Part shown: positions 1 through 64,000 of the stretch, one piece after another | How the letters are laid out: every line of letters begins with the position of its first letter | How positions within the stretch are numbered: position 1 is the stretch's first letter | Notes under the pieces: model-generated | Database searches by the model: none | Seen by the model: the letters and a program-made list of their open reading frames with translations, nothing else | Told to the model about the DNA's origin: nothing | Source of the DNA: Elusimicrobiota bacterium | GTDB lineage: Bacteria; Elusimicrobiota; Elusimicrobia; UBA1565 | Assembly (NCBI GenBank): GCA_041650695.1 | Contig: JBAZKS010000008.1 | Coordinates: 6,080-70,079, forward strand | Direction of reading: 5' to 3' | Length of the DNA: 64,000 nucleotides | Translations under genes and position numbers: made by a program

Positions 1-91
1 CGAGCTCGGGCGTCAGCCTCTCGGGCTCGCCCCCCGCGAGCATCCTGTCCAGCTCGGCGTTGAACCGCTCCGCCTCAGCTCTTTCTTCCAT
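1..91 (-). CDS. Partial CDS running off the window start; possible anti-sigma factor downstream of the ECF sigma gene (N-terminus only)
   Basis: On the minus strand an ATG at 91..89 is preceded by GGAGAGGAAG (SD, ~7-nt spacer). It opens a frame reading MEERAEAERFNAELDRMLAGGEPERLTPEL... to the window edge, overlapping the 3' end of the sigma gene by 17 nt. It is not in the ORF track because it is truncated. Confidence 0.3.
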   Translation of the reverse strand, partial: MEERAEAERFNAELDRMLAGGEPERLTPEL

Positions 92-629
92 GGCTCTTCC
101 TCTCCATCTCGCCGCGCAGCCGCTTCACGGACCTGAACACGATGACGCCCACGTTGCTCTCGCTCAAGCCCGTCTGCGCCGCGATCCCGCGGTTCGTCAT
201 CTTCCAGGCGAACTTCATGGCCAGGACGTCCCGCTCCCGCTCGTTGAGACAGGCCAAGGCTGAAAGGAGCTCCGCGTCGGACTCCTTCCGGCTGAGCAGC
301 GTTTCGGGCGTGTCCCCCTCCGCCGGGGACCCCTCCGCCCACGGCAGCCACGCCCACAGCCTGCGCCTTCTGAAATGGTCGTTGACCGTGTTGCGGGCCA
401 CGGCGAAGATCCACGCCTCGATAGGCCCTTTCTCAGCCCTATAGCTCTCGAACTTATCCAGGGCCTTCTCGAAGACCGCGCTGGTCACGTCCTCGGCCGC
501 AGCCGGGTCGGACACCCGGTAGCGGATATAGTTGTATATCCTCCCGAAGAAAGCGTCGTAGAAAGCGGCAAAATCGGGCTGGCGAGCCAAAGCAATTGAA
601 TCTACCAAAGCTTCCAGCTCTAGCGCCAT
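75..629 (-). CDS. RNA polymerase sigma-70 factor, ECF subfamily
   Basis: 184 aa. Region 2 (DPAAAEDVTSAVFEKALDKFESY) and region 4 HTH (LNERERDVLAMKFAWKMTNRGIAAQTGLSESNVGVIVFRSVKRLR) are present. An AAGAGGA SD lies 4 nt before the ATG at 629. Confidence 0.85.
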   Translation of the reverse strand: MALELEALVDSIALARQPDFAAFYDAFFGRIYNYIRYRVSDPAAAEDVTSAVFEKALDKFESYRAEKGPIEAWIFAVARNTVNDHFRRRRLWAWLPWAEGSPAEGDTPETLLSRKESDAELLSALACLNERERDVLAMKFAWKMTNRGIAAQTGLSESNVGVIVFRSVKRLRGEMERKSHGRKS

Positions 630-1801
630 GCGTTCCTCTTCGCCGCCTCCAGCGCACGTTTGCGAAAGCCTGCAGCCAAGTCCGCCCTGCCGCGCGCCTT
701 GTAGAGCTCGGAAAGCTTCATGAGCGTGACCGGGATATCCTTCTCCTCGGCGCCCGGAGCCTCGGCATGCCGGGACAAAGCGGTCACATAGAAGGCCTCG
801 GCCTTGTCGTATTTCCCGGCGAGCTTGTAGTGGTCGGCGACGGAGAGGTACTCCCTGACCAGGGCGTTGTGGTTGTAGCCCACCAGGCGCTCGTACGCGG
901 GCAGGAGCCTGGAGTAGAGCGCTTCCGCGTCGTCGGCGCGTCCCCTGCGGGCCTGGAGCGCGGCCAAGCGCAGGTTCGCCTCCACCAGGTTCCGCTCGTT
1001 CGCCTCGGGATAGCGCTTGTAGATGCCGATGGCGCGCAGCAGGCTCCCCTCAGCCTCGTCGAGCCTGCCTCTCCCTAGGAGGACCGAGCCCTCCGTGACC
1101 AGGACGGGGGCGAGCTCGGGAGGATACTCCCCCGCGAGCCGGGTCAGGCCGAGGGCGCGGTCCGCCTGGTCCTGCGCGCGCTCCAGGTCGTCCTGCTGCA
1201 GCAGCCGCTCCGCCATGTTCGCCGCGATCATGGATTGGACCCCGGGGTCCGGCTCGGGGATCCTCTCGTTGATGGCCTGCGCCCGGCGCAGCAGGTGCTC
1301 CGCCTCTTCGTAGCGGCCCCACTTGATCTCCAGCGCCCCCAGCCTGGCGTAGGCTGCGGCCACGGGGGAGCTGATCTCGTCGTAGACCGCCTGCAGCGCC
1401 TTGAGCCCCTTGAGCTCGAGCTCCTGGGCCTCGTCGTAGCGTCCCTGCAGGGCGCGCAGCTCGGCCAGGTCGAACACGAAGCGCGCCAGCTTCGGGTCCT
1501 TGGAGCCGAGCTCCTCCTGGGCCAAGGCCACGGCGCGCTTCAGGAGACCCTCCGCCTGATCGAATTCCCCTTTCCTGAGCCGCAGCGTGCCGAGGAGGTC
1601 CAGGGTGTAGGCTGTCCGGATATCCTTGGGCCCGAACAGCTGCTCGGCCAAGACCAAAGACTGCGTGGCCGGACCGAGGGCTTCGGAATAGAGCCCCTGC
1701 CGGGAGAGGTCGATGGCTATGCCGGAAAGCTCCTGCCAGCGGGCTTCCTTCGTATGGCAGGAGCAGAGCAGAAGGGCGAGCAGGACGGGTCGTATCTTCA
1801 T
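620..1801 (-). CDS. Secreted TPR-repeat protein, co-transcribed immediately upstream of the ECF sigma gene
   Basis: Signal peptide MKIRPVLLALLLCSC followed by multiple TPR-like repeats (YSEALGPATQSL..., YDEAQELELKGLKA..., GKYDKAEAFYVTAL). A GGAGG SD lies before the second ATG (1801); the first ATG at 1813 has none. The 3' end overlaps the sigma start by 10 nt. Confidence 0.65.
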   Translation of the reverse strand: MKIRPVLLALLLCSCHTKEARWQELSGIAIDLSRQGLYSEALGPATQSLVLAEQLFGPKDIRTAYTLDLLGTLRLRKGEFDQAEGLLKRAVALAQEELGSKDPKLARFVFDLAELRALQGRYDEAQELELKGLKALQAVYDEISSPVAAAYARLGALEIKWGRYEEAEHLLRRAQAINERIPEPDPGVQSMIAANMAERLLQQDDLERAQDQADRALGLTRLAGEYPPELAPVLVTEGSVLLGRGRLDEAEGSLLRAIGIYKRYPEANERNLVEANLRLAALQARRGRADDAEALYSRLLPAYERLVGYNHNALVREYLSVADHYKLAGKYDKAEAFYVTALSRHAEAPGAEEKDIPVTLMKLSELYKARGRADLAAGFRKRALEAAKRNAWR

Positions 1802-1849
1802 GCCGGCCTCCATCTACCAATACGCAGGAGGCCGGAAAGTATTACACCC

Positions 1850-2437
1850 CTACTTCTTCCCGCTCCTCCTCGTCATGCACACGATCTCGTGGATCTTGAC
1901 GCTGAAGAACTCGGCCGAGCAGGCCGGGGTCAGCACGATGGCCGTGTCCGCGCCCTCGCCGGTCCCGCCCAAAGCCATGACCTCTTCCCCATGAGGGAGC
2001 ATGCCCTGGTCCGCGGCCATGAGCGCGACCTCCACAGCCACCTTGAACCCCTGCCCGAGGGTGTAATACGTCTGCGCTATGAGCTTGTTCGGGGTGAGGG
2101 TGAGGAACTTATCGCTGATGGCCGTGTTGATCCCGCCCATGGCGTGGCCGCTTCGGATGAAGTCCGCGCCCAGGCCCTCGGCCTGGTGAGCCATGTCCGG
2201 GTCGAGCCTGCCCCACTTCCTGGCGTAGTTCTCGGCGTACGCCACGCCGATGACCTTGGCCTCGCTGCGGAGCTTGCGCAGCTCCCTGGCCAGTCCCAGC
2301 GCGGTGCGGCCGCTCGTCGTGGCCACCACGACGTGCTCAAGCTCCAGCTCGTGCGCTCTTTCCGCGGCCGCGGCCAGGCAATGGCCGCTCTCCGCTTTCC
2401 CGACCTTGTCGAGGTAGAGGATGGTCTTTTTCTTCAT
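1850..2437 (-). CDS. Pyruvate kinase alpha/beta (PK_C-like) domain protein
   Basis: 195 aa. HVVVATTSGRTALGLARELRKLRSEAKVIGVAY resembles the pyruvate kinase C-terminal alpha/beta domain signature. It is the last gene of the long minus-strand string. Confidence 0.45.
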   Translation of the reverse strand: MKKKTILYLDKVGKAESGHCLAAAAERAHELELEHVVVATTSGRTALGLARELRKLRSEAKVIGVAYAENYARKWGRLDPDMAHQAEGLGADFIRSGHAMGGINTAISDKFLTLTPNKLIAQTYYTLGQGFKVAVEVALMAADQGMLPHGEEVMALGGTGEGADTAIVLTPACSAEFFSVKIHEIVCMTRRSGKK

Positions 2438-2443
2438 AATGGC

Positions 2444-4338
2444 TCAGAACCCCCTGAAATCGGGCATATACTGCCTGTGCCAGAGCTCCAGCATGAGCAG
2501 GGCCCACATCCTGTAGCCGTGGTCCCGCCTGCCGCTCTGATGTTCGTCGAAGATCTCCTGCAGGGCGGCCTTCTCGAAATATCCGCGGGCCAAAGCCTCC
2601 GGGGAGAGCACGTGCTCGCGCCAATAATCCTTGAGCTGGCCCCTGAACCAAGGGCCCAGTGGGATGCCGAAGCCCATCTTGCCCCGTTTTTGTATCGCCT
2701 TGGGGAGCTTGTCCGCGAACGCGCGCTTGAGTATCCACTTATGCCTGCTCAGGCCTTTGAGCTTCCAATCCCCGGGGAAATTGAAGACCAGCTCCATGAA
2801 CTCGTGATCCAGGAAGGGAGAGCGCCCCTCCAGGGAGTTGGCCATGGTCGCGATGTCCATCTTGACCATGAGGTCTTCCGGAAGGTAGGTCGTCATATCC
2901 GCGAAGAGCATGCGGTTGACGAAATCCTCGCCCTTGCCGCGCTCGAACGCGGCCGCGAGATAACGCTCCGCGGCGGGCTCCTTGCCCAGGGCCGCGAGCA
3001 TGCGCGGAGTGTAGAGCCCCTTCTTGTCCTCTTCCGAGAAGAAGCAGACCATCTTCAGGTGCCGCCGCGCCAGGTCCGTGAACACGGCCGAGCGCAGAAA
3101 GCGTTTGAGCTTCCAGGGGAAGCTCACCGGAGCCGACTTGTCCGGCAGGAACTCGGCCATGTTCCTCAGGCCCGCCCGCACCGGGCCCGGTGCCAGATCG
3201 AAAAGACGGGCCGCCTTCATGGCGAAGTACCGGACGTAGCCCGCGAAGTTCTCATCCCCGCCGTCGCCGTTGAGCGCCACGGTGACGTGCCGCCGCGTCT
3301 CGCGCGCTACATAATAGGAAGGCAGGGCGCTCGCGTCCGCGTACGGCTCCCCGTAGTGCCAGGCGAGCTTGGGAAGGACGTCCGCCATGTCCGCGGTCAC
3401 GATGAGCTCTTGGTGGTCCGTGCCGCAGGCCTCGGCCACCTCCCGGGCGTAGGGCAATTCGGAGAACGCCTCCTCCTTGAACCCGATGGAGAAGGTCTTG
3501 ACCGGTTTGTCCGAGAGCTCGCTCATCAAGGCCACGATGATGGAGGAGTCCACCCCGCCGGAAAGGAACGCGCCCAGGGGCACCTCCGAGATCATGCGCA
3601 GCTTCACGCATTCCCGGAGCTTATCCCGGATCATGGCGCAGGCCTCGTCCAGGTCGCGGGTGACGGGCGGTTCGCCGAGAGGGAGCTGCCAATAACGCTC
3701 GACCGATGCCTTCCCATTCTCCCAGACCAGGGTGTGGCCGGGCGGAAGCTTCCGGACGTGCTTGTAGATGGTCTTCGGGCTGGGGATGTACTGCAGGGAG
3801 AGGAAAAGGTCCACCGCGACGGGGTCCACCTCTCGGCGCACCCCGGGCCATACGAGCAGGCTGCGCAGCTCGGAGGCGAAGGCCAAAAATCCCGGGCCTT
3901 CGGCGTAGACCAGGGGCTTCTTCCCGATCCGGTCGCGGGCCAGGAAGAGCCGCCCCTTCGCCTGGTCCCATACGGCGAAGGCGAACATGCCGCGAAGCCT
4001 CCGCACGCAGGCGGCCCCGAACTTCATGTACAGCGCCAGGATGACCTCCGTGTCCGAGCGCGTCTTGAAGGGATAGCCGTCCTTCTCCAACTCGGACCGG
4101 AGCTCCTGGAAATTGTAGATCTCGCCGTTGAACACGATGTGCGTCCGGCCGTCCGGGCTCGCGATGGGCTGATGCCCGGTCGCGAGGTCGATGATGGACA
4201 GGCGCCGCATGGCCAGGCCGGCGTGGGCATCCGCGTGGAAGCCCTCGTCGTCCGGGCCGCGATGGGTGATGAGCGAGTTCGCCCGCTTGAGAAGCTCGAG
4301 GTCGAGGCGCCCCGCCTCGCTATGGACTATCCCGCAGA
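2444..4338 (-). CDS. asnB: Asparagine synthase (glutamine-hydrolysing) family amidotransferase, AsnB/WbpS-like
   Basis: The C-terminal synthetase domain has the PP-loop SGGVDSS, and the N-terminus has the class-II glutamine amidotransferase domain. The ORF track starts at MRRL (4210), but the frame stays open upstream and encodes ICGICGIVHSEAGRLD..., i.e. the catalytic Cys. There is no ATG/GTG/TTG before the in-frame stop at 4359..4357; the probable start is ATC at 4338..4336 with AGGAGGG 3-4 nt upstream. Confidence 0.8.
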
Positions 4339-5466
4339 TGCCGCAGATATGCCCTCCTGATAGATCTTAACGTATTCCTCAGCCACCTTCTCGAGCGAGA
4401 ACCTGGCGACCGCCGCTTCACGGGCGGCCCGGCCCAGCCTCGCCGCCAGCTCCGGCGCCGAAAGCACGGAGTCCAGCTTCTTGGCCAGCTCCTCCTCGTC
4501 CGCGGGGGCGAACAGGAGACCGGACACGCCCTCCTCCACCGCCTCCCGCGTTCCCCCTACCCGGCTCGCGAGCACGGCCAAACCGCTCGCCATGGCTTCC
4601 AGCAGGGCGTTGGAGAGCCCCTCGGAGATGGAGGGGAGCACGAACACGTCGGCCGCGGCGTAGTACTCCTCGATCTTGTCCGTGGGAGGCCGCAGGAGCA
4701 AGGGAAGGTCCCGCAGAGCGGCTTCTTCCGGCCCGGCACCGACGATGACAAGGCTGGCCCTGGCCCCGCTCCGGATCAAGGCTTGAGCGAACGATTTCGC
4801 GAACCGAGGGAGCCTCTTCTCGGGAGCGAGCCTGCCCACGTAGAGGAAGCAAAGCCCGGCGGGGATGCACAGCTTCCTCCGGAGGGCGTCCTTCCGCTCC
4901 GGCGGAACGGGCTGATAGCGGCGCACATCCACCCCGTTGGGCACCACCCTCGCCCCTTTCGCCAGGCCGAAGCGCTCCAACTCGGGGAGGAGCTCCCGCG
5001 TCACGGCGACGAGCACCGGCCTGAAGAACCGCAGCAAAGCCAGCTTGAGCCTTCCCGGCAGGGTCCGGCCCGAGACCGCCAGCTCGCCGATGCCGGCCCC
5101 GCCCCCCACCTTCACGATCACGCGTTTGTCGAGGAGCCGGCCCGCGACGCAGGCGGCCAGGGCCGGCGAGCCGGCCAGATGGACGTGGATGGCGCCGTAG
5201 TCCGCCGCGCGCCGCAGAAGCCAGAGCGCGCTCGAGGTCATGAAGGAAAGGGCGTTGAAGACCCCCCGGCCGCCGGCCCGGACCCGATGGACCGGGAGTC
5301 CGGCCACCGTGTCCTCGGCCGGGAGCCCGGGCAGGCTCCGGGTGAGCACGTGGACGCTCCACCCTTTCGCGGCCAGGGCCTTGGAGAGCTCCAGGGCCTG
5401 CTTCTCGGCCCCGCCCACGACGGGATGAAAGCCCGGGGTGAGCATCACCACGCCGGTTAGGCTCAT
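4327..5466 (-). CDS. Glycosyltransferase family 4 (GT-B, RfaG/WcaL-like)
   Basis: 379-aa C-terminal part of the 706-aa track ORF. MSLTGVVMLTPGFHPVVGGAEKQALELSKALAAKGWSVHVLT is a typical GT4 N-terminus, and EX7E-like ...SISEGLSNALLEAMASGLAVLASRVGGTREAV lies in the C-domain. The ATG at 5466 overlaps the upstream stop (ATGA). The first 327 aa of the track ORF are antisense to the methyltransferase gene. Confidence 0.8.
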   Translation of the reverse strand: MSLTGVVMLTPGFHPVVGGAEKQALELSKALAAKGWSVHVLTRSLPGLPAEDTVAGLPVHRVRAGGRGVFNALSFMTSSALWLLRRAADYGAIHVHLAGSPALAACVAGRLLDKRVIVKVGGGAGIGELAVSGRTLPGRLKLALLRFFRPVLVAVTRELLPELERFGLAKGARVVPNGVDVRRYQPVPPERKDALRRKLCIPAGLCFLYVGRLAPEKRLPRFAKSFAQALIRSGARASLVIVGAGPEEAALRDLPLLLRPPTDKIEEYYAAADVFVLPSISEGLSNALLEAMASGLAVLASRVGGTREAVEEGVSGLLFAPADEEELAKKLDSVLSAPELAARLGRAAREAAVARFSLEKVAEEYVKIYQEGISAASAG

Positions 5467-6485
5467 GAGTCGCGCCGCCTGCCGACCATGCCGACCTTGG
5501 GCACCAGCCCGTGCGGCAGCTGCCGCACCACCTCGCAGCCCGCCTCCGAGAACCAGGCGCGCATCTCCTCCTTGGTGTGCTTGCTCTGGAACGGCGGGGC
5601 CAGCCAATCGAAGTTCTCGATGAGCCGGACCTTGAAGTCCCGCTCCACCGAGAATGTCAGGTACTTGAGGAGCGGGAAGGCCCCGAGGAAGGCCAGGGGA
5701 TGGCACAGGAGGTAGAGCAGGCCCACGGGCAGGCGCGTGGTGAGCAGGCGAAGCCCGTCGCTCAGGAGCTGCCGCGTCCATACCACGGCCCAGGCGAGGC
5801 GCAGGTGGCGCCGGACCCAGTCTCTCCCCGCGCGCACGGGATTGCTGGAGAAGCTCTCGAAGGAGCCGGGGGTCCCGTAGACCCATACCGTGATGATCCC
5901 GTCGCGCCGGGTCAGCGCCGCGATCTGCCCGAACGCGGCTTTGGCGTCCGGGGTGTGATGGATCACCCCCTGGCTGTAGACGATGTCGAACACGCCGCGC
6001 TTGAACGGCGGGTGCAGCAGGTCGCCCTGCACCACGTGCAGGCTCCCCGTCTCCCGGCTCACGGGGACGAGCCGCCGGAGACTCTCGGACAGATCGAAGG
6101 ACACGACCTCGGCTCCCAGGGAGAGCGCGACCGCGGTGTAGCGGCCCATGCCGCAGCCGGCGTCCAGCACGAAGCGGCCGGCCCAGTCCCCCTCCGGGAT
6201 CTGGGTCTCCTCCAGGAATATCGCCTTGTCCTGGGGACGCCCCCCGGGGTAGCGCAGCCATTCGTAGCCGAAGGAATCCCGCGTCCGCAGCATGCGGCCG
6301 TCCCCCGTCCGCGCGAAGAACCTGGGGATCGACTCCTCGATGGGATACTCCTGGGAGCAGACCTTGCAGCGCAGGCCGCCGCTCTCGATCTCGACATCCT
6401 CCCGCGGATAATCGTCGAGGGTCGCGAACTCCAATTCCCCGCGGCATGCCGGGCAGGCCAACCGCTTGAGAAGATGCAGCTTCAT
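5463..6485 (-). CDS. Class I SAM-dependent methyltransferase with N-terminal Trm112-like zinc ribbon
   Basis: CPACRG...CKVC ribbon, then SAM motif I VLDAGCGMGRY and motif II-like DIVYSQGVIHH. Confidence 0.7.
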   Translation of the reverse strand: MKLHLLKRLACPACRGELEFATLDDYPREDVEIESGGLRCKVCSQEYPIEESIPRFFARTGDGRMLRTRDSFGYEWLRYPGGRPQDKAIFLEETQIPEGDWAGRFVLDAGCGMGRYTAVALSLGAEVVSFDLSESLRRLVPVSRETGSLHVVQGDLLHPPFKRGVFDIVYSQGVIHHTPDAKAAFGQIAALTRRDGIITVWVYGTPGSFESFSSNPVRAGRDWVRRHLRLAWAVVWTRQLLSDGLRLLTTRLPVGLLYLLCHPLAFLGAFPLLKYLTFSVERDFKVRLIENFDWLAPPFQSKHTKEEMRAWFSEAGCEVVRQLPHGLVPKVGMVGRRRDS

Positions 6486-7480
6486 GGACGTCCTCCCGCC
6501 GCCGGGGCCTCGGTCAAGGCCCGCCGCAGGCTCTCGAAGGTGTGCCCGAGCTTGTAGAGGAAAAGGACTCCCAAGAGGGTCACGATCGCATACCCCAACA
6601 GATGCGAGACCATCGCGTAGCTCACCGCGAGAGCCCTATCGTAGCCGAAGCGCTCGAGGATGAAGCGCACCGAAGCCTCGAAATTTCCGAACGCTCCCGG
6701 CACGGTCGGGAGCATGGTCCCGGCCGCGGCCGTGCAGAGCACCAAGATCGCGCGGCCCAGGCCGAGGCCGGGCTCGAACCCCATGGAGGCGGCGATGGCG
6801 GAGCAGTACGCCGCGTCCCAGATCCAAAGGGCGAGGCTCCAGAACCCCACCTGAAAGCACACGCTCCAGGAGCGCAGGGCGCGGGTCCCGCACACCAGCT
6901 CGCCGGCCATGCGGCCGACGGAAGGCAGGCCCCGCAGCCGCGCGGCCGCCCGCGCCAGCCGCTCTCCGCCCGCGGCCGCGGTTCCGAGCGCGGCCAGGAT
7001 GAGCAGGGTCAAGCCGGCGGCCAAGGCCCGCAGCCGCGGCTCGACCAAGTCCGGCATGAAGGACGCCCCGACGACGAACAGCAGGAGGATCGCGGCCATG
7101 TCGCAGAGGCGCTCCACCACGATGGTGGCCAGCACGCTCATGACCGGGACCTCGAATTCCTGCGCGGCCACCAAGCTCCGCGCCACCTCGCCCAGCCTCA
7201 GGAACAGCACGTTGTTGACGGCCAGGCCGATGGCCTCCAGCTGGGTCAGGGTCCAGACCCCGGCCCGGGTCATCGGCGCCAGGAGCAGACTCCACCGGAG
7301 CGCCCGGATGAGCAAATCGATGAGCGGGAACACCAGGAGCACGGGAAGCCAGGCCGGACGGAAATCCGAGAGGGAGTCCAGCACCTCTCTCGGCCGGATG
7401 TCCTTGAACGCGTAGAAGAGGAGCGCCCCGCCCACGACCAACGCCAGGCCCATCCCGGCGGAGCGCTTCAGCCGCTTCAT
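6482..7480 (-). CDS. Polytopic membrane protein, flippase-like / lysylphosphatidylglycerol-synthase-TM-domain (UPF0104) family
   Basis: 332 aa with about 8 predicted TM segments. The composition and hydropathy pattern are typical of the UPF0104 flippase-like family, which is often found in glycan loci. Confidence 0.5.
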   Translation of the reverse strand: MKRLKRSAGMGLALVVGGALLFYAFKDIRPREVLDSLSDFRPAWLPVLLVFPLIDLLIRALRWSLLLAPMTRAGVWTLTQLEAIGLAVNNVLFLRLGEVARSLVAAQEFEVPVMSVLATIVVERLCDMAAILLLFVVGASFMPDLVEPRLRALAAGLTLLILAALGTAAAGGERLARAAARLRGLPSVGRMAGELVCGTRALRSWSVCFQVGFWSLALWIWDAAYCSAIAASMGFEPGLGLGRAILVLCTAAAGTMLPTVPGAFGNFEASVRFILERFGYDRALAVSYAMVSHLLGYAIVTLLGVLFLYKLGHTFESLRRALTEAPAAGGRP

Positions 7481-9297
7481 ATACGCGCCTCACGCCATAG
7501 CCAGAAGGACCAGGCGACGGCTCCGAAGAGGCACAGCCCGGGCCAGAAGCTCGGGACGAAGGTGAACTCCGCCGTGAACGCATCGGCCGCCGGCACGTCG
7601 ATGCCCATGAGGAGCCCGTCCACGACGCGGATGGGGACCGGCCTGCCGTTGAGCCGGGCCTTCCAGCCCGGGGAAGAGGGCACGGCAAGGACCAGGCCGG
7701 AGCCGGAGGCTCTTCCCTTCACGATCCAGCGCTCGGCCCTGGGCGACTCGACCTCCAACGGCTCGGAGCTCCCCTCCAGGAACGCGAGAGGGCGGGCTCC
7801 CGGCACCGGATATATCACCCCCCCCGCCTTCGTGCGCCGATACGCTCCGCCCAGCTCCGTAAGGCTCAGGGTGTACCCCACTCCCAGCCGGGACATCTCC
7901 CTGGAACGGACGTTGCGGATATGGGTGCGGCTCGGGTCCACGGCCGGCACGGGCGCTTCGGACCGGATGACGTAGCGCGTATAGTTCTCCAGATACGCGG
8001 CGTCATAGCCGTTCACGTTCATGGCCCTGTAGAGCATTGCCTTATTTGGGTTGGCGAGCTCCGGGTCGCTCGCGAACCGCACGAGCTTGCCGCCGAGCGC
8101 TTCGGCGACCACGGGATCCGCCGCGAGCTTGGGCCCGGGCTCCTCCGCGTAGACGTAGCGCGAGGCCGGCATCCCCAGGTCCCCGAGCACGAAGAGGATG
8201 GCGGCCAGCCTCCACGCGGGCTTCGCCTTCCCGTCGACGAGCTTCGCTCCGCAGGCCGCGGCCAGGAACAGGCCCCAGAAGGTCAGCAGCAGGAAGCGGG
8301 CCGGAACCCTGGAGAGCCCCGCCGGGGACAGGTCGAAGCGGCCCAGGGCCAGGACGACCCCGGCGGCCGCGAGGAGCCAGCCGAATGCCGCCTCCCGCCT
8401 GCTGCGGGCCAAAGCCCATAAGGCCAGGACCAAGGGCAGGAGACCCACGTACGCGGTGCACGTCTCGAAGAAGACGGAGGGATCGTCCGGAAAATCCCCG
8501 GTAAGGGGATCCCCGCTGTATCCGGGCCAGAACAGGCTGGCCAAGGCGGCGGGCGGCATGGAATAGGCTCGCAGGAAGACGGCGGGCACCATCTTGCGGT
8601 TGCACAGGGAGAGGAACTCTGCGGTGGGGACCGCCTGGATGAGGGAAAGCGCCGCGGCCCCGGCCGTGCCGACGCACAGCGTCTTGAGCCTCCGCTTGTC
8701 CATCACGGCGTAGGCGGCCATGGCCGCCCAATGGATGAGGGCGAACTGCGGATGCCCGCTCAAGAGCTGCAGCGCGAGCGTGCCGGCCAAAAGCCAGGAC
8801 TTGCCGGACTCCAGGGCCAGCCAGCACCAGGGCAGATACGCCAGCGCGGCCAGGTGCGTGGGGATGCCCTGCGCCAGCCTGAAGGACACGAACGGGGAGA
8901 GGCAAAAGGCCAGGGCCAGGCAGCAGGAGGACGCGGGGGAAAGCCCGCGGGACCGCAGCAGCAGGTGCATGCCCAGGCCCGCCAGCAGCAGGTGCGCGAA
9001 GGCGAACAGGGTGAACGCATGGTTGAGATGGAATATCTGGAAGAACGCTGAAAGAGGATAGAACAGGGCAGCCTGGGAATTCGCCAGAAGGGGGATGCCC
9101 GCGAAGATGTACGGGTTCCAGAACGGGAGCTCCCCGGCCTGGAGCCGGGCGGCGGCTAGATGACGCAAAGGATAATGATAGGCGTAGATGTCCCCGAAGT
9201 TGCCCAGGAGCAGCCCCGGCCCGGCCAGGACTGGCGAGAGGAGGGCCGCCACCGCGCCGGCGATGGCGAGGACAAAAAACAGGTCTCTGGACCTCAT
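7477..9297 (-). CDS. YfhO-family membrane protein (putative GT-C glycosyltransferase), copy 1
   Basis: 606 aa. N-terminal motif GDIYAYHYPLRHLAAARLQAGELPFWNPYIFAGIPLLANSQAALFYP is characteristic of YfhO. It is multi-TM with a C-terminal extracytoplasmic domain. ATGA overlap with the upstream gene. Confidence 0.65.
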   Translation of the reverse strand: MRSRDLFFVLAIAGAVAALLSPVLAGPGLLLGNFGDIYAYHYPLRHLAAARLQAGELPFWNPYIFAGIPLLANSQAALFYPLSAFFQIFHLNHAFTLFAFAHLLLAGLGMHLLLRSRGLSPASSCCLALAFCLSPFVSFRLAQGIPTHLAALAYLPWCWLALESGKSWLLAGTLALQLLSGHPQFALIHWAAMAAYAVMDKRRLKTLCVGTAGAAALSLIQAVPTAEFLSLCNRKMVPAVFLRAYSMPPAALASLFWPGYSGDPLTGDFPDDPSVFFETCTAYVGLLPLVLALWALARSRREAAFGWLLAAAGVVLALGRFDLSPAGLSRVPARFLLLTFWGLFLAAACGAKLVDGKAKPAWRLAAILFVLGDLGMPASRYVYAEEPGPKLAADPVVAEALGGKLVRFASDPELANPNKAMLYRAMNVNGYDAAYLENYTRYVIRSEAPVPAVDPSRTHIRNVRSREMSRLGVGYTLSLTELGGAYRRTKAGGVIYPVPGARPLAFLEGSSEPLEVESPRAERWIVKGRASGSGLVLAVPSSPGWKARLNGRPVPIRVVDGLLMGIDVPAADAFTAEFTFVPSFWPGLCLFGAVAWSFWLWREARI

Positions 9298-11207
9298 AGC
9301 TGACGGAGGCGGTTATTATACCAGTAAGCCCAAAGACCACACAGAACAAGGACAGTCAGCCCGCAGCCGAGCCTCCAGGACCAAGGGTCGTAGCGCCAGC
9401 GCACGGACCAGGCTCCGGCCGGCACCCGGACCTTCTGGAAAGCTCCCAAAGCCGGGACGGGGACCGCGTCCTGCCAGCCGAACACACTTCCCGTATCCGC
9501 CTTCCAGCCCCGCCAGAACGGCTCGGACACGAAGGCCCAGCCCGGCTCCTTGGACTCGCCGGAGACGGAGAAGCGGTCCTCCCTGGGCCGCGAGACGGAG
9601 AGCGGCTTCGCCCTCGAGAGGTCCGGCGCGGGTCCGCCGAGCCCTTCCGGCAGCTCGGCGCCGGTCTTCTCGTCGAGCCAGAAGGCGCGCGACGCCGGAC
9701 CCGGGTTCCGGTAGAGCTGCCAAAGGCTGTCCCCGAGGTACTCCAGCCGTTTTGACTTGAGCCGGTCCCGGGTCATGACCACCCGGACATCCGCCCAGCC
9801 GAGCCAGCCGGACGCGTCGTCCAAGCCTTTCCGGGTGAAGAGGAAGTCCATCCAGTCGTACGACGCATTGAGGACGAGCGGCTCCCCGAAATTGCACACG
9901 CTCGACAGATGGTACGGCATGTTCGTCAGCCCGTAGAGCCTCTGCCGGAGGTCCGCTGAGGCCGAATCCGCCGTGGGGCCGAGCCCGCGCTCCCACATGA
10001 GGGCCAAGGGGGAGATCAGATACCGGTGCCCCCCGAGCTCCTGCCGCAGCACCTGGACCATGGGCCCGGCGTCCGTGAAGTAGCTCCGCGGGGCCGTGGG
10101 CTGGGAGGCCCGCGCGTAGGCGAACAGCTCCAGCGCGATAAGAGCGGCCGCGCCTGCGGCGAATCTCCTGCGATGGAGGCCCCGGCCGACGAGCAGGGCG
10201 AGCATGGGGACGACCAGATAGGCGAGGTTCCCCGGATAGCGCACGTAGCGCAGGGGAGGGGCGTGAGTCCAGAGCCACTTGGAGAGGCCGTTGCTGTCCC
10301 CCAGGACCAGGAGCCCCACGCCCCCCAGGTAGGCCAGCGGCCACGCGCCGCTGGCCCGCAGGCCCAGGCCGGCGGCGGCCCAGACCGAGATCCCGGCGTA
10401 GGCGGTCTTCCACCAGAGCCCCGCGGGCGAGTACTCGCCGCGCGGGATGAGCGGCGGGGCCGTGAACTGCGCGAGGTCCCGCGCCTTGAACGACCATTTG
10501 AGCCCCTCCTCGCTCTCGATGCCCCGCCCGCGCTTGGAGTCGGACATGAGCTCCGCCGCGGGCAGGAGCAGGCAGGCGGAGACCGCCGCGGCCAGGGCTC
10601 CGGCGCAGACCCAGGTCCTGAACCTGGCCCTGGAGATGAGCCAGGCGGCCGCGGCCGCGCCGGCCAGCATGGGAGGGTATCCGCTCAGGAAGGCGAGGGC
10701 CAGGCTCAAGCCGAGGAGGACCGGCCTGCGGCCGAAGAGCAGCATGGCCGGGAAGTAGGCCAAAGTGGAGAGGTGGTTGAGCAGAGGGATGCGGCTGACC
10801 AAGGGCCCGCCGAGCATGGCCGAAAAGGCTCCGGCCGCCGAGGCCCAGCGCGCCAGGCCCAAGGAGCGGAGCCAGAGGAACGTGAACACGCCGCAGAGCG
10901 AGTAATGCAGCCAGTGGAACAAGGGGAGGGCCGTCGCGAACCCGGAGAGCCAGAAAGGCTGGGACCCGGGGTAGAACACCGCGCTCTGCATCCCGGCCGC
11001 CATGGGCATGCCCAGGTAGATGTACGGGTTCCATAGGGGCAGGGCCCCGCGCTGCAGCATCTCGGCCGGCAGGGCCCGCCAGGGATGGTGCAGGTAGGTG
11101 AGGTCCCCCCAGAAGAAGGTCCGGCCGGCCAGGGCGGGGGCGAACGATACGGCCGCGGCGGCGATCGAGAGAAGGGCAAAAACGGTCCAGTCTCGACGGC
11201 GGATCAC
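9294..11207 (-). CDS. YfhO-family membrane protein (putative GT-C glycosyltransferase), copy 2
   Basis: Paralogous motif GDLTYLHHPWRALPAEMLQRGALPLWNPYIYLGMPMAAGMQSAVFYP. The track ORF extends to 11741, but that part is an antisense artefact. The likely start is GTG at 11207..11205, overlapping the upstream stop (GTGA). Confidence 0.55.
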   Translation of the reverse strand: MIRRRDWTVFALLSIAAAAVSFAPALAGRTFFWGDLTYLHHPWRALPAEMLQRGALPLWNPYIYLGMPMAAGMQSAVFYPGSQPFWLSGFATALPLFHWLHYSLCGVFTFLWLRSLGLARWASAAGAFSAMLGGPLVSRIPLLNHLSTLAYFPAMLLFGRRPVLLGLSLALAFLSGYPPMLAGAAAAAWLISRARFRTWVCAGALAAAVSACLLLPAAELMSDSKRGRGIESEEGLKWSFKARDLAQFTAPPLIPRGEYSPAGLWWKTAYAGISVWAAAGLGLRASGAWPLAYLGGVGLLVLGDSNGLSKWLWTHAPPLRYVRYPGNLAYLVVPMLALLVGRGLHRRRFAAGAAALIALELFAYARASQPTAPRSYFTDAGPMVQVLRQELGGHRYLISPLALMWERGLGPTADSASADLRQRLYGLTNMPYHLSSVCNFGEPLVLNASYDWMDFLFTRKGLDDASGWLGWADVRVVMTRDRLKSKRLEYLGDSLWQLYRNPGPASRAFWLDEKTGAELPEGLGGPAPDLSRAKPLSVSRPREDRFSVSGESKEPGWAFVSEPFWRGWKADTGSVFGWQDAVPVPALGAFQKVRVPAGAWSVRWRYDPWSWRLGCGLTVLVLCGLWAYWYNNRLRQL

Positions 11208-12226
11208 AACGTCAGCACCCGCCACGCGCCGAGCAGCACGAGGAGGCCCGCCCAGGGCCTGGCCCTGGACGGGATGTCGACCCCCTCGGACGTCTCGGAG
11301 GTGGACGAGGCCGCGAGGTAGGAGAGCAGCCAGAGGTTCGAGGCCGAGGAGAAGGGCGAGTCCCAAAGGCTCTGCACCAGCACGGCCCCCAGCCCGAACT
11401 GCTTGTAGGACCTCCCCCGCAGGCAGTGCCAGAGGCCGCCGAACCACAGAAGCGCGAACGGGATGCCGGCCTCTGCGGCCGTCGCGAGGTAGTACTGGTG
11501 GCCCTCGGCGAGGCCCCCCGGGCCGCAGCCCAGCAGGGGCTGCCGGGCCATCACGCCGAAGGCGGCCTTCCATCCCTCCCAGCGCTGCACCCACTCGACC
11601 GAGCCCAGCTGGCCGTAGATCGCCACGGCGCACGCCGCGCTCCCGACGAGGCCGAGCCGGGACCACAGGCGGTTCCGTCCCCGGAAAGCCACGGCCAGGC
11701 CGGCAGAGAGCCCCAGCCAGGCGCCCAGGCTCCCGGTCCAAAGGAGGGCCGCCGCGAGCCCCGCGGCGAGGAGCCGGTCACCGCGCTCCAGGGAGACCGG
11801 CAGGAGCATGAGCGCGGCGCCCGCGAGGACCGGGGGAGAGGCGTACACGCTCGAAGGCGCCGAGGCGCCGCCGGCGAGGCGCTGATGGACCGCGAGGGCC
11901 ATGATGAGCCAGGCCGAGACCCGGACAGCCTCGTCCACGTAGCTCCTGGCGTCCTTGGAGAGCGCGGTCATGACCGGGAACATCCAGACCGCGACCATCA
12001 TGTCGCGAGAGCCGGCGGCCCCCGCCAGCAGGGCCAAGGCCGCGCTCCAGAGGAGATTCCGCCTGGAAGGGATCGGGAGGTAGCCGACGAACACCCGCCA
12101 GAGGAGCCAGAGCGCGGTCCCGGACCAGACCGCGGCCTGGATGGCCGCGTGCGCGCTCGCTCCGAAGACGCCGACCGCGATGGGGCCCAAAGCGACCGGC
12201 AGGGCCACCAAGGCGGACAGGCCCAC
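11204..12226 (-). CDS. O-antigen ligase-like (Wzy_C domain) membrane protein; candidate PglL/PilO-type O-oligosaccharyltransferase
   Basis: 340 aa and polytopic. The arrangement, with a large loop between TM segments and a conserved R/H-rich region (ARQPLLGCGPGGLAEGHQYYLATAAEAGIPFALLWFG), fits the Wzy_C/O-antigen ligase fold. It lies directly downstream of pilQ. Confidence 0.5.
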   Translation of the reverse strand: MGLSALVALPVALGPIAVGVFGASAHAAIQAAVWSGTALWLLWRVFVGYLPIPSRRNLLWSAALALLAGAAGSRDMMVAVWMFPVMTALSKDARSYVDEAVRVSAWLIMALAVHQRLAGGASAPSSVYASPPVLAGAALMLLPVSLERGDRLLAAGLAAALLWTGSLGAWLGLSAGLAVAFRGRNRLWSRLGLVGSAACAVAIYGQLGSVEWVQRWEGWKAAFGVMARQPLLGCGPGGLAEGHQYYLATAAEAGIPFALLWFGGLWHCLRGRSYKQFGLGAVLVQSLWDSPFSSASNLWLLSYLAASSTSETSEGVDIPSRARPWAGLLVLLGAWRVLTL

Positions 12227-12229
12227 GGA

Positions 12230-14287
12230 TCAGGAAGGGATGATCCGCGTGGTGACGAAGATGAGCAGCTCCACCCGGTTGCGGGTCGTCGACTTCTTCT
12301 TGAACAGCCATCCCAGCAGCGGGATGTCGCCGAAGAAGGGGACTTTTGAGATCGAATCGCTGACCGAGTCCGTGATGAGCCCGCCGATGACCACGGTGCC
12401 GCCGTCCTGCACCACCACGGTGGTCTCGGCCGAGCGGCTGTCCGTCTGCCTGGCCCCGGTGGCGCTCGCCGCCGTGTTGGGCGAGGCCTGCTCCACCTTT
12501 GGCTTGATCTCCAGGGTGATGCGGCCGTCCGCGTTGATGGTCGGCTTGACGTCCAGGGTGATTCCCGTCTTCTGGAAGGACTGCTTGGTCGCGGTCGTGA
12601 CCGACCCGCCTCCGGCCGGCGTGGTCTCGGTCGTGGTGAAGGGGATGCTGGTCTCGATCTTGATCAGGGCCTGCTTCCCGTTCACCGTCGATATCTTCGG
12701 GTCCGAGAGCACCTTGGCCTTGCCCTCGCTGGCCGCCGCGGTCAGGGTGGCGGAGAGGAAGTAGTTGTTCGTGACGCGCCCGAACGTGAACGCCCCGAAG
12801 ATGTTGCTCGCCGGCAGGTTCACGCCCGTCCCGCGGCCGACGCCCCCGGTCCCGGCGGTGGCATCGGCGTTCTGGTCCAGAGGCTTCACCAGGGCGGTAG
12901 TCAGGGGGTGCGAGGCCGTCCCGAACATATTGGAGCCCGTCTGCGTGCCGATCTTCGAGTTCTCCATCCCCAGATAATCCCACTGGACGCCGAAGTCCAC
13001 GCCCTTGCTGAGCACGACCTCCACGAGCTTGGCCTCGATCATGACCTGCTGAGGCCGGATGTCGATCTCCGAGATCAGCCTCTCGATGGCGTCGATGCCG
13101 TCGAGCGTATCGGTGATGATCAAGGAGTTCGTGTTCTCGTCGGTGACGATGCTGGGAGTGCGCTTCTGCGCGGTCACGACCGCGTCCACGGCGGTCTTCA
13201 CGTCCAGCGCTTTCGCATACTTCAGCCGGACGATGCGCGTCTGATTGACGGCGACCCCCCGCTCCTTGGTCAGCGTCGACGGAGTCATGACGCGCAGGAT
13301 GTTCTCCCCCACCTGGCTGGCCACGAGCCCCTGCATGGAGAGGATCGTCATGAACGCCTCGTTATAGGGGACGTCCTTGAGGTGCAGGCTCAGGTTCCCG
13401 TTCACGTCGGACCCGTAGACGATGTTGATCTTGGCCTTGAGCCCCATGAGCTTGAGCATGTCCCGGATGTCCATGTCGTCGTATTCGAGGGTCACCGGGT
13501 CCGAGGGAAGCGCGGCCAGGATGTCCCGGCGCAGCTTCTTCTTCCCCGCTGGAGCCGCCAAGGGCTTGACCGACGCGGCGGCGGCCGGGGCGTCCGCGTC
13601 CTCCGGCCGGGCGTCGCCCGCCTCGGCGATGGCGCGAAGCTCGGAGGACACTTCCGTGGACAACGACGTCGGGACCTGGGCGACGGGGAGCGCGGGCTTC
13701 GCCGCGGCCCCGTTGGGAGCGTCTTTGAGCGCCGCGGGGGCGGCCGGCTTGGGGGCCGCCGGCTTGGGCGCCTGCGGCGCGGCAGCGACGCGGCCCTGCG
13801 CCTCGTCGGGAGAGGCGTTGGGCGCATGGGCGGCCGGCTCCACTAGAGCCGCATCAACGGGGGAGGCCCGGGGGGAGTCTCCGGAAGCGCCCGTCAGCGA
13901 GACCAGGAGCTTGTTGTCCTCCCACTTGGCGGTGTAGGCCGCCTCCTTGAGCAGATCGAGGACGATGCGGGTGATCATGCTGGGGGTGCGCTGATACTGC
14001 CCGGAACGCACGCCCTTCAACAACGAGCCCTTCCCGCCCTGCTGGCGCTCCGAGGCCGTGAACTCCGTATCAAGGAATTCGATGACAAGGCGCGGGGGAT
14101 TGGAGGTCACGAAAGTGTTGAACTTGACGCGAGAGGTGAGATGCACCGCGACCTCATCCGCCCCGACCTCGACGCCCTCGAGCAGGGCGCTCTCCGCAGC
14201 CCAGAGGAGCGCGGGCCCCTCCTGGCACAGGAGAAGGGCTGCCGCGGTCAGCAGGGCCAAGCAGCGTCTCAAGGGTTGGTTCGTCAT
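12230..14287 (-). CDS. pilQ: Type IV pilus secretin PilQ
   Basis: Signal peptide, AMIN domain (VAVHLTSRVKFNTFVTSNPPRLVIEFLDTEF), an Ala/Pro-rich linker, N0/secretin domains and the C-terminal secretin signature VPFFGDIPLLGWLFKKKSTTRNRVELLIFVTTRII. The start at ATG 14287 (MTNQ...) has a GAGGA SD 5 nt upstream; the track start at 14326 would overlap pilP. Confidence 0.85.
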   Translation of the reverse strand: MTNQPLRRCLALLTAAALLLCQEGPALLWAAESALLEGVEVGADEVAVHLTSRVKFNTFVTSNPPRLVIEFLDTEFTASERQQGGKGSLLKGVRSGQYQRTPSMITRIVLDLLKEAAYTAKWEDNKLLVSLTGASGDSPRASPVDAALVEPAAHAPNASPDEAQGRVAAAPQAPKPAAPKPAAPAALKDAPNGAAAKPALPVAQVPTSLSTEVSSELRAIAEAGDARPEDADAPAAAASVKPLAAPAGKKKLRRDILAALPSDPVTLEYDDMDIRDMLKLMGLKAKINIVYGSDVNGNLSLHLKDVPYNEAFMTILSMQGLVASQVGENILRVMTPSTLTKERGVAVNQTRIVRLKYAKALDVKTAVDAVVTAQKRTPSIVTDENTNSLIITDTLDGIDAIERLISEIDIRPQQVMIEAKLVEVVLSKGVDFGVQWDYLGMENSKIGTQTGSNMFGTASHPLTTALVKPLDQNADATAGTGGVGRGTGVNLPASNIFGAFTFGRVTNNYFLSATLTAAASEGKAKVLSDPKISTVNGKQALIKIETSIPFTTTETTPAGGGSVTTATKQSFQKTGITLDVKPTINADGRITLEIKPKVEQASPNTAASATGARQTDSRSAETTVVVQDGGTVVIGGLITDSVSDSISKVPFFGDIPLLGWLFKKKSTTRNRVELLIFVTTRIIPS

Positions 14288-14303
14288 AGGTGTCCTCATT
14301 GGG

Positions 14304-14834
14304 TCAAGTCTTGCCTCCGGAGCCACCGGGGCTGCTGGATCCTTCCTTTTCCTCGTCCTCTTCTTCCTTGTCCTCGCCCATGCGCAGGATCGCCTTCTCC
14401 CCGGACGCCTCCAGGATGACGGTCATCTGGATGGGATTCACGCGGCCTTTCACCCCGCGGATCGCATGACCCTGGTAGTCATAGAGCCGCCCGCTGCGGA
14501 AATAGTAGCCCGTGCGGCTCTCGGCGTGGTGGAGCAGCGCGTAGGACGACGCCTTGTCCTTCAGGATGCCCTTGAGCGACATCCCCTTGATGAGCGCGGC
14601 CTTGTCCGTTTCCTCGGAATTGGGATCGAACGCCTTCTCCTCGTCCGAGACCGCGACCCCCCCGCTCCCGGTCAGCGAGAGGAACGGGCTCTTGACCTTC
14701 TTGGCGTTGAAGAGGTCCTCGATCTTCGCCGGCTTCGGCGGCGTGGAAGGCTGCGCGGCGGGCGCCGCGCCGCTCTGCGCCAACGCCCGCCCCCCGACGA
14801 CGAAAAGGAACATGAGCACGAACACGGTTCTCAT
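14304..14834 (-). CDS. pilP: Pilus assembly protein PilP-like (small secreted protein in the pilMNOPQ operon)
   Basis: 176 aa with a signal peptide, at the correct operon position between pilO and pilQ. A GGAG SD lies 8 nt before the ATG. Confidence 0.55.
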   Translation of the reverse strand: MRTVFVLMFLFVVGGRALAQSGAAPAAQPSTPPKPAKIEDLFNAKKVKSPFLSLTGSGGVAVSDEEKAFDPNSEETDKAALIKGMSLKGILKDKASSYALLHHAESRTGYYFRSGRLYDYQGHAIRGVKGRVNPIQMTVILEASGEKAILRMGEDKEEEDEEKEGSSSPGGSGGKT

Positions 14835-14838
14835 CGGC

Positions 14839-15393
14839 TCACTCCAGATACTGGTACGCGACCAGTTTGAGCACCATATACATCTTCCCCTCTCCGTCCG
14901 GGGCCCCGAAATTGATGTCGCGGGCGCAGAAGAGCCGCTTCTCCAGCGCGAGCGCGGCCAGGAACTTCCCCAGGTCGTGGTACGAGGTCTGGATCTTGAG
15001 CTCGTACTTCACCTCGGCGTATCCGGCCGCCTTGGTCTCCCCCGTGTAGGAGATCCCCGAAAGCTTGATGTTGTGCTTCTTCGTCAGCGCGCTGACCGTG
15101 TCGATGACTCCGGGCAGATCCTTTTCCTTCGGCAGGGACTCGATAAGCACCTTCAGCTCCGCCTCGAGCGTCACCAGCGCCTTCTGGATCTTCTCGTAGT
15201 CGGCCTGGGCCTTCTTGGCGACCTTGATGCTCTCCTGGACCTGCGCGAACTCGGTCTTGAGCTCCGTGATCCGCTTCGAGGTGGGCATCCAGAAATACCG
15301 CACGTACGCGAAGCCGCCGCCGCCGAGGAAAAGCACGGCGAGCACCAGCGCCTGCTGCTGTTCCTTCGTCAGCTTGATGTTCATCTTCGCCAT
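14839..15393 (-). CDS. pilO: Type IV pilus assembly protein PilO
   Basis: 184 aa with a single N-terminal TM (ALVLAVLFLGGGGFAYV), a coiled coil and a PilO-like periplasmic domain. Operon position supports the call. Confidence 0.7.
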   Translation of the reverse strand: MAKMNIKLTKEQQQALVLAVLFLGGGGFAYVRYFWMPTSKRITELKTEFAQVQESIKVAKKAQADYEKIQKALVTLEAELKVLIESLPKEKDLPGVIDTVSALTKKHNIKLSGISYTGETKAAGYAEVKYELKIQTSYHDLGKFLAALALEKRLFCARDINFGAPDGEGKMYMVLKLVAYQYLE

Positions 15394-15394
15394 C

Positions 15395-15967
15395 TTACGG
15401 TGCCGCCGTGTACGTCATGTTGATCGTGAATTTGGTCGCCGTCTCGCCGATCGTCAGGATCTTGGTCTGTCCGGCGCTGAAGCGCCCGCCGCCGGTCAGC
15501 TGGACCGGTTGGGTCGAGGCGTTCACCCCCCGGAGCCATTGCGCCGCGTTTTCCGGCTTCAGGACCGCCGCGTCGGCATCCACCTGCAGCGTGGTGTTGG
15601 TCTTATTGGTCGTCTTCAGGGTCTCGAGCCACATCCCCTTGGGCATGCTCTCGCTGATATCCGTCATGAATCGGGGGTAGACCAGCCGCGAACTCAGAAG
15701 GCCCTCGATGACCTTGCGCCGCGCGACGACCTTGTCGCGCCTCGCGGTGGCCTCCGCCAGCATGCTCTTGTACTTCTCCAGCGCGGCGAGCTCCGTCTTG
15801 GCCGTGGCCACCTCGGCCTCCAGGACCACCTTGCGGTGGTGGTGCCAATAGGAGACCCCCGCGAACAAGAGGGCGGCGAAGACGCCGATCACGCCGATCT
15901 GCCCGAGGCGCTGCTTCTGCAGCTCCCGGTCCAGGATGTCCTGCGGTACCAGATTGACTCGGATCAT
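15395..15967 (-). CDS. pilN: Type IV pilus assembly protein PilN
   Basis: 190 aa. The N-terminus MIRVNLVPQD...LQKQRL is typical of PilN, followed by a single TM. ATGA overlap with pilM. Confidence 0.7.
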   Translation of the reverse strand: MIRVNLVPQDILDRELQKQRLGQIGVIGVFAALLFAGVSYWHHHRKVVLEAEVATAKTELAALEKYKSMLAEATARRDKVVARRKVIEGLLSSRLVYPRFMTDISESMPKGMWLETLKTTNKTNTTLQVDADAAVLKPENAAQWLRGVNASTQPVQLTGGGRFSAGQTKILTIGETATKFTINMTYTAAP

Positions 15968-17140
15968 TCCCAGTCCCTATTGCGCCGCAGCGCCAGCCCC
16001 ACCGCGATGCCCATGGCCGGCAGGAGTTCGGCCGGCAGGTCCGCGGGCGGATCGCCCAGGAAAGTGAAGGGATCGAGCACGGTGACCGGGACCTTGAGTT
16101 CCCCGGTCAGGAACCGGGCCAGGTTCTTCATCTTCGCGGACCCTCCCGAAAGCACGATGCGCCCGATGGACCGCTCCGGACCCTGAGAGAGGAAAAAGTC
16201 CACGGAGCGGTGCAGCTCGGCGACGAGGTCCTTGAGCACGTTCGCGACGGCCTGGGAGACCCCGAGCGCGTCCCGGTTGCCCTCCTGCAGGGCCTTCTCC
16301 TTCTCCTCGGGATCGATCATGAGGCCGTACGCCTTCTTGACCTCCTCGGCCTTGGCGTACTCGTACTGTAAAGCCTTCATCACGGCTTTGGTGAACGTGC
16401 TCCCGGAGATGAAGATGTCCCTAACGACCCGCGTGACCCCAGCCTCGATGATGGAGAGGTTCGTCACGGTATGGCCGATGTTCAGGTACAGCGCGGAGCC
16501 GACGCGCTCCTGCGGGTCGGTGGTGCCCTCGAACACGTTCTCCATCGCGAAAGAGTCGACGTCGATGATGGCGGGCTTGAGCCCCGCGGCTTCGAGGATC
16601 TCCACGCGCGTCTGGATCAGATCCTTCTTGGCCGCCACCAGCACGGTCTCCATCTTGCGCTGGCCCTCCTCCATCATCTCCGCGAGGATATGGAAGCTGA
16701 GCTGGACCTCGTTGATGTCGAACGGGATGAACGGCTCGGCCTCCGTGGAAAGCGTGGCCCGCAGTTCCTGTTTGGTCAGGAGCGGGAACTTGACGTAGCG
16801 GACGATCACGGCGTTGCCGGAGACCGCGGTCGCGGCGTTCTTGACCTGCACCCCTTTCTGGATGAGGAACGCCTTCAAGGCGTTGACCGTGGCCTGCTTG
16901 CGCTCCTCGGGAGAAGCCTCGGGAGCCGCCTCGATCGGGATATGTCCCCACATCTTGAGCTTGTTCTTGCCGCCCTCGGCCTTGATCAGGACGATCTTCA
17001 CGGCGTACGTGCCGATATCGACGCCCAGGATGTCCTTGGGGCCGCCGAAGAAAGCCCCGACCTTATCCTTCAGGCTCTTGATGTCGACGGCTTTCAGCTT
17101 TTCCTTCAGGTCCGGCATATCCCTCCGAGAACCCGCCATT
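15964..17140 (-). CDS. pilM: Type IV pilus assembly ATPase-fold protein PilM
   Basis: Actin-like ATPase fold (ILGVDIGTYAVKIVLIK ... GGSAKMKNLARFL). The track ORF begins at 17226. The start is ambiguous: 17140 (MAGSRRDMPD...) or 17118 (MPDLK, GGAGGG SD only 2 nt upstream). Confidence 0.8.
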
Positions 17141-17298
17141 AAAAAGCGCCGGCACCCGCTTTTGCGGGGCGACTCGGCGCGCACAGGTAGCTGGCCCGGG
17201 CCATCCATACGCCCAGCACAGCCCACCCAAACCTCGACACAGGTCTACGACTATGCATTTGTAACAGGATTCTACGAATTTGTCAAGGGCTTTTTTTA

Positions 17299-17304
17299 TA
17301 TAAT
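17299..17304 (+). promoter_or_regulatory. TATAAT hexamer in an AT-rich divergent intergenic region (pilM <-> inositol operon)
   Basis: tttttttatataatgctg lies about 35 nt upstream of the 17338 ATG. The only obvious -35-like TTGTCA sits at a 13-nt spacer, so this is non-ideal. Confidence 0.2.
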
Positions 17305-17337
17305 GCTGAAGATACTCCGAAGCCGATCCCCCGAATC

Positions 17338-18756
17338 ATGAGCTTTGAGAAGCTGGCCGCGCCCACGAAAGCCCTTCTGTTCGATTTCGGCGGCACTCTG
17401 GATTCCGACGGTGCGGCGTGGATCGACCGCTTTATCCCCCTCTATATGGAAGGCGGGCTGTCCGCCGAACGGGAGACCCTCTGCCGGGCGTTCTACGACT
17501 CGGATGACAACCTTCCCCGGCGCTTCGCGCTCGCCGGACTCGGCCTGGAGGAAACGGTCCGCCTGCAGGTCGGGTGCGTGGCCAAGACCCTTTCCATGGA
17601 CGAACGGGCGGCCGACCGCGTGGCGGAGGCCTTCATCTCGGACTCCCGACGGCACCTCCGCCGCAACCGCCCCCTGCTCGAACGGCTGGCCGGGCGCTTC
17701 CGTCTTGGGATCGTCTCCAATTTCTACGGCAACCTCGATTCCGTGCTCGCCTCGGAGGGCTACTCCGAACTCTTCGCCGTAGTCTCGGACTCCGAGAAAG
17801 TAGGGGCCGCGAAGCCCGAGGCGCGCATCTTCCAGCACGCCCTCTCGCGCCTGGGGGCCCGGCCCGAAGAGACCTGGATGGTCGGAGACTCCGTCAAACG
17901 CGACATGCGGGGAGCCGAGGCCCTCGGCATGCCCCACGCCTGGGTGGCTGGAACGCGCCCCGAGACGGACCGCTGCTGCGCGGATGCCCCGGTGCTCCGT
18001 TCACTGATGGATATCGAGCCCCTGCTTTTAGGGAAGACGTGGGTCACGTGTGCCGGCATCATCGCCGCCGGGGAAGGCTCGCGCCTGCGCTCCTCGCATC
18101 CTAGTCTGCCGAAGCCGCTGGTGCCGGTGCGGGGCAAGCCCCTCGCGCACTGGGTGGCCCAAGGCCTGGCTTCGGCGGGAATCCGCTCCTGCACGATGAT
18201 ACTGAACAGTTCGGGACAGGCCGTGCGCGAATCCCTCTCCGGGGCTTTCCCCGATATCGCTTGGGATTTCATCGTCCGGGATACCGGCTCGTCCTGGGAG
18301 AGTTTCCGCATCGTGGCCCAGGCTCTGGCCGCGCGCAGCGAGGCGTTCCTGATGAGCACCGTGGACGCTCTCGTCCCCCCCGAGGACATCGCGCGCTTCA
18401 GCCGGGAGGCATTCCTTCTTATAGGAAGGGATCGCCCTTGCGCGGCCCTGGGCTTGACCGGCTTCGTGGACGACGAGAAGCCCCTTTGGGCGGACATGGA
18501 TCCGGCCGGCCGGATCACCGCCCTGGGACCCATGGCTCGCCGAAAGGAGACCGTGACCTCCGGGCTCTACGCATTGACGAGGGAGGCGGCGCTCTCCATG
18601 CCGCCGGTCTCGGCCCACTCCAAGCTGCGCGAATACTGGACGGCGCTGGTCCGGAACGGACGGCCGGTCCGCGGCGTCCTCCTTTCCAAAACCGTCGACG
18701 TGGACCGGCCGGAGGATGTGGCCGTCGCCGAAAAACAGACCCGCTCCTGGAGATGA
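17338..18756 (+). CDS. Fusion protein: N-terminal HAD-like hydrolase plus C-terminal MobA-like nucleotidyltransferase (inositol-1-phosphate cytidylyltransferase-like)
   Basis: HAD motif I LLFDFGGTL and motif III/IV MVGDSVKRDMRGAEALG are in residues 1-225. Residues ~232-472 carry the NTase glycine loop CAGIIAAGEGSRLRSSHPSLPKPLVPV. Confidence 0.7.
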   Translation: MSFEKLAAPTKALLFDFGGTLDSDGAAWIDRFIPLYMEGGLSAERETLCRAFYDSDDNLPRRFALAGLGLEETVRLQVGCVAKTLSMDERAADRVAEAFISDSRRHLRRNRPLLERLAGRFRLGIVSNFYGNLDSVLASEGYSELFAVVSDSEKVGAAKPEARIFQHALSRLGARPEETWMVGDSVKRDMRGAEALGMPHAWVAGTRPETDRCCADAPVLRSLMDIEPLLLGKTWVTCAGIIAAGEGSRLRSSHPSLPKPLVPVRGKPLAHWVAQGLASAGIRSCTMILNSSGQAVRESLSGAFPDIAWDFIVRDTGSSWESFRIVAQALAARSEAFLMSTVDALVPPEDIARFSREAFLLIGRDRPCAALGLTGFVDDEKPLWADMDPAGRITALGPMARRKETVTSGLYALTREAALSMPPVSAHSKLREYWTALVRNGRPVRGVLLSKTVDVDRPEDVAVAEKQTRSWR

Positions 18757-18757
18757 T

Positions 18758-19606
18758 ATGGCTCGATGCCTTGGCGTCTTCCGTGAAGTCACGAACTCCC
18801 CGAACCGCGAGACGGACGACGCCCTGATCCTGAAGGCGGTCCTGGAGCGCCTGGGATCTTTGGGGGTCGAGACGCAGGCCGTCAATCCCGAGGAGCTCGA
18901 CTCCATGGACCTGGCCGGGTGGGACCTGATCCTGCCCATGTGCGAAGCCTATCCGCGCATCAAGCGTCTGGAGTCCCTCTCCCGGTCCACGGACGCCCTC
19001 TGGGTCAACCCTCCGTCGAGCGTCCTGAGCTGCTATCGGATACAAATGCTCGACGCCTTCCGCTCGGCTAAAGAGATCCGCTTCCCGCCGACCGAGGTCC
19101 GCAAGGTGGACGAGGGGCCGGGCGACCCGCCCGTCCCATCGGACGGCGGGTGGTGGATCAAGCGCGGGGACGTGCACAACACCTGCGACCACGACGTCGT
19201 GCGCGCGCGCCGCTGGACCGACGTCGCCGGCATCCTGCAGGATTTCGCCAAGCGCGAGATCATGCATTGGCTCGTCCAGCCCCATGTCGAGGGGGACCTC
19301 GTCAAGTTCTACGGCGTGGGCCCGGAGCATTGGTTCACCTGGTTCTATCACGACCCGGTCCGCGCGAAACGCCTTCCCTTCGACGTGGATGTCCTCGCGG
19401 GACAGGCCGCCGCGGGAGCCCGGAGATTGGCCCTCGAGGTGTTCGGCGGCGACGCGATCATCGGGCCCGACCGCGTCGTCACCCTGCTCGACGTAAACTC
19501 CTGGCCCAGTTTTGCCCTGGTCCGCGGCGAAGCCGCGGTCCAGATATCCTGGCACCTGCAAAGAAGGGTGAAAACCCTTCGCGGGGCCGCTCTCCGGAGA
19601 TCCTAA
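18758..19606 (+). CDS. ATP-grasp fold protein (possible ligase/kinase; family uncertain)
   Basis: WWIKRGDVHNTCDHDVVRA (nucleotide-binding strand), LVQPHVEGDLVKFYGVG and C-terminal GGDAIIGPDRVVTLLDVNSWPSF match the ATP-grasp topology. The start is MARCLGV at 18758, 2 nt after the upstream stop. Confidence 0.45.
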   Translation: MARCLGVFREVTNSPNRETDDALILKAVLERLGSLGVETQAVNPEELDSMDLAGWDLILPMCEAYPRIKRLESLSRSTDALWVNPPSSVLSCYRIQMLDAFRSAKEIRFPPTEVRKVDEGPGDPPVPSDGGWWIKRGDVHNTCDHDVVRARRWTDVAGILQDFAKREIMHWLVQPHVEGDLVKFYGVGPEHWFTWFYHDPVRAKRLPFDVDVLAGQAAAGARRLALEVFGGDAIIGPDRVVTLLDVNSWPSFALVRGEAAVQISWHLQRRVKTLRGAALRRS

Positions 19607-20955
19607 TGAAAAACACGCTGCAGAAGACCACTGAACCCTACACCGCCGGCCCGAAGTCCCTGGAGCTATTCGAGGAAGAGCAGCGCCACATGACGCCGGG
19701 GCTCCAGCAGATCGCGACCTTCTCCAAGATCGTCCTGGAGCGCGGGCGCGGCGCCAAATTCTGGGACGTCGATGGACGCGAATACATCGATTTCGTCGCC
19801 GGGGTCTGCGTGGCGGCCATCGGGCACGGGCATCCGGAGTACGCGCGCGCCATCTCGGAGCAGGTCTCGAAGATCTCGGTCGGCAGCTTCACGACCCGCA
19901 ACCGGGTGGAGTTCGCCAAGGCCCTGGGCGAGGTCACCCCGAAGGGGGTCGACCGGCTCCAGCTCTACTCCAGCGGCGCCGAAGCCGTCGAGGCCGCGCT
20001 GCGCCTGGCCAAGAGCCACACGAAGAAATACGAGTTCATCGCCTTCTGGGGCGGCTTCCACGGCAAGACCATGGGCGTTCTGGGCATGCTGGGCGACACC
20101 TTCAAGAAGGACCTGGGACCCCTCACGCCCGGCACCTACCTCGCGCCCTTCCCCAACCCCTACCGCTGCCCCTTCGGCACGAAGGGGGAGCACGACTGCG
20201 CGAGCCACTGCCTGGATTTCCTCCGGACCATGATCCAGCGCTCCACGACCGGCGCCCTGGCCGGCATCCTCGTCGAGCCGGTGCAGGGGACGGCCGGGAA
20301 CGTCATCCCGGCGCCGGGCTTCCTGGCGGGCTTGCGGGACATCGCCCACGAGCACGGAGCCCTGCTCATCGCGGACGAGATGATCACCGGCTTCGGCCGC
20401 ACGGGCCGGTGGTTCGGCTGCAACCACGATGACGTGATCCCGGACATCATGACTCTCGGCAAGGGCCTGGGCGGCGGCTTCCCGGTGGCGGGGCTCGTGG
20501 CCCCCGCGCACATCGCCTCGGCCAAGCCCTTCGCGAACCCCTCCGGCTCCTCCTCGAGCTACGGAGGCAACCCCCTGGCCTCGGCCGCCTGCAACGCCTC
20601 GCTCAAGATCCTCAAGAACGAGAAGCTCGTGCAGAACAGCCGCGACCTCGGCGCCCATATGCTCGAGCGCCTGTCGAAGCTCAAGGACCGGTTCCCGTTC
20701 GTGGGAGACGTCCGCGGACGGGGCCTCATGATCGGCGTGGAGCTGGTCAAAGACCGCGCCACGAAAGAGCCCATGCCCCGCGAGCACTGCCGCGTCCTCT
20801 TCGACGAGGCCCTGCGCCGGGGGCTCATCACGATGGCCTATTCGCCGGTCATCCGCATCAACCCCCCGCTGAACATCACGCGCGAGGAGGCCGACCGCGG
20901 GATGGACATCCTCGAGGAGAGCCTCGCCGCGGCGCAGGAACGCTGGAAGCTCTGA
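19606..20955 (+). CDS. Class-III (fold type I) PLP-dependent aminotransferase
   Basis: 449 aa. It carries class-III hallmarks: ...FVAGVCVAAIGHGHPEY..., LIADEMITGFGRTGRWFG..., TLGKGLGGGFPV (Schiff-base Lys region). The start MKNTLQK overlaps the previous stop (TAATG). Confidence 0.85.
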   Translation: MKNTLQKTTEPYTAGPKSLELFEEEQRHMTPGLQQIATFSKIVLERGRGAKFWDVDGREYIDFVAGVCVAAIGHGHPEYARAISEQVSKISVGSFTTRNRVEFAKALGEVTPKGVDRLQLYSSGAEAVEAALRLAKSHTKKYEFIAFWGGFHGKTMGVLGMLGDTFKKDLGPLTPGTYLAPFPNPYRCPFGTKGEHDCASHCLDFLRTMIQRSTTGALAGILVEPVQGTAGNVIPAPGFLAGLRDIAHEHGALLIADEMITGFGRTGRWFGCNHDDVIPDIMTLGKGLGGGFPVAGLVAPAHIASAKPFANPSGSSSSYGGNPLASAACNASLKILKNEKLVQNSRDLGAHMLERLSKLKDRFPFVGDVRGRGLMIGVELVKDRATKEPMPREHCRVLFDEALRRGLITMAYSPVIRINPPLNITREEADRGMDILEESLAAAQERWKL

Positions 20956-21971
20956 TGCCCAAAGGCGCGATCATCGGATTCGGAGAGGTCTGCGAGCGGG
21001 CCCACATCCCGGCTCTCAAGGCGGACCGCGACTATGAGATCGTCGCGGTCTGCGACAGCTGCATCGAGCGGCGCAGCTTGGCCGCCCGCCTCCTGCCGGC
21101 GGCCAAGCTCTTCCCGAGCGCGGAGGCGATGACCTCGCATTTCTCGAAACTCAGCTCGGTCATCGACTTCGTGGACATCGCCGCGCCGCCCCACCTGCAC
21201 GCCGAAAGCTCTCTGCTCGCGCTCAAGCACGGCCTTCATGTCCTGTGCGAAAAGCCCCTCACTCTGAGCCTGAAGGAATTCGAGACGATCCGCCGCGAGG
21301 CGTCCCGGCGGCGCCGAGTGGTTTTCCCCGTGCACAACTGGAAGCACGCGCCCCTGCTCGCCAAGCTGCGCGAGCTGCTCCGGGAGCGCGCCGTGGGCGG
21401 CGTCACCCACATCGAGTGGCACGTCCTGCGCAGTCAGCCCTCGGTCACGGCCCACGCCAAGGCGAACTGGCGCACGGACCGCAGGCTCTCCGGCGGCGGC
21501 ATACTCATGGACCACGGCTGGCACGCCCTCTACCTGCTCCAGTGGCTGGTCGGCAAGAAGCCGTTGTCGGCCCACGGGGTGCTCAAGTGCTCCGGCGATA
21601 CGGACCGGGAGGCCACCTGCCTGATCGAGTTCCCCGGGTCCACCGCCCTGATGCACCTCACCTGGAACGCCCCCGGCCGCGGGCATTGGGGGGTGGTCTA
21701 CGGGAACGAAGGCCGCGTCGAGCTGCAGGACGACCGTCTGCTGGTGTACCACAGGGCCTCCGTCCCGCACACGTACTCCTTCCAGCAGCCGCTCTCGCAC
21801 GGCTCGGCCCATCCGGAGTGGTTCCGCGGGACGCTCCTGGACTTCAAGGCGGCCCTTGCGGATCCCGCCGCGGCGACGGCGGCTCTCGACGAAGCGGGAC
21901 GCTGCATCGCCCTTATCGAAGGCCTCTACGGCCGAAGCGCAGCCTTGCGGGAGGAAGCCGCCCTACCGTGA
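20955..21971 (+). CDS. Gfo/Idh/MocA-family NAD(P)-dependent oxidoreductase (inositol/sugar dehydrogenase-like)
   Basis: Rossmann N-terminus MPKGAIIGFGEVCERAHIPAL, the EKP motif LCEKPLTL, and a C-terminal alpha/beta domain. TGATG overlap with the aminotransferase. Confidence 0.8.
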   Translation: MPKGAIIGFGEVCERAHIPALKADRDYEIVAVCDSCIERRSLAARLLPAAKLFPSAEAMTSHFSKLSSVIDFVDIAAPPHLHAESSLLALKHGLHVLCEKPLTLSLKEFETIRREASRRRRVVFPVHNWKHAPLLAKLRELLRERAVGGVTHIEWHVLRSQPSVTAHAKANWRTDRRLSGGGILMDHGWHALYLLQWLVGKKPLSAHGVLKCSGDTDREATCLIEFPGSTALMHLTWNAPGRGHWGVVYGNEGRVELQDDRLLVYHRASVPHTYSFQQPLSHGSAHPEWFRGTLLDFKAALADPAAATAALDEAGRCIALIEGLYGRSAALREEAALP

Positions 21972-23719
21972 CCCGACGCCTGAGCGCCATCGTCGCCTTC
22001 GACAGCCCGGACCTCGAAGAGCTCCGCCGCCGGGACGAGCGCGCGGCCCTGGCGTCCCTGCGGCGCCGCGACGAAGTCCTGCTCGCCGGGGTGACCGGTC
22101 ACGGGGGCTCGGTCCGGCACTCCATCGGAGACGTCTCGTTCGCGTCCTTCGAGAGCGCCGTCAGCGCGGTCGAGTGCGCGCTCTGGGTCCAGCAGCGCCT
22201 GGGGGATGAAGCCCTTCCGCTGCGGGCCTGCGTCCAGATCGGGGACCTGCTCGCCAACGACCAGACGGGCTTCTCAGCCGCCTCCCGGCTCCTTCACCTC
22301 GTTCCGACCGGGAAGTCCTGCGTCACCCGCGAGGTCCGGTCCGTCGTCGAGGGCAAGGTCCGCTGCGGCTTCAGGGACCTGGGCTCGAGCCTCCTCGAGC
22401 TTTCGGAGCCGGATGACGGAGCGCCCGCGCGCGTCGGACATGGGCCCATCCGGCTGGTCGTCCCGCCGGAGCCGCCGAAACAGAAACAACCGCCGGAAGA
22501 GCCGAAAAAGGAAGAACCGCCCAGGAAACAGATGCCCCCGCCTCCCGCGGCGGCCGGGCCGCTGCAAGCCATCCTCTGGGTGGACCATCCGAACCTGATG
22601 CTCGAGCGGGTGGGCGGGATCCCGATCATCGAGCGGCAGATCATCACCCTCTCCAAGGTCGGGTTCCGCCGGATCTGGGTCTCCACGGTCAAGCCCAAGG
22701 GGAAGGGCATCGAACAGCTGCGCATCCCCGCCGGGATCGAGCTCCACTGGGTGGAGCCGACCGGCGGCGATGACGAGGTCCGCAGCCGCATCCCCGCGTG
22801 CCAGCCGCCCTACATCACCGTTTCCGCGGATTATTTCTTCCGCCCCCGGGTCCTGGGCCAGATCCTCTCCAAGAAGCACGAGGCCCCCACCGCCTACCAG
22901 GACATCTCCGGCAAGGGCGTGATCCAGGTCGTTCCGTACCGCCAGCAAGTGGTCCAACGCCACGCCAAGCTGCCCCTCCCGGACGAGGACTATGTCCTTC
23001 TGAAGACGGATGCCGCCCGGGGACCGGCGGTGCCCTGGCTCCTGCGCGACATGGTCAAGCCCCAGGACAGCTTCATGGCCAGACATTTCGACCGGCGCAT
23101 CTCCATGGCCGTGACGCGCCGCCTCGCCGAGACCTGGGTCAGCCCGAATCACATGACGGTCTTCAGCACGGCCATCGGGCTGGCGGGGGCCTCCCTGTTC
23201 GCTTCCGGGACATACCTCCATACCGTGGCCGCGGCGCTCATCGTCTGGCTCCACACGGTCCTGGACGGCTGCGACGGGGAGCTCGCGCGCCTGCGCTTCC
23301 AATCGAGCCGCTTGGGCGGCATCCTCGACTTCTGGGGAGACAATCTGGTCCATGCCGTCCTATTCGTCTCCATGGGCGTGGGTCTCGGGCGCCCGGTCTT
23401 CATCCTCCTGGGGCTGGTGGCCGCGGCCAGCGCTTTGGCCTGCGCCGCGCTCATCTACGCGCATTCCGCGCAGCGAGCCGAACGAGAGAAGGAGGGCCCC
23501 CTGTTCCGAGGGCTCGAGGACCTGGGAAAATCCTGGGCCGCGAAGATCGAGCACATCCTGTCCCAAAGGGACTTCATCTATCTGCTCGTCCTCCTGGCCT
23601 TGACCGGGCGGACCGACGTCTTCCTCTGGGCCGCGGGCATCGGGACTCCCCTTTTCCTCATTGTTTTTCTGCTGTTGCGTCCAAAAAGCTACAATGTCGA
23701 ATCTACCGGAGGAACCTGA
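21968..23719 (+). CDS. Tri-domain protein: nucleotidyl-cyclase-like N-domain, degenerate NTP-transferase-like middle domain, C-terminal CDP-alcohol phosphatidyltransferase
   Basis: GTG start overlaps the upstream stop (GTGA). The N-terminal ~115 aa (AIVAFDSPD...GGSVRHSIGDVSFASFESAVSAVECALWVQQ) resemble the class-III cyclase fold, followed by a Pro/Lys-rich linker. The middle domain ILWVDHPNLMLERVGGIPIIERQIITL is NTase-like but lacks the GxGxR loop. The C-terminus has the exact CDP-OH_P_transf motif DGCDGELARLRFQSSRLGGILDFWGDNLVH (DGx2ARx8Gx3Dx3D) and 4-6 TM helices. Confidence 0.7.
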   Translation: MTRRLSAIVAFDSPDLEELRRRDERAALASLRRRDEVLLAGVTGHGGSVRHSIGDVSFASFESAVSAVECALWVQQRLGDEALPLRACVQIGDLLANDQTGFSAASRLLHLVPTGKSCVTREVRSVVEGKVRCGFRDLGSSLLELSEPDDGAPARVGHGPIRLVVPPEPPKQKQPPEEPKKEEPPRKQMPPPPAAAGPLQAILWVDHPNLMLERVGGIPIIERQIITLSKVGFRRIWVSTVKPKGKGIEQLRIPAGIELHWVEPTGGDDEVRSRIPACQPPYITVSADYFFRPRVLGQILSKKHEAPTAYQDISGKGVIQVVPYRQQVVQRHAKLPLPDEDYVLLKTDAARGPAVPWLLRDMVKPQDSFMARHFDRRISMAVTRRLAETWVSPNHMTVFSTAIGLAGASLFASGTYLHTVAAALIVWLHTVLDGCDGELARLRFQSSRLGGILDFWGDNLVHAVLFVSMGVGLGRPVFILLGLVAAASALACAALIYAHSAQRAEREKEGPLFRGLEDLGKSWAAKIEHILSQRDFIYLLVLLALTGRTDVFLWAAGIGTPLFLIVFLLLRPKSYNVESTGGT

Positions 23720-23721
23720 AT

Positions 23722-25116
23722 ATGAGCCCTCGCCCGTTCAAAATCGAACCCTGCCGCGGAAAACTCGGCGTCCTGCTCCCCGGCATGGGCGCCATAACCA
23801 GCACCGTCATCGCGGGCATCGAGCTCCATAAGAAGGGCCTCGGCCACCTCGCGGGCTCCGTGACGCAGCTGCAGCGCATCCGCCTGGGCAAGCGCTACGA
23901 GAACCGCCGTCCCCTCATACGGGAGTTCGTGCCCCTGCAGAAGGTCGAGGACCTGGTCTTCGGCGGCTGGGACATCTTCCCGGACGACGTGTACCGCGCC
24001 GCGCTCAAGGCGGGCGTACTGCCCGAGGAGCGTCTCCGGCCGGTGGCTCAGACCCTTTCCTCCATCCGCCCCATGCCCGGGGTCTTTGACCAGGGCTACG
24101 TGAAGAACCTCCAAGGCACGCACGTAAAGACGGGCAAGAGCAAGATGCACATGGCCGAGCAGCTCATGCGCGACATCGAGACGTTCAAGAAAGAGAACGG
24201 CCTCTCGCGCGTGGTCATGGTCTGGTGCGGCTCCACCGAGATCCTCCCCGAGCGCTCCAGGGTCCACGAGGACCTCGCATCGCTCGAGCGGGGCCTCAAG
24301 GAGAGCGACCCGGCCATCCCGCCCTCCATGATTTACGCCTATGCCGCGGTCAAAATGGGCCTCCCATACGCGAACGGGGCCCCGAACCTGTCGGGCGACG
24401 TCCCGGCCATGCTCGAACTCGCGAACGCGACCGGCTCCCCGATCATCGGCAAGGACTTCAAGACCGGCCAGACCCTGATGAAGACCATCATCTCCCCCGG
24501 GCTGCACTCGCGCATGCTGGGCTTGAACGGCTGGTACTCCACCAACATCCTCGGCAACCGGGACGGGGAAGTGCTCGCGGACCCGGGCTCCTTCAAGACC
24601 AAGGAGACGAGCAAGATGTCCGTTCTCGACACGATCCTGGAGCCGGAGCTGTATCCGGACCTCTACGGGAAAGTCGTCCATAAGGTGCGCATCGACTATT
24701 ACCCGCCGCGCGGCGACGCCAAGGAAGGGTGGGACAACATCGACATCTTCGGCTGGATGGACATGCCCATGCAGATCAAGATCAACTTCCTCTGCAGGGA
24801 CTCCATCCTCGCCGCCCCCATCGTGCTGGACCTCGCGCTCTTCATGGACCTGGCAAAGCGGTCTGGCATGCGGGGCATCCAGGAGTGGCTCTCGTTCTAC
24901 TTCAAATCCCCGCAGTGCCGCGAAGACCTCCTGCCCGAGCACAACCTGTTCATCCAGCACCTCAAGCTCAAGAACACCCTGCGCATCCTCATGGGCGAGG
25001 AGGTCCTGGACCACTCGGGCTTAGACTACTACGACCCCGAACGGGGAGTCCCGATACCGGCCCCCGCCGCGGCCTCGGAGAAGAAGAAGGCCCGCGCGAA
25101 AGCCGGAAGCCGGTAG
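23722..25116 (+). CDS. ino1: myo-Inositol-1-phosphate synthase (MIPS/Ino1, bacterial-archaeal type)
   Basis: 465 aa. The N-terminus GVLLPGMGAITSTVIAGI (Rossmann), VVMVWCGSTE, NGAPNLSGD and SPGLHSRMLGLNGWYSTNILGNRDG are conserved MIPS blocks. A GGAGGA SD lies 9 nt before the ATG. Confidence 0.85.
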   Translation: MSPRPFKIEPCRGKLGVLLPGMGAITSTVIAGIELHKKGLGHLAGSVTQLQRIRLGKRYENRRPLIREFVPLQKVEDLVFGGWDIFPDDVYRAALKAGVLPEERLRPVAQTLSSIRPMPGVFDQGYVKNLQGTHVKTGKSKMHMAEQLMRDIETFKKENGLSRVVMVWCGSTEILPERSRVHEDLASLERGLKESDPAIPPSMIYAYAAVKMGLPYANGAPNLSGDVPAMLELANATGSPIIGKDFKTGQTLMKTIISPGLHSRMLGLNGWYSTNILGNRDGEVLADPGSFKTKETSKMSVLDTILEPELYPDLYGKVVHKVRIDYYPPRGDAKEGWDNIDIFGWMDMPMQIKINFLCRDSILAAPIVLDLALFMDLAKRSGMRGIQEWLSFYFKSPQCREDLLPEHNLFIQHLKLKNTLRILMGEEVLDHSGLDYYDPERGVPIPAPAAASEKKKARAKAGSR

Positions 25117-25650
25117 ATGGCGCTGGACGACGACTTCAAAGCGGTCATCATCCGCGGCGAAGACCCGGGCGAGGAATCGCTGAGCGATAGCCTCATCCGG
25201 GAGGCGTTCGGCCGGGAGAACGAAGCCCGTCTGGTGGAAACCCTCCGCCAGAGCGCGGGATTCAACTCGAAGCTCTCGCTCGTGGCGCAGAACTGGATGG
25301 GGGTCATGGGCTACGCCCTCTTCAGCCCGGTCACGGTCCAGGCCCCGACGCCCGTCAAGGCGGCCATCCTGCATCCCGTGGCCGTGGGCCCAAAATACCG
25401 GAAGCTCGGAGCCGGAGAGCGCTTCGTGCGCCACGGCGCCCAGCGCTGCAGCGCCGTGGGGATCAACCTCATATTCACGATCTCCGCTCCCCGGTTCTTC
25501 GCGCGGCTCGGGTTCGTCCCGGCGCAAAACGCAGGCTTCATCCCAGACATCCCCCTGCCCAAGGACTCCTTCCTCGCCCTGGACCTGCTGGGCACGGCTA
25601 TCGGGAAGGTCCGTGGAAAAGTCGTTTTCCCGGAGCCTTTTAAAAAATAG
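25117..25650 (+). CDS. GNAT-family N-acetyltransferase
   Basis: 177 aa. The acetyl-CoA-binding block HPVAVGPKYRKLGAGERFVRHGAQRCSAVGINLIF fits the Q/RxxGxG/A motif. TAGATG overlap with the MIPS gene. Confidence 0.6.
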   Translation: MALDDDFKAVIIRGEDPGEESLSDSLIREAFGRENEARLVETLRQSAGFNSKLSLVAQNWMGVMGYALFSPVTVQAPTPVKAAILHPVAVGPKYRKLGAGERFVRHGAQRCSAVGINLIFTISAPRFFARLGFVPAQNAGFIPDIPLPKDSFLALDLLGTAIGKVRGKVVFPEPFKK

Positions 25651-25684
25651 ATATATATTCTATTCGCCCGCCCGCGAACCGACA

Positions 25685-25713
25685 TTGTCCGGGTCTCCCT
25701 GATTTTGTATACT
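25685..25713 (+). promoter_or_regulatory. Candidate sigma70-type promoter for bamA (TTGTCC - 17 nt - TATACT)
   Basis: A -35-like TTGTCC (25685-25690), an exact 17-nt spacer and a -10-like TATACT (25708-25713) lie about 22 nt upstream of the bamA GTG start. Confidence 0.3.
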
Positions 25714-25735
25714 GGCCAGACGTCTGATCTTTCTT

Positions 25736-28369
25736 GTGACTCCATCCGGACTGCTTGGTTTTCTGCTGTTTTTTTCGGCATTTAACGCAGAAGCCGCCGT
25801 GGACTCATCGACTCCGACAACCGGACCGGTCGTGGCTCAGGTTCAGTTCTTCGGGCTCGAGCGCATCCCCGAGGCTGAGGTGCGGTCCCGGCTGTCCGTC
25901 CGCGAATGGCAGCCCTATACCCCGGAGATGAAGTCGCAGGACATCGCGGCTCTGCTGGATTCCGGCTGGTTCGTTTCCGCGTCCATCTACGAGGTGGCTC
26001 TCTCGAGCGAAGCGATGCGGGTGGACGTCCGCCTCAAGGAAGGCCCGCCGCCCATCCCGGGGAAGGCCGCGGAACCCGCGATCGCGCCGAGGGCCCCGGC
26101 CTCTTCGGACACGCCCACCCCGCCGTGGGTCGTGGGCGAGCTCGAGGTGCGGGGGAACCGCCACGTGAAGTTCAACGTGGTGCGGACCCAGATCCAGGCC
26201 AAGAAGGGGGACCTCTACACCCGGGGAGACCTGGACCGGGACATCCAGAAGGTGTACGGCCTCGGCAACTTCGAACGGGTGACGGCCGACATCAGCGAGA
26301 TCCCGGACCGCGAGATGCCGGCGCAGTTCCTCGACGTCTGCCCGTCCTCCCATCCCGTCCGGCTCGCCTTCATCGTGGAGGAACGGCCCCTGGTGCGCAA
26401 GGTCCGGTTCGAGGGGAACAAGGAGCTTTCCCGCGGGAAGGTGCGCGACGCGACCGAAACGCGGGAGCGCGACCCGCTCGATAGGGTCAAGCTCGCCTCC
26501 GACACGGAGAAGATCCTGGAGCTATACCGGAAGAAGGGCTACCACAAGGCCCAGGCGGACACGAAGGTCGAGCTGGACACGGCCGCCGCCAAGGCGGACG
26601 TCGCCTTCCTCATCCAGGAGGGGCCGCGCGCGCTCATCGCGGAGGTCCGTCTCTCCGGCGTCTCCGCGTTCAAGCCGAAGAAGATCGCCCGCCAGATGAA
26701 GACCCGCCGCAAGAAGGTCTTCTCCGAGACGCAGCTGGAGGAGGACCTCAAGAAGGTGGAGACGTTCTACAAAGACCGCGGGCACATCGACTTCCGCATC
26801 GGATCCTCCAGCGTCTCCTACTCCGAGGACCTCAAGCGCATCACCGTCGACGTCGCCGTGTTCGAAGGGCCGCGCTACCTCTTCGGCGACACGAGCTTCA
26901 GCGGCCACACGATCTACGCCTCCACGGACTTGGCCAAGGCCGTCGAATACCACCGCGGGAAGGTCTTCAGCCAGACCCGCTTCGACTACAGCGTCCAGAA
27001 CATCCAGGAGATGTTCGCGGAGAAGGGCCGCCTGCGCGCCGTGGTCCAGCACAAGAAGACGCTCAACCCCGCCACCGGCCTGACCGACGTACACTTCGAG
27101 ATCGAAGAGGGCCCCACGGTCTACGTGGAGCACGTGGATGTGGAGGGGAACAAGCAGACCAAGGCCTACGTATTCACGCGCGAGCTCGTCATCAAGCCCG
27201 GCCAGCCGTTCGCCGTCTCCAAGGTCCGCAAGAGCCAGCAGAAGATCATGAACCTGGGCTTCATCGACGACGTGCAGCTCGACGTCCAGAGCCCCTACGA
27301 CCCGAACCTCGTGGACCTCACCTTCGGCGTCACCGAGGGCAAGCCCGGCATGCTGACCGCGGGCGCCGGCTTCTCCTCGCTCGACGGGCTCATCGGGACC
27401 CTGTCTTTGCAGCACCTCAACCTCTTCGGCCGGGCCTGGCGGACCGGGGTGCAGTGGTCCTTCGGCTCCCGCGTGAACGATTTCTCCGTGTCCTGGACCA
27501 TGCCGTGGATCCGCAGCAAGCCGGTCTCCCTCGGCTTCGACGTGTTCAACACCCGGCGCATCTCCCCCTTCGAGGGATCCAACTCCGCCTTCGTCAACAA
27601 GCGCACGGGCGGCACGGTGCGCGTGGGGCCGCGCTTCCAGGACGACAAGTACCAGCTCTCGTTCAACTACACCCTGCAGAAGATCAAGGTCACCGATATC
27701 CAGGATGAATTCCTGGACACGCTCCAGCCGAGCACGAGCATCCATTCCTCGGTCGGGGCCGAATTCGCCCGGGACACCCGGGACAACATCTGGGACGCGG
27801 CCGAGGGGAGCCGCAATTCCATCGGCGCGACCCTGGCCGGCGGGCCCTTCCTCGGAGACATCCATTTCTTCAAGCCCTACATCGCGAATCAATGGCACAA
27901 GTCACTCTTCAACATCGGGGACTACCCCCTGGTCCTGAGCCTCTTCAACCGCGCCTCGTACGTGACGCAGTTCGGGGAGACCAAGCAGGTCCCGGTCTTC
28001 GAGCGCTTCTGGGTGGGCGGTCAGGACACCCTGCGCGGCTATTCCTACGCCGGCCAGGTCGGGGCGCGCAACGGCGGCAAGGTCTACGACGTGGCCAACG
28101 TGGAGCTAGGCTTCCCGCTCGCCCGGGAACGCCGCCGCACGATCGTCAAGCTCGTGGCCTTCTACGATGTCGGCGGGTCCTGGGAGAACATGAACTCCGT
28201 GGGCTGCCGCGTGGGCCCGGGCGAGAGGGACATCAAGACGGACGTCGGGTTCGGCATCCGCTTCACGACTCCGGCGTTCCCCATCCGGCTGGACTGGGGC
28301 TACGGGCTCCAGCACCGGCCGGGGGAGAACCGGACGGAGATCAACTTCAGCATAGGACCCCTGTTCTAA
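25736..28369 (+). CDS. bamA: Outer membrane protein assembly factor BamA (Omp85)
   Basis: 877 aa (GTG start). It has a signal peptide, POTRA repeats (ELEVRGNRHVKFNVVRTQIQAKKGDLYTRGDLDRDIQKVYGLGNFERV ...) and a C-terminal beta-barrel ending ...NFSIGPLF. Confidence 0.9.
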   Translation: MTPSGLLGFLLFFSAFNAEAAVDSSTPTTGPVVAQVQFFGLERIPEAEVRSRLSVREWQPYTPEMKSQDIAALLDSGWFVSASIYEVALSSEAMRVDVRLKEGPPPIPGKAAEPAIAPRAPASSDTPTPPWVVGELEVRGNRHVKFNVVRTQIQAKKGDLYTRGDLDRDIQKVYGLGNFERVTADISEIPDREMPAQFLDVCPSSHPVRLAFIVEERPLVRKVRFEGNKELSRGKVRDATETRERDPLDRVKLASDTEKILELYRKKGYHKAQADTKVELDTAAAKADVAFLIQEGPRALIAEVRLSGVSAFKPKKIARQMKTRRKKVFSETQLEEDLKKVETFYKDRGHIDFRIGSSSVSYSEDLKRITVDVAVFEGPRYLFGDTSFSGHTIYASTDLAKAVEYHRGKVFSQTRFDYSVQNIQEMFAEKGRLRAVVQHKKTLNPATGLTDVHFEIEEGPTVYVEHVDVEGNKQTKAYVFTRELVIKPGQPFAVSKVRKSQQKIMNLGFIDDVQLDVQSPYDPNLVDLTFGVTEGKPGMLTAGAGFSSLDGLIGTLSLQHLNLFGRAWRTGVQWSFGSRVNDFSVSWTMPWIRSKPVSLGFDVFNTRRISPFEGSNSAFVNKRTGGTVRVGPRFQDDKYQLSFNYTLQKIKVTDIQDEFLDTLQPSTSIHSSVGAEFARDTRDNIWDAAEGSRNSIGATLAGGPFLGDIHFFKPYIANQWHKSLFNIGDYPLVLSLFNRASYVTQFGETKQVPVFERFWVGGQDTLRGYSYAGQVGARNGGKVYDVANVELGFPLARERRRTIVKLVAFYDVGGSWENMNSVGCRVGPGERDIKTDVGFGIRFTTPAFPIRLDWGYGLQHRPGENRTEINFSIGPLF

Positions 28370-28370
28370 C

Positions 28371-29291
28371 ATGAAAAAAACGATCACCACCATGATGGCG
28401 GGCGTGCTTCTCGGCCTGGGGGCAGCCGCCTCCGCTCTCGAGGTCAGCCTCGAGGAGAACAAGGCCGAGCGCGGGAACATCGGCTACGTGGACCTCAAGA
28501 AGATCTTCCGTCTCTACCCGGAGACGCACAAGGCGAAGCAGAGCTACGCCGAGATCATCCGCCAGGCCGAGGAGCAGGTCAACCTCCGCAAGGCCGAGAT
28601 CATGGCCATGCGGGCCGAGCTCTCCAAGCTCAAGGTCGAGAAGGAGCTCGTGGAGAAGACCCCGATCCCCGCGGCGGCTCCCACGCCGCCGGCGGAACCG
28701 GCCATATCGACCCCGACCGTACAGGTCTCGACCCCTGCGGTGGTCGAAGTCTCCACGGACTCCCGCCCCCAGCTCGGGCAGCTCCCCGGCATGGGCCCGA
28801 TGCCCGCCGACGTGGCGCAGGACACCGCGCCGGTCGTTTCTTCAGACACGGCTCCGGTCCAAGGCGCCTCTCCCACGGACGCCCCCCTGGTCATCGACAT
28901 CCCGGGGGTGACGGAATCCCCCATCGTGGTGGACCCGGGAGCGGCCGCGGTCTCCACGCCGACCGCGGCCGTGGACCCCGGCGCGGAAGCCCTCGCGGCC
29001 CGGGAGAAGCGCATGAAGGAGCTCGACGACTCCATCGCTGCCAAACAGGACGAAATCGCCGAAAAGGAGAAGCTCTTCGACTCCTACCAGGCGCAGGTCG
29101 AGAAGGACCTCATCGACATCGAGAGCCGCCGCGCGGAGATCCTGCTCGGCAAGATCTACGACGCCGTCCGGGAGGTCGCCCGCGAGAACGGCGTGAGCGT
29201 GGTCGTGGATAAGGGCCAGATCCTCTTCGGCCAGAACTCGGTGGACCTGACCGACAGGGTGGTCAAGAAGCTCAAGGAGACCTCGCTATGA
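28371..29291 (+). CDS. skp: Periplasmic chaperone Skp/OmpH with a long low-complexity Pro/Ala/Thr insertion
   Basis: Signal peptide plus the OmpH coiled-coil N-part, and the C-terminal [43 protein letters not shown] typical of Skp. It sits in the conserved position between bamA and lpxD. Confidence 0.7.
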
Positions 29292-30331
29292 GGATCACCC
29301 TGGACGAGATCGCGCGGCTGACCCGCGCCCGCCTCGAGGGCGACCCGAACGCCGTCATCCACGACGCGTCCTCCCTGGCGGATTCCGGGCCGACCGATAT
29401 CGCGTTCCTGGAGAACCGCAAGTACGCGGGCCAGCTGCCCACCTGCCGGGCCGGCGCCGTCTTCCTTTCCCCCGCCGACCGCGACCTCCCGGGAGGGCCT
29501 TCGAACCGGCTCTACACGGACCAGCCCCGGCTGGCCTACGCCCAGGTGCTCGAGCGCATCTACGCGGAGAAGTGGAAGCCCCTCACGCCGGCCCTGAGCC
29601 CGAAGGCCGACATCCACTTCGAGGCGCGCCTCGGCAAGGATGTGGACGTGGGCCCGTACACCGTGATCCGAGGCCGGACCATCATCGGCGACGGGACGCG
29701 CATCGGGGCGCAGTGCTACCTCGGCTACAACGTGCGCATCGGCAAAGACTGCCTCATCCACCCGCGGGTCGTCATCCAGGACTACTGCACCATCGGCGAC
29801 CGCGTCATCCTGCACCCCGGCGTGGTCCTCGGTTCCGACGGCTTCGGCTATTGGACGGACCCCAAGACGGGCTGCCACCGGAAGATCCCCCAGGTGGGCC
29901 GCGTGGTCCTCGAGGACGACGTGGAGCTCGGCGCCAACGTCACCATCGACCGCGCCACGGCCGGCGACACCCGCATCGGCGCCGGGACGAAGATCGACAA
30001 CCTGGTCCAGATCGGGCACAACGTGCGCATCGGCCCGAACGGCATCCTCGTGTCCCAGGTGGGCATCGCCGGCTCGACAGAGGTCGGCAGGCAGGTGACC
30101 CTCGCGGGCCAGGTGGGCGTCGCCGGGCATCTGAAGATCGGCGACCGCGCCGTGGTCACGGCCCAGAGCGGAGTCATGAGCGACATCGACCCCGGAGCCG
30201 TGGTCTTCGGATCTCCGACGCGCCCGCACCGGGAGGCCATGAAGCTCCAGGCCCTGCTCAACCGCCTTCCGGAGATGTACGAGACGCTCAAGCGCCTGAC
30301 GAAGAAAGAGGCCAGTCATGCGAAAAAATAG
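29288..30331 (+). CDS. lpxD: UDP-3-O-(3-hydroxyacyl)glucosamine N-acyltransferase LpxD
   Basis: 347 aa. LpxD N-domain (ITLDEIARL...) and left-handed beta-helix hexapeptide repeats ([20 protein letters not shown]...). Confidence 0.9.
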
Positions 30332-31214
30332 ACCCGAAGTCCAGAATACGATACAGAAGGAGACCGGCCTGGAAGGCGTCGGCCTGCACACCGGCAATCC
30401 TTCCAGGATCATCTTCCGGCCGGCTCCGCCCAACACGGGCATCCGCTTCTTCCGCTCCGACCTCCCGGACTGCCCCATGATCCCCGCGCGCCTGAGTTGC
30501 GTCGTGGCCACGGTCCGGGGGACGAACCTCGGCCTGGGCGACGCCAAGGTGCACACCGTCGAACATGTCCTCGCCGCGGTCACGGGGGTCGGGATCGACA
30601 ACCTCGACATCATCATCGACGCGAACGAGCCCCCGGCCATGGACGGCTCGGCCCGGCCTTTCTTCAACGCGCTCCTGTCCGCGGGCGTCCAGCGCTACCC
30701 GGACCAGCCGAAGCGCCACCTCCACATCCGCGAGGAGGTCTGCTACGAGGACAAGGGCTCCGTCTATCGGGCGCTCCCCTGCGAGCATTTCGAGATCCAC
30801 GCGACCCTGCTCCACGACCATCCCCTGGTGCCGAAGCTCGAGTTCTCGCTCCGGGTGGAGCCCGAGTCGTTCGCCGCAGAGGTCGCCGGAGCCCGGACGT
30901 TCTGCTTCGAGCACGAAGTGGCCTTCCTCCGCTCCCAAGGCCTTGCCCAGGGAGGGAGCCTCGAGAACGCCGTCGTCATCGGGAAGGACCAGATCCACAC
31001 GAACGCCGAGGGGCTGCGCTATCCCGACGAGTTCGTCCGCCACAAGGTGATGGACCTCATCGGCGACCTGACCCTCATCGGCCGCTCGCTCCTGAAGGTC
31101 CGCGTGGAGACGGTCCGGCCTGGGCACGCGCACAACATCGAGTTCGCCAAGCTCCTGAACCTCTCCGCCATCAAGATGCGCGGCTTGGCCCGCGATCCGG
31201 CGGGCCATTCATGA
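30318..31214 (+). CDS. lpxC: UDP-3-O-acyl-N-acetylglucosamine deacetylase LpxC
   Basis: 298 aa. [34 protein letters not shown] and the [10 protein letters not shown] zinc-binding region. Confidence 0.9.
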
Positions 31215-31711
31215 CGCCCCCAGAGGAGAAACCCATGTCCACTGAAAACCCGACGCCGCAGCCCGGAGCCGCGACTGTTCCGGAGATCCTGACCGTCGCC
31301 GAGATCAATAAGCTCATCCCGCACCGCTACCCGTTCCTGTTCCTGGACAGGGTGGAGATATTCGACATCAAGCACGCCACAGGCATCAAGTGCCTCACGG
31401 TGAACGAGGAGTTCTTCCAGGGGCACTTCCCGGGCCGGCCCATCATGCCCGGGGTCCTCATCCTCGAGGCCATGGCGCAGACCGGGGCCGTCCTGCTCAT
31501 GGCGAAGTACGACTTCGTGAACAAGATGGCCTTCTTCCTCGGCATCGACAACGCGAAGTTCCGCGCCCCGGTCACCCCGGGCATGGTCCTGCGCCTGAAC
31601 GTCGAGGTCATCAAGGTCGGCGGAAGGGCCGGCAAGTTCCGGGCGACGGCCACGGTCGATGGAAAGATGGCGACCGAGGCCGAGATGTCCTTCGCCGTCG
31701 TGGACCGGTGA
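31211..31711 (+). CDS. fabZ: 3-hydroxyacyl-ACP dehydratase FabZ
   Basis: LIPHRYPFLFLDRV ... FFQGHFPGRPIMPGVLILEAMAQ hot-dog fold. The ATG at 31211 overlaps the lpxC stop. An alternative ATG at 31235 has a GGAG SD. Confidence 0.85.
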   Translation: MTPPEEKPMSTENPTPQPGAATVPEILTVAEINKLIPHRYPFLFLDRVEIFDIKHATGIKCLTVNEEFFQGHFPGRPIMPGVLILEAMAQTGAVLLMAKYDFVNKMAFFLGIDNAKFRAPVTPGMVLRLNVEVIKVGGRAGKFRATATVDGKMATEAEMSFAVVDR

Positions 31712-31716
31712 CCGCC

Positions 31717-32517
31717 ATGGGCAACATCCACCCGACCGCCGTCGTCCATCCAACCGCGAAGATCGACCCCTCGGCCGAGATCGGCCCCTACGCGATCATC
31801 GGAGAGGACACCGTCATCGGCGCGCGGACCAAGGTCGGCCCGCACGCGGTCATCGAGTTCGCGACCCTCGGGGTCGACAACAACATCCACCCGGGCTGCT
31901 TCATCGGGACGCCGCCCCAGGACCTCAAGTACGCGGGGCAGAAGACCCGGTTCGTCATGGGCGACCGCAACACGGTGCGCGAGGCCGCGCACCTCAACCG
32001 CGGCACCACGGCCACCTGCGAGACCCGCATCGGCTCCGACTGCCTCATCATGGCGTTCACCCACATCGCCCATGACTGCCGCGTGGGCAACAAGGTCATC
32101 CTGGTCAACAACTCCGGTCTGGCCGGCCACGTGGAAGTCGCCGACAACGTCATCATCTCGACGCAGGTGGGGGTCCATCAATTCGTGCGCGTGGGCCGCG
32201 GCGTCATGATCAGCGCGGGCTCCATGGTCGGCAAGGACATCCCCCCCTTCTGCTATGCCCAGGGGGATCGCGCCAGGCTGCGCGGCCTGAACCTCGTGGG
32301 GCTGCGGCGCTCCGGCCTTCCCCGGCAGACCCTGTCCGCCATCAAGGACGCCTACAAGACGCTCTTCCTCTCCGGCCTGCTGCAGGAGGAGGCCCTCCGG
32401 CAGCTCAAGGCCGCCGCTCCCCATCCTCCCGAGGTCCAGGAGTTCATCTCCTTCGTCGAGGGCTCCAAGCGCGGGGTGATGCGGCCCACGGCGGAGCCGG
32501 AGGAGGTCGAAGCCTGA
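31717..32517 (+). CDS. lpxA: Acyl-ACP--UDP-N-acetylglucosamine O-acyltransferase LpxA
   Basis: 266 aa. MGNIHPTAVVHPTAKIDPSAEIGPYAIIG hexapeptide repeats and LpxA C-terminal helical domain. Confidence 0.9.
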   Translation: MGNIHPTAVVHPTAKIDPSAEIGPYAIIGEDTVIGARTKVGPHAVIEFATLGVDNNIHPGCFIGTPPQDLKYAGQKTRFVMGDRNTVREAAHLNRGTTATCETRIGSDCLIMAFTHIAHDCRVGNKVILVNNSGLAGHVEVADNVIISTQVGVHQFVRVGRGVMISAGSMVGKDIPPFCYAQGDRARLRGLNLVGLRRSGLPRQTLSAIKDAYKTLFLSGLLQEEALRQLKAAAPHPPEVQEFISFVEGSKRGVMRPTAEPEEVEA

Positions 32518-33372
32518 ATGAATCCTGAGACGGTCGGCCTGATCGCGGGCTCCGGCCGCTTCCCCATCCTCTTCGCGCAGGAGGCCAAGCGGCAGGGGAT
32601 GCGCGTGGTGGCCATCGCCCTCTCGGGAGTGACGGACCCGGCACTCAAGGAGATCGCGGACGAGACCCACGTCTTCCGTCTCGGGCAGATCAGCGCGCCC
32701 CTGGAGGCGTTCAAGAAGGCCGGCGTGCGGCGCGCGGTCATGGTGGGAAAGGTGCAGCATGTCTCCCTCTTCGGAGGCGTGCTGCCGGACCTGCGCGCCG
32801 TGAAGCTCCTCTCCGGGCTCAAGGACAAGCGCACGGACACCCTGCTCGGGGCCCTGGCGGACGAGTTCGCCCGTGAAGGCGTCGAGCTCCTCCCCTCCAC
32901 GATGCTCCTGGCGCACCTGCTCGCCAAGCCGGGCTGCCTGACGCGCCGCGAGCCCACCGAGGCGGAGCTTGCCGACATGGACCTGGGCTGGCGCGCCGCC
33001 AAAGCCCTCTCCGGCTTCGACATCGGTCAGACGGTCGCGGTCCAGAGCGGCGCCGTGATCGCGGTAGAGGCCATGGAAGGCACGGATGCGGCCGTGCTGC
33101 GGGCCGGGGAGCTCGCGCGCTCCCATGGGGACGAGCCCGGGATCGTGGTCGTCAAGGTCGCCAAGCCGCGTCAGGACGTCCGGTTCGACCTGCCGGTCCT
33201 GGGGATCGACAGCTTCGGCCCCCTGCGCCGCTCCGGCGCCACCGCCGTGGCCGTCGAGGCGGGCAAGACCCTCATCTTCGACCAGGAGGAGCTCCTGCGC
33301 AAGGCCGACGAGATCGGCCTTGCCGTGGTCGCGCTGGAGGACGGGAAGCTTCCCGAGAGGCAATCGAAATGA
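32518..33372 (+). CDS. lpxI: UDP-2,3-diacylglucosamine hydrolase LpxI (DUF1009)
   Basis: N-terminus VGLIAGSGRFPILFAQEAKRQGMRVVAIAL is typical of LpxI. Confidence 0.75.
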   Translation: MNPETVGLIAGSGRFPILFAQEAKRQGMRVVAIALSGVTDPALKEIADETHVFRLGQISAPLEAFKKAGVRRAVMVGKVQHVSLFGGVLPDLRAVKLLSGLKDKRTDTLLGALADEFAREGVELLPSTMLLAHLLAKPGCLTRREPTEAELADMDLGWRAAKALSGFDIGQTVAVQSGAVIAVEAMEGTDAAVLRAGELARSHGDEPGIVVVKVAKPRQDVRFDLPVLGIDSFGPLRRSGATAVAVEAGKTLIFDQEELLRKADEIGLAVVALEDGKLPERQSK

Positions 33373-34427
33373 CCCATTCAAGCTCGAGGATCCGGTTCGG
33401 CGTCATCGGCGCCGGGCGCATCGGCGCCCACCACGCCCGCATCCTGGGCAGGCACCCCGGCGTCGAACTGGTCGGGGTCTGCGACACGAACATGTGGCGC
33501 GCCCAGCTGGCGGCCTGGCGCGGGGGAGGGCTCGCGGTCCGCTCCTTCACAGACCTGCTCAAGAAGGTCGACGCCGCGGTGGTCGCGGTCCCGACCGAAC
33601 ACCACGTCGAGGTCGGACTGGCGGCCCTCGACGCCGGGGTCCACTGCCTCATCGAGAAGCCCATCGCGGGCACGGTCGAGGATGCGTGGCGCCTCCTGGA
33701 CGCCTCCGAGAGGAACAAGGTGCAGCTCCAGGTCGGCCACGTCGAACGATTCAACCCGGCGGTGCTCAAGGCCATCGAGTACATCAAGCACCCTCGCTTC
33801 ATCACGGTCGAGCGCCTGGGCCCCTACGACCCGCGGACCCAGAACATCGGCGTGGTCCTGGACCTGATGATCCACGACCTCGATATCCTTTTGACCCTGG
33901 TAGGCGGAGAGGTGGAGAGCCTGGAGGCCATCGGCGCGCACCTCTTCTCCAAGCACGAGGATATCGCCAACGTGCGCGTACGCTTCAAGACCGGCTGCGT
34001 CGCGGACCTCACCGCCAGCCGCATCTCCATCAAACGGCACCGCAAGATACGCATCTTCCAGGAAACAAGCTATATCTCTTTGGACTACATGAACGCGACC
34101 CTGCAGGTCCACCGCAAGAAGCGGCCGGACGCGCGCACGCTCAAGGACGTCGAGCAGATCTCGCCCAAGCTCGACAAGACGGAGCCCCTGCGCAAGCAGA
34201 TCGACCACTTCGTCGACTGCATCCGGCACAACCGCAAGCCCTGGCCTTCCGGGGAGCATGGGCTCGAGGCCCTGAAGCTCGCCCTCCAGATCACGGACGA
34301 GCTGGAGCGCTACGCGGTCACGGACCACGCCCATCCGAGCACCTTCCTGCCGAGGCTGGCGGCCGGGGTCGGAAGGTTCGCTCGGACGGTCACGGACACC
34401 CTGCGGGGGATCGAACGGAACGGATGA
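33369..34427 (+). CDS. Gfo/Idh/MocA-family oxidoreductase embedded in the lipid A operon (possible UDP-GlcNAc 3-dehydrogenase, GnnA-like)
   Basis: IRFGVIGAGRIGAHHARIL Rossmann motif and LIEKPIAGT. ATGA overlaps with lpxI (upstream) and lpxB (downstream). Confidence 0.75.
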   Translation: MTHSSSRIRFGVIGAGRIGAHHARILGRHPGVELVGVCDTNMWRAQLAAWRGGGLAVRSFTDLLKKVDAAVVAVPTEHHVEVGLAALDAGVHCLIEKPIAGTVEDAWRLLDASERNKVQLQVGHVERFNPAVLKAIEYIKHPRFITVERLGPYDPRTQNIGVVLDLMIHDLDILLTLVGGEVESLEAIGAHLFSKHEDIANVRVRFKTGCVADLTASRISIKRHRKIRIFQETSYISLDYMNATLQVHRKKRPDARTLKDVEQISPKLDKTEPLRKQIDHFVDCIRHNRKPWPSGEHGLEALKLALQITDELERYAVTDHAHPSTFLPRLAAGVGRFARTVTDTLRGIERNG

Positions 34428-35527
34428 CGCGCTTCCTGCTCGTGGCGGGCGACCCCTCGGGAGACCTCTACGGCTCCATGCTCATGCGGACGCTGCGCTC
34501 CCGGCGGCCGGAGGTCCGCTTCCACGCCGCCGGCGGCCCGCTCATGCGCCAAGCCTGCGAGGGGACCGACCGCTTCCACCACGACCTCGCCTCGGAGGGG
34601 ACCACGGGCTTCGTCGAGCCCGCCCGGCGCCTGCCCACCTTCCTGAGGCTGCTCGGGAAGTTCCGCCGCCTCCTGCGGGGAGCCGAGGTCGATGCGCTCG
34701 TCTGCATCGATTACTACGGCTTCAACCGCCGCGTCCTCGCCGAAGCCAAGTCCGCCGGGATCCCGAGCTTCTACTACATCAGCCCCCAGGTCTGGGCGAG
34801 CCGCCCCGGCCGCATCCGCCAGATCCGCCGCTGCGTGGACCGGATGCTGGTCATCTTCCCCTTCGAGGAGCCGCTCTACCGGGAGGCCCGGGTCCCGGTG
34901 ACGTGGGTCGGCCATCCGCTCCTCGACCTGGTGCCGTCGGCCGAGCTGGCGCGCAGGGACTTCGCGCCCTTGCGGCTGGGTCTCCTTCCGGGGAGCCGTC
35001 CGGGAGAGATCCGCAGGCACCTCCCGCTCTTCCTGGAGGCGGCCTCCCGCATCCGCAGGGATTACCCGGACATGGAGGTGACGGTCTTCGGAGCCAAAGG
35101 CCTGGGTCCGACGGCGTACGCGCCCTGGCTGGCGCGGACGAACGCGCGGCTGGTGTTCGACGAGGGATATTCCGAGCGTCGCGCGCAGCACCTCGTGCTC
35201 ACCTCCTCGGGGACCGCCACGGTCGAGAACGCCCTGCTGGGCCTGCCCATGGTCGTTGTCTACAAGCTCTCCTGGCCCACCTATCTCCTCGCCCGGGCCA
35301 TCATCCGCGTCAAGCACATCGCCATGGCCAACATCCTGCTGGGCCGCCGGGCCGTCCCCGAGCTCATCCAGCACCATGCCACCCCGCAGCGGGTCGCGCA
35401 CGCCGCGCTGGACCTCCTCGCCAATCCCCGGAGGCTTCAGGCCCTGCGCGCGGAGCTCGCCGGACTGCGCAGCGTCCTCGGCGGACCGGGAGCCACCGGC
35501 CGCGCCGCGGACATCCTCCTCACATGA
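34424..35527 (+). CDS. lpxB: Lipid-A-disaccharide synthase LpxB
   Basis: 367 aa. N-terminus RFLLVAGDPSGDLYGS and GT-B C-domain LTSSGTATVENALLGLPMVVVYK. Confidence 0.85.
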   Translation: MTRFLLVAGDPSGDLYGSMLMRTLRSRRPEVRFHAAGGPLMRQACEGTDRFHHDLASEGTTGFVEPARRLPTFLRLLGKFRRLLRGAEVDALVCIDYYGFNRRVLAEAKSAGIPSFYYISPQVWASRPGRIRQIRRCVDRMLVIFPFEEPLYREARVPVTWVGHPLLDLVPSAELARRDFAPLRLGLLPGSRPGEIRRHLPLFLEAASRIRRDYPDMEVTVFGAKGLGPTAYAPWLARTNARLVFDEGYSERRAQHLVLTSSGTATVENALLGLPMVVVYKLSWPTYLLARAIIRVKHIAMANILLGRRAVPELIQHHATPQRVAHAALDLLANPRRLQALRAELAGLRSVLGGPGATGRAADILLT

Positions 35528-36987
35528 ACGGACCCACGCCCCCGCTCTCCCTGGAGGAGCTTAAGACCGAGTTCTCGTCCTACTCGCCGCACGTGGACTC
35601 GGCCCTGCTGGAGAAGGCCTACGATTTCGCGAAGTCCGCGCACTCCCACCAGGAACGCGCCTCCGGAGAGCCCCACTTCACGCACTGCCTGGCCGTGGCC
35701 CGTTCCCTGCTGGCATTCAAGCTCGACCTCCCCACCATCTGCGCGGGCCTGCTGCACGACGTAGTCGAGGACACTTCCGTCACCCCGGAAGACCTCGCGC
35801 GGGAGTTCGGGCCCGAGATCACCCAGCTGGTCGAGGGGGTCACGAAGCTCGAGACCATCAAGTTCAACACGCGCGACGAAGCCCAGGCTGAGAACTGGCG
35901 CAAGATGCTCCTGGCCACGGCCCAGGACATCCGCGTCATCCTCATCAAGCTCGCGGACCGCCACCACAACATGACCACGCTGAGCTATCTCCCCCCGGAG
36001 CGCCAGCAGCGCATCGCCCAGGAGACCCTCTCCCTCTACGCCCCGCTCGCGCACCGTCTAGGCATGTTCCAGCTCAAGGGGGAGCTCGAGGACCTCGCCT
36101 TCATGCGCCTGAACCCGGCGGAGTACGGCGCCCTGCGCTCCCAGGTGGAAACGCTCAACTCCAGCCGCGAGGGGTCCTTGGTGCAGTTCCGGGAGACGCT
36201 GGAGAAGAAGATCGCCGCCGCCGACATCCCCTATCGCCTGCTGACGCGTTCGAAGAGCCTCTACTCCATCTACCAGAAGATGCAGCGGCAGAACAAGCCC
36301 TTCGAGGAGATACAGGACACGCTCGGGGTGCGCATCATCACGGACACCGTGGCCAACTGCTACGCGCTGCTGGGGATGGTGCATTCGGAGTTCAAGCCCG
36401 TGGCCGGCTCCTTCACCGACTACATCTCGGTCCCCAAGGTGAATCTCTACCAAAGCCTGCACACGAGCGTCATGAGCCCCCGGGGAGACCTCATCGAGAT
36501 CCAGATCCGCACGAAGGAGATGCACCGGACCGCCGAGTTCGGCATCGCGGCGCACTGGCGCTACAAGCTCGACGAACACGCCCCGGACCTGCACCTGGAG
36601 GAAAAGCTCAACTGGCTCCGGCAATGGATCGAGTGGCTCCAAGACCTCAAGAGCCCCCGGGAGTTCCTGGAGAGCCTGAAGACGGACCTGGAACTGCACC
36701 AGGTCTTCGTCTTTACCCCGCTGGGCGAGGTGAAGGCGCTTCCCTCGGGCTCCACGCCCCTGGATTTCGCGTTCGCCGTCCACACCGAGATCGGCATGAC
36801 GTGCGTGGGGGCCAAGGTCAACAACAAGATGGTGCGCCTGGACTACCAGCTCAAATCCGGCGATATCTGCCAGATACTCACCAAGCGCGCCTCCGTGCCG
36901 AAGAAGGACTGGCTCGGCATCGTGCGGACGGCCCGCGCCCGCTCGAAGATACGCCATTTCCTGCGTGAAAAAGGTATAGTCGCATGA
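35524..36987 (+). CDS. RelA/SpoT-family (p)ppGpp synthetase/hydrolase, short form (HD + synthetase + TGS, no ACT)
   Basis: HD motif HDVVEDT, synthetase block RIKSLYSIYQKM...DTLGVRIIT, and TGS (VFVFTPLGEVKALPSGSTPLDFAF). It ends after TGS at 488 aa. ATGA overlap with lpxB. Confidence 0.85.
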   Translation: MNGPTPPLSLEELKTEFSSYSPHVDSALLEKAYDFAKSAHSHQERASGEPHFTHCLAVARSLLAFKLDLPTICAGLLHDVVEDTSVTPEDLAREFGPEITQLVEGVTKLETIKFNTRDEAQAENWRKMLLATAQDIRVILIKLADRHHNMTTLSYLPPERQQRIAQETLSLYAPLAHRLGMFQLKGELEDLAFMRLNPAEYGALRSQVETLNSSREGSLVQFRETLEKKIAAADIPYRLLTRSKSLYSIYQKMQRQNKPFEEIQDTLGVRIITDTVANCYALLGMVHSEFKPVAGSFTDYISVPKVNLYQSLHTSVMSPRGDLIEIQIRTKEMHRTAEFGIAAHWRYKLDEHAPDLHLEEKLNWLRQWIEWLQDLKSPREFLESLKTDLELHQVFVFTPLGEVKALPSGSTPLDFAFAVHTEIGMTCVGAKVNNKMVRLDYQLKSGDICQILTKRASVPKKDWLGIVRTARARSKIRHFLREKGIVA

Positions 36988-36994
36988 GGCTGCC

Positions 36995-37441
36995 ATGACC
37001 GTCACCGAGTTCCTCAGGACCCAGGTCCCGTTCCTCGCGGGCCTCACGGAGGACCAAGCGCTCTACCTGGCCAAGTCCTCCGAGCAGAAGCCTTACCGCT
37101 CGGGCCAGACCATCATCTTCAAGGGAGTGAGCGTGGAGGGCCTGCACATCGTGGCGCAGGGCAAGGTCTCTGTGCACGTGAAGCCCGAGAAGAAGGACTG
37201 GATCAAGGTCGCGGAGCTCGGGCCCGGCGAGGTGTTCGGGGAGACCTCCATCATGGAGTTCGCCATGGCCGGCGCGACCATCAAGAGCATGAAGGACGAC
37301 ACCCTCATCTTCGTCATCCCGCAGGCGACGTTCCGCAAGCTGCTGGCCACGGACCCGGACCTCGAGAAGAGGACGGTCGCCCTCATCGAACAGCGCAAGA
37401 AGTCCCAGACGAAGATGTCGGAAGAGAAGAAAGCGGCCTGA
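36995..37441 (+). CDS. Cyclic nucleotide-binding domain protein
   Basis: 148 aa. cNMP-binding signature GEVFGETSIMEFAMAGATIKSM within a beta-barrel. Confidence 0.7.
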   Translation: MTVTEFLRTQVPFLAGLTEDQALYLAKSSEQKPYRSGQTIIFKGVSVEGLHIVAQGKVSVHVKPEKKDWIKVAELGPGEVFGETSIMEFAMAGATIKSMKDDTLIFVIPQATFRKLLATDPDLEKRTVALIEQRKKSQTKMSEEKKAA

Positions 37442-38777
37442 GGTCCCTCTTCCGGAGATACCCCTCCGGCAAAGCCTCCCTTCGAGCGAAGAGCAGGGCC
37501 TGGCGGTCCCGATAGAGCAGCGCCCAGGCTTCCCGGGGGAAGTACGTCTCGTAAAAGGGCAGGAGCCCCCCCGCCTTCGACGGGACGAGCTGGCCCACGT
37601 GTTCGACTGCGGCGAGCTGGATCCCGTGGCCGTCGAGGAAGGACCGGTAGGCCTCGGGAGAGGCCGCCGCCTCATACATGGGCTTAAGCAGCTCGTGGAA
37701 GATGTAGCGCCCATCCGCGGACACGCGGAAGTCCGGGGACAACCTGTAGCCGAGATATCCGCCCCAACCCCATGGGTTGAAGAGCCTCAGCCCCCGGAGC
37801 TCCGCCGCTTCTCCCTCGATGAAGTCCGTCATGCCCGCGGGGAGCTGACTCGTGTCGACGCAGGAGAAGTCCCGGAACCCCCGCAGCTGGAACACCATGG
37901 CCGGCAAGGCCACCGCCAGCGCGGCTGTCGGGAGCCAACGGACTCGGGCGCGCATCAGCATGGGGACGGCGAGGCAGAGGAAATAGGGGGTCATGCGCAC
38001 GTGCGCCGCCGAAAGCGCTCCGAACAGCGCGGCGACCACGACGTCCCTTGAACGCAAGCGCTTGGCAACGGCGAGCGCCGCCGTCCCCGCGAGTACGATC
38101 CAGAAAGGCCATAGGGAGGATCCCATCCCCGGAGCCTGCCATTCGCGGATATAGGTCCGGAGGATCGGCGCGGCCGCCGCATGATCCCAAAGCACCCCGT
38201 AGAGCCCGACCCCGTAGGGGTTGAGCAGGGTGGCGAGGCACGCCAAGAGTATCGGCTTGGGGCTGCGCCAGCGATAAACCGCCAGCAGAAGCAGGCCATA
38301 GACGAAGCCAAGGTGCATATTGGCCCAAAGCGCGAACATGGCGTAAAGCCAGGGGCTCAGGCGGTCTTCCTCAAGCCTCTTGACGAGGATGAGCAGGAAC
38401 AGGAGCGAGAAATTCTCAGGCCTGAGGTCGTTGGAGTGAGCCAGGGACACCGCCCAAACAAGCACTCCGATGGGGCCGGCCGTCCGCCAGAGGACGGCGG
38501 AGCACCCGGATAGGATCGCGGCTTTAAGAAGCCACAACCCCTTGAAGCCCGAGGCGGAGTGGACCCCGTAGTAGAGAAGCTGGGTCAGCCACTCGAAATC
38601 CAGCCACGGGGTCCCGGCCAGGGTGTGCGAGAGCCAGTCCCGGCGCGGGATCGCGAGGTTCTCGGCCATCCACCGGCCCGCGCTCAAGTGCCAGAAAAGG
38701 TCTGGGTTGGAGAACGGAAGGAGAAAAAGAAGGAACGCGCCAGCGGCGCAAAGAGCCGCCGTCAGCCGTCCCCTCAC
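37383..38777 (-). CDS. Polytopic membrane protein, possible GT-C-like glycosyltransferase (family unassigned)
   Basis: 464 aa with about 10 TM segments and an N-terminal DLFWHLSAGRWMAENLAIP motif. The 3' end overlaps the convergent cNMP-binding gene by 59 nt. Confidence 0.4.
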   Translation of the reverse strand: MRGRLTAALCAAGAFLLFLLPFSNPDLFWHLSAGRWMAENLAIPRRDWLSHTLAGTPWLDFEWLTQLLYYGVHSASGFKGLWLLKAAILSGCSAVLWRTAGPIGVLVWAVSLAHSNDLRPENFSLLFLLILVKRLEEDRLSPWLYAMFALWANMHLGFVYGLLLLAVYRWRSPKPILLACLATLLNPYGVGLYGVLWDHAAAAPILRTYIREWQAPGMGSSLWPFWIVLAGTAALAVAKRLRSRDVVVAALFGALSAAHVRMTPYFLCLAVPMLMRARVRWLPTAALAVALPAMVFQLRGFRDFSCVDTSQLPAGMTDFIEGEAAELRGLRLFNPWGWGGYLGYRLSPDFRVSADGRYIFHELLKPMYEAAASPEAYRSFLDGHGIQLAAVEHVGQLVPSKAGGLLPFYETYFPREAWALLYRDRQALLFARREALPEGYLRKRDLRPLSSLPTSSSGTSCAVR

Positions 38778-38784
38778 TCGTTGT

Positions 38785-38979
38785 CTACCGCGAGGGCCGG
38801 ACAGCCTTGCCGGAACGCAGGCAGGAGGTGCAGACGTAGGCCGTCACGGCCTTCCCGTGGTGGATGACCCGCTGTCTGTGCAGGTTGGGCCGGAACACGC
38901 GCTTCGTCGCCCTATTGGAGTGGCTGTAGCTGAAGCCGGCGACCGGTCCCTTTCCGCAGAAGACGCAATTGTAAGGCAT
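38785..38979 (-). CDS. rpmB: 50S ribosomal protein L28 (zinc-ribbon C+ form)
   Basis: MPYNCVFCGKGPVAGFSYSHSNRATKRVFRPNLHRQRV...YVCTSCLRSGK. The L28 signature is present with both CxxC pairs. Confidence 0.8.
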   Translation of the reverse strand: MPYNCVFCGKGPVAGFSYSHSNRATKRVFRPNLHRQRVIHHGKAVTAYVCTSCLRSGKAVRPSR

Positions 38980-39022
38980 ATCTACGGAGGATGATACCAA
39001 ATATGAGGGCGCGCCTGGCGGT

Positions 39023-39373
39023 CTAGAGTTCCACCAGGAAGCCGACCTCGCTGCCCCGCCGGGTCTCGCCGCTCGTGGTGTTCAGCCGCGCCACGGCGCG
39101 ATGTCTGCCCGTCGCGTAGCCTGACCAATCGTACCACCAATAGCCCTGCGAGGAACGGCAGGGCTGCCACGGGCCGTTGTCCAAGGACACCTCGACCTGC
39201 CCTTCCTCCACCGCTGCGATGCGCAGAGTGTAGTGGTCCGACCGTATCGTTTCCGCTCCGCACGGGAAATCGATCACGACGCAGCCGGGCCTGCGCTCTT
39301 CGGGCTCCGGGGCCTTCGCCGCGACCGCCGCGTACTTCCGCCGGTTATTCCCCTTCACCATCTCGATCTTCAT
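39023..39373 (-). CDS. Hypothetical protein
   Basis: 116-aa ORF with no recognisable family. It is co-directional with rpmB. Confidence 0.3.
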   Translation of the reverse strand: MKIEMVKGNNRRKYAAVAAKAPEPEERRPGCVVIDFPCGAETIRSDHYTLRIAAVEEGQVEVSLDNGPWQPCRSSQGYWWYDWSGYATGRHRAVARLNTTSGETRRGSEVGFLVEL

Positions 39374-39470
39374 GAGATCCTCCTTCGTGCCAGGTCATTC
39401 TATAACCGCCGCAGGCCGCCTTCCTATCGCGGGGATGTAAAACCTTGGTCTCTTTCTTGTGACGGGGCGT

Positions 39471-42400
39471 CTAGGCGGCCAGGGGGAGGGTGAAGCGGAA
39501 GGCGGAGCCCTTGCCCACCGCGCTCTGCGCCCAGACGCGGCCGCCGTGGGCCTCGACGATGGTGCGGATGAGGGCCAGGCCGAGCCCGCTTCCTCCGGGG
39601 GCCATCCGGCGGCCTTGGGCGGTCCGCTGGTAGCGCTGGAAGATCCTCTCCAGGTCTTTTTTCCGCACGCCCACTCCGGTATCGTGCACGGTCACCACCG
39701 CGTAAGCGCCTTTGGCTTCGGCCTGCACGCCGATCCTTCCGCCCGGGCGAGTGTACTGTATCGCGTTCTCCAGGAGGTTGCGGAGCACGAGCTGGGCCTC
39801 CTGCTTGTCCGCCAGGACCTTGATCCCGGGCGAGACCTCGGCCCCCAGCTTGAGCTGCTTCTTCCTGGCCAACGGGGCGATCTCCCGGATGCACGCGCGC
39901 GCGAGACCCGCCACCGCTATCTCGGCCGTCCGGGGACGCTTGCGGCCCGTCGTGTACGCGGCGAGGCGCAGAAGCTTGTCCACCAGGCGCGTCAGCCGGT
40001 CGGCGTGGCGGTCGATCGTCTCCATGAGCCGGCGGTGGTCTTTGGATTCTCCGGTGAAAGACTCCTGGATCTCCTCCACCGCGGCCTTGATGGTCGAGAC
40101 CGGGGTGCGGAACTCGTGCGACACGTTCGCCAGGAACTCCTTCTGCACGGCCTCGCGCTCCCGGAGCAGCCGGGTCTCCTCGGCCTGCTTCCTGTCCGTG
40201 ATATCGTGGAGCAGCGCGAAGACTCCCCGGACCCGGTCCCCGGCTTCCAGGTCCGGCACCAGGGACGCGTCGAAGCAGCCGGTCCCGCCGCGCGGCCGGG
40301 GGATGTCGATCTCGCAGCGGCCGGGTCGGCCGCGCAGAGCCTCCCGGAGGCTCTGCCGCAGAGCCCCGAAGCCTTTGGGGCCCAGCAGGCGCCGGACATG
40401 CCGCCCGATGAGCTCCTCGCGCGGCGATCCGCAGAACTCCTCGCAGCACTTGTTCACGAAGCGGCAGCGGAGGTCGGGGCCCATGTAGGAGATCATCACC
40501 GGCGCGCTGTCGGTGATGGTCTGCAGATCGGCCTCGCTCTTGTGCAGGGCGGCTTGCGCGCGCCTGCCCTCCGCGGCCTCCGCGGTCGCGTCCACGAAGA
40601 CCAGCAGTATCCGCCCCGAGCCCTGGTGCTCGATGCGCCGGGCGTTGAGCTTGAGCGTCCGACTCCCGATCGCGGGAAGTCTGGCCTGGACCCGGAAGCC
40701 GTCGACTTTCCGGCCGGCGGGCAGGACCTCCTCCAAGACCTCGCGCAGCTCCGGAAGATCCCACTGGCCCGCGCCCAGCTCGTAGAGCCGGCGGCCGAGG
40801 GTCTCCCTCGGGCGCGTCTTGAAGAAGTCGTAGAAGGCCCGATTGGCCGTCTCCACCCGGAACTGCCGGTCGAGCACGAGCAGGGGGTCGAAGACGGTGT
40901 CCACGGTCGCGTTCGCGAAGTCCCGCGCGGCCCTGGACTCTGCGTGGGACTTCTTCAGCCCGTCGTTCGCCGCCGCGAGCTCGCGGTTCCGGTTGGCCAG
41001 CTCCTCGTTGACCGTATTGAGCTCCTCGTTGGTGCTCTGCAGCTCCTCCTTCGCGGTCTCGAGCTCCTCATTGGCGCTCTGGAGCTCCTCGTTGCTCGAG
41101 ACCACCTCCTCGTTGGCGGATTGGAGCTCCTCATTGGTCGTCTCGTGCTGCTCGATGATGGATTGAAGATGGTCCCGGCTCTCCTTGAGCTCTTCGCGAA
41201 GCTGGCTGATCCGGCGGGACTCTGGGTCCCTGCCCGCCTGATTTCCCTCGGGAGCGGCGGGGGCGGCCTCCCGGAACAGCACCAGCGCGCACCGCTCCCG
41301 CAGGCCCGGGATCCGTACCGGCGCGACCTCGATGTCCACCCGGCGCCGACGTCCGTCGCCGTGGAGCTCCACTCCTCCTCGCCTTACGGGAGCGCCCTGG
41401 CGGAAGGCTTTCCGCGTCGCCGAGCGTATCTCGGGGAAAAGCCCCTCACGCGCCATGCTGCGCAGGTTCAGGCTCGCCTTGCCCGGGGAAGGCTCGAGGA
41501 ACGGGCTCGTCCGGCCGCGGACCTGCAGGATGTCCAGCCTCTCATCGACGAGCACCGCGGCCGGGGAGAACTGGTCCAGGAGAGCCCGGTCCGTCTCCCG
41601 CTGGAGGTCGGGCTCGCTCCTCGTCTCCGGGGCCGCGGCCCGGGCCGCCGATGGGACGCCGAGCCTTACTGGGACGCGGGCGCCTCCCGGCCTCTTGGCG
41701 TAGATCCTGGCCTTGTCGTCGACGGGCGCGAACATGTCGGAGCGGACTCCGACCGTCTCCGCGGCCCCCAGGACCAGGAAGCCGTGAGGGTTCAAGGCGT
41801 AGTGGAAGACGGCGAACAGCCGCTTCTGGAGCTCCGCTCCCAGGTAGATCAGCACGTTGCGGCAGCTGATGAGGTCGATGTTCGAGAAGGGCGGGTCCAC
41901 GGCGAGGTCCTGCCGCGCGAAGACGCACAGGTCGCGGACCGGTTTCGCGATCCGATACCCCCGAGCCTCCTTCTTGAAGAAGCGACGCAGCCGCTCCTTG
42001 GAGACGTCCGCGGCGATGCTCTCCGGATAGAGTCCCTCCCGGGCCTTGGCCAGAGCCTGTTCGCTGATGTCGGTGGCGAAGATCTGCACAGGGATGCCGG
42101 GAGCCCGGTCTCCAATATACTCCAGCAAGTTCAGAGCTTGGGAGTAGGCCTCCTCGCCCGTGGCGCAGCCCGGGACCCAGATCCTGATGGGATCACGCGG
42201 CGAGCGCTTGCGCAGCAGGTTGGGATAGACCCGCTTCAGGAGCGCCCGGTAGGCGGCGGGCTCCCGGAAGAACCCCGTCACATGGATGAGCATGTCCTTA
42301 AACAGCGCCTCGAGCTCGGAGGGGTCCTTCTCCAGCCTCCCGGCGTAGCGGGCCAGGGAGTCCGTCGGGAGCAGCGCCATGCGCCGCCGGATCCTGCGCA

Positions 42401-43079
42401 GGACCGTGGTCCGCTTGTAGAGGCCGAAATCCACGCCCTTGGCCAGGCGCAGCAGGGCCAGGAGCTTGCGAAGAGCCGGCTCGTCGCTCTCTGTCCCGTC
42501 TTTGCGCAAGCCGGGGCGCCGGCGGATGCGCCCGAGCTCCTGCGCGATCCCTTCGGGGGACAGGACGAAGTCCACGCAGCCGGAGAGGACGGCGGAGCGG
42601 GGCATGCTCGGATGGCCCGCGCTCCCCTCGCTTTGGGCGAAGACGACGCCTCCCTGAGACTTGATCCGCTCCAGCCCCCGCGTCCCGTCCGAACCCTCGC
42701 CGGAAAGGACCACGCCGATGGCCCGGCCGCCCTGGTCGTCCGCCAGAGACGCCAGGAAGACGTCGACGGCGCTCTGCGGCCCCGGCTTCCGGCGGGCAAG
42801 GCGCAGCGCGCCGCCCTGGATCCGCATGTCCCTGTTCGGAGGCAGGATGTAGACGTGGTCCGGCAGCACCCGGGTCCGGCTGCGGGCCTGCGTCACCGGC
42901 ATCCGGGTCGCCTTGGAAAGGATCTCGGTCAGCTGGCTCTCATGCCAGGGCGACAGATGCGGCACGAGGACGAAGGCCATCCCCGGACGGGACGGAAGGG
43001 CTTCCAGGAGCCGCCTGAACGCGTCGAGCCCGCCGGCCGAGGCCCCGACCCCGACGACGGGGAATCCGCGCCTGCTCAT
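39471..43079 (-). CDS. Multidomain sensor: CheB methylesterase, CheR methyltransferase, PAS, heptad coiled coil, PAS x2, HisKA, HATPase_c histidine kinase
   Basis: CheB catalytic domain (VVGVGASAGGLDAFRRLL...), CheR SAM-MTase (IRIWVPGCATGEEAYS), a NEELQSANEEL x6 heptad repeat, H-box LANVSHEFRTPVSTI and the G1/G2 boxes. The start MSRRGFP at 43079 overlaps the regulator stop (ATGA). Confidence 0.85.
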   Translation of the reverse strand: MSRRGFPVVGVGASAGGLDAFRRLLEALPSRPGMAFVLVPHLSPWHESQLTEILSKATRMPVTQARSRTRVLPDHVYILPPNRDMRIQGGALRLARRKPGPQSAVDVFLASLADDQGGRAIGVVLSGEGSDGTRGLERIKSQGGVVFAQSEGSAGHPSMPRSAVLSGCVDFVLSPEGIAQELGRIRRRPGLRKDGTESDEPALRKLLALLRLAKGVDFGLYKRTTVLRRIRRRMALLPTDSLARYAGRLEKDPSELEALFKDMLIHVTGFFREPAAYRALLKRVYPNLLRKRSPRDPIRIWVPGCATGEEAYSQALNLLEYIGDRAPGIPVQIFATDISEQALAKAREGLYPESIAADVSKERLRRFFKKEARGYRIAKPVRDLCVFARQDLAVDPPFSNIDLISCRNVLIYLGAELQKRLFAVFHYALNPHGFLVLGAAETVGVRSDMFAPVDDKARIYAKRPGGARVPVRLGVPSAARAAAPETRSEPDLQRETDRALLDQFSPAAVLVDERLDILQVRGRTSPFLEPSPGKASLNLRSMAREGLFPEIRSATRKAFRQGAPVRRGGVELHGDGRRRRVDIEVAPVRIPGLRERCALVLFREAAPAAPEGNQAGRDPESRRISQLREELKESRDHLQSIIEQHETTNEELQSANEEVVSSNEELQSANEELETAKEELQSTNEELNTVNEELANRNRELAAANDGLKKSHAESRAARDFANATVDTVFDPLLVLDRQFRVETANRAFYDFFKTRPRETLGRRLYELGAGQWDLPELREVLEEVLPAGRKVDGFRVQARLPAIGSRTLKLNARRIEHQGSGRILLVFVDATAEAAEGRRAQAALHKSEADLQTITDSAPVMISYMGPDLRCRFVNKCCEEFCGSPREELIGRHVRRLLGPKGFGALRQSLREALRGRPGRCEIDIPRPRGGTGCFDASLVPDLEAGDRVRGVFALLHDITDRKQAEETRLLREREAVQKEFLANVSHEFRTPVSTIKAAVEEIQESFTGESKDHRRLMETIDRHADRLTRLVDKLLRLAAYTTGRKRPRTAEIAVAGLARACIREIAPLARKKQLKLGAEVSPGIKVLADKQEAQLVLRNLLENAIQYTRPGGRIGVQAEAKGAYAVVTVHDTGVGVRKKDLERIFQRYQRTAQGRRMAPGGSGLGLALIRTIVEAHGGRVWAQSAVGKGSAFRFTLPLAA

Positions 43080-43768
43080 GCCGCGATGAACCGGTAGCCC
43101 ATCTTCTTCACGGTCTTGATCCTGCGGCCCTCGGCCCCCAGCTTGCCCCTGAGCCGCGCGATGTGCTGGTCCACGGTCCGGGTGTTGAGCTCCCCGGCGC
43201 ACGCGTGCCCCCAGACCTGCTCGAGCAGCTTCACGCGGCTGACGACCTCTCCCTTGGCATCCACGAGCTGCTTGAGGAGCTGGGCCTCCTTGGGGGTGAG
43301 CTCCCGCAGCCGGCCCCCCACCCGGAACTCGTGCCTGCGGAAGTCCAATCGGAGACTGCCGGCCGCGATCTCGCGCCTGCGCTCGACCGGCGGCCGGGCG
43401 GTCTTTCTCAGGCGCAGCTCGACTCGGGCGGCCAGCTCCCTCATGGAGAAGGGCTTGGTGACGTAGTCGTCGCCGCCCAGCTTGAGGCCGAGCACCCGGT
43501 CCATCTCGCTCTTGCGCGCGGTCAGGAAGATGATCGGCGCCTCCGAGACCTTGCGCAGCTCCCGGGCCATATCCAAGCCGTCCATCCTCGGGAGCATGAT
43601 GTCGAGCACGACGAGATCGGGCCGGTGCTTGCGGAAGGCCGCCAGGCCCGCCTCCGCGGACCTCGCGGACACGACCCGGTAGCCCTCGGCCCGGAACCGC
43701 CGGCGCAGCAGGTCGAGGAGGTCGCCCTCATCCTCCACGACCAGGAGCGTCCCTTTCTTGACGTCCAT
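43076..43768 (-). CDS. OmpR-family two-component response regulator
   Basis: Receiver (LLVVEDEGDL...DLVVLDIMLPRMDG...KP) plus winged-helix trans_reg_C (VDQHIARLRGKL...GYRF). Confidence 0.9.
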   Translation of the reverse strand: MDVKKGTLLVVEDEGDLLDLLRRRFRAEGYRVVSARSAEAGLAAFRKHRPDLVVLDIMLPRMDGLDMARELRKVSEAPIIFLTARKSEMDRVLGLKLGGDDYVTKPFSMRELAARVELRLRKTARPPVERRREIAAGSLRLDFRRHEFRVGGRLRELTPKEAQLLKQLVDAKGEVVSRVKLLEQVWGHACAGELNTRTVDQHIARLRGKLGAEGRRIKTVKKMGYRFIAA

Positions 43769-43939
43769 GCCGACATGTTAGCACATAGCGGTCCGTCCCG
43801 CGGACGGCGTCACGGGAATGTTACATGGCTCCGCTTCCCGACGGAGACGCGGGCGAGGACGACGGCGCGGGGAATTTACCCCCAGCCGATAGCAACCGCG
43901 GGACGGCGGGAATAAACTATATGGGGTCCTTTCGCCGCC

Positions 43940-45532
43940 ATGAGAATCCTGCTGACCACGATCTGCCGCCCCATCGGCCCCGCGCACGGAGACGCCTCCA
44001 GCGTGGGCTACGAGCTGCTCTTCGGCCAGGTGACTCGAGCCCAAGGCGTGTTCAGCCCGCGGGCCACCCACGAGCAGTACGCCCTCGACTATATCGCGGA
44101 GAACCTGGACGCCCCCACGACCGTCCTCCAATATCCCTCGGGCCGCCAGCTGATCCGCGAGCTGAGGAAGGGCTACGATTATGTGGGCATCTCTTTCATC
44201 CTAGCGACCTTCCACCGGATGAAGGAAGCGGTGGCGCTCATCCGCGAGCATTCCCCGGAGTCCAAGATCGTGCTCGGCGGCTACGGCACGGTGCTCGGCG
44301 ACGACGAGCTCCGGCCCTACGGCGACCATATCTGCCGCGAGGAGGGGGTCGCCTTCATGCGGCGGCTTCTGGGGGAGCCCCCCCGGACCATGCCGTACCG
44401 GCACCCGAACGTGATCAGCCGGCTGAAAGTGTTCTCGGTCCCGGTGTCCAGGACCGCGCTGGTCTTCGCGGGCCTCGGCTGCCCCAACGGCTGCGATTTC
44501 TGCTCCACCTCGCATTTCTTCCGCCGCCGGCACATCCCCCTTCTTCCGACCGGCAAAGACATCTTCCAGGTCCTGCGCCGCTACCAAGACGCGGATCCGG
44601 AGCTCCGCTTCACCGTCCTGGACGAGGACTTCCTGCTCAACAGGCGCCGCGCGGAGGAGTTCCTCGCGTGCGTGCGCGAGTCCGGGAGGACGTTCTCCAT
44701 CTTCGCCTTCGGGAGCATCCGGGCGCTCAGCCAGTACGCGGCGGAAGAACTCGTGGAGATGGGCATCGACGGGCTGTGGATCGGATACGAGGGCGCCCGG
44801 TCCGGCTACCCGAAGCAGCAGGGCCGCCAGCCCTCCGAGCTCTTCCCGGACCTCTTCCGCCACGGCATCCAGGTCCTGGCCTCCATGATCGTGGGCTTCG
44901 ATTATCAGGACCCGAAGGTGGTGCGCGACGAGCTCCGGGGCCTGCTCCGCCTGCGTCCGGCCTTGTCCCAGTTCCTCATCTACGGCCCCACTCCCGGGAC
45001 CCCCTTCTACGAGAGGATCTCCCGCGAGGGAAGATTGAGGCCGCAGTTCTCCCTGGACCGCGGCGCATTCTACCACGAGTGCACCGGGTTCCGGTCCATG
45101 GTGACGCATCCCGTGCTGAGCGGCGAGGAGCTCGAGGGCCTGCAGCGCTGGTGCTTCGAGCAGGACTTCCAGAGACTGGGCCCCTCGATCTTCCGTTCCG
45201 TGCGCTTGTGGCTCAGCGGGTACGAGAATCTGCGCGGCTCGCCGAACCCGGCTCTGCGCCGGAAGGCCGAGCTCTTCGGCCGGCGCGTCCGGGAGGCGGA
45301 TTTCGTCTTCCTGGCCGGCCGTCTCCTCGCCCCGAACCGCCGGATCCGGCGCTGGATCCTGGCCCTGGAGCGCCGCGCGCACCGTGTCCTCGGCCCCGCG
45401 ACCCTTTGGGCGCGCGGCCTCTCCGTGCTGGGCCTCGCCGCGGCCCTATGGACCCGCGTCTCGCTCCGCCTCGACTGGCTCCAGCACCCGGGCCTCGCCC
45501 GCCGCCGCTTCCGGTGGGAACCCGCGCCATGA
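43940..45532 (+). CDS. B12-binding domain radical SAM enzyme
   Basis: 530 aa. N-terminal B12-binding-like domain, then the radical SAM cluster motif GLGCPNGCDFC. Confidence 0.8.
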   Translation: MRILLTTICRPIGPAHGDASSVGYELLFGQVTRAQGVFSPRATHEQYALDYIAENLDAPTTVLQYPSGRQLIRELRKGYDYVGISFILATFHRMKEAVALIREHSPESKIVLGGYGTVLGDDELRPYGDHICREEGVAFMRRLLGEPPRTMPYRHPNVISRLKVFSVPVSRTALVFAGLGCPNGCDFCSTSHFFRRRHIPLLPTGKDIFQVLRRYQDADPELRFTVLDEDFLLNRRRAEEFLACVRESGRTFSIFAFGSIRALSQYAAEELVEMGIDGLWIGYEGARSGYPKQQGRQPSELFPDLFRHGIQVLASMIVGFDYQDPKVVRDELRGLLRLRPALSQFLIYGPTPGTPFYERISREGRLRPQFSLDRGAFYHECTGFRSMVTHPVLSGEELEGLQRWCFEQDFQRLGPSIFRSVRLWLSGYENLRGSPNPALRRKAELFGRRVREADFVFLAGRLLAPNRRIRRWILALERRAHRVLGPATLWARGLSVLGLAAALWTRVSLRLDWLQHPGLARRRFRWEPAP

Positions 45533-45616
45533 GGAGGCATTGATACGTCAATAGCCTCCCACCCGATCGTACTCTGGATCGAACGAGCGGCATACCTTCT
45601 GATCCTGTCCCCGTTC

Positions 45617-46507
45617 TTGGTCGAAGATCTGCGGATCGGGAGGCTGCCGTCGACCTGGCCCGAATGGACCTCCGACGGCGTACTGAGCTGCGTCATCCTG
45701 GGCTTTGTCCTGCTCATCAGGCACAACCGCATCAAGGCCGCGCAGGCGAAAGCGCTGCAGGCGACGCTCAACCAGGCCATCATCCACGACTTGAAGAACC
45801 CGATGACGTCGATCGTGGGCTGCATCTCCGTGCTCAACAGCGAGCCCTTCGATCGGGAGAACCAGCACAGGCTCCTGCGCCTCGCCCTCATCTCCTGCCG
45901 GACGCAGATGGACCTTCTCGAGACGCTGGTGGATACGACGCGCATGGAATACGGGGAGATGACGCTTCAGAAGCGGCCCATCCCGGCCAAGGCATTCGTG
46001 GACTCGTGCCTCAGCGACGTGACGGGCGCGGCGGAGCACCTCGGCATCCGGATCGAGGATTCCAGCGCCCGCCCCTTGTCGGAACAGTTCGTCGCGGACA
46101 CGGACCTCATGCGCAGGGTGGTCACGAACCTCCTGCAGAACGCCATCAAGTACACGCCTCGGGGCGGAGCCGTCTCCTTGGGCGCGGCCTTCAGCAACGG
46201 CAACGTCTCCCTGGAGATCCACGACACGGGCATCGGCATCCCCCAGGGTCAGATCGGCAGGCTCTTCAAGAAATATTTCCGCGTCGAGGGGGGCGAACAA
46301 TCCACTCGCCGCGGAAGCGGGCTGGGACTCTATTTCTGCAAATTGGTCGTCGAGGCTCACCACGGGAGCATCGATGTGCGCAGCGAGACGGGGAGCGGAA
46401 CCACGGTGCGCATCCTTCTGCCCGTGATGCCAAGGAGCTCGGGACATGCCACTGAAGCAAAACGGACGGCAGGCGGGGAAGCCCCGCCTGATGGTGATAG
46501 AGGATGA
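45617..46507 (+). CDS. Sensor histidine kinase (HisKA + HATPase_c)
   Basis: N-terminal TM, H-box IIHDLKNPMTSIVG, N-box LLQNAIKYT, G-boxes HDTGIGI / GSGLGL. Confidence 0.75.
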   Translation: MVEDLRIGRLPSTWPEWTSDGVLSCVILGFVLLIRHNRIKAAQAKALQATLNQAIIHDLKNPMTSIVGCISVLNSEPFDRENQHRLLRLALISCRTQMDLLETLVDTTRMEYGEMTLQKRPIPAKAFVDSCLSDVTGAAEHLGIRIEDSSARPLSEQFVADTDLMRRVVTNLLQNAIKYTPRGGAVSLGAAFSNGNVSLEIHDTGIGIPQGQIGRLFKKYFRVEGGEQSTRRGSGLGLYFCKLVVEAHHGSIDVRSETGSGTTVRILLPVMPRSSGHATEAKRTAGGEAPPDGDRG

Positions 46508-46847
46508 CAACGGCATCCGCGAGATGCTGCGGATCGCCCTCTCTATCTATTATGATATCTCAGCCTTCGCGAACGGGGACGATATCGCCGCGTTGCTCGA
46601 CAAGAATGATCCCGACCTTCTCCTCCTGGACATCAATCTTCCGGGAAGCGACGGCTTCCGCCTATGCGAGAGCATCCGGTCTCGAGCGAAAGACCGGGGC
46701 CTCCCCATCCTCTTCATGACGGTCCGAAGAGAAAACCGGAGCTTCCTCGAATCCCTGGAATCCGGGGGTGATGGCGTGATCACCAAGCCTTTCGTGATGA
46801 AGGAGCTGGTGGACCGGATCGAGACCCTGCTCAAGGGCCGCCTCTAG
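46446..46847 (+). CDS. Single-domain (CheY-like) response regulator receiver
   Basis: LMVIEDDNGIREML...DLLLLDINLPGSDGF...TKPF. It overlaps the kinase by 62 nt; an alternative start is ATG 46491 (MVIEDD). Confidence 0.8.
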   Translation: MPLKQNGRQAGKPRLMVIEDDNGIREMLRIALSIYYDISAFANGDDIAALLDKNDPDLLLLDINLPGSDGFRLCESIRSRAKDRGLPILFMTVRRENRSFLESLESGGDGVITKPFVMKELVDRIETLLKGRL

Positions 46848-46850
46848 ACC

Positions 46851-47789
46851 ATGTCCCTCTGGCTATCCGTTCCGCTCCGCCTCCTCCTCCTCGGACTCGG
46901 CCTGCTGTCTTTCTGCCTGCCCCGCGGCGCCGAGCTGCGCCTCGGCCCGGCCGTCGGCCGGCTCATGTTCAGGCTCGGCTTCTTCAAGCGAAAGACCGTG
47001 CTCGAGAACCTGCGCCACTGCTTCCCCGAACTCACGTCCAAGGAGCTGCGGCGGCTGGCGATCCGGAACTTCGAGCATTACGGCATCCTGTTCTTCGAGT
47101 ACCTGCACTTCTTCGCCCCGGTGCGGGGGCATTACCGCGACTATGTCTCCCGACACGCCAGGCTCCACGGCCTGGAGCGATGGAAGAAGGCCCACGCGAA
47201 GGGGAAGGGCGTCATCTTCGTGGCGTGCCACCTGGGGCATTGGGAGATGCTGGCCTCCGCGGGCGGGATGGCGGGCATACCCCTGACGATCGTAACGAAG
47301 GTCCTCAAGCCCCGCTGGCTTCACGACCAGATCACGGCCGCGAGGCTCTCCACCGGCGTGGCCGCGGCCCATGAGCCGGGCTCGGCCCCGGTCATCCTGA
47401 GGGCCTTGCGCCGCGGCGGCTCCGTGGCGTTCATGAACGACCAGTACACCAAGCCTCCCATGGGGCTTCTCGTGCGCTTCTTCGGCGTGAAGGTCGGCAC
47501 GCTCTCGGTCGCTGGGACCTTGGCCCGGAGGACCGGGGCCGCCGTGCTCCCGACTTATACCTACCGGGACGCGGAAGGCATCTGCCACGTCGTCATCGAG
47601 CCCGAGATGTCCCTGGCCCGGGACCGGGACACCCCCGAAGCCGCGACTCAAGCCGTGTCGGACAAGGTGGAGCAATGGGTGCGGCGGCATCCGACGCAAT
47701 GGCTGTGGATGCACCGCCGCTTCAAGAACGTGACTTGGCCCGTGCCCGAGCTCACCCCGGCAGCTGGACCACGACCTGCCTATCCCTAG
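46851..47789 (+). CDS. Lipid A biosynthesis acyltransferase (LpxL/HtrB family)
   Basis: N-terminal TM, HxxxxD-type acyltransferase region (ACHLGHWEM) and domain organisation typical of Lip_A_acyltrans. Confidence 0.7.
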   Translation: MSLWLSVPLRLLLLGLGLLSFCLPRGAELRLGPAVGRLMFRLGFFKRKTVLENLRHCFPELTSKELRRLAIRNFEHYGILFFEYLHFFAPVRGHYRDYVSRHARLHGLERWKKAHAKGKGVIFVACHLGHWEMLASAGGMAGIPLTIVTKVLKPRWLHDQITAARLSTGVAAAHEPGSAPVILRALRRGGSVAFMNDQYTKPPMGLLVRFFGVKVGTLSVAGTLARRTGAAVLPTYTYRDAEGICHVVIEPEMSLARDRDTPEAATQAVSDKVEQWVRRHPTQWLWMHRRFKNVTWPVPELTPAAGPRPAYP

Positions 47790-48168
47790 GCCGGGTATCG
47801 AACTCCGCCAGCACGATCTGCTGCCAGACGCCCAGCATCAGCCGGCCTTCCTTGAAAGGGACGGTGAGCGAAGGACCCTGGAGCGCGGCCCGCACGTGGG
47901 AGGAGCCGTTATCATCTCCCCAGGTCTGATGGTGCGCGTATTCCTTCCCAGCCGGTGCCAGAGCCTCATAGAGCCTGGCCATGTCCTTCTTGAGCCCCGG
48001 CTCGTACTCGAACGTGGTGATGGCCGCGGTGGACCCGACCACGAAGACCGTGGCCTGGCCTTCGGCCAGGCCTGAGGCCGCCAGGCGCGCCTGCACCGCG
48101 GGGGTGATGTCCACGAGGTCCCCCTGCCCCTGGGTGCGGAACTCGAGAGTCTCTGTCTGTAGCTTCAT
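47752..48168 (-). CDS. yjbQ: YjbQ/UPF0047 family protein (secondary thiamine-phosphate synthase-like)
   Basis: 138 aa. The sequence pattern DITP...ATVFVVGSTAAITTFEYEP...HHQ...GSSHVRAAL is typical of YjbQ. Confidence 0.8.
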   Translation of the reverse strand: MKLQTETLEFRTQGQGDLVDITPAVQARLAASGLAEGQATVFVVGSTAAITTFEYEPGLKKDMARLYEALAPAGKEYAHHQTWGDDNGSSHVRAALQGPSLTVPFKEGRLMLGVWQQIVLAEFDTRPRDRQVVVQLPG

Positions 48169-48177
48169 GGGTGCGGT

Positions 48178-49416
48178 TCAGACCTTTACCGGCAGGGTCA
48201 GGGTGACCGCGACCCCGCCCTCCGGGCGGCGGTCTGCGGCAAGCCCGCCGCCGTGCTTCTTGGCGATCTCCCTGGAAAGATAGAACCCCGCGTCCCGGCT
48301 CTCCGGCAAGGCGGAGCCGGTGTCCTCGAACGCCACCCGCACCCAGCGGCCGTCCCCTTCGAGCGCGGTCCGGACCGTGAGCTTCCCACCCTCCGGCATC
48401 CGCTCGGCCGCGCTTCGCACCAGGTCCGCCAGCACCCGTTCGATGTGCGGCCGGCTCACCTGCAGCTTGGGGACTCCCGGCCCGCAGACGGCCTCGGCCT
48501 GGATGCCCTTGAGCGCGCCCGCGTTCACGGCCAGGGCCTCGCGCACGAGCTCGTGGATGTCGGTCGGGGAGGCGCTGAGCTCCTGCGCGTGGAACAGATC
48601 CATGAAGCCCGACAGGATCCGGGAGCAGTGCTCCGCGCACCGGCGGATACGCTCCAGGTCCGCCCTGATGTCCGGTCTCTTGGGATGCTCCTCGAGCAAG
48701 ACGTCCGTGGTCCCCAGGATCACGGTCAAAGGGTTGCGCAGGTCGTGCACCACTCCGCCGGAGACCAGCCCCACGTCCGCGATACGCTCGCAGCCCTGCA
48801 GGTAGGATTCCGCCTTGACCACCCGGTCCGCCAGGGCGCTCAGGCGTACGCGCTGCCTTCGGATCTTGGCCGCGGTGCGCCGCTCCTTGTCCGCCACGCG
48901 CCACACGGAGAACGCGCCGGCCATGAGGATGGCCGTCTTAAGGACCAGGGACAGCCAGATCTCTCCAGCGATCTCCGGAGCCCAAACCATGTGCATGGCG
49001 CCGTTGAGCGCGGCGATGCCGAGCGAGACCCACAGGACCTCGCGGGCACCGAGCAGGAGGCAGACCGTGTAGATGGGGATGAGGTAGAGGACCCAGAACG
49101 TGGACCGATACCCGCCGGAGAAGGAAAGCGTCCATGTGACCGCAGCGCAGTTGCCGAGCACGAACAGGGCGCCCGCCCACGAGGGGACGCGCCGCAAGCG
49201 TAGGACCGTGCCGGCCAGGACGTTGACCCCGAGCAGCCCGAGCAGGCTGAGGAGGAACCCCGGATACTCCAAATCGGGATCCCCGCGCCAGAGCAGGCTC
49301 AAGGCCACGAGGAACAAGGAGACGAGCGACTCGTATCTGAACGCGAGGGAGACGTCCGGCGCCGCGGGGAGCCTCATGCCGCTCCAATTCTGGCAAATGC
49401 GGCCCTCAATTGGCAT
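48178..49416 (-). CDS. Membrane-bound sensor histidine kinase
   Basis: N-terminal 5-6 TM domain, H-box VHDLRNPLTVILG and HATPase_c (GSALPESRDAG...). Confidence 0.8.
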   Translation of the reverse strand: MPIEGRICQNWSGMRLPAAPDVSLAFRYESLVSLFLVALSLLWRGDPDLEYPGFLLSLLGLLGVNVLAGTVLRLRRVPSWAGALFVLGNCAAVTWTLSFSGGYRSTFWVLYLIPIYTVCLLLGAREVLWVSLGIAALNGAMHMVWAPEIAGEIWLSLVLKTAILMAGAFSVWRVADKERRTAAKIRRQRVRLSALADRVVKAESYLQGCERIADVGLVSGGVVHDLRNPLTVILGTTDVLLEEHPKRPDIRADLERIRRCAEHCSRILSGFMDLFHAQELSASPTDIHELVREALAVNAGALKGIQAEAVCGPGVPKLQVSRPHIERVLADLVRSAAERMPEGGKLTVRTALEGDGRWVRVAFEDTGSALPESRDAGFYLSREIAKKHGGGLAADRRPEGGVAVTLTLPVKV

Positions 49417-49436
49417 AGTATGCTGGTCTCAGACGA

Positions 49437-51526
49437 CCATGACCCTGCTCTCGAGCCCGGTCCAGTACATCAAAGGCGTGGGTCCCAAGCGGGCCGAGCG
49501 CCTGGCCAGGCTCGGCATCCACACCCTGCGCGACCTCCTGTTCCATTTCCCCCGCGCCTGGGAGAACCGGCGCCCCGCCGCTCCGGGGGCCGTCCCGCAG
49601 GAAGGCCCCCTCGTGCTCAAGGGGCGGGTCAAGGAGACCTTCGAGAAGCGGGCCGGCCCGCACCTCTGCCTCTTCATCGCGAAGCTCGCGGTGCCCGAGC
49701 ACGGTCCGGTGGACGCGGTCTGGTTCAAGCGGCCCAGCCGGCGCTACGACGTGTTCCAAACGGTCAAGAGCGAGGTCGGTCCCGGGACCGACCTGTGGGT
49801 GATCGGCCGGGGTGAGGCGGACCTCCTGAAGGTCAAGCGCATCTCGGTCTACGAGTACTACCGCGCCGACGACCCGCGCGCCTCCCTCCACGTGGACCGC
49901 ATCGTGCCGGTCTACCCCACGACCGAGGACCTCCCCGAGCGCTTCCTGCGCGAGCTCGTGGACCGCGCCCTGCGGGAATGCCTGGACCACGTGCGGGAGT
50001 TCCTCCCCCCGGACATCCTCGCCCGCCGCGAGCTCCTGGCCCTGCCCCAGGCCATCGACGGGATCCACCGCCCGCGCTCGGGCGTCCAGCTCGAGGAGGC
50101 CCGCCGGCGCCTGGCTTACGAAGAGCTGCTGCTGCTGGAGATCGCGTGGTCCCTCAAGCACCGCGAGACCCGCGCGGTGCGCAAGGGCTACTCCTACGAG
50201 ATCCGCAGGAACCTGCTCACCCCGCTGCGCGAGCAGCTCGGCTTCGACCTCACCGGCGCGCAGCGCCGCGTGATCAACGAGATCTTCGACGACATGCGCA
50301 AGCCCCATCCCATGACCCGCCTGCTGCAGGGCGACGTGGGCTCCGGCAAGACCGTGGTGGCCATCGCGGCCCTGCTCCTCGCCGTGGAGAACGGCTTCCA
50401 GGGCGCGTTCATGGCCCCGACCGAGATCCTGGCCGAGCAGCACTACTGGACCTTCGGCTCGTTCCTGCGGGACCTGCCGGTACGCGTGGCCCTGCTGACC
50501 TCGGCGGTCCCAAAGAAGGCGCGCGAAAAGACCCTGGCCCGCGTCCGGGACGGCGAGATCGACATCGTGCTGGGGACCCACGCCCTCCTGGAGGGCGACG
50601 TGGCCTTCCGCAGCCTTCGGCTGGCCGTCATCGACGAGCAGCACCGCTTCGGCGTGCGCCAGCGCACGACCCTGCGCCAGAAAGGCCCTCCCCTGGACCT
50701 GCTGGTCATGACCGCCACGCCCATCCCCCGCACCCTGAGCCTGGCCCTCTACGGCGACCTCGAGGTCTCGACCTTAGACGAGATGCCCCCCGGCCGCAGG
50801 CAGACGGTGACGAGGCATGTCCCGGAGGCCGAGGCCTTGGATTTCGTCCGCGGCCAGGTGGCCGAAGGCCACCAGGTCTACATCGTCTACCCCATCATCC
50901 AGGAGTCGAGCACTCTGGACCTCAAGGCCGCGGTCGCGGAGTACGACCGCCTGTCCAAGGATGCCTTCTCCGGACTGCGGGTCTCCCTCGTACACGGCCG
51001 CATGCCCAGTTCCAAGAAGATCCGGGCCATGGAGGATTTCGGCGCCGGAAAGAGCGACATCCTCGTGGCCACTCCGGTCATCGAGGTGGGCGTGGACGTC
51101 CCGAACGCCACGGTCATGGTCGTGCAGGAGGCCGATCGCTTCGGGCTGGCCAGCCTGCACCAGCTCCGGGGGCGCATCGGCCGGGGCCGGGCGCAGTCCT
51201 ACTGCATGCTGGTCGCGGACCCGAAGACCCCGGAGGCCAAGCGCCGGATCTCCATCCTGTGCGAGACCTCGGACGGGTTCCGCATCGGGGAGGAGGACCT
51301 CAAGATCCGCGGGCCCGGGGAGGTCCTGGGGACGGCCCAGCACGGCGAGCTCTCCCTGCGGGTCGCGGACCTCGTCAAGGACACGGACCTTCTCGCGGCG
51401 GCCCGCGAGGACAGCCAGGCCCTGCTGGACGCGGACCCGGACCTCGTGCTGCCCGCCAACGACAGGCTCCGCGAGCGCATCCTGACCCGGTTCAGGCCGG
51501 AGTGGCAGTCCGTGGACCTAGCATAG
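49437..51526 (+). CDS. recG: ATP-dependent DNA helicase RecG
   Basis: Wedge N-domain; Walker A GDVGSGKT; DEQHRFG (DEAH); helicase C-domain; C-terminal RecG motif. Confidence 0.9.
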
Positions 51527-51671
51527 CGGTAGGCCCCCCCCGGCCTCCGTTCAGGCCAAGGGTCCCGCAGCCTCGTCCCAATTCGTCCCACTCCGGCTTG
51601 GGCCGAAAAACCGGCTTTCGCTTCCCCCAAAAGCCCATCCCCTCTCCGCCTCCCCCTGCTATCATAAAATC

Positions 51672-51863
51672 ATGAAGCGCAGGGGAACCCTTTTCTGGAT
51701 CATCTTCCTCCTCGCGGCCATGTTCTTGGGCCCGAGCCTCTTCACCCGCCGGCAGGACACGCTCACCGAAAAACCGGATCAGGCCAGCCTTCGCACCATG
51801 GTGCAGCAGGAAAGGCTCGTGGACGCACCCGCGAACCTGCCGGCAGACAAGGTCCAGCGATAG
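51672..51863 (+). CDS. Small hypothetical membrane protein
   Basis: 63 aa with one TM (LFWIIFLLAAMFL). Weak support only. Confidence 0.25.
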   Translation: MKRRGTLFWIIFLLAAMFLGPSLFTRRQDTLTEKPDQASLRTMVQQERLVDAPANLPADKVQR

Positions 51864-51899
51864 ATAGGAAGAAGTCGTTTTTTTTGGCTTAATATAGCC

Positions 51900-52835
51900 G
51901 TGGCCGCGGCTTTCCTCTCTTTTTTCCTCTGTTTTTCAGCCGGAGCCTCCCCAGCTTCCTCCGTGGACGAGGACGGCAACGTACGCGTCTCCAAGCTGGT
52001 CGAGACCGGCACGCGCACCCTGACGGGATACGACGAATTCCGATTCATCGGCTGGAACGACTCCTGCTCCGTGGCTTACCAGTACCTCAGCTTCCCCCCC
52101 GTGGGAGAGGCGCTCCAGGGAGTCCCGGTCCGCTGGGACATCGGGTCTTGGAGCATACTCCCGGAAGAGGTCGAGCCCCGTGTCTCCTGGGTGGAGCACG
52201 GGATCGCCGGGTCCTCCTGGGACCGGGGACGGGCTCAACGCGGCCTGGCATGGCTCGCGAAGCGCGGCTATTATCGCAAAGCCCGCGTGGAGCGCATCCG
52301 TCAGCCCGCGGAGAATGATCCGCCGGAACTCGACCCGATCCTGGCCTCCACCGCCGCTTTCCAGCTCGGCTACAAGACCTTGTGGCCCCCCGAGAATTTC
52401 AAGCTCCGGGAAGTCTATTACTCCCCCCTGGCGACCTGCGCCTTCTTCGTGTTCCGGGACCTCAAGAACGCCCGTGACAGCTATACCTTCAAGCTCGTCC
52501 GCATCCAGAACCCCAGCATCCGGCACCAGCGCTCGCGCATGCACGTCTCGAACGGGCTGATCTTCTATCGGGCGGCGGATATCTTCGGCGCCCTGGAAGA
52601 GCTCGCCACCGCCAGCGCCATCGACCCGGACTACGCCCTGGCCCGCTACCACCACGCCGTGCTCCTGACCACGCACGGCATGAATGACGAAGCCTTGGAC
52701 GAGCTGGCCGCGGCCCTGAAGCTCGACCCGCGCTTCGCGGAGGAAGCGAAGAAGGCTATCGAGTTCAAGAAGGTCCGCAAGGACCGCCGCTTCAAAGCCC
52801 TCATTAAGAAAGCGGCGGCGAGGCTCAAGGGATGA
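51900..52835 (+). CDS. Secreted hypothetical protein with C-terminal TPR-like helices
   Basis: GTG start. Signal peptide AAAFLSFFLCFSAGA and a C-terminal TPR-like region (IFYRAADIFGALEEL...). Confidence 0.45.
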   Translation: MAAAFLSFFLCFSAGASPASSVDEDGNVRVSKLVETGTRTLTGYDEFRFIGWNDSCSVAYQYLSFPPVGEALQGVPVRWDIGSWSILPEEVEPRVSWVEHGIAGSSWDRGRAQRGLAWLAKRGYYRKARVERIRQPAENDPPELDPILASTAAFQLGYKTLWPPENFKLREVYYSPLATCAFFVFRDLKNARDSYTFKLVRIQNPSIRHQRSRMHVSNGLIFYRAADIFGALEELATASAIDPDYALARYHHAVLLTTHGMNDEALDELAAALKLDPRFAEEAKKAIEFKKVRKDRRFKALIKKAAARLKG

Positions 52836-55800
52836 CGCATCCCCTCCGGGAGCTCCTCTCCCGCCGGATCCTTGTCCTGGACGGCGCCATGGGCACCGAG
52901 CTCCAGGCCCTGGGTCTGAGGCCCGAGGACTTCGGCGGCGCCTCCCACGAGGGGTGCAACGAGCACCTCGTGTTCACCCGGCCGGATATCGTCCGCGCCG
53001 TCCACGCGAGCTACCTGGAAGCCGGGGCGGACATCATCGAGACGAACACCTTCGGGGCGCTGCGCCATGTGCTGGCCGAGTACGGCCTGGCCGAGCGGGC
53101 CGCCGAACTGGCCCGGACCGGAGCCTCCCTCGCGGCCGCGGAAGCGCGGCGCTTCCACTCCCCGGACAAGCCCCGCTTCGTGGCCGGCTCCCTGGGCCCG
53201 GGGACCAAGTCCATCTCCCTGACCGGCGGCATCGGCTTCGACGAGGTGCGCAGGAACTACGCGGAGGCGGCCCGCGCCTTGGTCGAGGGAGGCGCGGATC
53301 TCATCCTCCTGGAAACGCAGCAGGACACGCTCAACGCCAAAGCGTCCCTGCTGGGCATCCGGGATGCGTGCGAGGCGCTGGGCCGCGCCGTCCCGACGGC
53401 GGTCTCGGTCTCCATAGAATCCACGGGGACGATGCTCGCGGGGCAGAGCCTGGAGGCCTTCTATCTCTCGGTGGAGCACCTGGATCTGCTGGCCGTGGGC
53501 ATGAACTGCGCCACTGGCCCGGATTTCATGAGCGACCACCTGCGCTCCCTGGCCGGGGTCTCGCGCCTGCCCATCCTCTGCTTCCCGAACGCGGGCCTCC
53601 CGGACGAACACGGCCGCTACCTCGAGAGCCCCGTGGAATTCGGCGCGAAGCTGCGCCGCTTCTGCGAGCAGGGCTGGGTGCACATCGCGGGCGGCTGCTG
53701 CGGCACCACGCCGGAGCATATCCGCGCCCTGGCCGCGGCCGTCAAGGGCGTCAAACCCCGGCCTCCGGCGGCCGGGCCCGCGGCGTCCTTGAGCGGGCTC
53801 GAGCCCCTCTTCTTCGATCCGGACCGCCGGCCCGTCCTCATCGGAGAACGCACCAACGTCATCGGCTCCAAGAAATTCCGGGAGCTCGTCGCCGCCGACG
53901 ACTTCGATGCCGCCGCGGAGACCGGCCGCCAGCAGGCCCGCCTGGGAGCTCAGGTGATCGACGTCTGCCTGGCCAACCCGGACCGGGACGAGCGCGCGGA
54001 CATGGGCCGCCTGCTCGACACGCTGGCCAAAAAGGTCAAGATCCCGTTCATGATCGACTCCACCGACCCGGCCGTGGTGGAGGAGGCGCTGAAACGCTGC
54101 CAGGGGAAAGCCGTCATCAATTCCGTCAACCTCGAGGAGGGCGAGGGCCGCTTGCGCCGCATCGTCCCCCTGGCCCGGAGCTACGGCGCCGCGCTCGTGG
54201 TCGGCATGATCGACGAGGACAAACAGGCGGGCATGGGAGTCACGCGAGAGCGCAAACTCGCCATCGCCCGGCGCAGCCATGAGCTTCTGACCGGAAAATA
54301 CGGCATGCGGCCCGAAGACCTCTACCTCGACCCGCTCACCTTCCCCTGCGCCACCGGGGACAAAGCCATGGCGGGCTCCGCGGTCGAGACGATCGAGGCC
54401 CTGCGCCTGATCAAGGCGGAGTTCCCGCGAGTCAAGACCCTGCTCGGCGTTTCCAACGTCTCCTTCGGCCTGCCTAAAGCCGGCCGCGAGGTGCTCAACG
54501 CGGTGTTCCTGCATCATTGCGTGGAGGCCGGCCTGGACCTGGCCATCGTGAACGTGCAGGGCCTGGCCCGGTACGCGACGCTCCCCGAGGAGGAGCGGCG
54601 CCTGGCCGAGCGCCTGCTCTTCGAAAAGGACCCGCCGGTGGCCGAGTTCGCGAACCGCTACCGGAACGTCCAGGCCAAGGCCGAGGAGAAGCACCCCTTC
54701 GAAGGGCTGAGCGCGGAGGAGCGGCTCTTCCGAAAAGTGGTCGAGGGCTCGAAAGAGGCCTTGATTGGCGACCTCGACGGCCTGCTCAAGACCCGAGGCC
54801 CCCTGGAGATCATCAACGGCCCCCTGCTGCGGGGCATGGCCGAGGTCGGCCGGCTCTTCGGCGACAACAAGATGATCGTGGCCGAGGTGCTGCAGTCCGC
54901 GGAGGTCATGCGGGCCTCGGCGGCCCATCTCGAGGGCTTCATGGACAAGGGCTCCGCCGCGGCCAAGGGGAAGCTGCTGTTGGCCACGGTCAAGGGCGAC
55001 GTGCACGACATCGGCAAGAACCTGGTGCACATCATCTTCGCCAACAACGGCTACGAGGTGCTGGATCTGGGGATCAAGATCGCCCCGGAGGCCCTCATCC
55101 AGGAGGCCAAGCGCTTCGGACCGGATCTGATCGGCCTTTCCGGGCTCCTGGTCAAGTCCGCCCAGCAGATGGCCTCCACGGCGGAGGACCTCGCCTCGGC
55201 AGGCATCCAGGCGCCCATCCTAGTGGGAGGCGCGGCGCTCACCCCGCGTTTCACCGCGAACAGGATCGCGCCCAAGTACGAGGGCCCGGTGTTCTACGCC
55301 AAGGACGCCATGGCCGGCCTGGCCCTGGCCGAGGAGCTGCGGGATGCGGGGAAGAGAGAGGAACGGATCAGACTGAACGACAAGAGGCAGAAGGAATTCC
55401 TCATAGAGAACGACAACACGGCGGCAGAGAACAGCTCGTCCTCAAGGGCCGCGACAGCGGCCCTTGAGGATATCCCGAATCGCCCGGGCAACGTCATCGG
55501 ATGCCCGGGCACCGCGGATAAAGATGTTCCCCCCATCCCGCAGCCGCCCGACCTGAAGATGCACGTCCTCACGGACATCCGCCTCGATGATATCTTCAAG
55601 TACCTCAATCCCTTGATGCTGTACGGCAAGCACCTGGGGCTCAAGGGGAACCTCGAGCGCCTGCTCGCGGCCGATGACCCCAAGGCCGTGGAGCTCCACA
55701 AGAAGGTCACCGCTCTGCAGGAGGAGGCCGTCTCCGGAAAGCTCATCGTCCCGAAAGGGCTGTTCAGGTTCTTCCCGGCCCGGTCCGAAGGAGACGACAT

Positions 55801-56311
55801 CGTGCTCTACGATTCGCCTTCAGGCGGGAAGGCGCTGGAGCGCCTGCATTTCCCGCGCAAAGGCTCCTGCCTGGCCGACTACCTCGCCTCGGACAGGATG
55901 GATTATCTCGCCCTCTTCGTGGTCACCTGCGGGCATGGCGTGGCCGCCCGGGCCGCATCCCTGCGGGAGGCGGGCGAGCTCCTGAAGTCGCACGCGCTCT
56001 CGGCTTTGGCCATCGAGTCCGCCGAGGCCTTCGCCGAGCTCCTGCACGAGAGGATCCGGGCCATGTGGGGCTTCTCGGACGCGCCGGACCTGAGCCTGCG
56101 GGACAAGTTCCAGGCCCGCTACCGCGGCAAGCGCTACAGCCTGGGCTATCCGGCCTGCCCGAACATCGAGGACCAGGCCAAGCTCTGGCGCCTGCTCGAA
56201 CCGGACCGCCTGATCGACGTGCGCCTGACCGAGGGCTTCATGATGGAGCCCGAGGCCTCGGTCTCAGCCATGGTCTTCCATCACCCCGAAGCCCGGTATT
56301 TCTCGGTGTAA
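52832..56311 (+). CDS. metH: Cobalamin-dependent methionine synthase MetH
   Basis: 1159 aa. All four modules are present: Hcy-binding (S-methyltransferase), pterin-binding, B12-binding (DVHDIGKN, the DxHxxG motif) and AdoMet activation domain. ATGA overlap with the upstream gene. Confidence 0.9.
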   Translation: MTHPLRELLSRRILVLDGAMGTELQALGLRPEDFGGASHEGCNEHLVFTRPDIVRAVHASYLEAGADIIETNTFGALRHVLAEYGLAERAAELARTGASLAAAEARRFHSPDKPRFVAGSLGPGTKSISLTGGIGFDEVRRNYAEAARALVEGGADLILLETQQDTLNAKASLLGIRDACEALGRAVPTAVSVSIESTGTMLAGQSLEAFYLSVEHLDLLAVGMNCATGPDFMSDHLRSLAGVSRLPILCFPNAGLPDEHGRYLESPVEFGAKLRRFCEQGWVHIAGGCCGTTPEHIRALAAAVKGVKPRPPAAGPAASLSGLEPLFFDPDRRPVLIGERTNVIGSKKFRELVAADDFDAAAETGRQQARLGAQVIDVCLANPDRDERADMGRLLDTLAKKVKIPFMIDSTDPAVVEEALKRCQGKAVINSVNLEEGEGRLRRIVPLARSYGAALVVGMIDEDKQAGMGVTRERKLAIARRSHELLTGKYGMRPEDLYLDPLTFPCATGDKAMAGSAVETIEALRLIKAEFPRVKTLLGVSNVSFGLPKAGREVLNAVFLHHCVEAGLDLAIVNVQGLARYATLPEEERRLAERLLFEKDPPVAEFANRYRNVQAKAEEKHPFEGLSAEERLFRKVVEGSKEALIGDLDGLLKTRGPLEIINGPLLRGMAEVGRLFGDNKMIVAEVLQSAEVMRASAAHLEGFMDKGSAAAKGKLLLATVKGDVHDIGKNLVHIIFANNGYEVLDLGIKIAPEALIQEAKRFGPDLIGLSGLLVKSAQQMASTAEDLASAGIQAPILVGGAALTPRFTANRIAPKYEGPVFYAKDAMAGLALAEELRDAGKREERIRLNDKRQKEFLIENDNTAAENSSSSRAATAALEDIPNRPGNVIGCPGTADKDVPPIPQPPDLKMHVLTDIRLDDIFKYLNPLMLYGKHLGLKGNLERLLAADDPKAVELHKKVTALQEEAVSGKLIVPKGLFRFFPARSEGDDIVLYDSPSGGKALERLHFPRKGSCLADYLASDRMDYLALFVVTCGHGVAARAASLREAGELLKSHALSALAIESAEAFAELLHERIRAMWGFSDAPDLSLRDKFQARYRGKRYSLGYPACPNIEDQAKLWRLLEPDRLIDVRLTEGFMMEPEASVSAMVFHHPEARYFSV

Positions 56312-56439
56312 GCCGCAGCGGCACCGAACCCCTTCTTGCGCCGCCCCGCACCGACCACCACCACGCCCTGCGCCGCTGTCAAGAAAATCTGGAGCTAGAA
56401 ACAGAAAAATCATTATCCCATATGCATTTTTCTATTTTC

Positions 56440-56457
56440 AATGATGGCGCCATCATT
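56440..56457. promoter_or_regulatory. 18-bp perfect palindrome AATGATGGCGCCATCATT inside an AT-rich island; candidate operator or recombination site
   Basis: The palindrome lies inside a ~140-bp segment (about 56380-56525) of roughly 30-35% GC, in a locus that is otherwise about 65-70% GC. Confidence 0.3.
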
Positions 56458-56548
56458 AGAAATGAAAAAACGACGGCATCCGAAAGATATTTTCTCTTCA
56501 AGGTCCAGATGAGGGAACTTTCTTAGGGTCCCGCTCGTACTAGCTGTT

Positions 56549-57562
56549 ATGGAAGACAGCGAACGCGAGGATGGACTCGGTCTCATAGGCGGACTCGAAG
56601 GCTCCAAGAACCCCGGGGATGTGCTGGACCTCGTGAGCATGACGAAGGGGAGCCTGGTCAATGTCGAAACCGCGCGCGACATCGAAACAGAGATAAACCA
56701 CTGCACGAGACTGAACGATACCGAGCTCTGGGAAGGCCTGCCCCGGCTGGCCCGTGGGGAGCGGGAACAGCTCGCCAAATTCCTCATTCACCTGGGAGAG
56801 ATTGAACGAAGAGACCTGCATCTCGATCACGCCCACTCAGGCTTGTTCACCTATCTGGTGATGCTGGGATTCTCTGAATGGGAGGCGCGCGCTCGAGCCG
56901 TAGCCGCGCATAAGGCGCGGGACTTTCCGTCCATCCTGACCCTGCTGGCCACGGGCCGTCTGCACCTGTATGCGGTGGTGCTGCTCGCGCCGCACCTGAC
57001 CTCGGAGAACCACGAATCCCTACTCAACAAAGCCTGCCGAAGGACCACTCGCGAACTCCAAGCCATGATCGCCGCAATGGACCCGGGTACAGCCAGGCGG
57101 GATGTCATCCGAGTCGTTTCAGCCCCTGCGCCCGCGGCCTCGCTGGACAACGGACCCGACGCAGGGGGTGCGTCATGCGCGACACCGGCGTTCCCTCCGG
57201 CTGCGAGTCCGGCTTCCGCCCCGCCTCCTGACGGAGGCGACATCCTGTTCCCCGAGTTTGGAGCACCTCCGCATCCGGGCTCTCCGGCGGACGGCGCAGC
57301 GTCGACTGCGATGCGACCCGCGGACTGCTGCGGCCAAGCGGGCTCGACCCGCCTTCGGTTCTCTTTCGACGGCGACGAGGAGCTCGAAAAGTCGTTCCGG
57401 AGGGCGCAGGAGCTGCTCAGGCACAAGTATCCCTACGGCGCCATGGGACACATCTTCCACGATGCGCTGCAGGCGCTGCTGGACCGCATCGATCCGGACC
57501 GGCGCATCGCGAGGAAGCTGGCCAGGGCAAGACGGCGCGGTAGGCTGGGAGCAACGCAATGA
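56549..57562 (+). pseudogene. DUF222-like (HNH endonuclease N-terminal region-like) ORF lacking the HNH nuclease domain; probable truncated mobile-endonuclease remnant
   Basis: 337-aa ORF with DUF222-like helices (FLIHLGEIERRDLHLDHAHSGLFTYLVMLGF...LATGRLHLYAVVLL) and a low-complexity Ala/Pro tract. It terminates inside the first copy of the 63-bp tandem repeat before any CxxC/HNH motif. Confidence 0.35.
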
Positions 57563-57753
57563 CCTACCGTGCCGAGGCATCCGATGCCGTTGCCTCGGCG
57601 CAGTGGGCTGGGAGCAACGCCGTGACCTACCGTGCCGAGGCATCCGATGCCGTTGCCTCGGCGCAGTGGGCTGGGAGCAACGCCGTGACCTACCGTGCCG
57701 AGGCATCCGATGCCGTTGCCTCGGCGCAGTGGGCTGGGAGCAACGCCGTGACC
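57531..57753. repeat. Tandem direct repeat, 63-bp unit x ~3.5 copies, each with a 9-bp-stem hairpin
   Basis: Unit ggctgggagcaacgcCGtgacctaccgtgccgaggcatccgatgccgttgcctcggcgcagtg spans 57542-57604, 57605-57667, 57668-57730, with a partial copy to ~57753. Copy 1 differs only at CAATGA vs CCGTGA. The internal inverted repeat is GCCGAGGCA-11nt-TGCCTCGGC. Confidence 0.85.
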
Positions 57754-57794
57754 TCGAGGAATAGGGCCGAAGAATGTGGTAAGTTCTTTTCCTG

Positions 57795-59426
57795 ATGACG
57801 CTCCAGGCGGTCCTGCTTCCTTTGTCGTTCCTCTTTCTGGGCCACGCCGCGGCCCCCCAGAAATCCCGTACGCCCCAGGACGCCCTGCGCGAGATGGAAC
57901 TCATCTGCGCGCGGCAGGCCAAGCTCCACCCCGCGGACGCCAGGCCCCTGGAAGCCAAGCTGGAAGCCTACGCCGTCGAGTTCCGCTCCTTCGGCCGAAA
58001 AGCCACGCCGCTGCTCTCCTGGTACATCCGCAACCAGGAAAGGCCTCTCAAGATGCGGCTCTACGCCGCCGCGTTCCTGGGCATGATCGCGGACCCGGCC
58101 GGCCTGACGAGCCTGAAGGCCTGCGTGCGCGACCCGGAAGAGGACGCGGGGCTCCGCTCCGCGGCCCTCCTGAACATCGGCTCGCTGGGGCTGAGCCCCC
58201 ATGACCTGCGGCCGTTCCTGGAGGAAGCCGCGGCTCTCAAGAACCCGGAACCCGTAATCCGGGAAGCCTTTTCCCAGCTCTCGGACATAGGCTGCTCGGA
58301 CGTGAAGCTGGCCGCGAAAGCCGCGAAGCGCCATGGCTCGGACCCGGAGGGGGCTGAAGCGGCGACAGCCGCCCACGCGGTCCTGGCCCTGTCTCGGTGC
58401 CCCTCCAAGGACGCGGACCCCGCGCTCCTCAAGCTCCTGCGCTACTTCAAGAAGGGCTCGACGCTCCGCGGCAAGGTCCTCTCCGGCCTGACGTGGCGCT
58501 GGCTCGCGGCCAAACCCGTGGACCTCGGACCTAAGTCCCTGTCCGGCGAAGACATCGACGACATCACGGACGTGGTGTTCCAGGAGAAAGAGGTCCCGGC
58601 CCTGCAGGCCTGCCGCCTGCTCGGCGGCTTGGCGGACAAGCGGGCCACCACCGGGCTGGTGCGCGCCCTGAGCAGGGTGCAGGACCCCATGGTGGTCGCC
58701 GAGGCGGCGCAGGCCCTGGCATCCATCGGCGACCCGAAGGCCGCGGAGCCGCTTCGCAGGCTCCATCAGGGCCTCGCCTCGGACCCCAGGTTCTCGGCCG
58801 CCCGGATCGACCCCAAGCCCTACGCCTTGACGATCCAGCGGGCTGCGGAGCTGTTCGAAGCTCCGGCCCCGGAACAGGCTCCGGCGGAGCCGGCCCCCGA
58901 AAAAGCCCTCGCGTTCCGCTACGAGGGCTGGCCGGGCTCGGGCCAGCCCAAGCCTTCCTGGAGCGGGGCCGTGGAGAGCCTTTCCCTGCTCGAGTCCCCC
59001 CGCCGGGGCTCGAAGGTCTCGGCCACGTTCAAGCCGGTCCCGGGGACCGTCTTGGAGTTCGACGAATCCTGGGTCATCACCGTGACCCCGGGCCGGGCCA
59101 GGGCGAAGCGCGCGGTGACATTGGACGCCCGGCAGCTCGGGCCCGCGGCCGAGCTCCCCCGCTCCAAGTACGACGGGCCGGCGGTGCGCAAGGACCTCGT
59201 CCTGAAGGATGGAGACCGGGTGGAAGTGCTCTCCTACCGGGAAGAGGGGCAGTGCTTCCTGCGCTTGGGCCCGCAGGTCTTCCTCGCCCCCTGCCCGCAG
59301 GACGACCCGTCGGCGTTCGACATGCTGGAGGAGCCGGATGTGGAATGGTGGCTCCATGCCAAGCTGCGCGCCGCGCAGGGCTGGTTCGAGTCGAAGAACG
59401 AAGGGGTGGAGTTCCTGCAGCGCTAG
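57795..59426 (+). CDS. Secreted HEAT/PBS-lyase-like repeat protein
   Basis: Signal peptide LLPLSFLFLGHAAA and repeated ...D(P/E)xxR..A..ALG.IG... HEAT-like units. Confidence 0.55.
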   Translation: MTLQAVLLPLSFLFLGHAAAPQKSRTPQDALREMELICARQAKLHPADARPLEAKLEAYAVEFRSFGRKATPLLSWYIRNQERPLKMRLYAAAFLGMIADPAGLTSLKACVRDPEEDAGLRSAALLNIGSLGLSPHDLRPFLEEAAALKNPEPVIREAFSQLSDIGCSDVKLAAKAAKRHGSDPEGAEAATAAHAVLALSRCPSKDADPALLKLLRYFKKGSTLRGKVLSGLTWRWLAAKPVDLGPKSLSGEDIDDITDVVFQEKEVPALQACRLLGGLADKRATTGLVRALSRVQDPMVVAEAAQALASIGDPKAAEPLRRLHQGLASDPRFSAARIDPKPYALTIQRAAELFEAPAPEQAPAEPAPEKALAFRYEGWPGSGQPKPSWSGAVESLSLLESPRRGSKVSATFKPVPGTVLEFDESWVITVTPGRARAKRAVTLDARQLGPAAELPRSKYDGPAVRKDLVLKDGDRVEVLSYREEGQCFLRLGPQVFLAPCPQDDPSAFDMLEEPDVEWWLHAKLRAAQGWFESKNEGVEFLQR

Positions 59427-59444
59427 CCCTACGGGCTAGCGCTG
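59418..59444. terminator. Bidirectional terminator-like hairpin between convergent genes
   Basis: CAGCGCTAGCCC-tac-GGGCTAGCGCTG is a perfect 12-bp stem with a 3-nt loop. It overlaps the HEAT-protein stop codon and faces the convergent DUF350 gene. It is GC-rich with no T tract. Confidence 0.45.
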
Positions 59445-59552
59445 CCCCCGACGGCGACAACGACTATCTCATTATGAGGATCTTCCTCAGAAACAGTAAT
59501 AGTCATTTTCTGCGGAGAAGATGCCGTTCAGGAAGGAGCTTTCAGCAGCCCG

Positions 59553-60098
59553 TCAGCGCATGATCTGCATGCGCCCGACGTTCGGCTTCGGGATCAGGGC
59601 CTTGGACAAGGCTTTCACGCCCTCTCCCACGAACAGGGACACGATGATGACCACGCCGGAGAGCACCACGCCCATGGCCACGTTCCCCTTCTCGAGTTCC
59701 TTGCCCGGCCGGGTGTCCTTGGTGCGCATGAGCCGGCCGATGACGCGCAGGGAGAAAGACATCGTGAAGACCACGATGATGAACGCCAGGACCAGGTTCC
59801 CGCTCGCGTGCAGCACAAGCTTCCATTGCCCGGCCTTCTCCACCAGGGGGCTCGTCAGGTAGAGGTGGATGGTCTCGGCCACGGGCCGGAACGCCTGGTG
59901 CATGATGTTCGCCGAAGCCAGGAGCAGGGCCGCGATGAGCACGCCGACCGCGACGTTGCCCCGCAGGAGCTCCTTGTCCTCGTCGAAATCCGTGTTCGTC
60001 TTGATGAGCGCCCGCAGGGTCATATAGACGACCCCGATGGCCAGGGCGATGGTGAAAAGGAGCTCGCCGAAGGAGACTGCGATCTTGATCAGGTCCAT
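59553..60098 (-). CDS. Membrane protein with duplicated DUF350-like modules
   Basis: 181 aa with an internally duplicated architecture: GELLFTIALAIGVVYMTLRAL...GNVAVGVLIAALLLA and GKELEKGNVAMGVVLSGVVIIVSLF. Confidence 0.55.
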   Translation of the reverse strand: MDLIKIAVSFGELLFTIALAIGVVYMTLRALIKTNTDFDEDKELLRGNVAVGVLIAALLLASANIMHQAFRPVAETIHLYLTSPLVEKAGQWKLVLHASGNLVLAFIIVVFTMSFSLRVIGRLMRTKDTRPGKELEKGNVAMGVVLSGVVIIVSLFVGEGVKALSKALIPKPNVGRMQIMR

Positions 60099-60139
60099 AG
60101 GAGGCCCTATTCTACATTATTGCCAGAAATGGTACATTG

Positions 60140-60650
60140 CCGACGGGACATGACGCCCCGCATCGCCGTATATCCCGGAAGTTTCGACCCGGTCACCAAC
60201 GGGCACCTGGACATCGTCCTGAGGGCCGGCCGGATCTTCGGCCGCGTGATCGTCGCGGTGTCCAACGCCCCGCACAAAGTCCACACTTTCTCCACGCGCG
60301 AACGCGTGGCGATGCTGCGCGAGTGCGTCAAAGGCATGTCCACCGTGGAGGTGGACACCTTCTCCGGCCTGCTGGTGGACTACGTGCTCTCCAAGAAGGC
60401 CACGGTCCTCATCCGGGGGCTGCGCGTGGTCAGCGACATGGACTACGAGTTCCAGATGGCCTCCATGAACCGCCGCCTGCACCCGGAGATCGAGACCGTC
60501 TTCCTCATGCCGGCGGACCGCTACACCTATCTCTCGTCCTCCATCGTCAAGGAAGTCACGCGCATGGGAGCCCATGTGGAGCAGTTCATCCCTCCGCCGG
60601 TGCAGCGGCGGCTGCGCTTAAAATTCGCCGCGGGAGGCAAGCGTCCATGA
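60140..60650 (+). CDS. coaD: Phosphopantetheine adenylyltransferase CoaD
   Basis: 170 aa. IAVYPGSFDPVTNGHLDIV (HxGH) and RGLR...SS..KE motifs. Confidence 0.9.
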
Positions 60651-61108
60651 TGAACCGGCGCCGGAAGCTCATGATCGAGCCGCGGTTCCAGATGCAGTTC
60701 ATGCTGCAGATCGCCGGCTGGGTGACGCTGGCGACCCTGATCACCGCGGTCGTGGCTTGCGGGGTCCTGGCCGTCATGGAGAGCCGCATGGCCGGCGACT
60801 TCTTCTACATCACCCGGGCCGCGGGCGCGCACCCGCGCTGGTTCAGTCTGAGCCAGCTCATCCTGCCGGCCCTGGTCATCTCGCTCCCCATCAACCTTCT
60901 GCTGACTTTGGTCTTCGCCCTCTACTACTCCAACCGGCTGGCCGGCCCCCTGCACCGCCTCACCCAGGACATCCTGCGCTTGGCACGGGGCGAGAAGACC
61001 CGTCTCGATTTCGCGCTCCGGGATGCCGATGAGATGCAGGAGGTTGCGCACGCCTTCGACGCGCTCCTGAAGACCCTGACCGAAAAGGGCTATCTAAAGG
61101 AGCAATGA
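60647..61108 (+). CDS. Small membrane protein (two TM segments, HAMP-like C-terminal helix)
   Basis: 153 aa. ATGA overlap with coaD. TM1 IAGWVTLATLITAVVACGVLAV and TM2 LILPALVISLPINLLLTLVFAL. Confidence 0.4.
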   Translation: MMNRRRKLMIEPRFQMQFMLQIAGWVTLATLITAVVACGVLAVMESRMAGDFFYITRAAGAHPRWFSLSQLILPALVISLPINLLLTLVFALYYSNRLAGPLHRLTQDILRLARGEKTRLDFALRDADEMQEVAHAFDALLKTLTEKGYLKEQ

Positions 61109-61731
61109 CCCCTAGGCTCGCGGCCCTGCTTCTGGCGGCTGCGGCCCTGTCCGTGCCCTCCCGCGGAGCGTCCGGCCTCGGCCGCGAGCCGGCCCATGAG
61201 CCGGCGGCTCCGACGGACGCCGTCTTCGACCCGGTGCTCCGCGGCATCGAGCTCAAGATGCCCGAGTACCTCGCCATCGAGGAAAGCGGCGTACGCGTCC
61301 CGGCCGAGACCATCGAGCTGGGGCAGTCGAGCGAGCAGTACCGCTGCTGGCGGCTGCGCCTGACCGGCGGACACGGCAAGCAGGCCCGCTCGCTGCTCGA
61401 GCGGCTGTCCTCGCTGCAGACCCATCTCAAGGACCTGCGGGCCAACCTCCTGCGCGACATGGCCCGCTACGAAGGGGCGCCGAAGCCCAACCCCGACCTG
61501 GAGTCCCGCGTCGCCTCGCAGAAAGCCGCCCTGGACGAGCTCGCGGCCCGCTTCAACGACCTCGTGAAACTGGGGACGCGGACCGGATTCCTGGTCGAAT
61601 CGGAGAACGCCCTGCTCGGCGGCAAACGCCGGCTGTCTCCGGTCATCCGCAAGGAAGACTACACCATGGTCCATGACGCGTCCGCGCCCGGCTGCCCCCC
61701 CAAGGAGCCCGGCGGGAACCCCGGAGGATAG
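61105..61731 (+). CDS. Secreted hypothetical protein
   Basis: 208 aa with signal peptide LAALLLAAAALSV. ATGA overlap with the upstream gene. Confidence 0.4.
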   Translation: MTPRLAALLLAAAALSVPSRGASGLGREPAHEPAAPTDAVFDPVLRGIELKMPEYLAIEESGVRVPAETIELGQSSEQYRCWRLRLTGGHGKQARSLLERLSSLQTHLKDLRANLLRDMARYEGAPKPNPDLESRVASQKAALDELAARFNDLVKLGTRTGFLVESENALLGGKRRLSPVIRKEDYTMVHDASAPGCPPKEPGGNPGG

Positions 61732-61735
61732 GGCG

Positions 61736-62287
61736 GTGTCCAAGACTCCAGCCGAGGAGTTTGTGGAACGGAACGCGAAAATGGTCTACAACCTGGCGCT
61801 GCGCCTGCTGGGGCGGGAAGCGGATGCCGAGGACCTCGCGCAGGATTCCCTGCTCCGAGCCCTGAAGGCCCTGCCCTCGTTCAAGGGCGAGTCCTCCGAG
61901 ACGACCTGGGTATACCGCATCACGGTGAACACCTGGAAGAACCGGGTGCGCTCCGAGAAGCGCCGCGGCCTCTGGAAGCTGATGCCCCTAGACCTCCTGT
62001 TCGGCTCGGACGACGACGACTCCGGGCGGGAGGAGACAATCCCGGCCAAGGACGCCCCTCTTGACGCCTCCCTGTCGAGCGCCGAGACGTCCGAGCAGGT
62101 GCAGAAGGCCCTGCTGGAGCTCGACGAGGAGTCCCGGGCCGTGGTGGTGCTGCGCGAACTGCAGGAGCTTTCCTATGAGGACATCGCCGCAGCCCTCGAT
62201 ATCCCGGAGGGGACCGTGAAATCGAGGCTTTCGCGCGCACGCGAGGCGCTCAAAAAACGCCTGTCCAGATTCGTGGAGGTCGGATGA
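61736..62287 (+). CDS. ECF sigma factor (sigma-70 family)
   Basis: GTG start with a GGAGGA SD 7 nt upstream. Region 2 LAQDSLLRALKALPSFKG...WVYRITVN and region 4 LRELQELSYEDIAAALDIPEGTVKSRLSRAR. Confidence 0.85.
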   Translation: MSKTPAEEFVERNAKMVYNLALRLLGREADAEDLAQDSLLRALKALPSFKGESSETTWVYRITVNTWKNRVRSEKRRGLWKLMPLDLLFGSDDDDSGREETIPAKDAPLDASLSSAETSEQVQKALLELDEESRAVVVLRELQELSYEDIAAALDIPEGTVKSRLSRAREALKKRLSRFVEVG

Positions 62288-63765
62288 GCGAACACGTGCG
62301 GGATCTGCTTTCTTCCTACGTAGACGGAGCCCTCCCCGCCGCGGACCGCGCCCGCGTGGACAAGCACCTCCACGGGTGCAAGCAGTGCTCGGAAGAGCTC
62401 GAGGGGCTCAAGAAGGTCTCCAAGATGGTCTCGTCGCTTCCGCGGAAGGAGCTTCCCCCGGGCTTCATGGACAGGCTCAAGGCCAAGATGAAGGCGGAAG
62501 AGAAAAAGCCCGCGGCCTCGACCGGGTTCTCGCTGCCTTTCAGCCTGCCCAAGCTCTCCGTCCCGATGAGAGTCGCGGCTTTCGCCGCGACCGGAGTGCT
62601 GGTCTGCCTGATCACGTTCCGGGAGATCAAGTTCAGGATGGCCCCGTCCATCCTGCCCGATTCCATGGACCTGGCCGCGCCCATGACCGCCGGCGCCGCG
62701 GATACGGAAGTGGACCGATATATGGCCAGCCAGAGCGCCGCGGGCGCACGGGAGAGAGGCATGTGGTCCGGCCTGGAGCAGTCCGCGGAGAACGCCGGAG
62801 CGTCGGTGAAGGAGGACCTCAACTCCCTGCGGCGCAAGCTGGAGACGCGTGGAGTCTTGGACCTCAAATTCGCCAAGAAGAGCCTCCGCCGCATAGGCGC
62901 TCCGGTGGCCGCCGAAGCTGCGCGCGGGTCGGCCGACATGACCAGCTCGAACGAGGACCTCCAGGGATTCCTGCAGAATGAGCGCCGGCGCATGGGCATC
63001 CAGGAGATCATCCCGCCGTCCGCCGCGCCGGACCCGAAGGAAGTGTCGCCGGGTCTGGCCATGCCCCCCGGGCCGCAAGGCAACGCCTGGGAAGGCGTGC
63101 CGGACAGGCCCATGTCCCGGGAAGAGGCCATGGCGGGCGTGCGGCAGATGGCGTCGAACCTCTCCCGCATGAACGAGAACTACCGGTGGCAGAAGAACCC
63201 GACCGTTCCCATGGACACCGGGTTCTCGAGCAAGCCCAAGATACTCGCCTCCAAGAGCAAATCCCAGCCCCTGGGCGCGAAAGAGGGCGCCCCGGCCAAA
63301 ACGGCGGATCACCTGACCTCGCCTCTCGCCGAGGCCAAGGGCGGGGGCGCCGCCGTGGCCTCGGGCGACTCCTTCGCCTTCGTCAAGAAAGAGACGCTCG
63401 TGCGCAGACCCCTCTACTGGACGCGGACCTGGTCCAACAGGCAGGGCGGGATGGGGACGGCCGGCGGGGCCGTCATCCGCAGACCGGACCACTTCGAGGA
63501 CCTCTGGAGCCGGGTCAAGTTCGAGCCCGCGCTCCCTCCCGTGGATTTCAATAAGAATATGGTCGTGGCCGTGTTCGCCGAGCACTCCGAGACGGAGAGC
63601 CGTTCCGTGGAGATCGTCTCGCTGATCGAGGAGGACGGCCGCATATTCATCCGATTCCGCGTGAAGACCGACGAGTCCGCGGGCGCGGTCAAGCCTACGG
63701 ACCCCTACCACGTCGTCATCGTCCCGGCCTCGGACCTGCCCTACACCTTCACCCAGGTCGACTAG
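62284..63765 (+). CDS. Anti-sigma factor with N-terminal zinc-finger (zf-HC2-like), one TM and a large extracytoplasmic domain
   Basis: N-terminus LSSYVDGALPAADRARVDKHLHGCKQCSEEL (HxxxCxxC). ATGA overlap with the sigma gene. TM segment VAAFAATGVLVCLI. Confidence 0.7.
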   Translation: MSEHVRDLLSSYVDGALPAADRARVDKHLHGCKQCSEELEGLKKVSKMVSSLPRKELPPGFMDRLKAKMKAEEKKPAASTGFSLPFSLPKLSVPMRVAAFAATGVLVCLITFREIKFRMAPSILPDSMDLAAPMTAGAADTEVDRYMASQSAAGARERGMWSGLEQSAENAGASVKEDLNSLRRKLETRGVLDLKFAKKSLRRIGAPVAAEAARGSADMTSSNEDLQGFLQNERRRMGIQEIIPPSAAPDPKEVSPGLAMPPGPQGNAWEGVPDRPMSREEAMAGVRQMASNLSRMNENYRWQKNPTVPMDTGFSSKPKILASKSKSQPLGAKEGAPAKTADHLTSPLAEAKGGGAAVASGDSFAFVKKETLVRRPLYWTRTWSNRQGGMGTAGGAVIRRPDHFEDLWSRVKFEPALPPVDFNKNMVVAVFAEHSETESRSVEIVSLIEEDGRIFIRFRVKTDESAGAVKPTDPYHVVIVPASDLPYTFTQVD

Positions 63766-63961
63766 ACTTATCCACGATACCGCCGAAATGACGGTGGCCA
63801 TATTGCGAGGGCCCGGCGCCTCAGGGCAAGAAGTCCGTACCCCCGCTGAATAAACCGGCGGATAGGCGGCTAGGGCTGGACTGTGGGCGCTCAACCACAG
63901 TCGAGGCGGGAACCTTTCTCCTCCCCCGGTGTCTCAATCTGCGACAGGTGAAGGAGGCTTC

Positions 63962-64000
63962 ATGAAGACCACCTTGATCCGCAGGTTCATCGCGACGACG
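63962..64000 (+). CDS. Partial CDS, 5' end only, running off the window
   Basis: GAAGGAGG SD 6 nt upstream of ATG 63962, reading MKTTLIRRFIATT... Confidence 0.3.
   Translation, partial: MKTTLIRRFIATT

Follow-up and report, generated by a model that had tools for sequence, protein, structure and literature searches.

An operon-like unit of an Elusimicrobiota bacterium couples pilMNOPQ to a Wzy_C-fold membrane protein gene and a candidate glycosylation cassette

In the canonical pilMNOPQ operon of Pseudomonas, for example, aroK-aroB comes after the pil genes; the locus described here has the same five-gene order and domain content but runs on into glycan genes. Among glycan-transferring enzymes, the closest described parallels are PglL of Neisseria and TfpO (PilO) of Pseudomonas aeruginosa 1244, likewise polytopic members of the Wzy_C superfamily with a genetic tie to pili, whose chemistry, periplasmic en-bloc transfer from a lipid-linked glycan, is what would be expected here. 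Their genes typically adjoin pilin genes, 21 of 31 PglL homologs being encoded beside them; simple sequence comparison, by BLAST for instance, does not tell the PglL and WaaL families apart (PMC3643930). An arabinosyltransferase proven to glycosylate pilin and dedicated to that task, TfpW of P. aeruginosa Pa5196, offers two further likenesses: a GT-C fold, and the fusion of a membrane glycosyltransferase to a periplasmic TPR domain (bioRxiv 10.1101/2020.04.19.049825). Its system, too, has no known dedicated flippase.

We analysed 64,000 nucleotides of an Elusimicrobiota contig (the window). The gene map places 13 genes between positions 1850 and 17140, all on the minus strand; an earlier note on this DNA had the strand right but counted 14 genes. 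They are given here from pilM onwards, between the promoter-like element that precedes them and the two genes that follow:

17258..17286, minus strand: promoter-like TTGACA-17 nt-TACAAA, putative, a consensus match only
15964..17139, minus strand: pilM, actin-like pilus alignment protein (Pfam PilM_2, E 6e-54)
15395..15967, minus strand: pilN (matches Myxococcus PilN, PDB 3jc8, E 2.5e-10)
14839..15393, minus strand: pilO (Pfam PilO, E 5e-19)
14304..14834, minus strand: putative periplasmic protein in the PilP position, a position conserved in all loci
12230..14299, minus strand: pilQ secretin with AMIN, N0/STN, Secretin_N and Secretin domains (Pfam domain matches)
11204..12226, minus strand: short-form membrane protein of the Wzy_C/WaaL fold, with 13 helices, a GTG start and no TPR
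9294..11207, minus strand: GT-C fold glycosyltransferase (YfhO-like), paralog 2
7477..9297, minus strand: GT-C fold glycosyltransferase (YfhO-like), paralog 1 (Pfam YfhO, 28.5 bits)
6482..7480, minus strand: MprF-type flippase-like membrane protein (Pfam LPG_synthase_TM, 2e-36; TIGR00374)
5463..6485, minus strand: SAM methyltransferase with a fused Trm112-like zinc ribbon (Pfam Methyltransf_11, 2.7e-16; Trm112p, 8.6e-9)
4327..5466, minus strand: GT4 glycosyltransferase (Pfam Glycos_transf_1, 2.5e-33; Glyco_transf_4, 6.8e-19)
2444..4348, minus strand: AsnB-type glutamine amidotransferase, ATC initiator (Pfam Asn_synthase, 6.9e-105)
1850..2437, minus strand: small pyruvate-kinase-C-like protein (Pfam PK_C, 2e-10)
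620..1813, minus strand: TPR protein 36 nt downstream, its N-terminus lipoprotein-like (Pfam TPR_12, 3e-37)
75..629, minus strand: ECF sigma factor (Pfam Sigma70_r2 and r4), sharing 10 nt with the TPR gene

The run is tightly packed: six junctions are 4-nt overlaps (pilM/pilN among them) and five are gaps of 1-6 nt. Between the pilQ stop and the GTG of the Wzy_C gene lie 3 nt, without a Shine-Dalgarno sequence. At the GT4/AsnB junction an apparent 116-nt gap turns into a 22-nt overlap if a conserved ATC initiator is accepted; the AsnB gene, listed as 2444-4210, extends to 4348, and its N-terminal Cys requires translation to start at the ATC at 4348-4346. A search for intergenic terminators in the 13-gene run found none: terminator-like hairpins occurred at chance level (11 found vs 9.1 ± 4.2 expected), all of them outside intergenic spaces. 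The earlier note had proposed a single transcript or a nested operon, and the arrangement is compatible with a single transcription unit whose genes are tightly coupled. We infer that the pil and cassette genes are co-transcribed, with pilMNOPQ translationally coupled to the gene of a WaaL/PglL-superfamily membrane ligase in one operon-like unit. The promoter-like element sits in an AT-rich 198-nt gap between pilM and a divergent HAD/NTP-transferase gene. At the other end, the TPR gene 620..1813 is possibly co-transcribed with the cassette; it was not found in other loci and lies outside the conserved cassette, as does the ECF sigma factor gene.

PilQ scores 2.5e-49 for Secretin, 6.8e-14 for Secretin_N and 1.1e-9 for AMIN in Pfam, and the orthologs of pilN match Pfam PilN. 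The protein in the PilP position has no match in Pfam or PDB; it carries a signal peptide and, in its N-terminal part, a stretch rich in Ala, Pro and Ser.

The pilQ-Wzy_C junction recurs in about 39 independent loci, with GC contents of 23-72% and PilQ identities down to 35%. Starting from Wzy_C, pilMNOPQ lay directly upstream in 20 of 21 species-representative genomes; starting from PilQ, Wzy_C came next in all nine loci that had PilQ at ≥38% identity and enough downstream DNA. For four distant family members (profile E 1e-28 to 1e-49) the locus was inspected, and all four follow pilMNOPQ: at least three of the four carry two tandem Wzy_C genes, and in three a GT4 gene follows, once together with a Wzx-type flippase. 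One deep-lineage locus adds a DegT-type aminotransferase. Among 11 Pfam-checked loci from other phyla, none had Wzy_C downstream of pilQ, where an M24 peptidase or aroK-aroB stood instead. The junction is a lineage trait and the remaining cassette is modular, and the earlier view that pilus and glycan genes are seldom coupled holds, with the coupling lineage-wide in about 39 loci and absent from those 11. An accident of gene order, inherited in one clade without any functional link, would agree with the origin of all loci, as far as named, in one phylum-level group, and with a cassette content that varies among them. Yet the junction survives this divergence of PilQ and of GC content (0.23-0.72) while both flanks change and the cassette turns over, and its start/stop coupling is maintained. 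We hold such an accident to be very improbable.

The 340-aa Wzy_C-like protein of the window has no Pfam or NCBIfam match, even at E≤10. Its model matches WaaL alone, the only solved relative, and the long orthologs match Pfam Wzy_C in 12/12 cases, so the Wzy_C label given to it earlier is right at the level of the fold. Identity to WaaL of Cupriavidus metallidurans (PDB 7tpg/7tpj) is only 13%, and hhalign against WaaL of E. coli found nothing. Compared with WaaL, the window protein also has less of a loop in the periplasm and one helix more, the 13th (in orthologs the TPR as well), and its gene stands in a pilus operon and not in a waa cluster. Most orthologs carry a C-terminal TPR domain after the 13th helix, which helix order and the positive-inside rule place in the periplasm. 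The window copy lacks this domain and is short by about 17 loop residues, and its sister has lost the conserved His.

Alternatively, the Wzy_C(-TPR) protein might mainly be an inner-membrane anchor of the secretin/alignment complex, pilotin- or PilF-like, whose TPR docks PilQ or PilP and whose ligase chemistry is secondary or lost, at least in short forms. Translational coupling to pilQ suggests matched production, and known secretin assembly factors include the TPR proteins PilF, PilW and Tgl. Of 6 TPR-less short forms, 4 have lost the conserved Arg or His, compared with 1 of 117 long forms; even so, purifying selection acts on the window copy (dN/dS 0.26, like neighbour genes). Against a mainly structural role, the long forms keep Arg, His and Asp almost invariantly, which argues for catalysis, and nearly every locus has a GT4 gene after its Wzy_C gene or genes, as a sugar pathway predicts. 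Moreover, comparing the ortholog TPR profile with PilW gives nothing specific (2vq2, E 0.2), and the window copy has no TPR domain. We consider this explanation improbable.

As for the rest of the cassette, Pfam matches confirm the flippase-like, methyltransferase, GT4 and AsnB identities proposed earlier. The two proteins described as YfhO-like GT-C enzymes do have the GT-C fold and are paralogs (38% identity over the first 240 residues, E 1e-26). Their YfhO label, too, is right at the level of the fold, while in sequence one matches Pfam YfhO exactly at the cut-off, through its C-terminal 53 residues, and the other has no match. Of the cassette genes, GT4 is second only to Wzy_C in how consistently it recurs from locus to locus. 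The best NCBIfam match of AsnB is the XrtA/PEP-CTERM amidotransferase, below its cut-off, and the PK_C-like gene is restricted to one clade (the window contig and locus L001, not other loci). YfhO/CsbB/GtcA glycosylation of teichoic acids resembles this set in its division of labour between a transferase in the cytoplasm, a small flippase and, on the extracytoplasmic side, a GT-C enzyme of the YfhO family. It differs in that the present host is a diderm, the cytoplasmic enzyme is a GT4 and not a GT2, the flippase-like protein is MprF-type and not GtrA-type, and two GT-C paralogs are joined by a Wzy_C protein.

The linkage of pilMNOPQ to a ligase points to glycosylation built into the pilus machinery, and our preferred reading, to which we give a probability of roughly 45%, is that the cassette is a periplasmic glycosylation module coupled to the pilus machine. 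At the cytoplasmic face, GT4 would assemble a sugar or short glycan on a lipid carrier, and the methyltransferase and the AsnB amidotransferase would modify that sugar or glycan. The MprF-type flippase-like protein, or a Wzx-type flippase in deeper lineages, would then move the glycan to the periplasmic face, where both GT-C enzymes and the enzyme with the Wzy_C fold may transfer the sugar to an acceptor made or assembled by the pilus machine: most likely pilins, alternatively the Ala/Pro/Ser-rich linkers of PilQ or of the PilP-position protein. The C-terminal TPR of most ligase orthologs would recognise the protein partner, a role similar to that thought to be played by the TPR of TfpW (bioRxiv 10.1101/2020.04.19.049825). 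Both the lipid-linked donor and the acceptor are thus predictions of this scheme.

Pilins as the acceptor were the core of the earlier proposal, which our analysis supports in part; several observations count against this element of it. No ORF with a prepilin motif was found within ±10 kb in 38 related loci, nor in about 80 kb of the Elusimicrobiota contig, and the Wzy_C gene follows pilQ, unlike pglL and tfpO, which go with pilin genes. Neither the window protein nor any of 12 orthologs has the PglL_A motif, which counts against a pilus-coupled pilin system; the loop in the periplasm is also much shorter than in PglL and TfpO, and most orthologs differ from these enzymes by their periplasmic TPR. 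An initiating phosphoglycosyltransferase, a Wzx and a polyprenyl-phosphate-sugar GT2 are all missing from the window cassette, again against the pilus-coupled reading; the first GT2 to be met lies about 3.4 kb past the end of the operon, on the opposite strand. The comparison with TfpW is also imperfect: the TPR sits on the Wzy_C protein and not on the GT-C proteins, tfpW adjoins pilA, arabinose precursor genes are absent from the cassette, and the window proteins show no detectable sequence similarity to it. Two further facts weigh against the pilin claim: the window copy has no TPR, and in one locus (L022/P0234) the core Wzy_C-flippase-methyltransferase-GT4 occurs without pil genes, divergent from a bamA-skp-lpxD-lpxC-fabZ-lpxA-lpxI-gfo-lpxB-msbA cluster.

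The latter locus also fits an envelope glycoconjugate, for which Wzy_C would serve as a ligase of the WaaL type, or a polymerase of the Wzy type, with lipid A-core or another lipid as its substrate. In that case the cassette would share the pilMNOPQ operon because the neighbourhood is an outer-membrane biogenesis supercluster. The window has its own bamA-lpx run (25736-35527), about 8.6 kb from the operon, which speaks against pilus coupling, and an LpxL-like acyltransferase (46851-47789). WaaL is the one structural relative found, the flippase-like protein belongs to the MprF type, which flips lipids, and the deep-lineage loci, with two Wzy_C genes and GT4 (one with Wzx, one with the aminotransferase), resemble an O-antigen cluster. 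PLD-like lipid enzymes, which recur near the cluster, fit as well. On the other side, the stop/start-coupled junction is kept in about 39 loci and the bamA-lpx and inositol flanks are not, L022/P0234 is the sole decoupled locus found, and there are no core-oligosaccharide (waa) genes in the cluster. The periplasmic TPR suggests a protein partner, and such a domain is not known from WaaL. On balance we think an envelope role rather unlikely, though it is the strongest competitor of the pilus-coupled module.

PilMNOPQ could instead serve, or double, as a glycan exporter through the secretin, with Wzy_C polymerising or ligating lipid-linked glycan at the platform. OPX and PCP export proteins are missing from the cassette, which in deep lineages does have Wzx- and Wzy-like parts; export proteins could, however, be encoded elsewhere in the genome. 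In Nostoc hormogonia, polysaccharide has been proposed to leave via the pilus machinery, a precedent that is itself unsettled (PMC7690835). We rate export as the most improbable of these explanations.

Finally, a divergent operon in the window encodes a myo-inositol-1-phosphate synthase and a CDP-alcohol phosphatidyltransferase, which recalls mycobacterial PIM/LM/LAM synthesis (inositol-phosphate synthase, PI synthase, the GT4 enzymes PimA/B and the GT-C enzymes PimE/AftD). Several loci keep the cassette without an adjacent inositol operon, and the window GT4 has no specific similarity to PimA. We take the parallel as a lead only, to which the cassette itself adds a GT4, a flippase-like protein and GT-C enzymes that in structure match AftD best.

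The minus-strand run in which the earlier note had seen a pilus operon continuing into a glycan cassette was recovered at its coordinates (1850-17140), although it maps as 13 genes and not the 14 counted there. From the pilM end, and with the two minus-strand genes that lie beyond it, it reads:

15964-17139, minus strand: pilM (Pfam PilM_2, 6e-54)
15395-15967, minus strand: pilN (match to Myxococcus PilN, PDB 3jc8, 2.5e-10)
14839-15393, minus strand: pilO (Pfam PilO, 5e-19)
14304-14834, minus strand: gene at the PilP position, placed between pilO and pilQ
12230-14299, minus strand: pilQ (Pfam; AMIN, N0, Secretin_N and Secretin domains)
11204-12226, minus strand: Wzy_C-like gene (340-aa product)
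9294-11207, minus strand: large membrane-protein gene (GT-C)
7477-9297, minus strand: large membrane-protein gene (GT-C)
6482-7480, minus strand: flippase-like gene (MprF-type)
5463-6485, minus strand: Trm112-methyltransferase gene (SAM)
4327-5466, minus strand: GT4 gene
2444-4210 as called, minus strand: AsnB gene, probably starting at ATC 4348-4346
1850-2437, minus strand: PK_C-like gene
620-1813, minus strand: TPR protein gene with a lipoprotein-like N-terminus, 36 nt beyond the PK_C-like gene
75-629, minus strand: ECF sigma gene, overlapping the TPR gene by 10 nt

Junctions within the operon are tight, with six 4-nt overlaps and five gaps of 1-6 nt. Three nucleotides separate the pilQ stop from the GTG start of the Wzy_C-like gene, which has no Shine-Dalgarno sequence; this geometry would fit translational coupling. 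The window belongs to a metagenome-assembled Elusimicrobiota genome, and its GC content is 0.63-0.72; terminator-like hairpins were not enriched over shuffled sequence (11 vs 9.1 ± 4.2) and none of them was intergenic, while a promoter-like match (TTGACA-17-TACAAA) lies upstream of pilM. Given the tight packing, the lack of intergenic terminator-like hairpins and the position of the promoter-like match, we infer that pilMNOPQ and the cassette are likely co-transcribed. Neither Rfam families nor tRNAs were detected in the window.

The actin-like PilM and the bitopic PilN and PilO are present in the order M-N-O, with clear Pfam matches for PilM, PilO and PilQ, and the pilQ product carries the full secretin set of domains. 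In the PilMNOPQ subcomplex, PilP is a lipoprotein encoded between PilO and PilQ. The protein found at this position is secreted, has 176 aa and is conserved at the PilP place; it had no match in Pfam, NCBIfam or PDB, and a lipobox cysteine is absent.

The link between the secretin gene and the Wzy_C-like gene proved to be a conserved trait of the lineage. A locus search with a 12-sequence alignment of the Wzy_C protein found pilMNOPQ directly upstream in 20 of 21 species-representative Elusimicrobiota genomes, followed downstream by one or two GT-C genes and by flippase-like, methyltransferase, GT4 and often AsnB genes. Four further loci obtained by exact-protein look-up (L001, L004, L027 and L028) share this arrangement, and across loci the pilQ stop and the Wzy_C start are mostly 0-20 nt apart. 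When PilQ was the query, Wzy_C was the next gene in all nine metagenome loci with a PilQ of at least 38% identity and enough downstream DNA; among these loci, the contigs of GC 0.23 and 0.51 both carry Wzy_C as a tandem pair. An exhaustive profile search returned 104 family representatives at E≤1e-30; pilMNOPQ precedes the gene in the four distant members that were looked up (4/4), at least three of which have two Wzy_C(-TPR) genes in tandem, and a GT4 gene follows in three. As a control, the genes after pilQ in other phyla (PilQ at most 35% identity; 11 Pfam-checked loci) encode an M24 peptidase (6), aroK-aroB (3), a kinase-TPR protein (1) or a NucS-like protein (1), and none of the 11 encodes Wzy_C.

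Since loci from the Wzy_C, PilQ and profile searches share the junction and the controls do not, the deeply conserved element is pilQ→Wzy_C(-TPR), usually then GT4. Modular parts of the cassette are the GT-C, flippase-like, methyltransferase and AsnB genes; related locus L029, for example, lacks both GT-C genes and the flippase-like gene. Locus L111, from a deeper lineage, adds two GT4 genes, a MOP flippase of the Wzx type, an SGNH/AlgX-like protein and a methyltransferase. The sole exception to the linkage is L022 (protein P0234, contig CAIRTQ010000130.1), which has Wzy_C-flippase-methyltransferase-GT4 without pilMNOPQ, GT-C genes or the inositol operon, directly divergent from bamA-skp-lpxD-lpxC-fabZ-lpxA-lpxI-gfo-lpxB-msbA.

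Tandem Wzy_C paralogs follow pilQ in deeper lineages (L034 4914-8188, L036 11335-14359, L111 8001-11797 and L112 6038-9815); TPR is found on both copies in L111 and L112 and on the second only in L034 and L036, and L036 additionally carries a PLD-like enzyme. In the MAG DATLUA01 the pilMNOPQ-Wzy_C-GT-C-flippase-GT4 cluster occurs complete and in near-identical layout on each of two contigs (38, locus L023, and 23, locus L026), so that either the cluster is duplicated or the bin contains heterogeneous strains.

The 340-aa product, 100% identical to NCBI entry WC728_04690, matched nothing in Pfam (including Wzy_C, PF04932) or NCBIfam, even at E≤10. Its orthologs (41-50% identity; 450-500 aa) matched Pfam Wzy_C in 12 of 12 cases (best 1.3e-14), and most of them carry C-terminal TPR repeats. 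The window protein itself has a WaaL-like polytopic fold. WaaL is the sole solved relative; the family profile matched only TPR proteins among PDB sequences, and because hhalign returned no alignment between the family and E. coli K-12 WaaL, the catalytic residues of the latter cannot be mapped onto the family. The conserved periplasmic Arg/His residues of E. coli WaaL are R215, R288 and H338 (PMC3643930). In a 123-sequence alignment of the family, R215, H243 and D289 (window numbering) are near-invariant, and all three are kept in the window copy; most members have Ala or Ser in a candidate second Arg column.

Together with a few relatives, the window copy belongs to the short forms, which stop directly after a 13th helix and are missing about 17 residues of a periplasmic loop, with a deletion inside the Wzy_C domain; in long forms, helix order and the positive-inside rule would place the TPR domain in the periplasm. 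In the same alignment the conserved Arg or His is lost in 4 of 6 short forms vs 1 of 117 long forms; in P0002, the closest relative of the window protein, His has become Arg, whereas the window copy retains His. These losses may reflect decay towards a non-catalytic role in the window's sub-clade. The loss of a catalytic-triad residue in all TPR-less forms, apparent with 19 sequences, was partly an artefact: with 123 sequences only the Arg/His result is left, and the window copy is intact. Nor is the short copy a pseudogene, as its dN/dS of 0.26, inside its neighbours' range (0.13-0.50), indicates purifying selection.

The labels that had been given to the MprF-type flippase-like protein, the SAM methyltransferase, the GT4 and the AsnB amidotransferase were borne out by Pfam and NCBIfam. 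Matches of the two large membrane proteins to Pfam YfhO (PF09586) were marginal: 28.5 bits for 7477-9297, equal to the cut-off and over the C-terminal 53 residues only, and E 0.27 for 9294-11207, with the domain present in a minority of orthologs. A GT-C fold was found, in which the first extracytoplasmic loop holds an acidic residue. The expected partner of a GT-C glycosyltransferase is a polyprenyl-phosphate-sugar donor synthase (GT2). The window cassette contains no such synthase, and neither an initiating phosphoglycosyltransferase nor Wzx. A 322-aa GT2 encoded on the opposite strand, ~3.4 kb past the operon end, is a possible polyprenyl-phosphate-sugar synthase serving the GT-C enzymes, and GT2 genes come after the cassette in L004, L005 and L028.

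In class II (Ntn) glutamine amidotransferases, an N-terminal catalytic Cys is exposed by Met removal. Gene callers give AsnB as 583-588 aa with this Cys cut off, and the residue is N-terminal only if translation starts at ATC 4348-4346. The upstream in-frame sequence reads ICGICGIVH, and orthologs start ATG-TGC (MCGICGIVH). The Met position is ATC, with GGAGGG ahead, in the window and in the independent relative L001, and ATG in all other orthologs; the shared stretch (window 4346-4357, minus strand; L001 17911-17950) is GGAGGG-N3-ATC TGC GGC ATC TGC GGG, giving (M)CGICGIVH. From the reading frame, the orthologs and the ATC and GGAGGG common to both loci, AsnB probably initiates at ATC 4348-4346, which would give it a 22-nt overlap with GT4; the apparent 116-nt GT4/AsnB gap is, on this start, an annotation artefact.

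The pilin glycosylation island that the earlier note proposed survives in its linkage, which is real and stronger than could be known from one sequence, but not in its markers: a nearby pilin ORF and the PglL_A motif are both absent. Prepilin-motif ORFs were absent from the ±10 kb around 38 related loci, from the window and from an extra 16 kb of contig, and the neighbour of the Wzy_C-like gene is pilQ and not the pilin or acceptor gene typical for PglL/TfpO enzymes, which transfer glycan to a Ser or Thr of their protein acceptor. Comparison with PglL families, offered as a check, gave no match to PglL_A (PF15864) at E≤1 in the window protein or 12 orthologs; this motif marks PglL-type enzymes, which BLAST and similar simple sequence comparisons cannot tell apart from WaaL (PMC3643930).

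Our preferred reading, at a probability of roughly 0.45, is a module for periplasmic glycosylation in functional coupling with the pilus machine, because the junction persists where both flanks and most of the cassette have changed, because its geometry fits translational coupling, and because the ligase in its long form would bear a periplasmic protein-binding domain, like TfpW. The latter, a proven pilin glycosyltransferase, has such a domain (bioRxiv 10.1101/2020.04.19.049825), as does the long-form Wzy_C ligase if its TPR is periplasmic, as predicted.

Second comes an envelope or LPS ligase, which is a tentative but serious rival, since a nearby pilin gene, PglL_A, Wzx and an initiating transferase are all missing and bamA-lpx genes lie in the neighbourhood, 8.6 kb from the operon in the window. 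The operon is divergent from an inositol/CDP-alcohol operon that reads into the bamA-lpx run (17338-35527), and the L022 core stands alone beside bamA-skp-lpx-msbA. WaaL ligates Und-PP-linked glycan to lipid A-core and its gene usually sits with core (waa) genes, yet none of these was found in the cluster. A PIM/LAM-like inositol glycolipid, built on the inositol operon with GT4, flippase and GT-C, was demoted, as the cluster persists where other genes lie upstream of pilM.

The divergent run itself (17338-35527, plus strand) consists of 16 packed genes: HAD/NTP-transferase, a 296-aa protein, class-III aminotransferase, GFO oxidoreductase, a 583-aa CDP-alcohol phosphatidyltransferase, myo-inositol-1-phosphate synthase and GNAT, then bamA, skp, lpxD, lpxC, fabZ, lpxA, lpxI, gfo and lpxB. 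Its first five genes are conserved beside pilM in most related loci, and its content suggests that an inositol- or aminocyclitol-containing lipid may be made together with the outer membrane.

A more specific version of pilus coupling strikes us as improbable: the Elusimicrobiota PilMNOPQ secretin complex would be physically joined to a glycan-assembling enzyme, so that the pilus machine itself would incorporate a station for glycosylation or polysaccharide export. The periplasmic TPR of the Wzy_C ligase/polymerase would dock on the PilP/PilQ ring, and flipped lipid-linked glycan would be polymerised or ligated at the pilus base, to be either put on every subunit during fibre growth or extruded through the secretin.

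We know of no reported case of an O-glycosylation enzyme gene beside pilus assembly or secretin genes, and no description of the pilQ-Wzy_C arrangement was found in the literature searched. Enzymes for pilin and general protein O-glycosylation are usually encoded beside acceptor genes, or unlinked (PMC3643930). A lineage-wide pilQ-Wzy_C(-TPR) pair with a coupling-type junction points to glycosylation tied to the assembly machine and not to the subunit gene. The pair further delimits a family of TPR-fused Wzy_C proteins, ~100 clusters at 50% identity, whose genomic association is clear and testable, and it offers a way to approach the cell surface of a phylum that is largely uncultured. Should LPS turn out to be the acceptor instead, outer-membrane glycan ligation and secretin production would still be shown to be co-regulated in the phylum.

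Other genes around the operon deserve mention. The TPR protein (620-1813) and ECF sigma (75-629) genes are not conserved in other loci; that a separate TPR protein occurs in the sole clade whose ligase is TPR-less may or may not be coincidence. Past the ECF sigma gene, beyond the window's left edge on the same contig (L113 10539-16331), are genes for a 184-aa protein, a 157-aa RcpC/CpaB-domain protein (a Tad-pilus-type domain) and a 540-aa PLD-like protein, with the 322-aa GT2 and a B12 radical-SAM protein on the opposite strand. At 39471-43202 (minus strand) the window encodes a single 1243-aa protein that combines CheB methylesterase, CheR methyltransferase, PAS domains and a histidine kinase.

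Follow-up and report, generated by a model that had tools for sequence, protein, structure and literature searches.

The window analyzed here, a 64,000-nucleotide stretch from an Elusimicrobiota metagenome-assembled genome, carries an operon of seven genes (g1 to g7) which we read, at about an even chance, as a Kennedy-type pathway leading from glucose-6-phosphate to a phospholipid with an amino-inositol head group, which in this lineage would also be N-acetylated. If true, this would extend a bacterial inositol-lipid pathway, so far predicted only, with an amino-inositol head group. A literature search found no published description of this gene combination or of an amino-inositol head group, in agreement with the first-pass annotation, which had not recognized the combination as a described pathway.

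Reading of the window showed seven intact, tightly packed open reading frames on the + strand (17338-25650). The junctions from g1 to g7 are, in order, +1, -1, -1, -4, +2 and 0 nt, so that the overlaps of 0 to 4 nt originally described are nearly right (0 to -4 nt) except that two junctions are gaps of 1-2 nt. The start codons of g3 and g4 overlap the preceding stop codons, and a Shine-Dalgarno-like GGAG precedes g2, g3 and g6. All seven family assignments made at first pass were borne out, six by Pfam and that of the ATP-grasp protein (g2) by predicted structure. The features are as follows.

17227..17337, no strand: AT-rich divergent intergenic region, from pilM (minus strand) to g1, by sequence reading
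17338-18756, +: g1, 472 aa, HAD hydrolase and nucleotidyltransferase (NTase)
17368-17952, +: g1 residues 11-205, HAD-IA-type hydrolase (Pfam HAD, NCBIfam)
18058-18732, +: g1 residues 241 to ~465, MobA-like nucleotidyltransferase (Pfam NTP_transf_3 at 241-358, NCBIfam)
18758-19606, +: g2, 282 aa, ATP-grasp protein
19606-20955, +: g3, 449 aa, class-III aminotransferase
20955-21971, +: g4, 338 aa, Gfo/Idh/MocA oxidoreductase
21968-23719, +: g5, 583 aa, GTG start, same length as NCBI model P0408, CDP-alcohol phosphotransferase
21968..22417, +: g5 residues 1 to ~150, N-terminal class-III cyclase homology domain, lineage-specific
22424..22549, +: g5 residues 153-194, Pro/Lys/Glu-rich linker, predicted disordered (pLDDT < 50)
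22562..23050, +: g5 residues ~199-361, middle domain with nucleotidyltransferase fold
23063..23719, +: g5 residues ~366-583, C-terminal membrane CDP-alcohol phosphotransferase domain (PF01066)
23722-25116, +: g6, 464 aa, myo-inositol-1-phosphate synthase (MIPS)
25117-25650, +: g7, 177 aa, GNAT

The operon promoter is presumed, by position only, to lie in 17227..17337; a scan of this region for consensus sigma-70 sites found none and an Rfam search gave no match. In Elusimicrobiota the operon lies directly upstream of bamA-skp-lpxD-lpxC-fabZ-lpxA-lpxI. A second Gfo gene is located within these adjoining lipid A genes. The window's only gene for an LPG_synthase_TM (MprF flippase-like) domain is about 10 kb off, in another gene cluster.

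Gene neighborhoods were counted in the 44 Elusimicrobiota genomes with enough flanking sequence. Downstream of the ATP-grasp gene, the aminotransferase and the oxidoreductase are both present in 44/44, the phosphotransferase in 41/44 and MIPS in 38/44, MIPS being absent from the cluster in 6/44 loci. The conserved order in Elusimicrobiota is HAD, NTase, ATP-grasp, aminotransferase, oxidoreductase, CDP-alcohol phosphotransferase and MIPS. It recurs in ~80 Elusimicrobiota species genomes and also in other lineages, and the same gene set is found in unrelated genomic contexts of other lineages (L087, L088 and L082) and in 39 metagenome loci. This arrangement is far beyond chance, and the gene-neighborhood comparison shows the combination to be a phylum-wide conserved cluster and not peculiar to the window. 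The L082 protein cluster includes Thermoanaerobaculia members. Two classes can be distinguished: class A, marked by the aminotransferase and oxidoreductase, from Elusimicrobiota, Thermoanaerobaculia and soil metagenomes; and class B, from gut Bacteroidales, which keeps NTase, ATP-grasp, CDP-alcohol phosphotransferase, HAD and MIPS without aminotransferase and oxidoreductase. Of the 72 classified metagenome loci, 18 contain an LPG_synthase_TM gene, as do L082, L083 and L087; class A clusters are often linked to such a gene. The habitats of cluster carriers are groundwater, soil, sludge and gut.

An "alternative" inositol-lipid cluster has been predicted in Bacteroides vulgatus and Prevotella (Heaver et al. 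2022; PMC9246714). It includes MIPS, an NTP transferase, a CDP-alcohol phosphatidyltransferase and a HAD hydrolase and has been linked to inositol-lipid production where the PIP-synthase route is missing; the proposed logic, biochemically unconfirmed, is that Ins-P and CTP yield CDP-inositol, followed by transfer to a lipid (PMC9246714). According to Pfam, these four components are all present in g1, g5 and g6, and the class B cluster is a match to the published one. Homology was assessed with the proteins of a Muribaculaceae cluster of this type (L086) in place of the B. vulgatus reference genes: tblastn against the window gave E values of 8e-31 for the NTase, 7e-33 for the ATP-grasp protein, 7.5e-10 for the CDP-alcohol transferase, 1e-27 for HAD and 1e-143 for MIPS, with identities of 35% (NTase), 33% (HAD), 51% (MIPS) and, over the catalytic core, 35% (CDP-alcohol transferase). 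The resemblance to the alternative CDP-inositol lipid route suggested at first pass thus extends to five homologous components. An LPG-synthase-TM/BT_1521-like gene is often found near the published cluster, as in the metagenome loci here, whereas its description names no ATP-grasp protein ("ATP-grasp" occurs 0 times), which here is core in both classes (PMC9246714). Compared to that cluster, the window adds, inside the operon, an aminotransferase and a Gfo/Idh/MocA gene, together with the GNAT and the cyclase-like domain.

In the pathway as we infer it, including its substrates, the order of its steps, its lipid acceptor and the choice of a kinase over a ligase for g2, MIPS (g6) would supply inositol-3-phosphate, g4 would oxidize inositol or an inositol phosphate at one of the ring hydroxyls and g3 would aminate the ketone to an inosamine. 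The NTase of g1 would use CTP to convert the cyclitol phosphate into a CDP-cyclitol, from which g5 would move the phospho-cyclitol onto an acceptor hydroxyl, that of diacylglycerol or another membrane lipid being the most likely. This would give an amino-inositol phospholipid, N-acetylated in this lineage on its amine by g7. Our preferred reading of g2 and the HAD domain is a kinase/phosphatase pair that would set the phosphate-bearing ring position. In one route, Ins3P would be converted to Ins(1,3)P2 and then to a CDP-Ins-3P-type donor, giving a PIP-like product which is then dephosphorylated; in the other, Ins3P would be dephosphorylated and the free cyclitol re-phosphorylated. The linkage to an MprF-like flippase domain and the bamA-lpx neighborhood hint at a lipid product. 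Among NCBIfam models, no operon enzyme reaches an equivalog-level score for any characterized function.

The profile-HMM check proposed at first pass upheld both MIPS and the CDP-alcohol phosphotransferase. The g6 protein carries both MIPS Pfam domains (PF07994, E = 7e-92; PF01658, E = 2e-31), is 61-77% identical among Elusimicrobiota loci and by this assignment converts glucose-6-phosphate to L-myo-inositol-1-phosphate (= D-Ins3P). In g1, the nucleotide loop of the NTase, AAGEGSRL, is intact. In the middle domain of g5, which resembles the cytosolic domain of IPCT/DIPPS and of AF2299, LWVDHPNL is found where the GxGxR loop is expected; this replacement is kept across the family and the domain is probably non-catalytic. 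Since the loop is missing there, the g1 domain is most likely the functional cytidylyltransferase making CDP-cyclitol. The role of the other g1 domain as a "phosphatase" is uncertain, because its HAD motif I (FDFGGTL) has Gly in place of Asp+2 and its nearest relatives are uncharacterized or dehalogenase-like. Motifs II-IV are present, and 75/79 homologues are likewise without the general acid/base Asp+2 in motif I. In most relatives, HAD and NTase are two separate genes.

A Pfam search with g2, whose family has no Pfam model, gave no hit; its predicted structure has an ATP-grasp fold. It had been assigned to an amine-acylating branch, but it is present in class B clusters, which have no aminotransferase, and for this reason it is to be considered part of the CDP-inositol core and no part of the amination/acylation branch. 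Throughout the versions of the cluster, ATP-grasp and HAD are core partners of NTase and transferase, and in relatives the ATP-grasp domain is repeatedly fused to NTase, HAD or CDP-alcohol transferase. The g2 protein could be either a kinase of the ITPK type or a ligase. Hints of a kinase are the recurrent NTase::ATP-grasp fusions, a pairing typical of kinases with nucleotidyltransferases, the profile matches to ITPK4 and ITPK1, with which g2 has the ATP-grasp fold in common, a metal motif that reads DxN..PSF like that of ITPK4, and the phosphorylation of the MIPS product Ins3P by ITPK1 (PMC6900528). A search for PF05770 (Ins134_P3_kin), a match that distinguishes these ITPKs from g2, gave no hit for g2 itself (gathering score not reached), while 11/30 relatives match it weakly (best E = 2.5e-4). 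ITPKs have been described from eukaryotes and Asgard archaea, not bacteria.

By fold and by broad profile, ligases match g2 as well as or better than ITPKs. It could be a carboxylate-activating ligase that joins an acid, such as an amino acid, in ester or amide linkage to the cyclitol head group or a precursor of it; this would be the acylation proposed at first pass, widened to esters for clusters without the amine. The result would be an inositol lipid of the aminoacyl type, with the MprF-like flippase as its exporter. We regard this as rather unlikely, though worth keeping in view: the family is equally conserved in class B, where no amine can form, its metal motif is the DxN of ITPK alignments and not the ExN of the PsnB alignment, fusion to the NTase suits a step preceding nucleotide activation, and the cluster has no gene supplying an amino acid.

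The transferase domain of g5 is recognized by PF01066 (CDP-OH_P_transf, residues 390-531) and its catalytic motif, D433-G-x2-D436-G-x2-A-R...G450-x3-D454-x3-D458, is intact and invariant across the family. The best NCBIfam match of g5 is NF041135 (70.8 bits against a cut-off of 580) and the best fold match is 4mnd (IPCT/DIPPS; sequence E = 1.7e-9); among solved structures, the transferase domain is nearest in sequence to AF2299 (4o6m, E = 3.5e-25), a CDP-alcohol phosphotransferase of the archaeon Archaeoglobus fulgidus which, like g5, has an N-terminal cytosolic domain. The PDB entry of AF2299 names no function or substrate, and the match therefore adds no functional information. These three best matches support the proposed relationship of the MIPS, NTase and CDP-alcohol phosphotransferase core to IPCT/DIPPS, the bifunctional CTP:inositol-1-phosphate cytidylyltransferase/di-myo-inositol-phosphate-phosphate synthase of hyperthermophiles, which works with MIPS and a phosphatase. 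The operon resembles that system in encoding MIPS alongside (g6) and in the CDP-alcohol phosphotransferase motif and fold of g5. It differs in that the fused cytidylyltransferase of IPCT/DIPPS is competent whereas its g5 counterpart lacks GxGxR, the competent loop being on g1 instead; the score falls short of the NF041135 equivalog, the hosts are mesophiles, and aminotransferase, oxidoreductase, ATP-grasp and GNAT genes are added.

Membrane embedding is no proof of a lipid product, since the acceptor used by DIPPS, to which g5 is structurally closest, is a soluble one. The product could be a soluble phosphodiester related to di-myo-inositol phosphate (DIP) but aminated and, in this lineage, N-acetylated. 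It would be made just as by IPCT/DIPPS: the phosphate of inositol or of inosamine would serve as acceptor, and HAD would act last, as a phosphatase of the DIPP type. DIP, however, is a solute of (hyper)thermophiles, whereas this cluster is carried by organisms of groundwater, soil, sludge and gut; together with the low NF041135 score and the frequent linkage of the cluster to an MprF-like flippase-domain gene, this makes a soluble product improbable. The homologous class B cluster, moreover, occurs in Bacteroidetes that make inositol lipids (PMC9246714).

The g3 protein is a PLP aminotransferase of class III (GABA/acetylornithine-type; PF00202 Aminotran_3, E = 6e-107) with the PLP lysine motif TLGKGLGGG. 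It is below the cut-off of every NCBIfam equivalog aminotransferase model, and the solved structures nearest to it are archaeal GABA-AT-like enzymes and racemases. The g4 protein is a Gfo/Idh/MocA NAD(P) oxidoreductase, with N- and C-terminal GFO_IDH_MocA Pfam domains and the EKP and D-x3-H motifs. Its NCBIfam matches (levoglucosan dehydrogenase, IolG and UDP-GlcNAc 3-dehydrogenase) are weak and far below cut-off, that to the IolG model TIGR04380 (58.8 bits against a cut-off of 355) indicating the superfamily level only, and its PDB neighbors are secondary-alcohol dehydrogenases of sugars and cyclitols. The g4 protein is presumed to be a cyclitol (or cyclitol-phosphate) dehydrogenase giving a keto intermediate and g3 the aminotransferase of that keto-cyclitol. 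Known inosose aminotransferases are of the DegT/StsC type and not class III. The operon thus departs from scyllo-inosamine formation, which uses a DegT/DnrJ/EryC1/StsC aminotransferase, where g3 belongs to PF00202 class III, and an IolG-type inositol 2-dehydrogenase, from which g4 is distant. Other oxidize-then-aminate pairs are WbpB/WbpE, GnnA/GnnB and the inositol dehydrogenase and inosose aminotransferase of aminocyclitol and rhizopine pathways; a precedent with a sugar phosphate as substrate is kanosamine formation, in which the Gfo-family dehydrogenase NtdC and the aminotransferase NtdA act together with NtdB, a phosphatase of the HAD type. As proposed here, such pairs join a Gfo/Idh/MocA dehydrogenase to a PLP aminotransferase, the site of reaction being a secondary alcohol of a ring. 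The aminotransferases of the Ntd, Wbp, Gnn, aminocyclitol and rhizopine pathways are of the DegT/DnrJ/StsC type, and none of these pathways is known to feed a CDP-alcohol phosphotransferase. The oxidize-then-aminate branch proposed at first pass is plausible and is strengthened by the co-occurrence of both genes in the operon in all 44 loci.

That g3 and g4 leave the inositol ring alone, and instead make or modify some other metabolite or the acceptor (for example an amino-alcohol backbone, or an amino sugar destined for the LPS genes next door), or that g4 only epimerizes inositol, the product being an ordinary inositol phospholipid like the one proposed for Bacteroidetes, would fit the closeness of g3 to GABA/ornithine-type omega-transaminases and to no known inosose aminotransferase, the equal closeness of g4 to sugar 3-dehydrogenases and the adjoining lipid A genes with their own Gfo gene, but is very improbable given that both genes lie mid-operon between the ATP-grasp and CDP-alcohol transferase genes in every locus counted, with overlapping stop and start codons, that they travel with the module into unrelated genomic contexts in other lineages and that no further gene of the cluster could supply a polyol as substrate.

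The mycothiol-like chemistry that had also been suggested was not borne out: the operon has no glycosyltransferase, deacetylase or Cys ligase, Pfam and NCBIfam searches revealed in it none of the MshA, MshB and MshC families that go with MIPS and the GNAT MshD in the mycothiol pathway, and the mycothiol-type INO1 model reaches 29 bits against a cut-off of 638. The family of g7 was upheld (28 bits for PF00583 Acetyltransf_1, where the cut-off is 20.7), and the CoA motif R-x-x-G-x-G is present (RKLGAG). As a member of the pathway, however, the GNAT is a lineage-specific accessory, found in 8/44 Elusimicrobiota loci and always between the cluster and bamA; in this sub-lineage it is presumed to N-acetylate the amino-cyclitol.

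The seven genes described by the first-pass annotation are confirmed as seven intact, tightly spaced open reading frames on the + strand (17338-25650), with junctions from g1 to g7 of +1, -1, -1, -4, +2 and 0 nt in the sequence as read. Pfam HMM searches bore out the families that had been proposed for six of them (g1 and g3-g7).

Genes of the operon (17338-25650, + strand), with Pfam assignments
g1: HAD hydrolase (residues 11-205) fused to a MobA-like NTP transferase (NTase; residues 241-358)
g2: ATP-grasp protein, without a Pfam model
g3: class-III aminotransferase (E = 6e-107)
g4: Gfo/Idh/MocA oxidoreductase
g5: CDP-alcohol phosphotransferase domain (residues 390-531)
g6: myo-inositol-1-phosphate synthase, MIPS (E = 7e-92)
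g7: GNAT

Catalytic signatures include the PLP lysine of g3, the EKP and D-x3-H motifs of g4 and RKLGAG in g7. None of the operon proteins reaches an NCBIfam equivalog cut-off; their families are secure, their specific functions are not. The three-domain architecture of g5 is resolved in a structure model (pLDDT 83), in which an N-terminal class-III cyclase homology domain (21968-22417) is followed by a disordered Pro/Lys-rich linker. The NTase-fold domain of g5 lacks the GxGxR loop, the canonical loop (AAGEGSRL) being found on g1 instead. The transferase domain retains an intact catalytic motif and is closest by sequence to AF2299 (E = 3.5e-25), with IPCT/DIPPS next. A protein identical to g5 has been recorded from an Elusimicrobiota MAG under the name CDP-alcohol phosphatidyltransferase family protein. 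The gene of a small cNMP-binding protein (36995-37441), adjoined by a RelA/SpoT gene (34903-36987), lies about 13 kb downstream of g5; to connect this protein with the cyclase homology domain is speculation.

The operon is preceded by a 111-nt AT-rich spacer, beyond which lies a divergent pilMNOPQ cluster, and is followed by an 85-nt spacer and an envelope supercluster.

Features directly downstream of the operon
25736-34427: envelope supercluster comprising bamA, skp, lpxD, lpxC, fabZ, lpxA, lpxI and then a second Gfo/Idh/MocA gene
33369-34427: the second Gfo/Idh/MocA oxidoreductase, with no more than 28% identity to g4 across 140 residues

In a promoter and terminator scan, g1 had no promoter ahead of it, a single promoter-like site fell within the 85-nt spacer and terminator-like matches stayed at background level. 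Rfam and tRNA scans of the whole window gave no match, and the G+C content stays at about 63-69% all along, without a break in composition.

Close relatives of g2 all come from Elusimicrobiota MAGs. A scan for the g2 family in one genome per GTDB species gave 163 matching stretches, from which 80 loci were kept, nearly all labelled Elusimicrobiota. In almost all of these the order is pilM (on the opposite strand), HAD, NTase, ATP-grasp, aminotransferase, Gfo, CDP-alcohol transferase, MIPS and bamA-skp. Downstream genes were counted in the 44 loci with at least 6.5 kb beyond g2.

Genes downstream of g2 in 44 loci
Aminotransferase: 44/44
Gfo oxidoreductase: 44/44
CDP-alcohol transferase: 41/44
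MIPS: 38/44
bamA, next to which the operon keeps its position: 37/44
GNAT: 8/44

HAD and NTase lie upstream of g2 in 60 of 61 loci, mostly as two often overlapping genes, their fusion being found only in the sub-lineage of the window and a few others. The g5 cyclase-like domain is similarly confined to a few close relatives. These counts define a conserved unit of HAD, NTase, ATP-grasp, aminotransferase, Gfo, transferase and MIPS; the GNAT and the cyclase domain have been added to it locally. MIPS is absent from the cluster in several close relatives (loci L002, L004, L010, L015 and L079), where inositol phosphate must be supplied from elsewhere in the genome; the GNAT is kept in all of these except L010. 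At L004, the place of MIPS (14342-16805) is occupied by a 177-aa and a 645-aa ORF, both unrelated to it, which, judged by eye, resemble an ECF-type sigma factor and a von Willebrand-A-like protein.

An exhaustive profile search places about 1,100 clusters at 50% identity in the g2 family. Its members include several NTase::ATP-grasp fusions together with HAD::NTase::ATP-grasp, ATP-grasp::CDP-alcohol transferase and ATP-grasp::HAD forms. A profile built from distant members retrieves thousands of proteins, with top scores in gut Bacteroidales, especially Muribaculaceae, where the ATP-grasp gene occurs with NTase, CDP-alcohol transferase, HAD and MIPS genes; the window has homologues of all five Muribaculaceae cluster proteins. 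A metagenome scan added 80 further loci, among which we distinguish clusters with both aminotransferase and Gfo (class A) and clusters without either (class B).

Gene orders in the two classes (AG, ATP-grasp; AT, aminotransferase; GFO, oxidoreductase; CDP, CDP-alcohol transferase; NT, NTase; LPGTM, LPG_synthase_TM; brackets, optional)
Class A, 39 loci: [LPG_synthase_TM]-HAD-NT-AG-AT-GFO-CDP-MIPS or AG-AT-CDP-GFO-LPGTM-HAD-MIPS; LPG_synthase_TM in 13
Class B, 33 loci: NT-AG-CDP-[LPG_synthase_TM]-HAD-MIPS; LPG_synthase_TM in 5

Class A also occurs in contexts unlike that of Elusimicrobiota, as at L087, where the cluster includes the flippase-like gene and adjoins dxs/ispH and an efflux system, and at L088. 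Another example is the fusion protein of L082, whose 90% cluster includes Thermoanaerobaculia proteins. The soil contig L091 carries a full class A cluster (6251-13743, + strand) and a second, partial set of ATP-grasp, HAD and LPG_synthase_TM genes (1-1118, minus strand), which suggests paralogous modules within one genome. A minimal variant is found at L083, a 7.8-kb contig on which LPG_synthase_TM and HAD genes precede a 700-aa ATP-grasp::CDP-alcohol phosphotransferase fusion (3902-6004), and on which NTase, MIPS, aminotransferase and Gfo genes are all absent.

Class B matches what Heaver et al. 2022 (PMC9246714) call the "alternative" inositol-lipid cluster, made up by definition of an NTP transferase, a CDP-alcohol phosphatidyltransferase, a HAD hydrolase and MIPS. 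As proposed there, the cluster would make CDP-inositol, from which inositol lipids would follow, in Bacteroides vulgatus and Prevotella species without the PIP-synthase route; the authors describe it as functionally unconfirmed (PMC9246714). The text of that paper makes no mention of an ATP-grasp protein; its locus tags RS13095, RS13105 and RS13115 leave two unnamed genes between named ones, a spacing that would fit the order NT-AG-CDP-LPGTM-HAD of class B loci. The window locus is probably an inositol-derived phosphodiester or head-group pathway homologous to this Bacteroidales cluster. It is best seen as a predicted CDP-inositol head-group pathway in a derived form that aminates, and whose core ATP-grasp enzyme had been overlooked. 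The first-pass annotation had not recognised the combination as a described pathway and, within the incomplete coverage of the literature searched, we likewise came upon no published account of a cluster in which MIPS and a CDP-alcohol transferase are accompanied by an aminotransferase, a Gfo oxidoreductase or an ATP-grasp. Within the same coverage, searches for CDP-inositol or inosamine lipids gave no description of the cluster, and we found neither a report on inositol metabolism in Elusimicrobia nor a follow-up confirming the alternative pathway of Bacteroidetes.

The locus is real and widely conserved; we infer every chemical step. The presence of MIPS, a P-loop NTase and an IPCT/DIPPS-like transferase indicates a putative CDP-cyclitol donor; CDP-diacylglycerol is a less likely donor, given the dedicated NTase. 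The aminotransferase and Gfo pair is the distinguishing mark of class A: the two are always together, inside the operon, and move with it between phyla. Inositol is the sole polyol made by the cluster, and the most economical reading is that a ring hydroxyl would be oxidised by Gfo and then transaminated to give an inosamine. Candidates for the oxidised intermediate are free inositol, Ins-P, CDP-inositol and the finished head group. As precedents, Gfo-type dehydrogenases and aminotransferases, in part with a HAD phosphatase, act on sugar phosphates or nucleotide sugars in the NtdCAB, WbpB/E and GnnA/B systems. In the sub-lineage of the window the GNAT would N-acetylate the amine. The mycothiol-like chemistry raised earlier did not hold up, glycosyltransferase, deacetylase and Cys ligase all being absent in Pfam and NCBIfam searches; with a DegT-type aminotransferase also absent, both mycothiol-like and aminoglycoside-like pathways are ruled out.

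The ATP-grasp had been placed in an oxidise-aminate-acylate branch, a placement which fails because ATP-grasp and HAD belong to the core in both classes. Acylation of the new amine as its primary role is ruled out, since clusters that lack an aminotransferase conserve the family to the same degree. We regard g2 as plausibly, if not quite probably, a kinase. Several observations count for this: the only PDB match of the Elusimicrobiota g2 profile below 1e-3 is ITPK4, PF05770 is weakly matched by 11 of 30 family members, and the invariant GGD...DxN.WPSF of g2 aligns with fGfD...DlN.lPSF of ITPK4 and DiN.fPgY of ITPK1. Kinase-NTase fusion is, in addition, a common means of activating an alcohol. 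Ins3P, the MIPS product, is phosphorylated by ITPK1 (PMC6900528), which also counts for a kinase. PsnB, a ligase, has E-L-N where the g2 family has DxN. Among the invariant residues of g2 are R9, R17, R94, K135, R136, H140, R166, H176, K183 and R256. A ligase seems less likely; for it counts that the best match of the broad g2-family profile is PsnB (E = 4.8e-8). As a kinase, g2 could form with the HAD a kinase/phosphatase pair that would move the phosphate from D-3, the MIPS position, to the future phosphodiester position; alternatively, the pair might attach a second phosphate and take it off again at a later stage, as happens in the PIP route. Such a pair would explain why a CDP-inositol route should need two extra enzymes.

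The HAD domain of g1 (nt 17368-17952) retains the nucleophile Asp and motifs II-IV. Its motif I reads FD(F/Y)GGTL in 75 of 79 homologues (the window and L002-L088), so that Gly stands in for the Asp+2 general acid/base usual in HAD phosphatases, a feature shared with the dehalogenase/REG-2-like subgroup. This domain may not be a conventional phosphatase, and the absence of Asp+2 cautions against naming it a simple one.

Whether the product is an amino-cyclitol carried on a lipid we consider evenly balanced. A soluble product would agree with the closest structure, DIPPS, which works on soluble substrates. A lipid is favoured over a solute, though not proven, because a gene with an MprF-type flippase domain recurs inside both classes, class B is tied to inositol-lipid producers, the carriers live in mesophilic habitats and the Elusimicrobiota operon lies directly upstream of the bamA-lpx envelope genes. 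A tblastn search of the window with the L087 protein did not find LPG_synthase_TM; a Pfam search revealed a divergent gene about 10 kb upstream of the operon, in a different cluster.

Minus-strand cluster upstream of the operon
5463-6485, minus: SAM methyltransferase
6482-7480, minus: LPG_synthase_TM flippase-like protein, the only such gene in the window (Pfam E = 2e-36)
7477-9297, minus: YfhO-like membrane protein
9294-11741, minus: 814-aa protein with no Pfam match

LPG_synthase_TM lies inside the inositol cluster in other lineages but in a separate cluster here, where the AT skew is unusually strong (0.22-0.33).

Inositol lipids count as a rarity among bacteria, and their synthesis by the CDP-inositol route has so far only been predicted from genomes. 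The ATP-grasp is the fifth core enzyme of this predicted module and had gone unrecognised; a large set of uncultured bacteria carries a derived module with oxidoreductase and aminotransferase inserted, which is among the most stably conserved operons beside Elusimicrobiota envelope-biogenesis genes. We tentatively propose, as one joint and rather doubtful proposition, that membrane lipids of a class not known before are made by most Elusimicrobiota, some Acidobacteriota (e.g. Thermoanaerobaculia) and further uncultured lineages of soil and sediment. The head group of these lipids would be phospho-inosamine (amino-inositol), with the zwitterionic character of phosphatidylethanolamine and, in certain lineages, an N-acetyl group. 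Their synthesis would follow a CDP-cyclitol route with a bacterial ITPK-like ATP-grasp inositol(-phosphate) kinase as one core enzyme and, as part of the same proposition, this kinase would be an overlooked, essential step in the inositol-lipid pathway of abundant gut Bacteroidales. If this holds, phospholipids would gain a head group whose charge properties set it apart, lipidomics of groundwater and soil would have a specific mass signature to search for, four "hypothetical" or generic gene families would receive a function, and ITPK-type inositol kinases, known to date from eukaryotes and Asgard archaea, would be placed in bacteria as well.

Further downstream, the window carries on the minus strand a gene for a 1242-aa fusion of CheB methylesterase, CheR methyltransferase, PAS and histidine-kinase domains (39471-43202). 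A B12-binding radical SAM gene (43940-45532) has a similar counterpart near the L087 class A cluster, a recurrence that is probably coincidental.

What the first reader, a model, noticed from the sequence alone, without database searches (positions are those of the whole stretch)
17338..18756. HAD-like hydrolase fused to a MobA-like (IPCT-type) nucleotidyltransferase as first gene of the inositol operon
The HAD half has DxxGTL (LLFDFGGTL) rather than DxDGTL, so the second Asp of phosphatase-type HADs is missing. The C-terminal half has an intact AAGEGSRL loop. A phosphatase-like domain fused to a cytidylyltransferase would put the first step (CDP-alcohol formation) and a later dephosphorylation step on one polypeptide. 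In described DIP pathways these steps are separate proteins.
Basis: partly seen in the sequence, partly recalled or inferred. Interest (0 to 1): 0.5.

Follow-up and report, generated by a model that had tools for sequence, protein, structure and literature searches.

The report
HAD–cytidylyltransferase fusion in inositol head-group operon

Summary
Window 17338-18756 (+) is one intact 472-aa ORF. Residues 1-235 are a HAD-IA domain and residues 236-472 are a nucleotidyltransferase (NT) whose closest solved relatives are inositol-1-phosphate cytidylyltransferases.

HAD motif I is D16-F-G18-G19-T-L-D. Gly at the general-acid position (Asp+2) was present in about 200 homologues examined. The nucleophile Asp, the motif II Ser, the motif III Lys and the Mg-binding motif IV (GDSxxRD) are all kept. 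It is therefore neither a dehalogenase nor a dead domain.

The fusion is a minority state. In 73 of 81 related loci, HAD and NT are separate adjacent genes, for example with an ATGA overlap. Other genomes carry NT–ATP-grasp or HAD–NT–ATP-grasp fusions.

The gene order HAD, NT, ITPK1-like ATP-grasp, class-III aminotransferase, cyclitol-type dehydrogenase, AF2299/DIPPS-type CDP-alcohol phosphotransferase, often followed by inositol-phosphate synthase (MIPS), holds across roughly ten phyla. It is related to the unconfirmed "alternative inositol lipid cluster" of Bacteroides vulgatus and Prevotella.

The DIP reading is only partly supported. The exact reaction of the HAD domain is unresolved. This is a new variant of a known kind, of moderate interest.

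The parts
17227..17337 (.). Divergent intergenic region between pilM (- strand) and the operon; AT-rich with a TATAAT-like hexamer
   Evidence: Sequence read. The consensus scan found no site meeting its criteria, so promoter status is inferred only.
17338..18756 (+). Fused HAD–NT gene, 472 aa, first gene of the operon
17338..18042 (+). HAD-IA domain with C1 four-helix cap (residues 1-235)
   Evidence: Pfam. AF2 model with pLDDT 95.4. Foldseek top hits are 3qnm, PH0459-derived proteins, YfnB, HDHD3 and NANP.
17374..17403 (+). HAD motif I, L13-L-F-D16-F-G18-G19-T20-L21-D22. D16 is the nucleophile; G18 occupies the Asp+2 general-acid position.
   Evidence: Invariant in alignments A1 and A3. G18 aligns to the second Asp of 3qnm 'FFDLDDT'. 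The motif is D[FY]G[GA]T[LI]D in 114 of 120 Bacteroidales homologues; the other six were not resolved by the pattern search.
17716..17733 (+). HAD motif II, extended: S127-N-F-Y-G-N132
   Evidence: present in 120/120 Bacteroidales homologues
17812..17817 (+). HAD motif III, K159-P160
   Evidence: Invariant
17884..17904 (+). HAD motif IV, G183-D184-S-V-K-R-D189 (Mg2+-binding acidic pair)
   Evidence: 119/120
18031..18057 (+). Fusion junction (residues 232-240, GKTWVTCAG). In relatives the HAD stop codon and the NT start codon lie here.
   Evidence: In L019 the separate genes overlap by ATGA.
18043..18756 (+). IPCT-like nucleotidyltransferase domain (residues 236-472), with P-loop A243-A-G-E-G-S-R-L250 (18064-18087) and K259
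   Evidence: Pfam. Profile hits 2xme at 1e-14 and 4mnd at 2.7e-14. AF2 model pLDDT 96.1. Foldseek 4jd0 TM 0.81/0.80.
18758..19606 (+). ATP-grasp protein, ITPK1-like (282 aa); fused to NT in other genomes
   Evidence: No Pfam hit. Profile best ATP-grasp hit is 1z2n, inositol 1,3,4-trisphosphate 5/6-kinase, at 8.4e-9. Fusions seen in P0113, P0066 and P0031.
19591..20955 (+). Class-III (PLP) aminotransferase
   Evidence: PF00202, 6e-107
20955..21971 (+). Gfo/Idh/MocA oxidoreductase (cyclitol or sugar dehydrogenase type)
   Evidence: Replaced by a BtrN-like radical SAM enzyme in L002.
21974..23719 (+). CDP-alcohol phosphotransferase of the AF2299/DIPPS type. It has a window-specific cyclase-homology extension (21974-22450), a degenerate NT-like domain, and the motif DGxxDGxxAR..GxxxDxxxD at about 23264-23341. 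The start codon is uncertain.
23722..25116 (+). myo-Inositol-1-phosphate synthase (MIPS)
   Evidence: PF07994, 7e-92; PF01658
25117..25650 (+). GNAT acetyltransferase (accessory; found in only a few relatives)

Best explanation
The gene is a natural fusion of two genes that are adjacent and translationally coupled in most relatives. They act in one pathway block.

The C-terminal domain is an IPCT-like cytidylyltransferase. It converts an inositol-type phosphate, derived from the MIPS product, plus CTP into a CDP-alcohol. The operon's AF2299/DIPPS-type CDP-alcohol phosphotransferase then uses this CDP-alcohol. That transferase's own N-terminal NT-like domain is degenerate.

The N-terminal domain is a Mg-dependent HAD enzyme with an aspartyl nucleophile and a non-canonical motif I, D-x-G-G-T-L-D. 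I infer that it removes the MIPS-derived phosphate from an inositol-phosphate intermediate or product. This could happen before activation, in a kinase -> HAD -> NT order like HldE/GmhB in heptose activation. It could also happen after transfer, in the manner of PIP or DIPP phosphatases.

Together with the ITPK1-like ATP-grasp, the dehydrogenase and the aminotransferase, the operon most likely makes an aminated inositol (inosamine-type) phospho-head group for a membrane lipid.

Shown here: the domain architecture, the motif conservation, the structural relatives, the synteny and the alternative fusions. Inferred: the substrates, the order of steps and the product.
For: The ORF is single and the architecture is conserved. 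The catalytic HAD residues D16, T20, S127, K159, D184 and D189 are invariant across fused and unfused homologues in roughly ten phyla, which indicates an active enzyme. The NT P-loop and Lys are invariant, and IPCTs are the best full-length solved relatives. The phosphotransferase has an intact CDP-alcohol motif. Its best PDB hits are AF2299 (9e-36) and IPCT/DIPPS (2e-23), and its N-terminal NT-like domain lacks GxGxR. The synteny HAD, NT, ATP-grasp, aminotransferase, dehydrogenase, phosphotransferase (often MIPS, often LPG_synthase_TM) holds in about 70 loci from Elusimicrobia, Thermoanaerobaculia, Methylomirabilota, Binatia, Verrucomicrobia, Gemmatimonadota, Limnocylindria and Proteobacteria. 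Rosetta-stone fusions link the soluble modules: HAD–NT here, NT–ATP-grasp (P0113, P0066) and HAD–NT–ATP-grasp (P0031/L009). The HAD, NT and ATP-grasp are orthologous to those in the Bacteroidales cluster that Heaver et al. 2022 proposed as an alternative inositol-lipid pathway. In L002 the dehydrogenase position is taken by a radical SAM enzyme whose best solved relative is BtrN, an aminocyclitol dehydrogenase. This supports a cyclitol oxidation followed by transamination. The ATP-grasp is closest to ITPK1. Lipid-related neighbours (LPG_synthase_TM, Mla, MMPL) appear.
Against: No biochemical data exist for any member; Heaver et al. state that the functions are unconfirmed. Loss of the Asp+2 general acid/base is atypical for a phosphomonoesterase acting on an alcohol leaving group, so the 'phosphatase' assignment is the weakest step. 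In a Bacteroidales variant (L041-type) HAD, NT and MIPS occur without an ATP-grasp or a phosphotransferase within 10 kb. Neither the kinase -> HAD -> NT order nor a post-transfer dephosphorylation explains this easily. The NT half scores far below the curated cut-offs of all specific NCBIfam equivalogs. The phosphotransferase is closer to solute-forming enzymes (AF2299, DIPPS) than to PIP synthases. The window itself has no LPG_synthase_TM gene. No amino-inositol lipid was found in the literature searched.
Confidence: 0.5

Rival explanations
1. DIP-type compatible-solute pathway. NT makes CDP-inositol, the phosphotransferase couples it to Ins-3-P to give DIPP, and the HAD domain dephosphorylates DIPP to di-myo-inositol phosphate.
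For: MIPS, an IPCT-like NT, a DIPPS/AF2299-like phosphotransferase and a phosphatase-like domain are together chemically sufficient for this route. The phosphotransferase's best solved relatives are AF2299 and IPCT/DIPPS, and the NT's are IPCTs.
Against: The aminotransferase, dehydrogenase and ATP-grasp are as conserved as HAD and NT and have no role in DIP synthesis. LPG_synthase_TM, Mla and MMPL neighbours point to lipids. The hosts are soil and groundwater MAGs, not hyperthermophiles. The NCBIfam IPCT/DIPPS model scores 69 bits against a cut-off of 580.
Confidence: 0.1
2. The HAD domain is an inorganic pyrophosphatase (or other phosphoanhydride or P–N hydrolase) that pulls the reversible NT reaction by destroying PPi. 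A substrate with a good leaving group would not need the Asp+2 general acid.
For: HAD and NT are always adjacent or fused, and HAD + NT + MIPS is the only invariant core across all three cluster variants, including the one without an ATP-grasp or a phosphotransferase. There is weak NCBIfam similarity to PpaX. From my own knowledge, HAD-type PPases exist (BT2127, PpaX), and LHPP, which has Ser at Asp+2, hydrolyses PPi and P–N bonds.
Against: BT2127 and PpaX keep Asp+2 as far as I recall; this was not checked here. Housekeeping PPase normally suffices. Heaver et al. report a phosphotransferase–HAD fusion in Prevotella veroralis, which links the HAD domain to the transferase step. An LPG_synthase_TM–HAD fragment fusion (P0181) links it to the membrane.
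Confidence: 0.15
3. The HAD domain is an inositol-phosphate phosphomutase or phosphotransferase, for example Ins-3-P to Ins-1-P. It would supply the regio-isomer that the NT activates, and the missing general base would disfavour hydrolysis of the phospho-aspartate.
For: This fits the minimal MIPS + HAD + NT module. It also fits the stereochemical need for a D-1-linked phosphoinositol, which is established knowledge on PI structure. All phosphoryl-transfer residues are retained except Asp+2.
Against: Known HAD mutases (beta-PGM, PMM) use Asp+2 as acid/base. Nothing in the data specifically indicates mutase chemistry.
Confidence: 0.1
4. The HAD half is a dehalogenase-type enzyme or a catalytically dead domain with only a structural or regulatory role.
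For: Asp+2 is absent. 'D-x-x-G-T-L' resembles motif I of dehalogenases, phosphonatase and P-type ATPases. Dehalogenases appear among the Foldseek hits.
Against: The Mg-binding motif IV GDSxxRD is invariant, whereas dehalogenases lack it (established knowledge). Dehalogenases rank well below phosphatase-type HADs, about 1e-11 against 1e-23. The nucleophile, Thr, Ser and Lys are under strict conservation across about ten phyla.
Confidence: 0.04
5. The fusion in this window is an assembly or sequencing artefact: a missed stop or frameshift between two genes.
For: Most relatives have two genes separated by a stop codon or an ATGA overlap, so one base error could fuse them.
Against: The same fused architecture is found in about 55 independent protein clusters. 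These include an 81%-identical relative seen on six contigs, and members of other phyla.
Confidence: 0.03

Closest known systems
CTP:L-myo-inositol-1-phosphate cytidylyltransferase (IPCT; A. fulgidus 2XME/4MND, T. maritima 4JD0)
   Same: The size and fold are the same, with the GxGxR...K P-loop. IPCTs are the best full-length profile hit (1e-14) and give the best reciprocal TM-score (0.81/0.80). The gene is associated with MIPS and a DIPPS-like transferase.
   Different: Identity is only about 18%. The protein scores far below the cut-offs of the specific NCBIfam equivalogs listed. It is fused to a HAD domain rather than to the transferase. The substrate is untested and may be a modified inositol phosphate.
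Bacteroides vulgatus / Prevotella 'alternative inositol lipid cluster' (NTP transferase BVU_RS13095, CDP-alcohol phosphatidyltransferase BVU_RS13105, HAD BVU_RS13115; Heaver et al. 2022, PMC9246714)
   Same: The HAD is orthologous (28% identity, E 8e-35, same D-x-G-[GA]-T-L-D and SNFYGN motifs). The NT (E 2e-23) and the ATP-grasp (E 6e-33) are also orthologous. There is a CDP-alcohol transferase and MIPS, and LPG_synthase_TM is present in relatives.
   Different: In the Bacteroidales cluster the NT is fused to the ATP-grasp and the HAD stands alone. That cluster has no aminotransferase or dehydrogenase, and its transferase lacks the NT-like N-terminal domain. Its functions are unconfirmed, and Heaver et al. 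did not describe the ATP-grasp domain or the aberrant motif I.
AF2299 and IPCT/DIPPS CDP-alcohol phosphotransferases of Archaeoglobus (4O6M, 4MND)
   Same: The operon's transferase shares their catalytic motif and an N-terminal cytidylyltransferase-like domain.
   Different: Here the active NT is a separate polypeptide joined to a HAD. The window's transferase carries an extra cyclase-homology domain.
HAD-IA proteins without Asp+2: REG-2-like/HDHD3 (3K1Z) and PH0459 (1X42)
   Same: They share the C1-cap HAD-IA fold. They are among the best sequence and structure hits, and TIGR02252 REG-2-like is the top NCBIfam hit. From my recollection of their sequences, motif I in both lacks Asp at +2.
   Different: Their functions are unknown. 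None has Gly-Gly at +2/+3 or the SNFYGN motif. The closest PDB hit, 3qnm, has a canonical DLDDT.
HldE/GmhB logic of ADP-heptose synthesis, and KdsC/KdsB, NANP/CMAS (established pathways, recalled from knowledge)
   Same: A HAD phosphatase removes a metabolic phosphate next to a nucleotidyltransferase step. HldE is a kinase–NT fusion with a separate HAD (GmhB), the same module shuffling as seen here.
   Different: Those HADs have canonical DxD motifs. The analogy is functional only and was not tested.
Aminocyclitol formation: inositol dehydrogenase plus aminotransferase, and BtrN
   Same: A Gfo/Idh/MocA dehydrogenase (weak iolG similarity) and an aminotransferase sit side by side. A BtrN-like radical SAM enzyme substitutes for the dehydrogenase in L002.
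   Different: The aminotransferase is class III, not the DegT/StsC type used in aminoglycoside pathways. No glycosyltransferases or antibiotic genes are present.

Membership tests
HAD superfamily, phosphatase type (subfamily IA, C1 cap) | Motif I nucleophile Asp followed by Thr/Val at +4 | tested here: met
   D16 and T20 are invariant.
HAD superfamily, phosphatase type (subfamily IA, C1 cap) | Asp at +2 (general acid/base, DxDxT) | tested here: not met
   G18 is invariant in alignments A1 and A3 and is present in all 81 related loci where motif I was read. It aligns to the second Asp of 3qnm.
HAD superfamily, phosphatase type (subfamily IA, C1 cap) | Motif II Ser/Thr, motif III Lys, motif IV acidic pair (GDxxxD) | tested here: met
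   S127, K159, D184 and D189 are invariant or nearly so.
HAD superfamily, phosphatase type (subfamily IA, C1 cap) | Rossmannoid core with a helical C1 cap inserted after motif I | tested here: met
   AF2 model pLDDT 95.4 with four cap helices at residues 28-118. All Foldseek top hits are C1-cap HADs.
HAD superfamily, phosphatase type (subfamily IA, C1 cap) | Phosphomonoesterase activity | not testable with these tools
   Needs an enzyme assay.
L-2-haloacid dehalogenase | Best similarity to dehalogenases, and a motif IV without the Mg-binding Asp pair | tested here: not met
   Dehalogenases score about 1e-11 to 1e-9 against 1e-23 for phosphatase-type HADs. TIGR01428 scores 39.6 bits against a cut-off of 125. 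GDSxxRD is present.
IPCT (CTP:inositol-1-phosphate cytidylyltransferase) | NT fold with a GxGxR P-loop and a conserved Lys | tested here: met
   A243-A-G-E-G-S-R249 and K259 are invariant. AF2 pLDDT is 96.1.
IPCT (CTP:inositol-1-phosphate cytidylyltransferase) | Closest characterised relatives are IPCTs | tested here: met
   2xme at 1e-14 and 4mnd at 2.7e-14 are the best full-length profile hits. 4jd0 has the highest TMq/TMt, 0.81/0.80. A single-sequence search is not discriminating.
IPCT (CTP:inositol-1-phosphate cytidylyltransferase) | Passes a curated family model | tested here: not met
   No NT-specific NCBIfam model reaches its cut-off.
IPCT (CTP:inositol-1-phosphate cytidylyltransferase) | CTP and L-myo-inositol-1-phosphate as substrates | not testable with these tools
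   Inferred only from the CDP-alcohol transferase and MIPS in the operon.
DIP biosynthetic system (MIPS + IPCT + DIPPS + phosphatase) | DIPPS-type transferase in the operon | tested here: inconclusive
   Best PDB hits are AF2299 (9e-36) then IPCT/DIPPS (2e-23). NCBIfam NF041135 scores 69 bits against a cut-off of 580.
DIP biosynthetic system (MIPS + IPCT + DIPPS + phosphatase) | Gene set limited to these functions | tested here: not met
   The ATP-grasp, aminotransferase and dehydrogenase are conserved with the cluster.
Bacteroidetes alternative inositol-lipid cluster (Heaver 2022) | NT, CDP-alcohol transferase and HAD next to MIPS, with orthology of the components | tested here: met
   The transferase similarity is weak: 22% identity in A5, and tblastn 34% over 82 aa.
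Bacteroidetes alternative inositol-lipid cluster (Heaver 2022) | Same gene content and same product (PI-DHC / PI) | tested here: not met
   The extra aminotransferase and dehydrogenase are conserved outside Bacteroidales. The product is untestable here.

The most novel reading that the evidence does not exclude
The operon headed by this gene encodes an undescribed pathway for an amino-inositol (inosamine-type) phospholipid head group, made by way of a CDP-activated cyclitol. It is present in hundreds of mostly uncultivated species across about ten bacterial phyla. It relies on a distinct HAD subfamily (D-x-G-[GA]-T-[LI]-D / SNFYGN) whose chemistry differs from canonical Asp+2-dependent phosphatases. 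The same HAD/NT/ATP-grasp module would be the missing biochemistry of the Bacteroides and Prevotella alternative inositol-lipid route.
Probability: 0.3. Interest if true: 0.7.

Novelty: new variant of a known kind. Interest (0 to 1): 0.5.

Why it matters
The NT/HAD/CDP-alcohol-transferase route to bacterial inositol lipids was proposed in 2022 for abundant gut Bacteroidetes. In the literature I could search, it has never been tested biochemically.

This gene and its relatives refine that proposal in three ways:
- Natural fusions tie the HAD, NT and a previously unremarked ITPK1-like ATP-grasp into one functional unit.
- The HAD belongs to a sharply defined subfamily that always lacks the general-acid Asp.
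- A larger version of the cluster, with a dehydrogenase and an aminotransferase, is widespread in soil and groundwater phyla.

Together these give concrete, cheap experiments (enzyme panels, operon expression plus lipidomics). They could settle how these bacteria make inositol lipids and might reveal a new amino-cyclitol lipid class.

Tried and rejected
- **Promoter and terminator scan** of 17100-17400 found nothing meeting its criteria.
- **Single-sequence PDB search with the NT half** matched only the P-loop region of many NTs and did not discriminate. The profile and structure searches were needed.
- **Foldseek of the HAD model** did not separate phosphatases from dehalogenases by fold. The argument therefore rests on motifs and profile scores.
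- **P. veroralis transferase–HAD fusion:** I tried to verify the fusion reported by Heaver et al. by searching with the Bacteroidales HAD and transferase. No such fusion appeared among the 120 best hits of either search. It is cited from the paper only.
- **Literature searches** for CDP-inositol after 2021, for inosamine with CDP-alcohol or head group, and for follow-ups on the B. vulgatus cluster found nothing beyond Heaver 2022 and reviews. The BT2127 primary paper was not retrieved.
- **D22 as a substitute general acid:** I considered this and did not adopt it. D22 probably corresponds to the conserved Asp about seven residues after the nucleophile in ordinary HAD-IA proteins (inference only).
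- **PdxA-like gene** next to HAD/NT in the L041-type loci is probably the housekeeping pdxA (82-87% identical across genera). I did not use it as pathway evidence.
- **Model coordinates** could not be inspected, so no active-site geometry was analysed.
Full report
**Observation**

Window 17338-18756 (+) is one uninterrupted ORF of 472 aa. Pfam places HAD models on residues 11-205. It places the MobA-like NTP_transf_3 and NTP_transferase models on residues 241-358, all above their curated cut-offs. The identical protein is recorded as "HAD-IA family hydrolase [Elusimicrobiota bacterium]". About 55 further protein clusters, at 36-81% identity, share the two-domain architecture. The gene is the first of seven tightly packed + strand genes and diverges from pilMNOPQ on the - strand:
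- 18758-19606: unknown protein
- 19591-20955: class-III aminotransferase
- 20955-21971: Gfo/Idh/MocA dehydrogenase
- about 21974-23719: CDP-alcohol phosphotransferase
- 23722-25116: MIPS
- 25117-25650: GNAT acetyltransferase

**HAD half**

In an alignment of 30 fused proteins, motif I is invariant as L-[FL]-D16-x-G18-G19-T20-L21-D22. Also invariant or nearly so are motif II S127 (extended to SNFYGN), motif III K159-P160 and motif IV G183-D184-S..D189. The same holds when stand-alone homologues are added and in 81 genomic loci from many phyla. In 120 Bacteroidales homologues, 114 read D-[YF]-G-[AG]-T-[LI]-D. The other six were not resolved by the pattern search. SNFYGN is present in 120/120 and GDS..D in 119/120.

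In the profile alignment to the closest solved structure, 3qnm (FFDLDDT), G18 falls exactly on the second Asp.

The domain is not dehalogenase-like. Phosphatase-type HAD-IA proteins (3qnm, PH0459, HDHD3, the Thermococcus phosphatase 4ygq, YfnB, NANP) score 1e-23 to 1e-15. Dehalogenases score 1e-11 or worse. The top NCBIfam hits are REG-2-like, YjjG/YfnB nucleotidase and CTE7, all below their cut-offs. Only the generic HAD-SF-IA-v1 model passes. The Mg-binding acidic motif IV is present, whereas dehalogenases lack it (established knowledge of the superfamily).

The AF2 model (pLDDT 95.4) has a Rossmannoid core and a four-helix C1 cap. Foldseek returns the same HAD-IA set. Strict conservation of the nucleophile, Thr, Ser, Lys and both acidic residues argues for an active Mg-dependent phosphoryl-transfer enzyme with unusual acid/base arrangements, not a pseudo-enzyme.

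**NT half**

The P-loop A243-A-G-x-G-x-R249 and K259 are invariant. A single-sequence PDB search matches only the P-loop of many NTs. The family profile, however, finds A. fulgidus IPCT (2xme, 1e-14) and IPCT/DIPPS (4mnd, 2.7e-14) as the best full-length hits, and T. maritima IPCT (4jd0) at 6e-11. The AF2 model (pLDDT 96.1) matches 4jd0 with the best TM-score in both directions (0.81/0.80, rmsd 3.0). The many RmlA hits are larger proteins, with TMt about 0.65. "IPCT-like" is therefore supported as the nearest known kind. Membership in a strict sense is not shown: no curated model passes and the substrates are untested.

**The fusion is a minority state**

A scan of one genome per GTDB species found at least 543 encoding stretches. 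In the 81 best loci that contain both halves, only 8 have a single ORF. These are several Elusimicrobia, a Thermoanaerobaculia MAG, the L002 contig, and the triple fusion L009. In the other 73 the HAD ORF ends in a stop and the NT starts a few bases away, usually in another frame.

I checked one case by eye. In L019 the genes overlap by ATGA. The window's junction (GKTWVTCAG, 18031-18057) lies exactly where the stop and start are in relatives. The fusion is real here, since an 81%-identical relative found on six contigs shares it. It is nevertheless a recurrent stop-loss fusion of translationally coupled neighbours, not a unique design.

**Other fusions**

The next gene (18758-19606) has no Pfam hit. 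It is homologous to the C-terminal half of 520-567-aa Bacteroidales proteins whose N-terminal half is homologous to this NT (E 6e-33 and 2e-23). P0066 (Elusimicrobia) is NT–ATP-grasp, and P0031/L009 is HAD–NT–ATP-grasp. A profile of this ATP-grasp finds Entamoeba inositol 1,3,4-trisphosphate 5/6-kinase (1z2n, 8.4e-9, whole domain) as the best ATP-grasp hit, ahead of RimK-type ligases. Two members also hit Pfam Ins134_P3_kin. The HAD, NT and an ITPK1-like ATP-grasp thus form one shuffled module.

**Operon context**

The order HAD, NT, ATP-grasp, aminotransferase, dehydrogenase, phosphotransferase is almost invariant in about 70 loci. These come from Elusimicrobia, Thermoanaerobaculia and other Acidobacteriota, Methylomirabilota/Rokubacteria, Binatia, Verrucomicrobiae, Gemmatimonadota, Limnocylindria, Syntrophobacteraceae and Alphaproteobacteria. 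MIPS is often adjacent, and an LPG_synthase_TM (MprF-flippase-type) gene is often adjacent. Mla, MMPL or hopanoid/isoprenoid genes are sometimes alongside.

The phosphotransferase has an intact DGxxDGxxAR..GxxxDxxxD motif. It resembles AF2299 (4o6m, 9e-36) and IPCT/DIPPS (4mnd, 2e-23). The match to 4mnd includes an N-terminal NT-like domain that lacks GxGxR and the Lys. The active NT is thus supplied in trans by the gene studied here.

In L002 the Gfo/Idh/MocA gene is replaced by a radical SAM/SPASM enzyme whose best solved relative is BtrN, the 2-deoxy-scyllo-inosamine dehydrogenase (1.3e-10). L086 has a B12-radical SAM at a similar place. This non-orthologous replacement, together with the adjacent aminotransferase, points to oxidation and transamination of a cyclitol hydroxyl, that is, to an inosamine-type ring (inference).

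**Relation to known systems**

Heaver et al. 2022 (PMC9246714) described an "alternate cluster" next to MIPS in B. vulgatus and Prevotella. It encodes an NTP transferase, a CDP-alcohol phosphatidyltransferase and a HAD hydrolase. They proposed a Kennedy-like route through CDP-inositol and stated that the functions are unconfirmed. They also reported a transferase–HAD fusion in P. veroralis.

A Bacteroidales locus that I retrieved (L004) shows that arrangement: CarboxypepD_reg, NT–ATP-grasp, transferase, LPG_synthase_TM, HAD, then MIPS further on. Its HAD is a homologue of our HAD half (28% identity, E 8e-35) with FDYGATLD. The present operon is therefore a relative of that cluster. It has a different fusion pattern and two additional conserved enzymes. 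I found no later paper that tests either version.

A third variant exists in rumen and gut Bacteroidales (L041-type): pdxA, HAD, NT and MIPS, without an ATP-grasp or a transferase within 10 kb. One such locus lies inside a capsule locus with LicD phosphotransferases. The invariant core across all variants is MIPS + HAD + NT.

**Mechanism**

- Most secure: the NT makes a CDP-alcohol that the CDP-alcohol phosphotransferase consumes, with MIPS supplying the carbon skeleton.
- Less secure: the identity of the activated alcohol, which could be inositol phosphate or an aminated derivative.
- Least secure: the HAD reaction.

I favour removal of the MIPS-derived phosphate from an inositol-phosphate intermediate or product. 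This could come after a second phosphorylation by the ATP-grasp and before activation, as in the HldE/GmhB logic. That order would make HAD and NT consecutive and would explain the kinase–NT fusions. It could also come after transfer, as in the PIP or DIPP phosphatase logic, which fits the reported transferase–HAD fusion.

Two facts count against both orders. The L041-type variant lacks the ATP-grasp, and the absent Asp+2 is odd for hydrolysis of an alcohol phosphate. A pyrophosphatase that pulls the NT reaction, or a mutase, fits the invariant HAD–NT pairing and is kept as a rival. The plain DIP pathway is chemically possible. It leaves three conserved enzymes and the lipid-type neighbours unexplained.

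**Verdict**

The gene is a new fusion variant within a known but uncharacterised kind of CDP-inositol pathway. The more interesting result is the conserved, phylogenetically broad operon and the sharply defined Asp+2-less HAD subfamily, both of which can be tested directly.

Noticed in passing
window 21974-22540: A cyclase-homology domain of about 160 aa (best PDB hit 3mr7, adenylate/guanylate cyclase, E 5e-9) and a Pro/Lys/Glu-rich linker lie in frame upstream of the CDP-alcohol phosphotransferase. Relatives (L003, L011, L014) lack this extension. The canonical metal-binding residues look degenerate. The true start codon of the transferase gene is uncertain.
   Followed up: partly
window ~22541-23130: The N-terminal domain of the phosphotransferase is a nucleotidyltransferase-like fold without the GxGxR P-loop or the Lys, as in AF2299. 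It aligns to the IPCT part of 4mnd.
   Followed up: partly
window 18758-19606: A 282-aa protein with no Pfam hit is an ITPK1-like ATP-grasp (profile hit to 1z2n). It is fused to the NT in Bacteroidales and in some Elusimicrobia. Heaver et al. did not mention this domain in their description of the B. vulgatus cluster.
   Followed up: partly
L002 13593-14675; L086 5234-6559: A radical SAM/SPASM enzyme (best PDB hit BtrN) replaces the Gfo/Idh/MocA dehydrogenase in one relative. A B12-binding radical SAM sits next to the transferase in another.
   Followed up: partly
L009 10001-12340 (P0031): A HAD–NT–ATP-grasp triple fusion of about 800 aa in an Elusimicrobia MAG.
   Followed up: yes
L041 4214-17185: In a Sodaliphilus MAG, the HAD, NT and MIPS genes lie inside a capsule-type locus with two LicD genes, a GT2, a hexapeptide transferase, a Wzz-like kinase and a UDP-glucose dehydrogenase. 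This suggests phospho-inositol decoration of a polysaccharide. No ATP-grasp or CDP-alcohol transferase lies within 10 kb.
   Followed up: partly
L001 1-8923; L087 2781-6806; L085 14067-16780: The cluster lies next to hopanoid/isoprenoid genes (SQS_PSY, PNP_UDP_1, B12-radical SAM, DXS, LytB) in a Thermoanaerobaculia MAG. In other genomes it lies next to MlaEFDC plus LPG_synthase_TM, or next to MMPL.
   Followed up: no
window 25117-25650: The GNAT acetyltransferase at the end of the operon is found in only a few Elusimicrobia relatives (L011, L014, L017, L038). It may N-acetylate the amine.
   Followed up: no
window 12230-17226 (- strand) and 25736-28369: The operon is flanked by pilQ/pilO/pilN/pilM genes (the fifth ORF, 14304-14834, was not tested) and by a BamA-like Omp85 gene. 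The same flanks occur in relative L003.
   Followed up: no
P0181: A 337-aa Bacteroidales protein fragment joins the end of an LPG_synthase_TM domain to the HAD (motif FDYGGTLD). It is a possible membrane-tethered form of the HAD.
   Followed up: no
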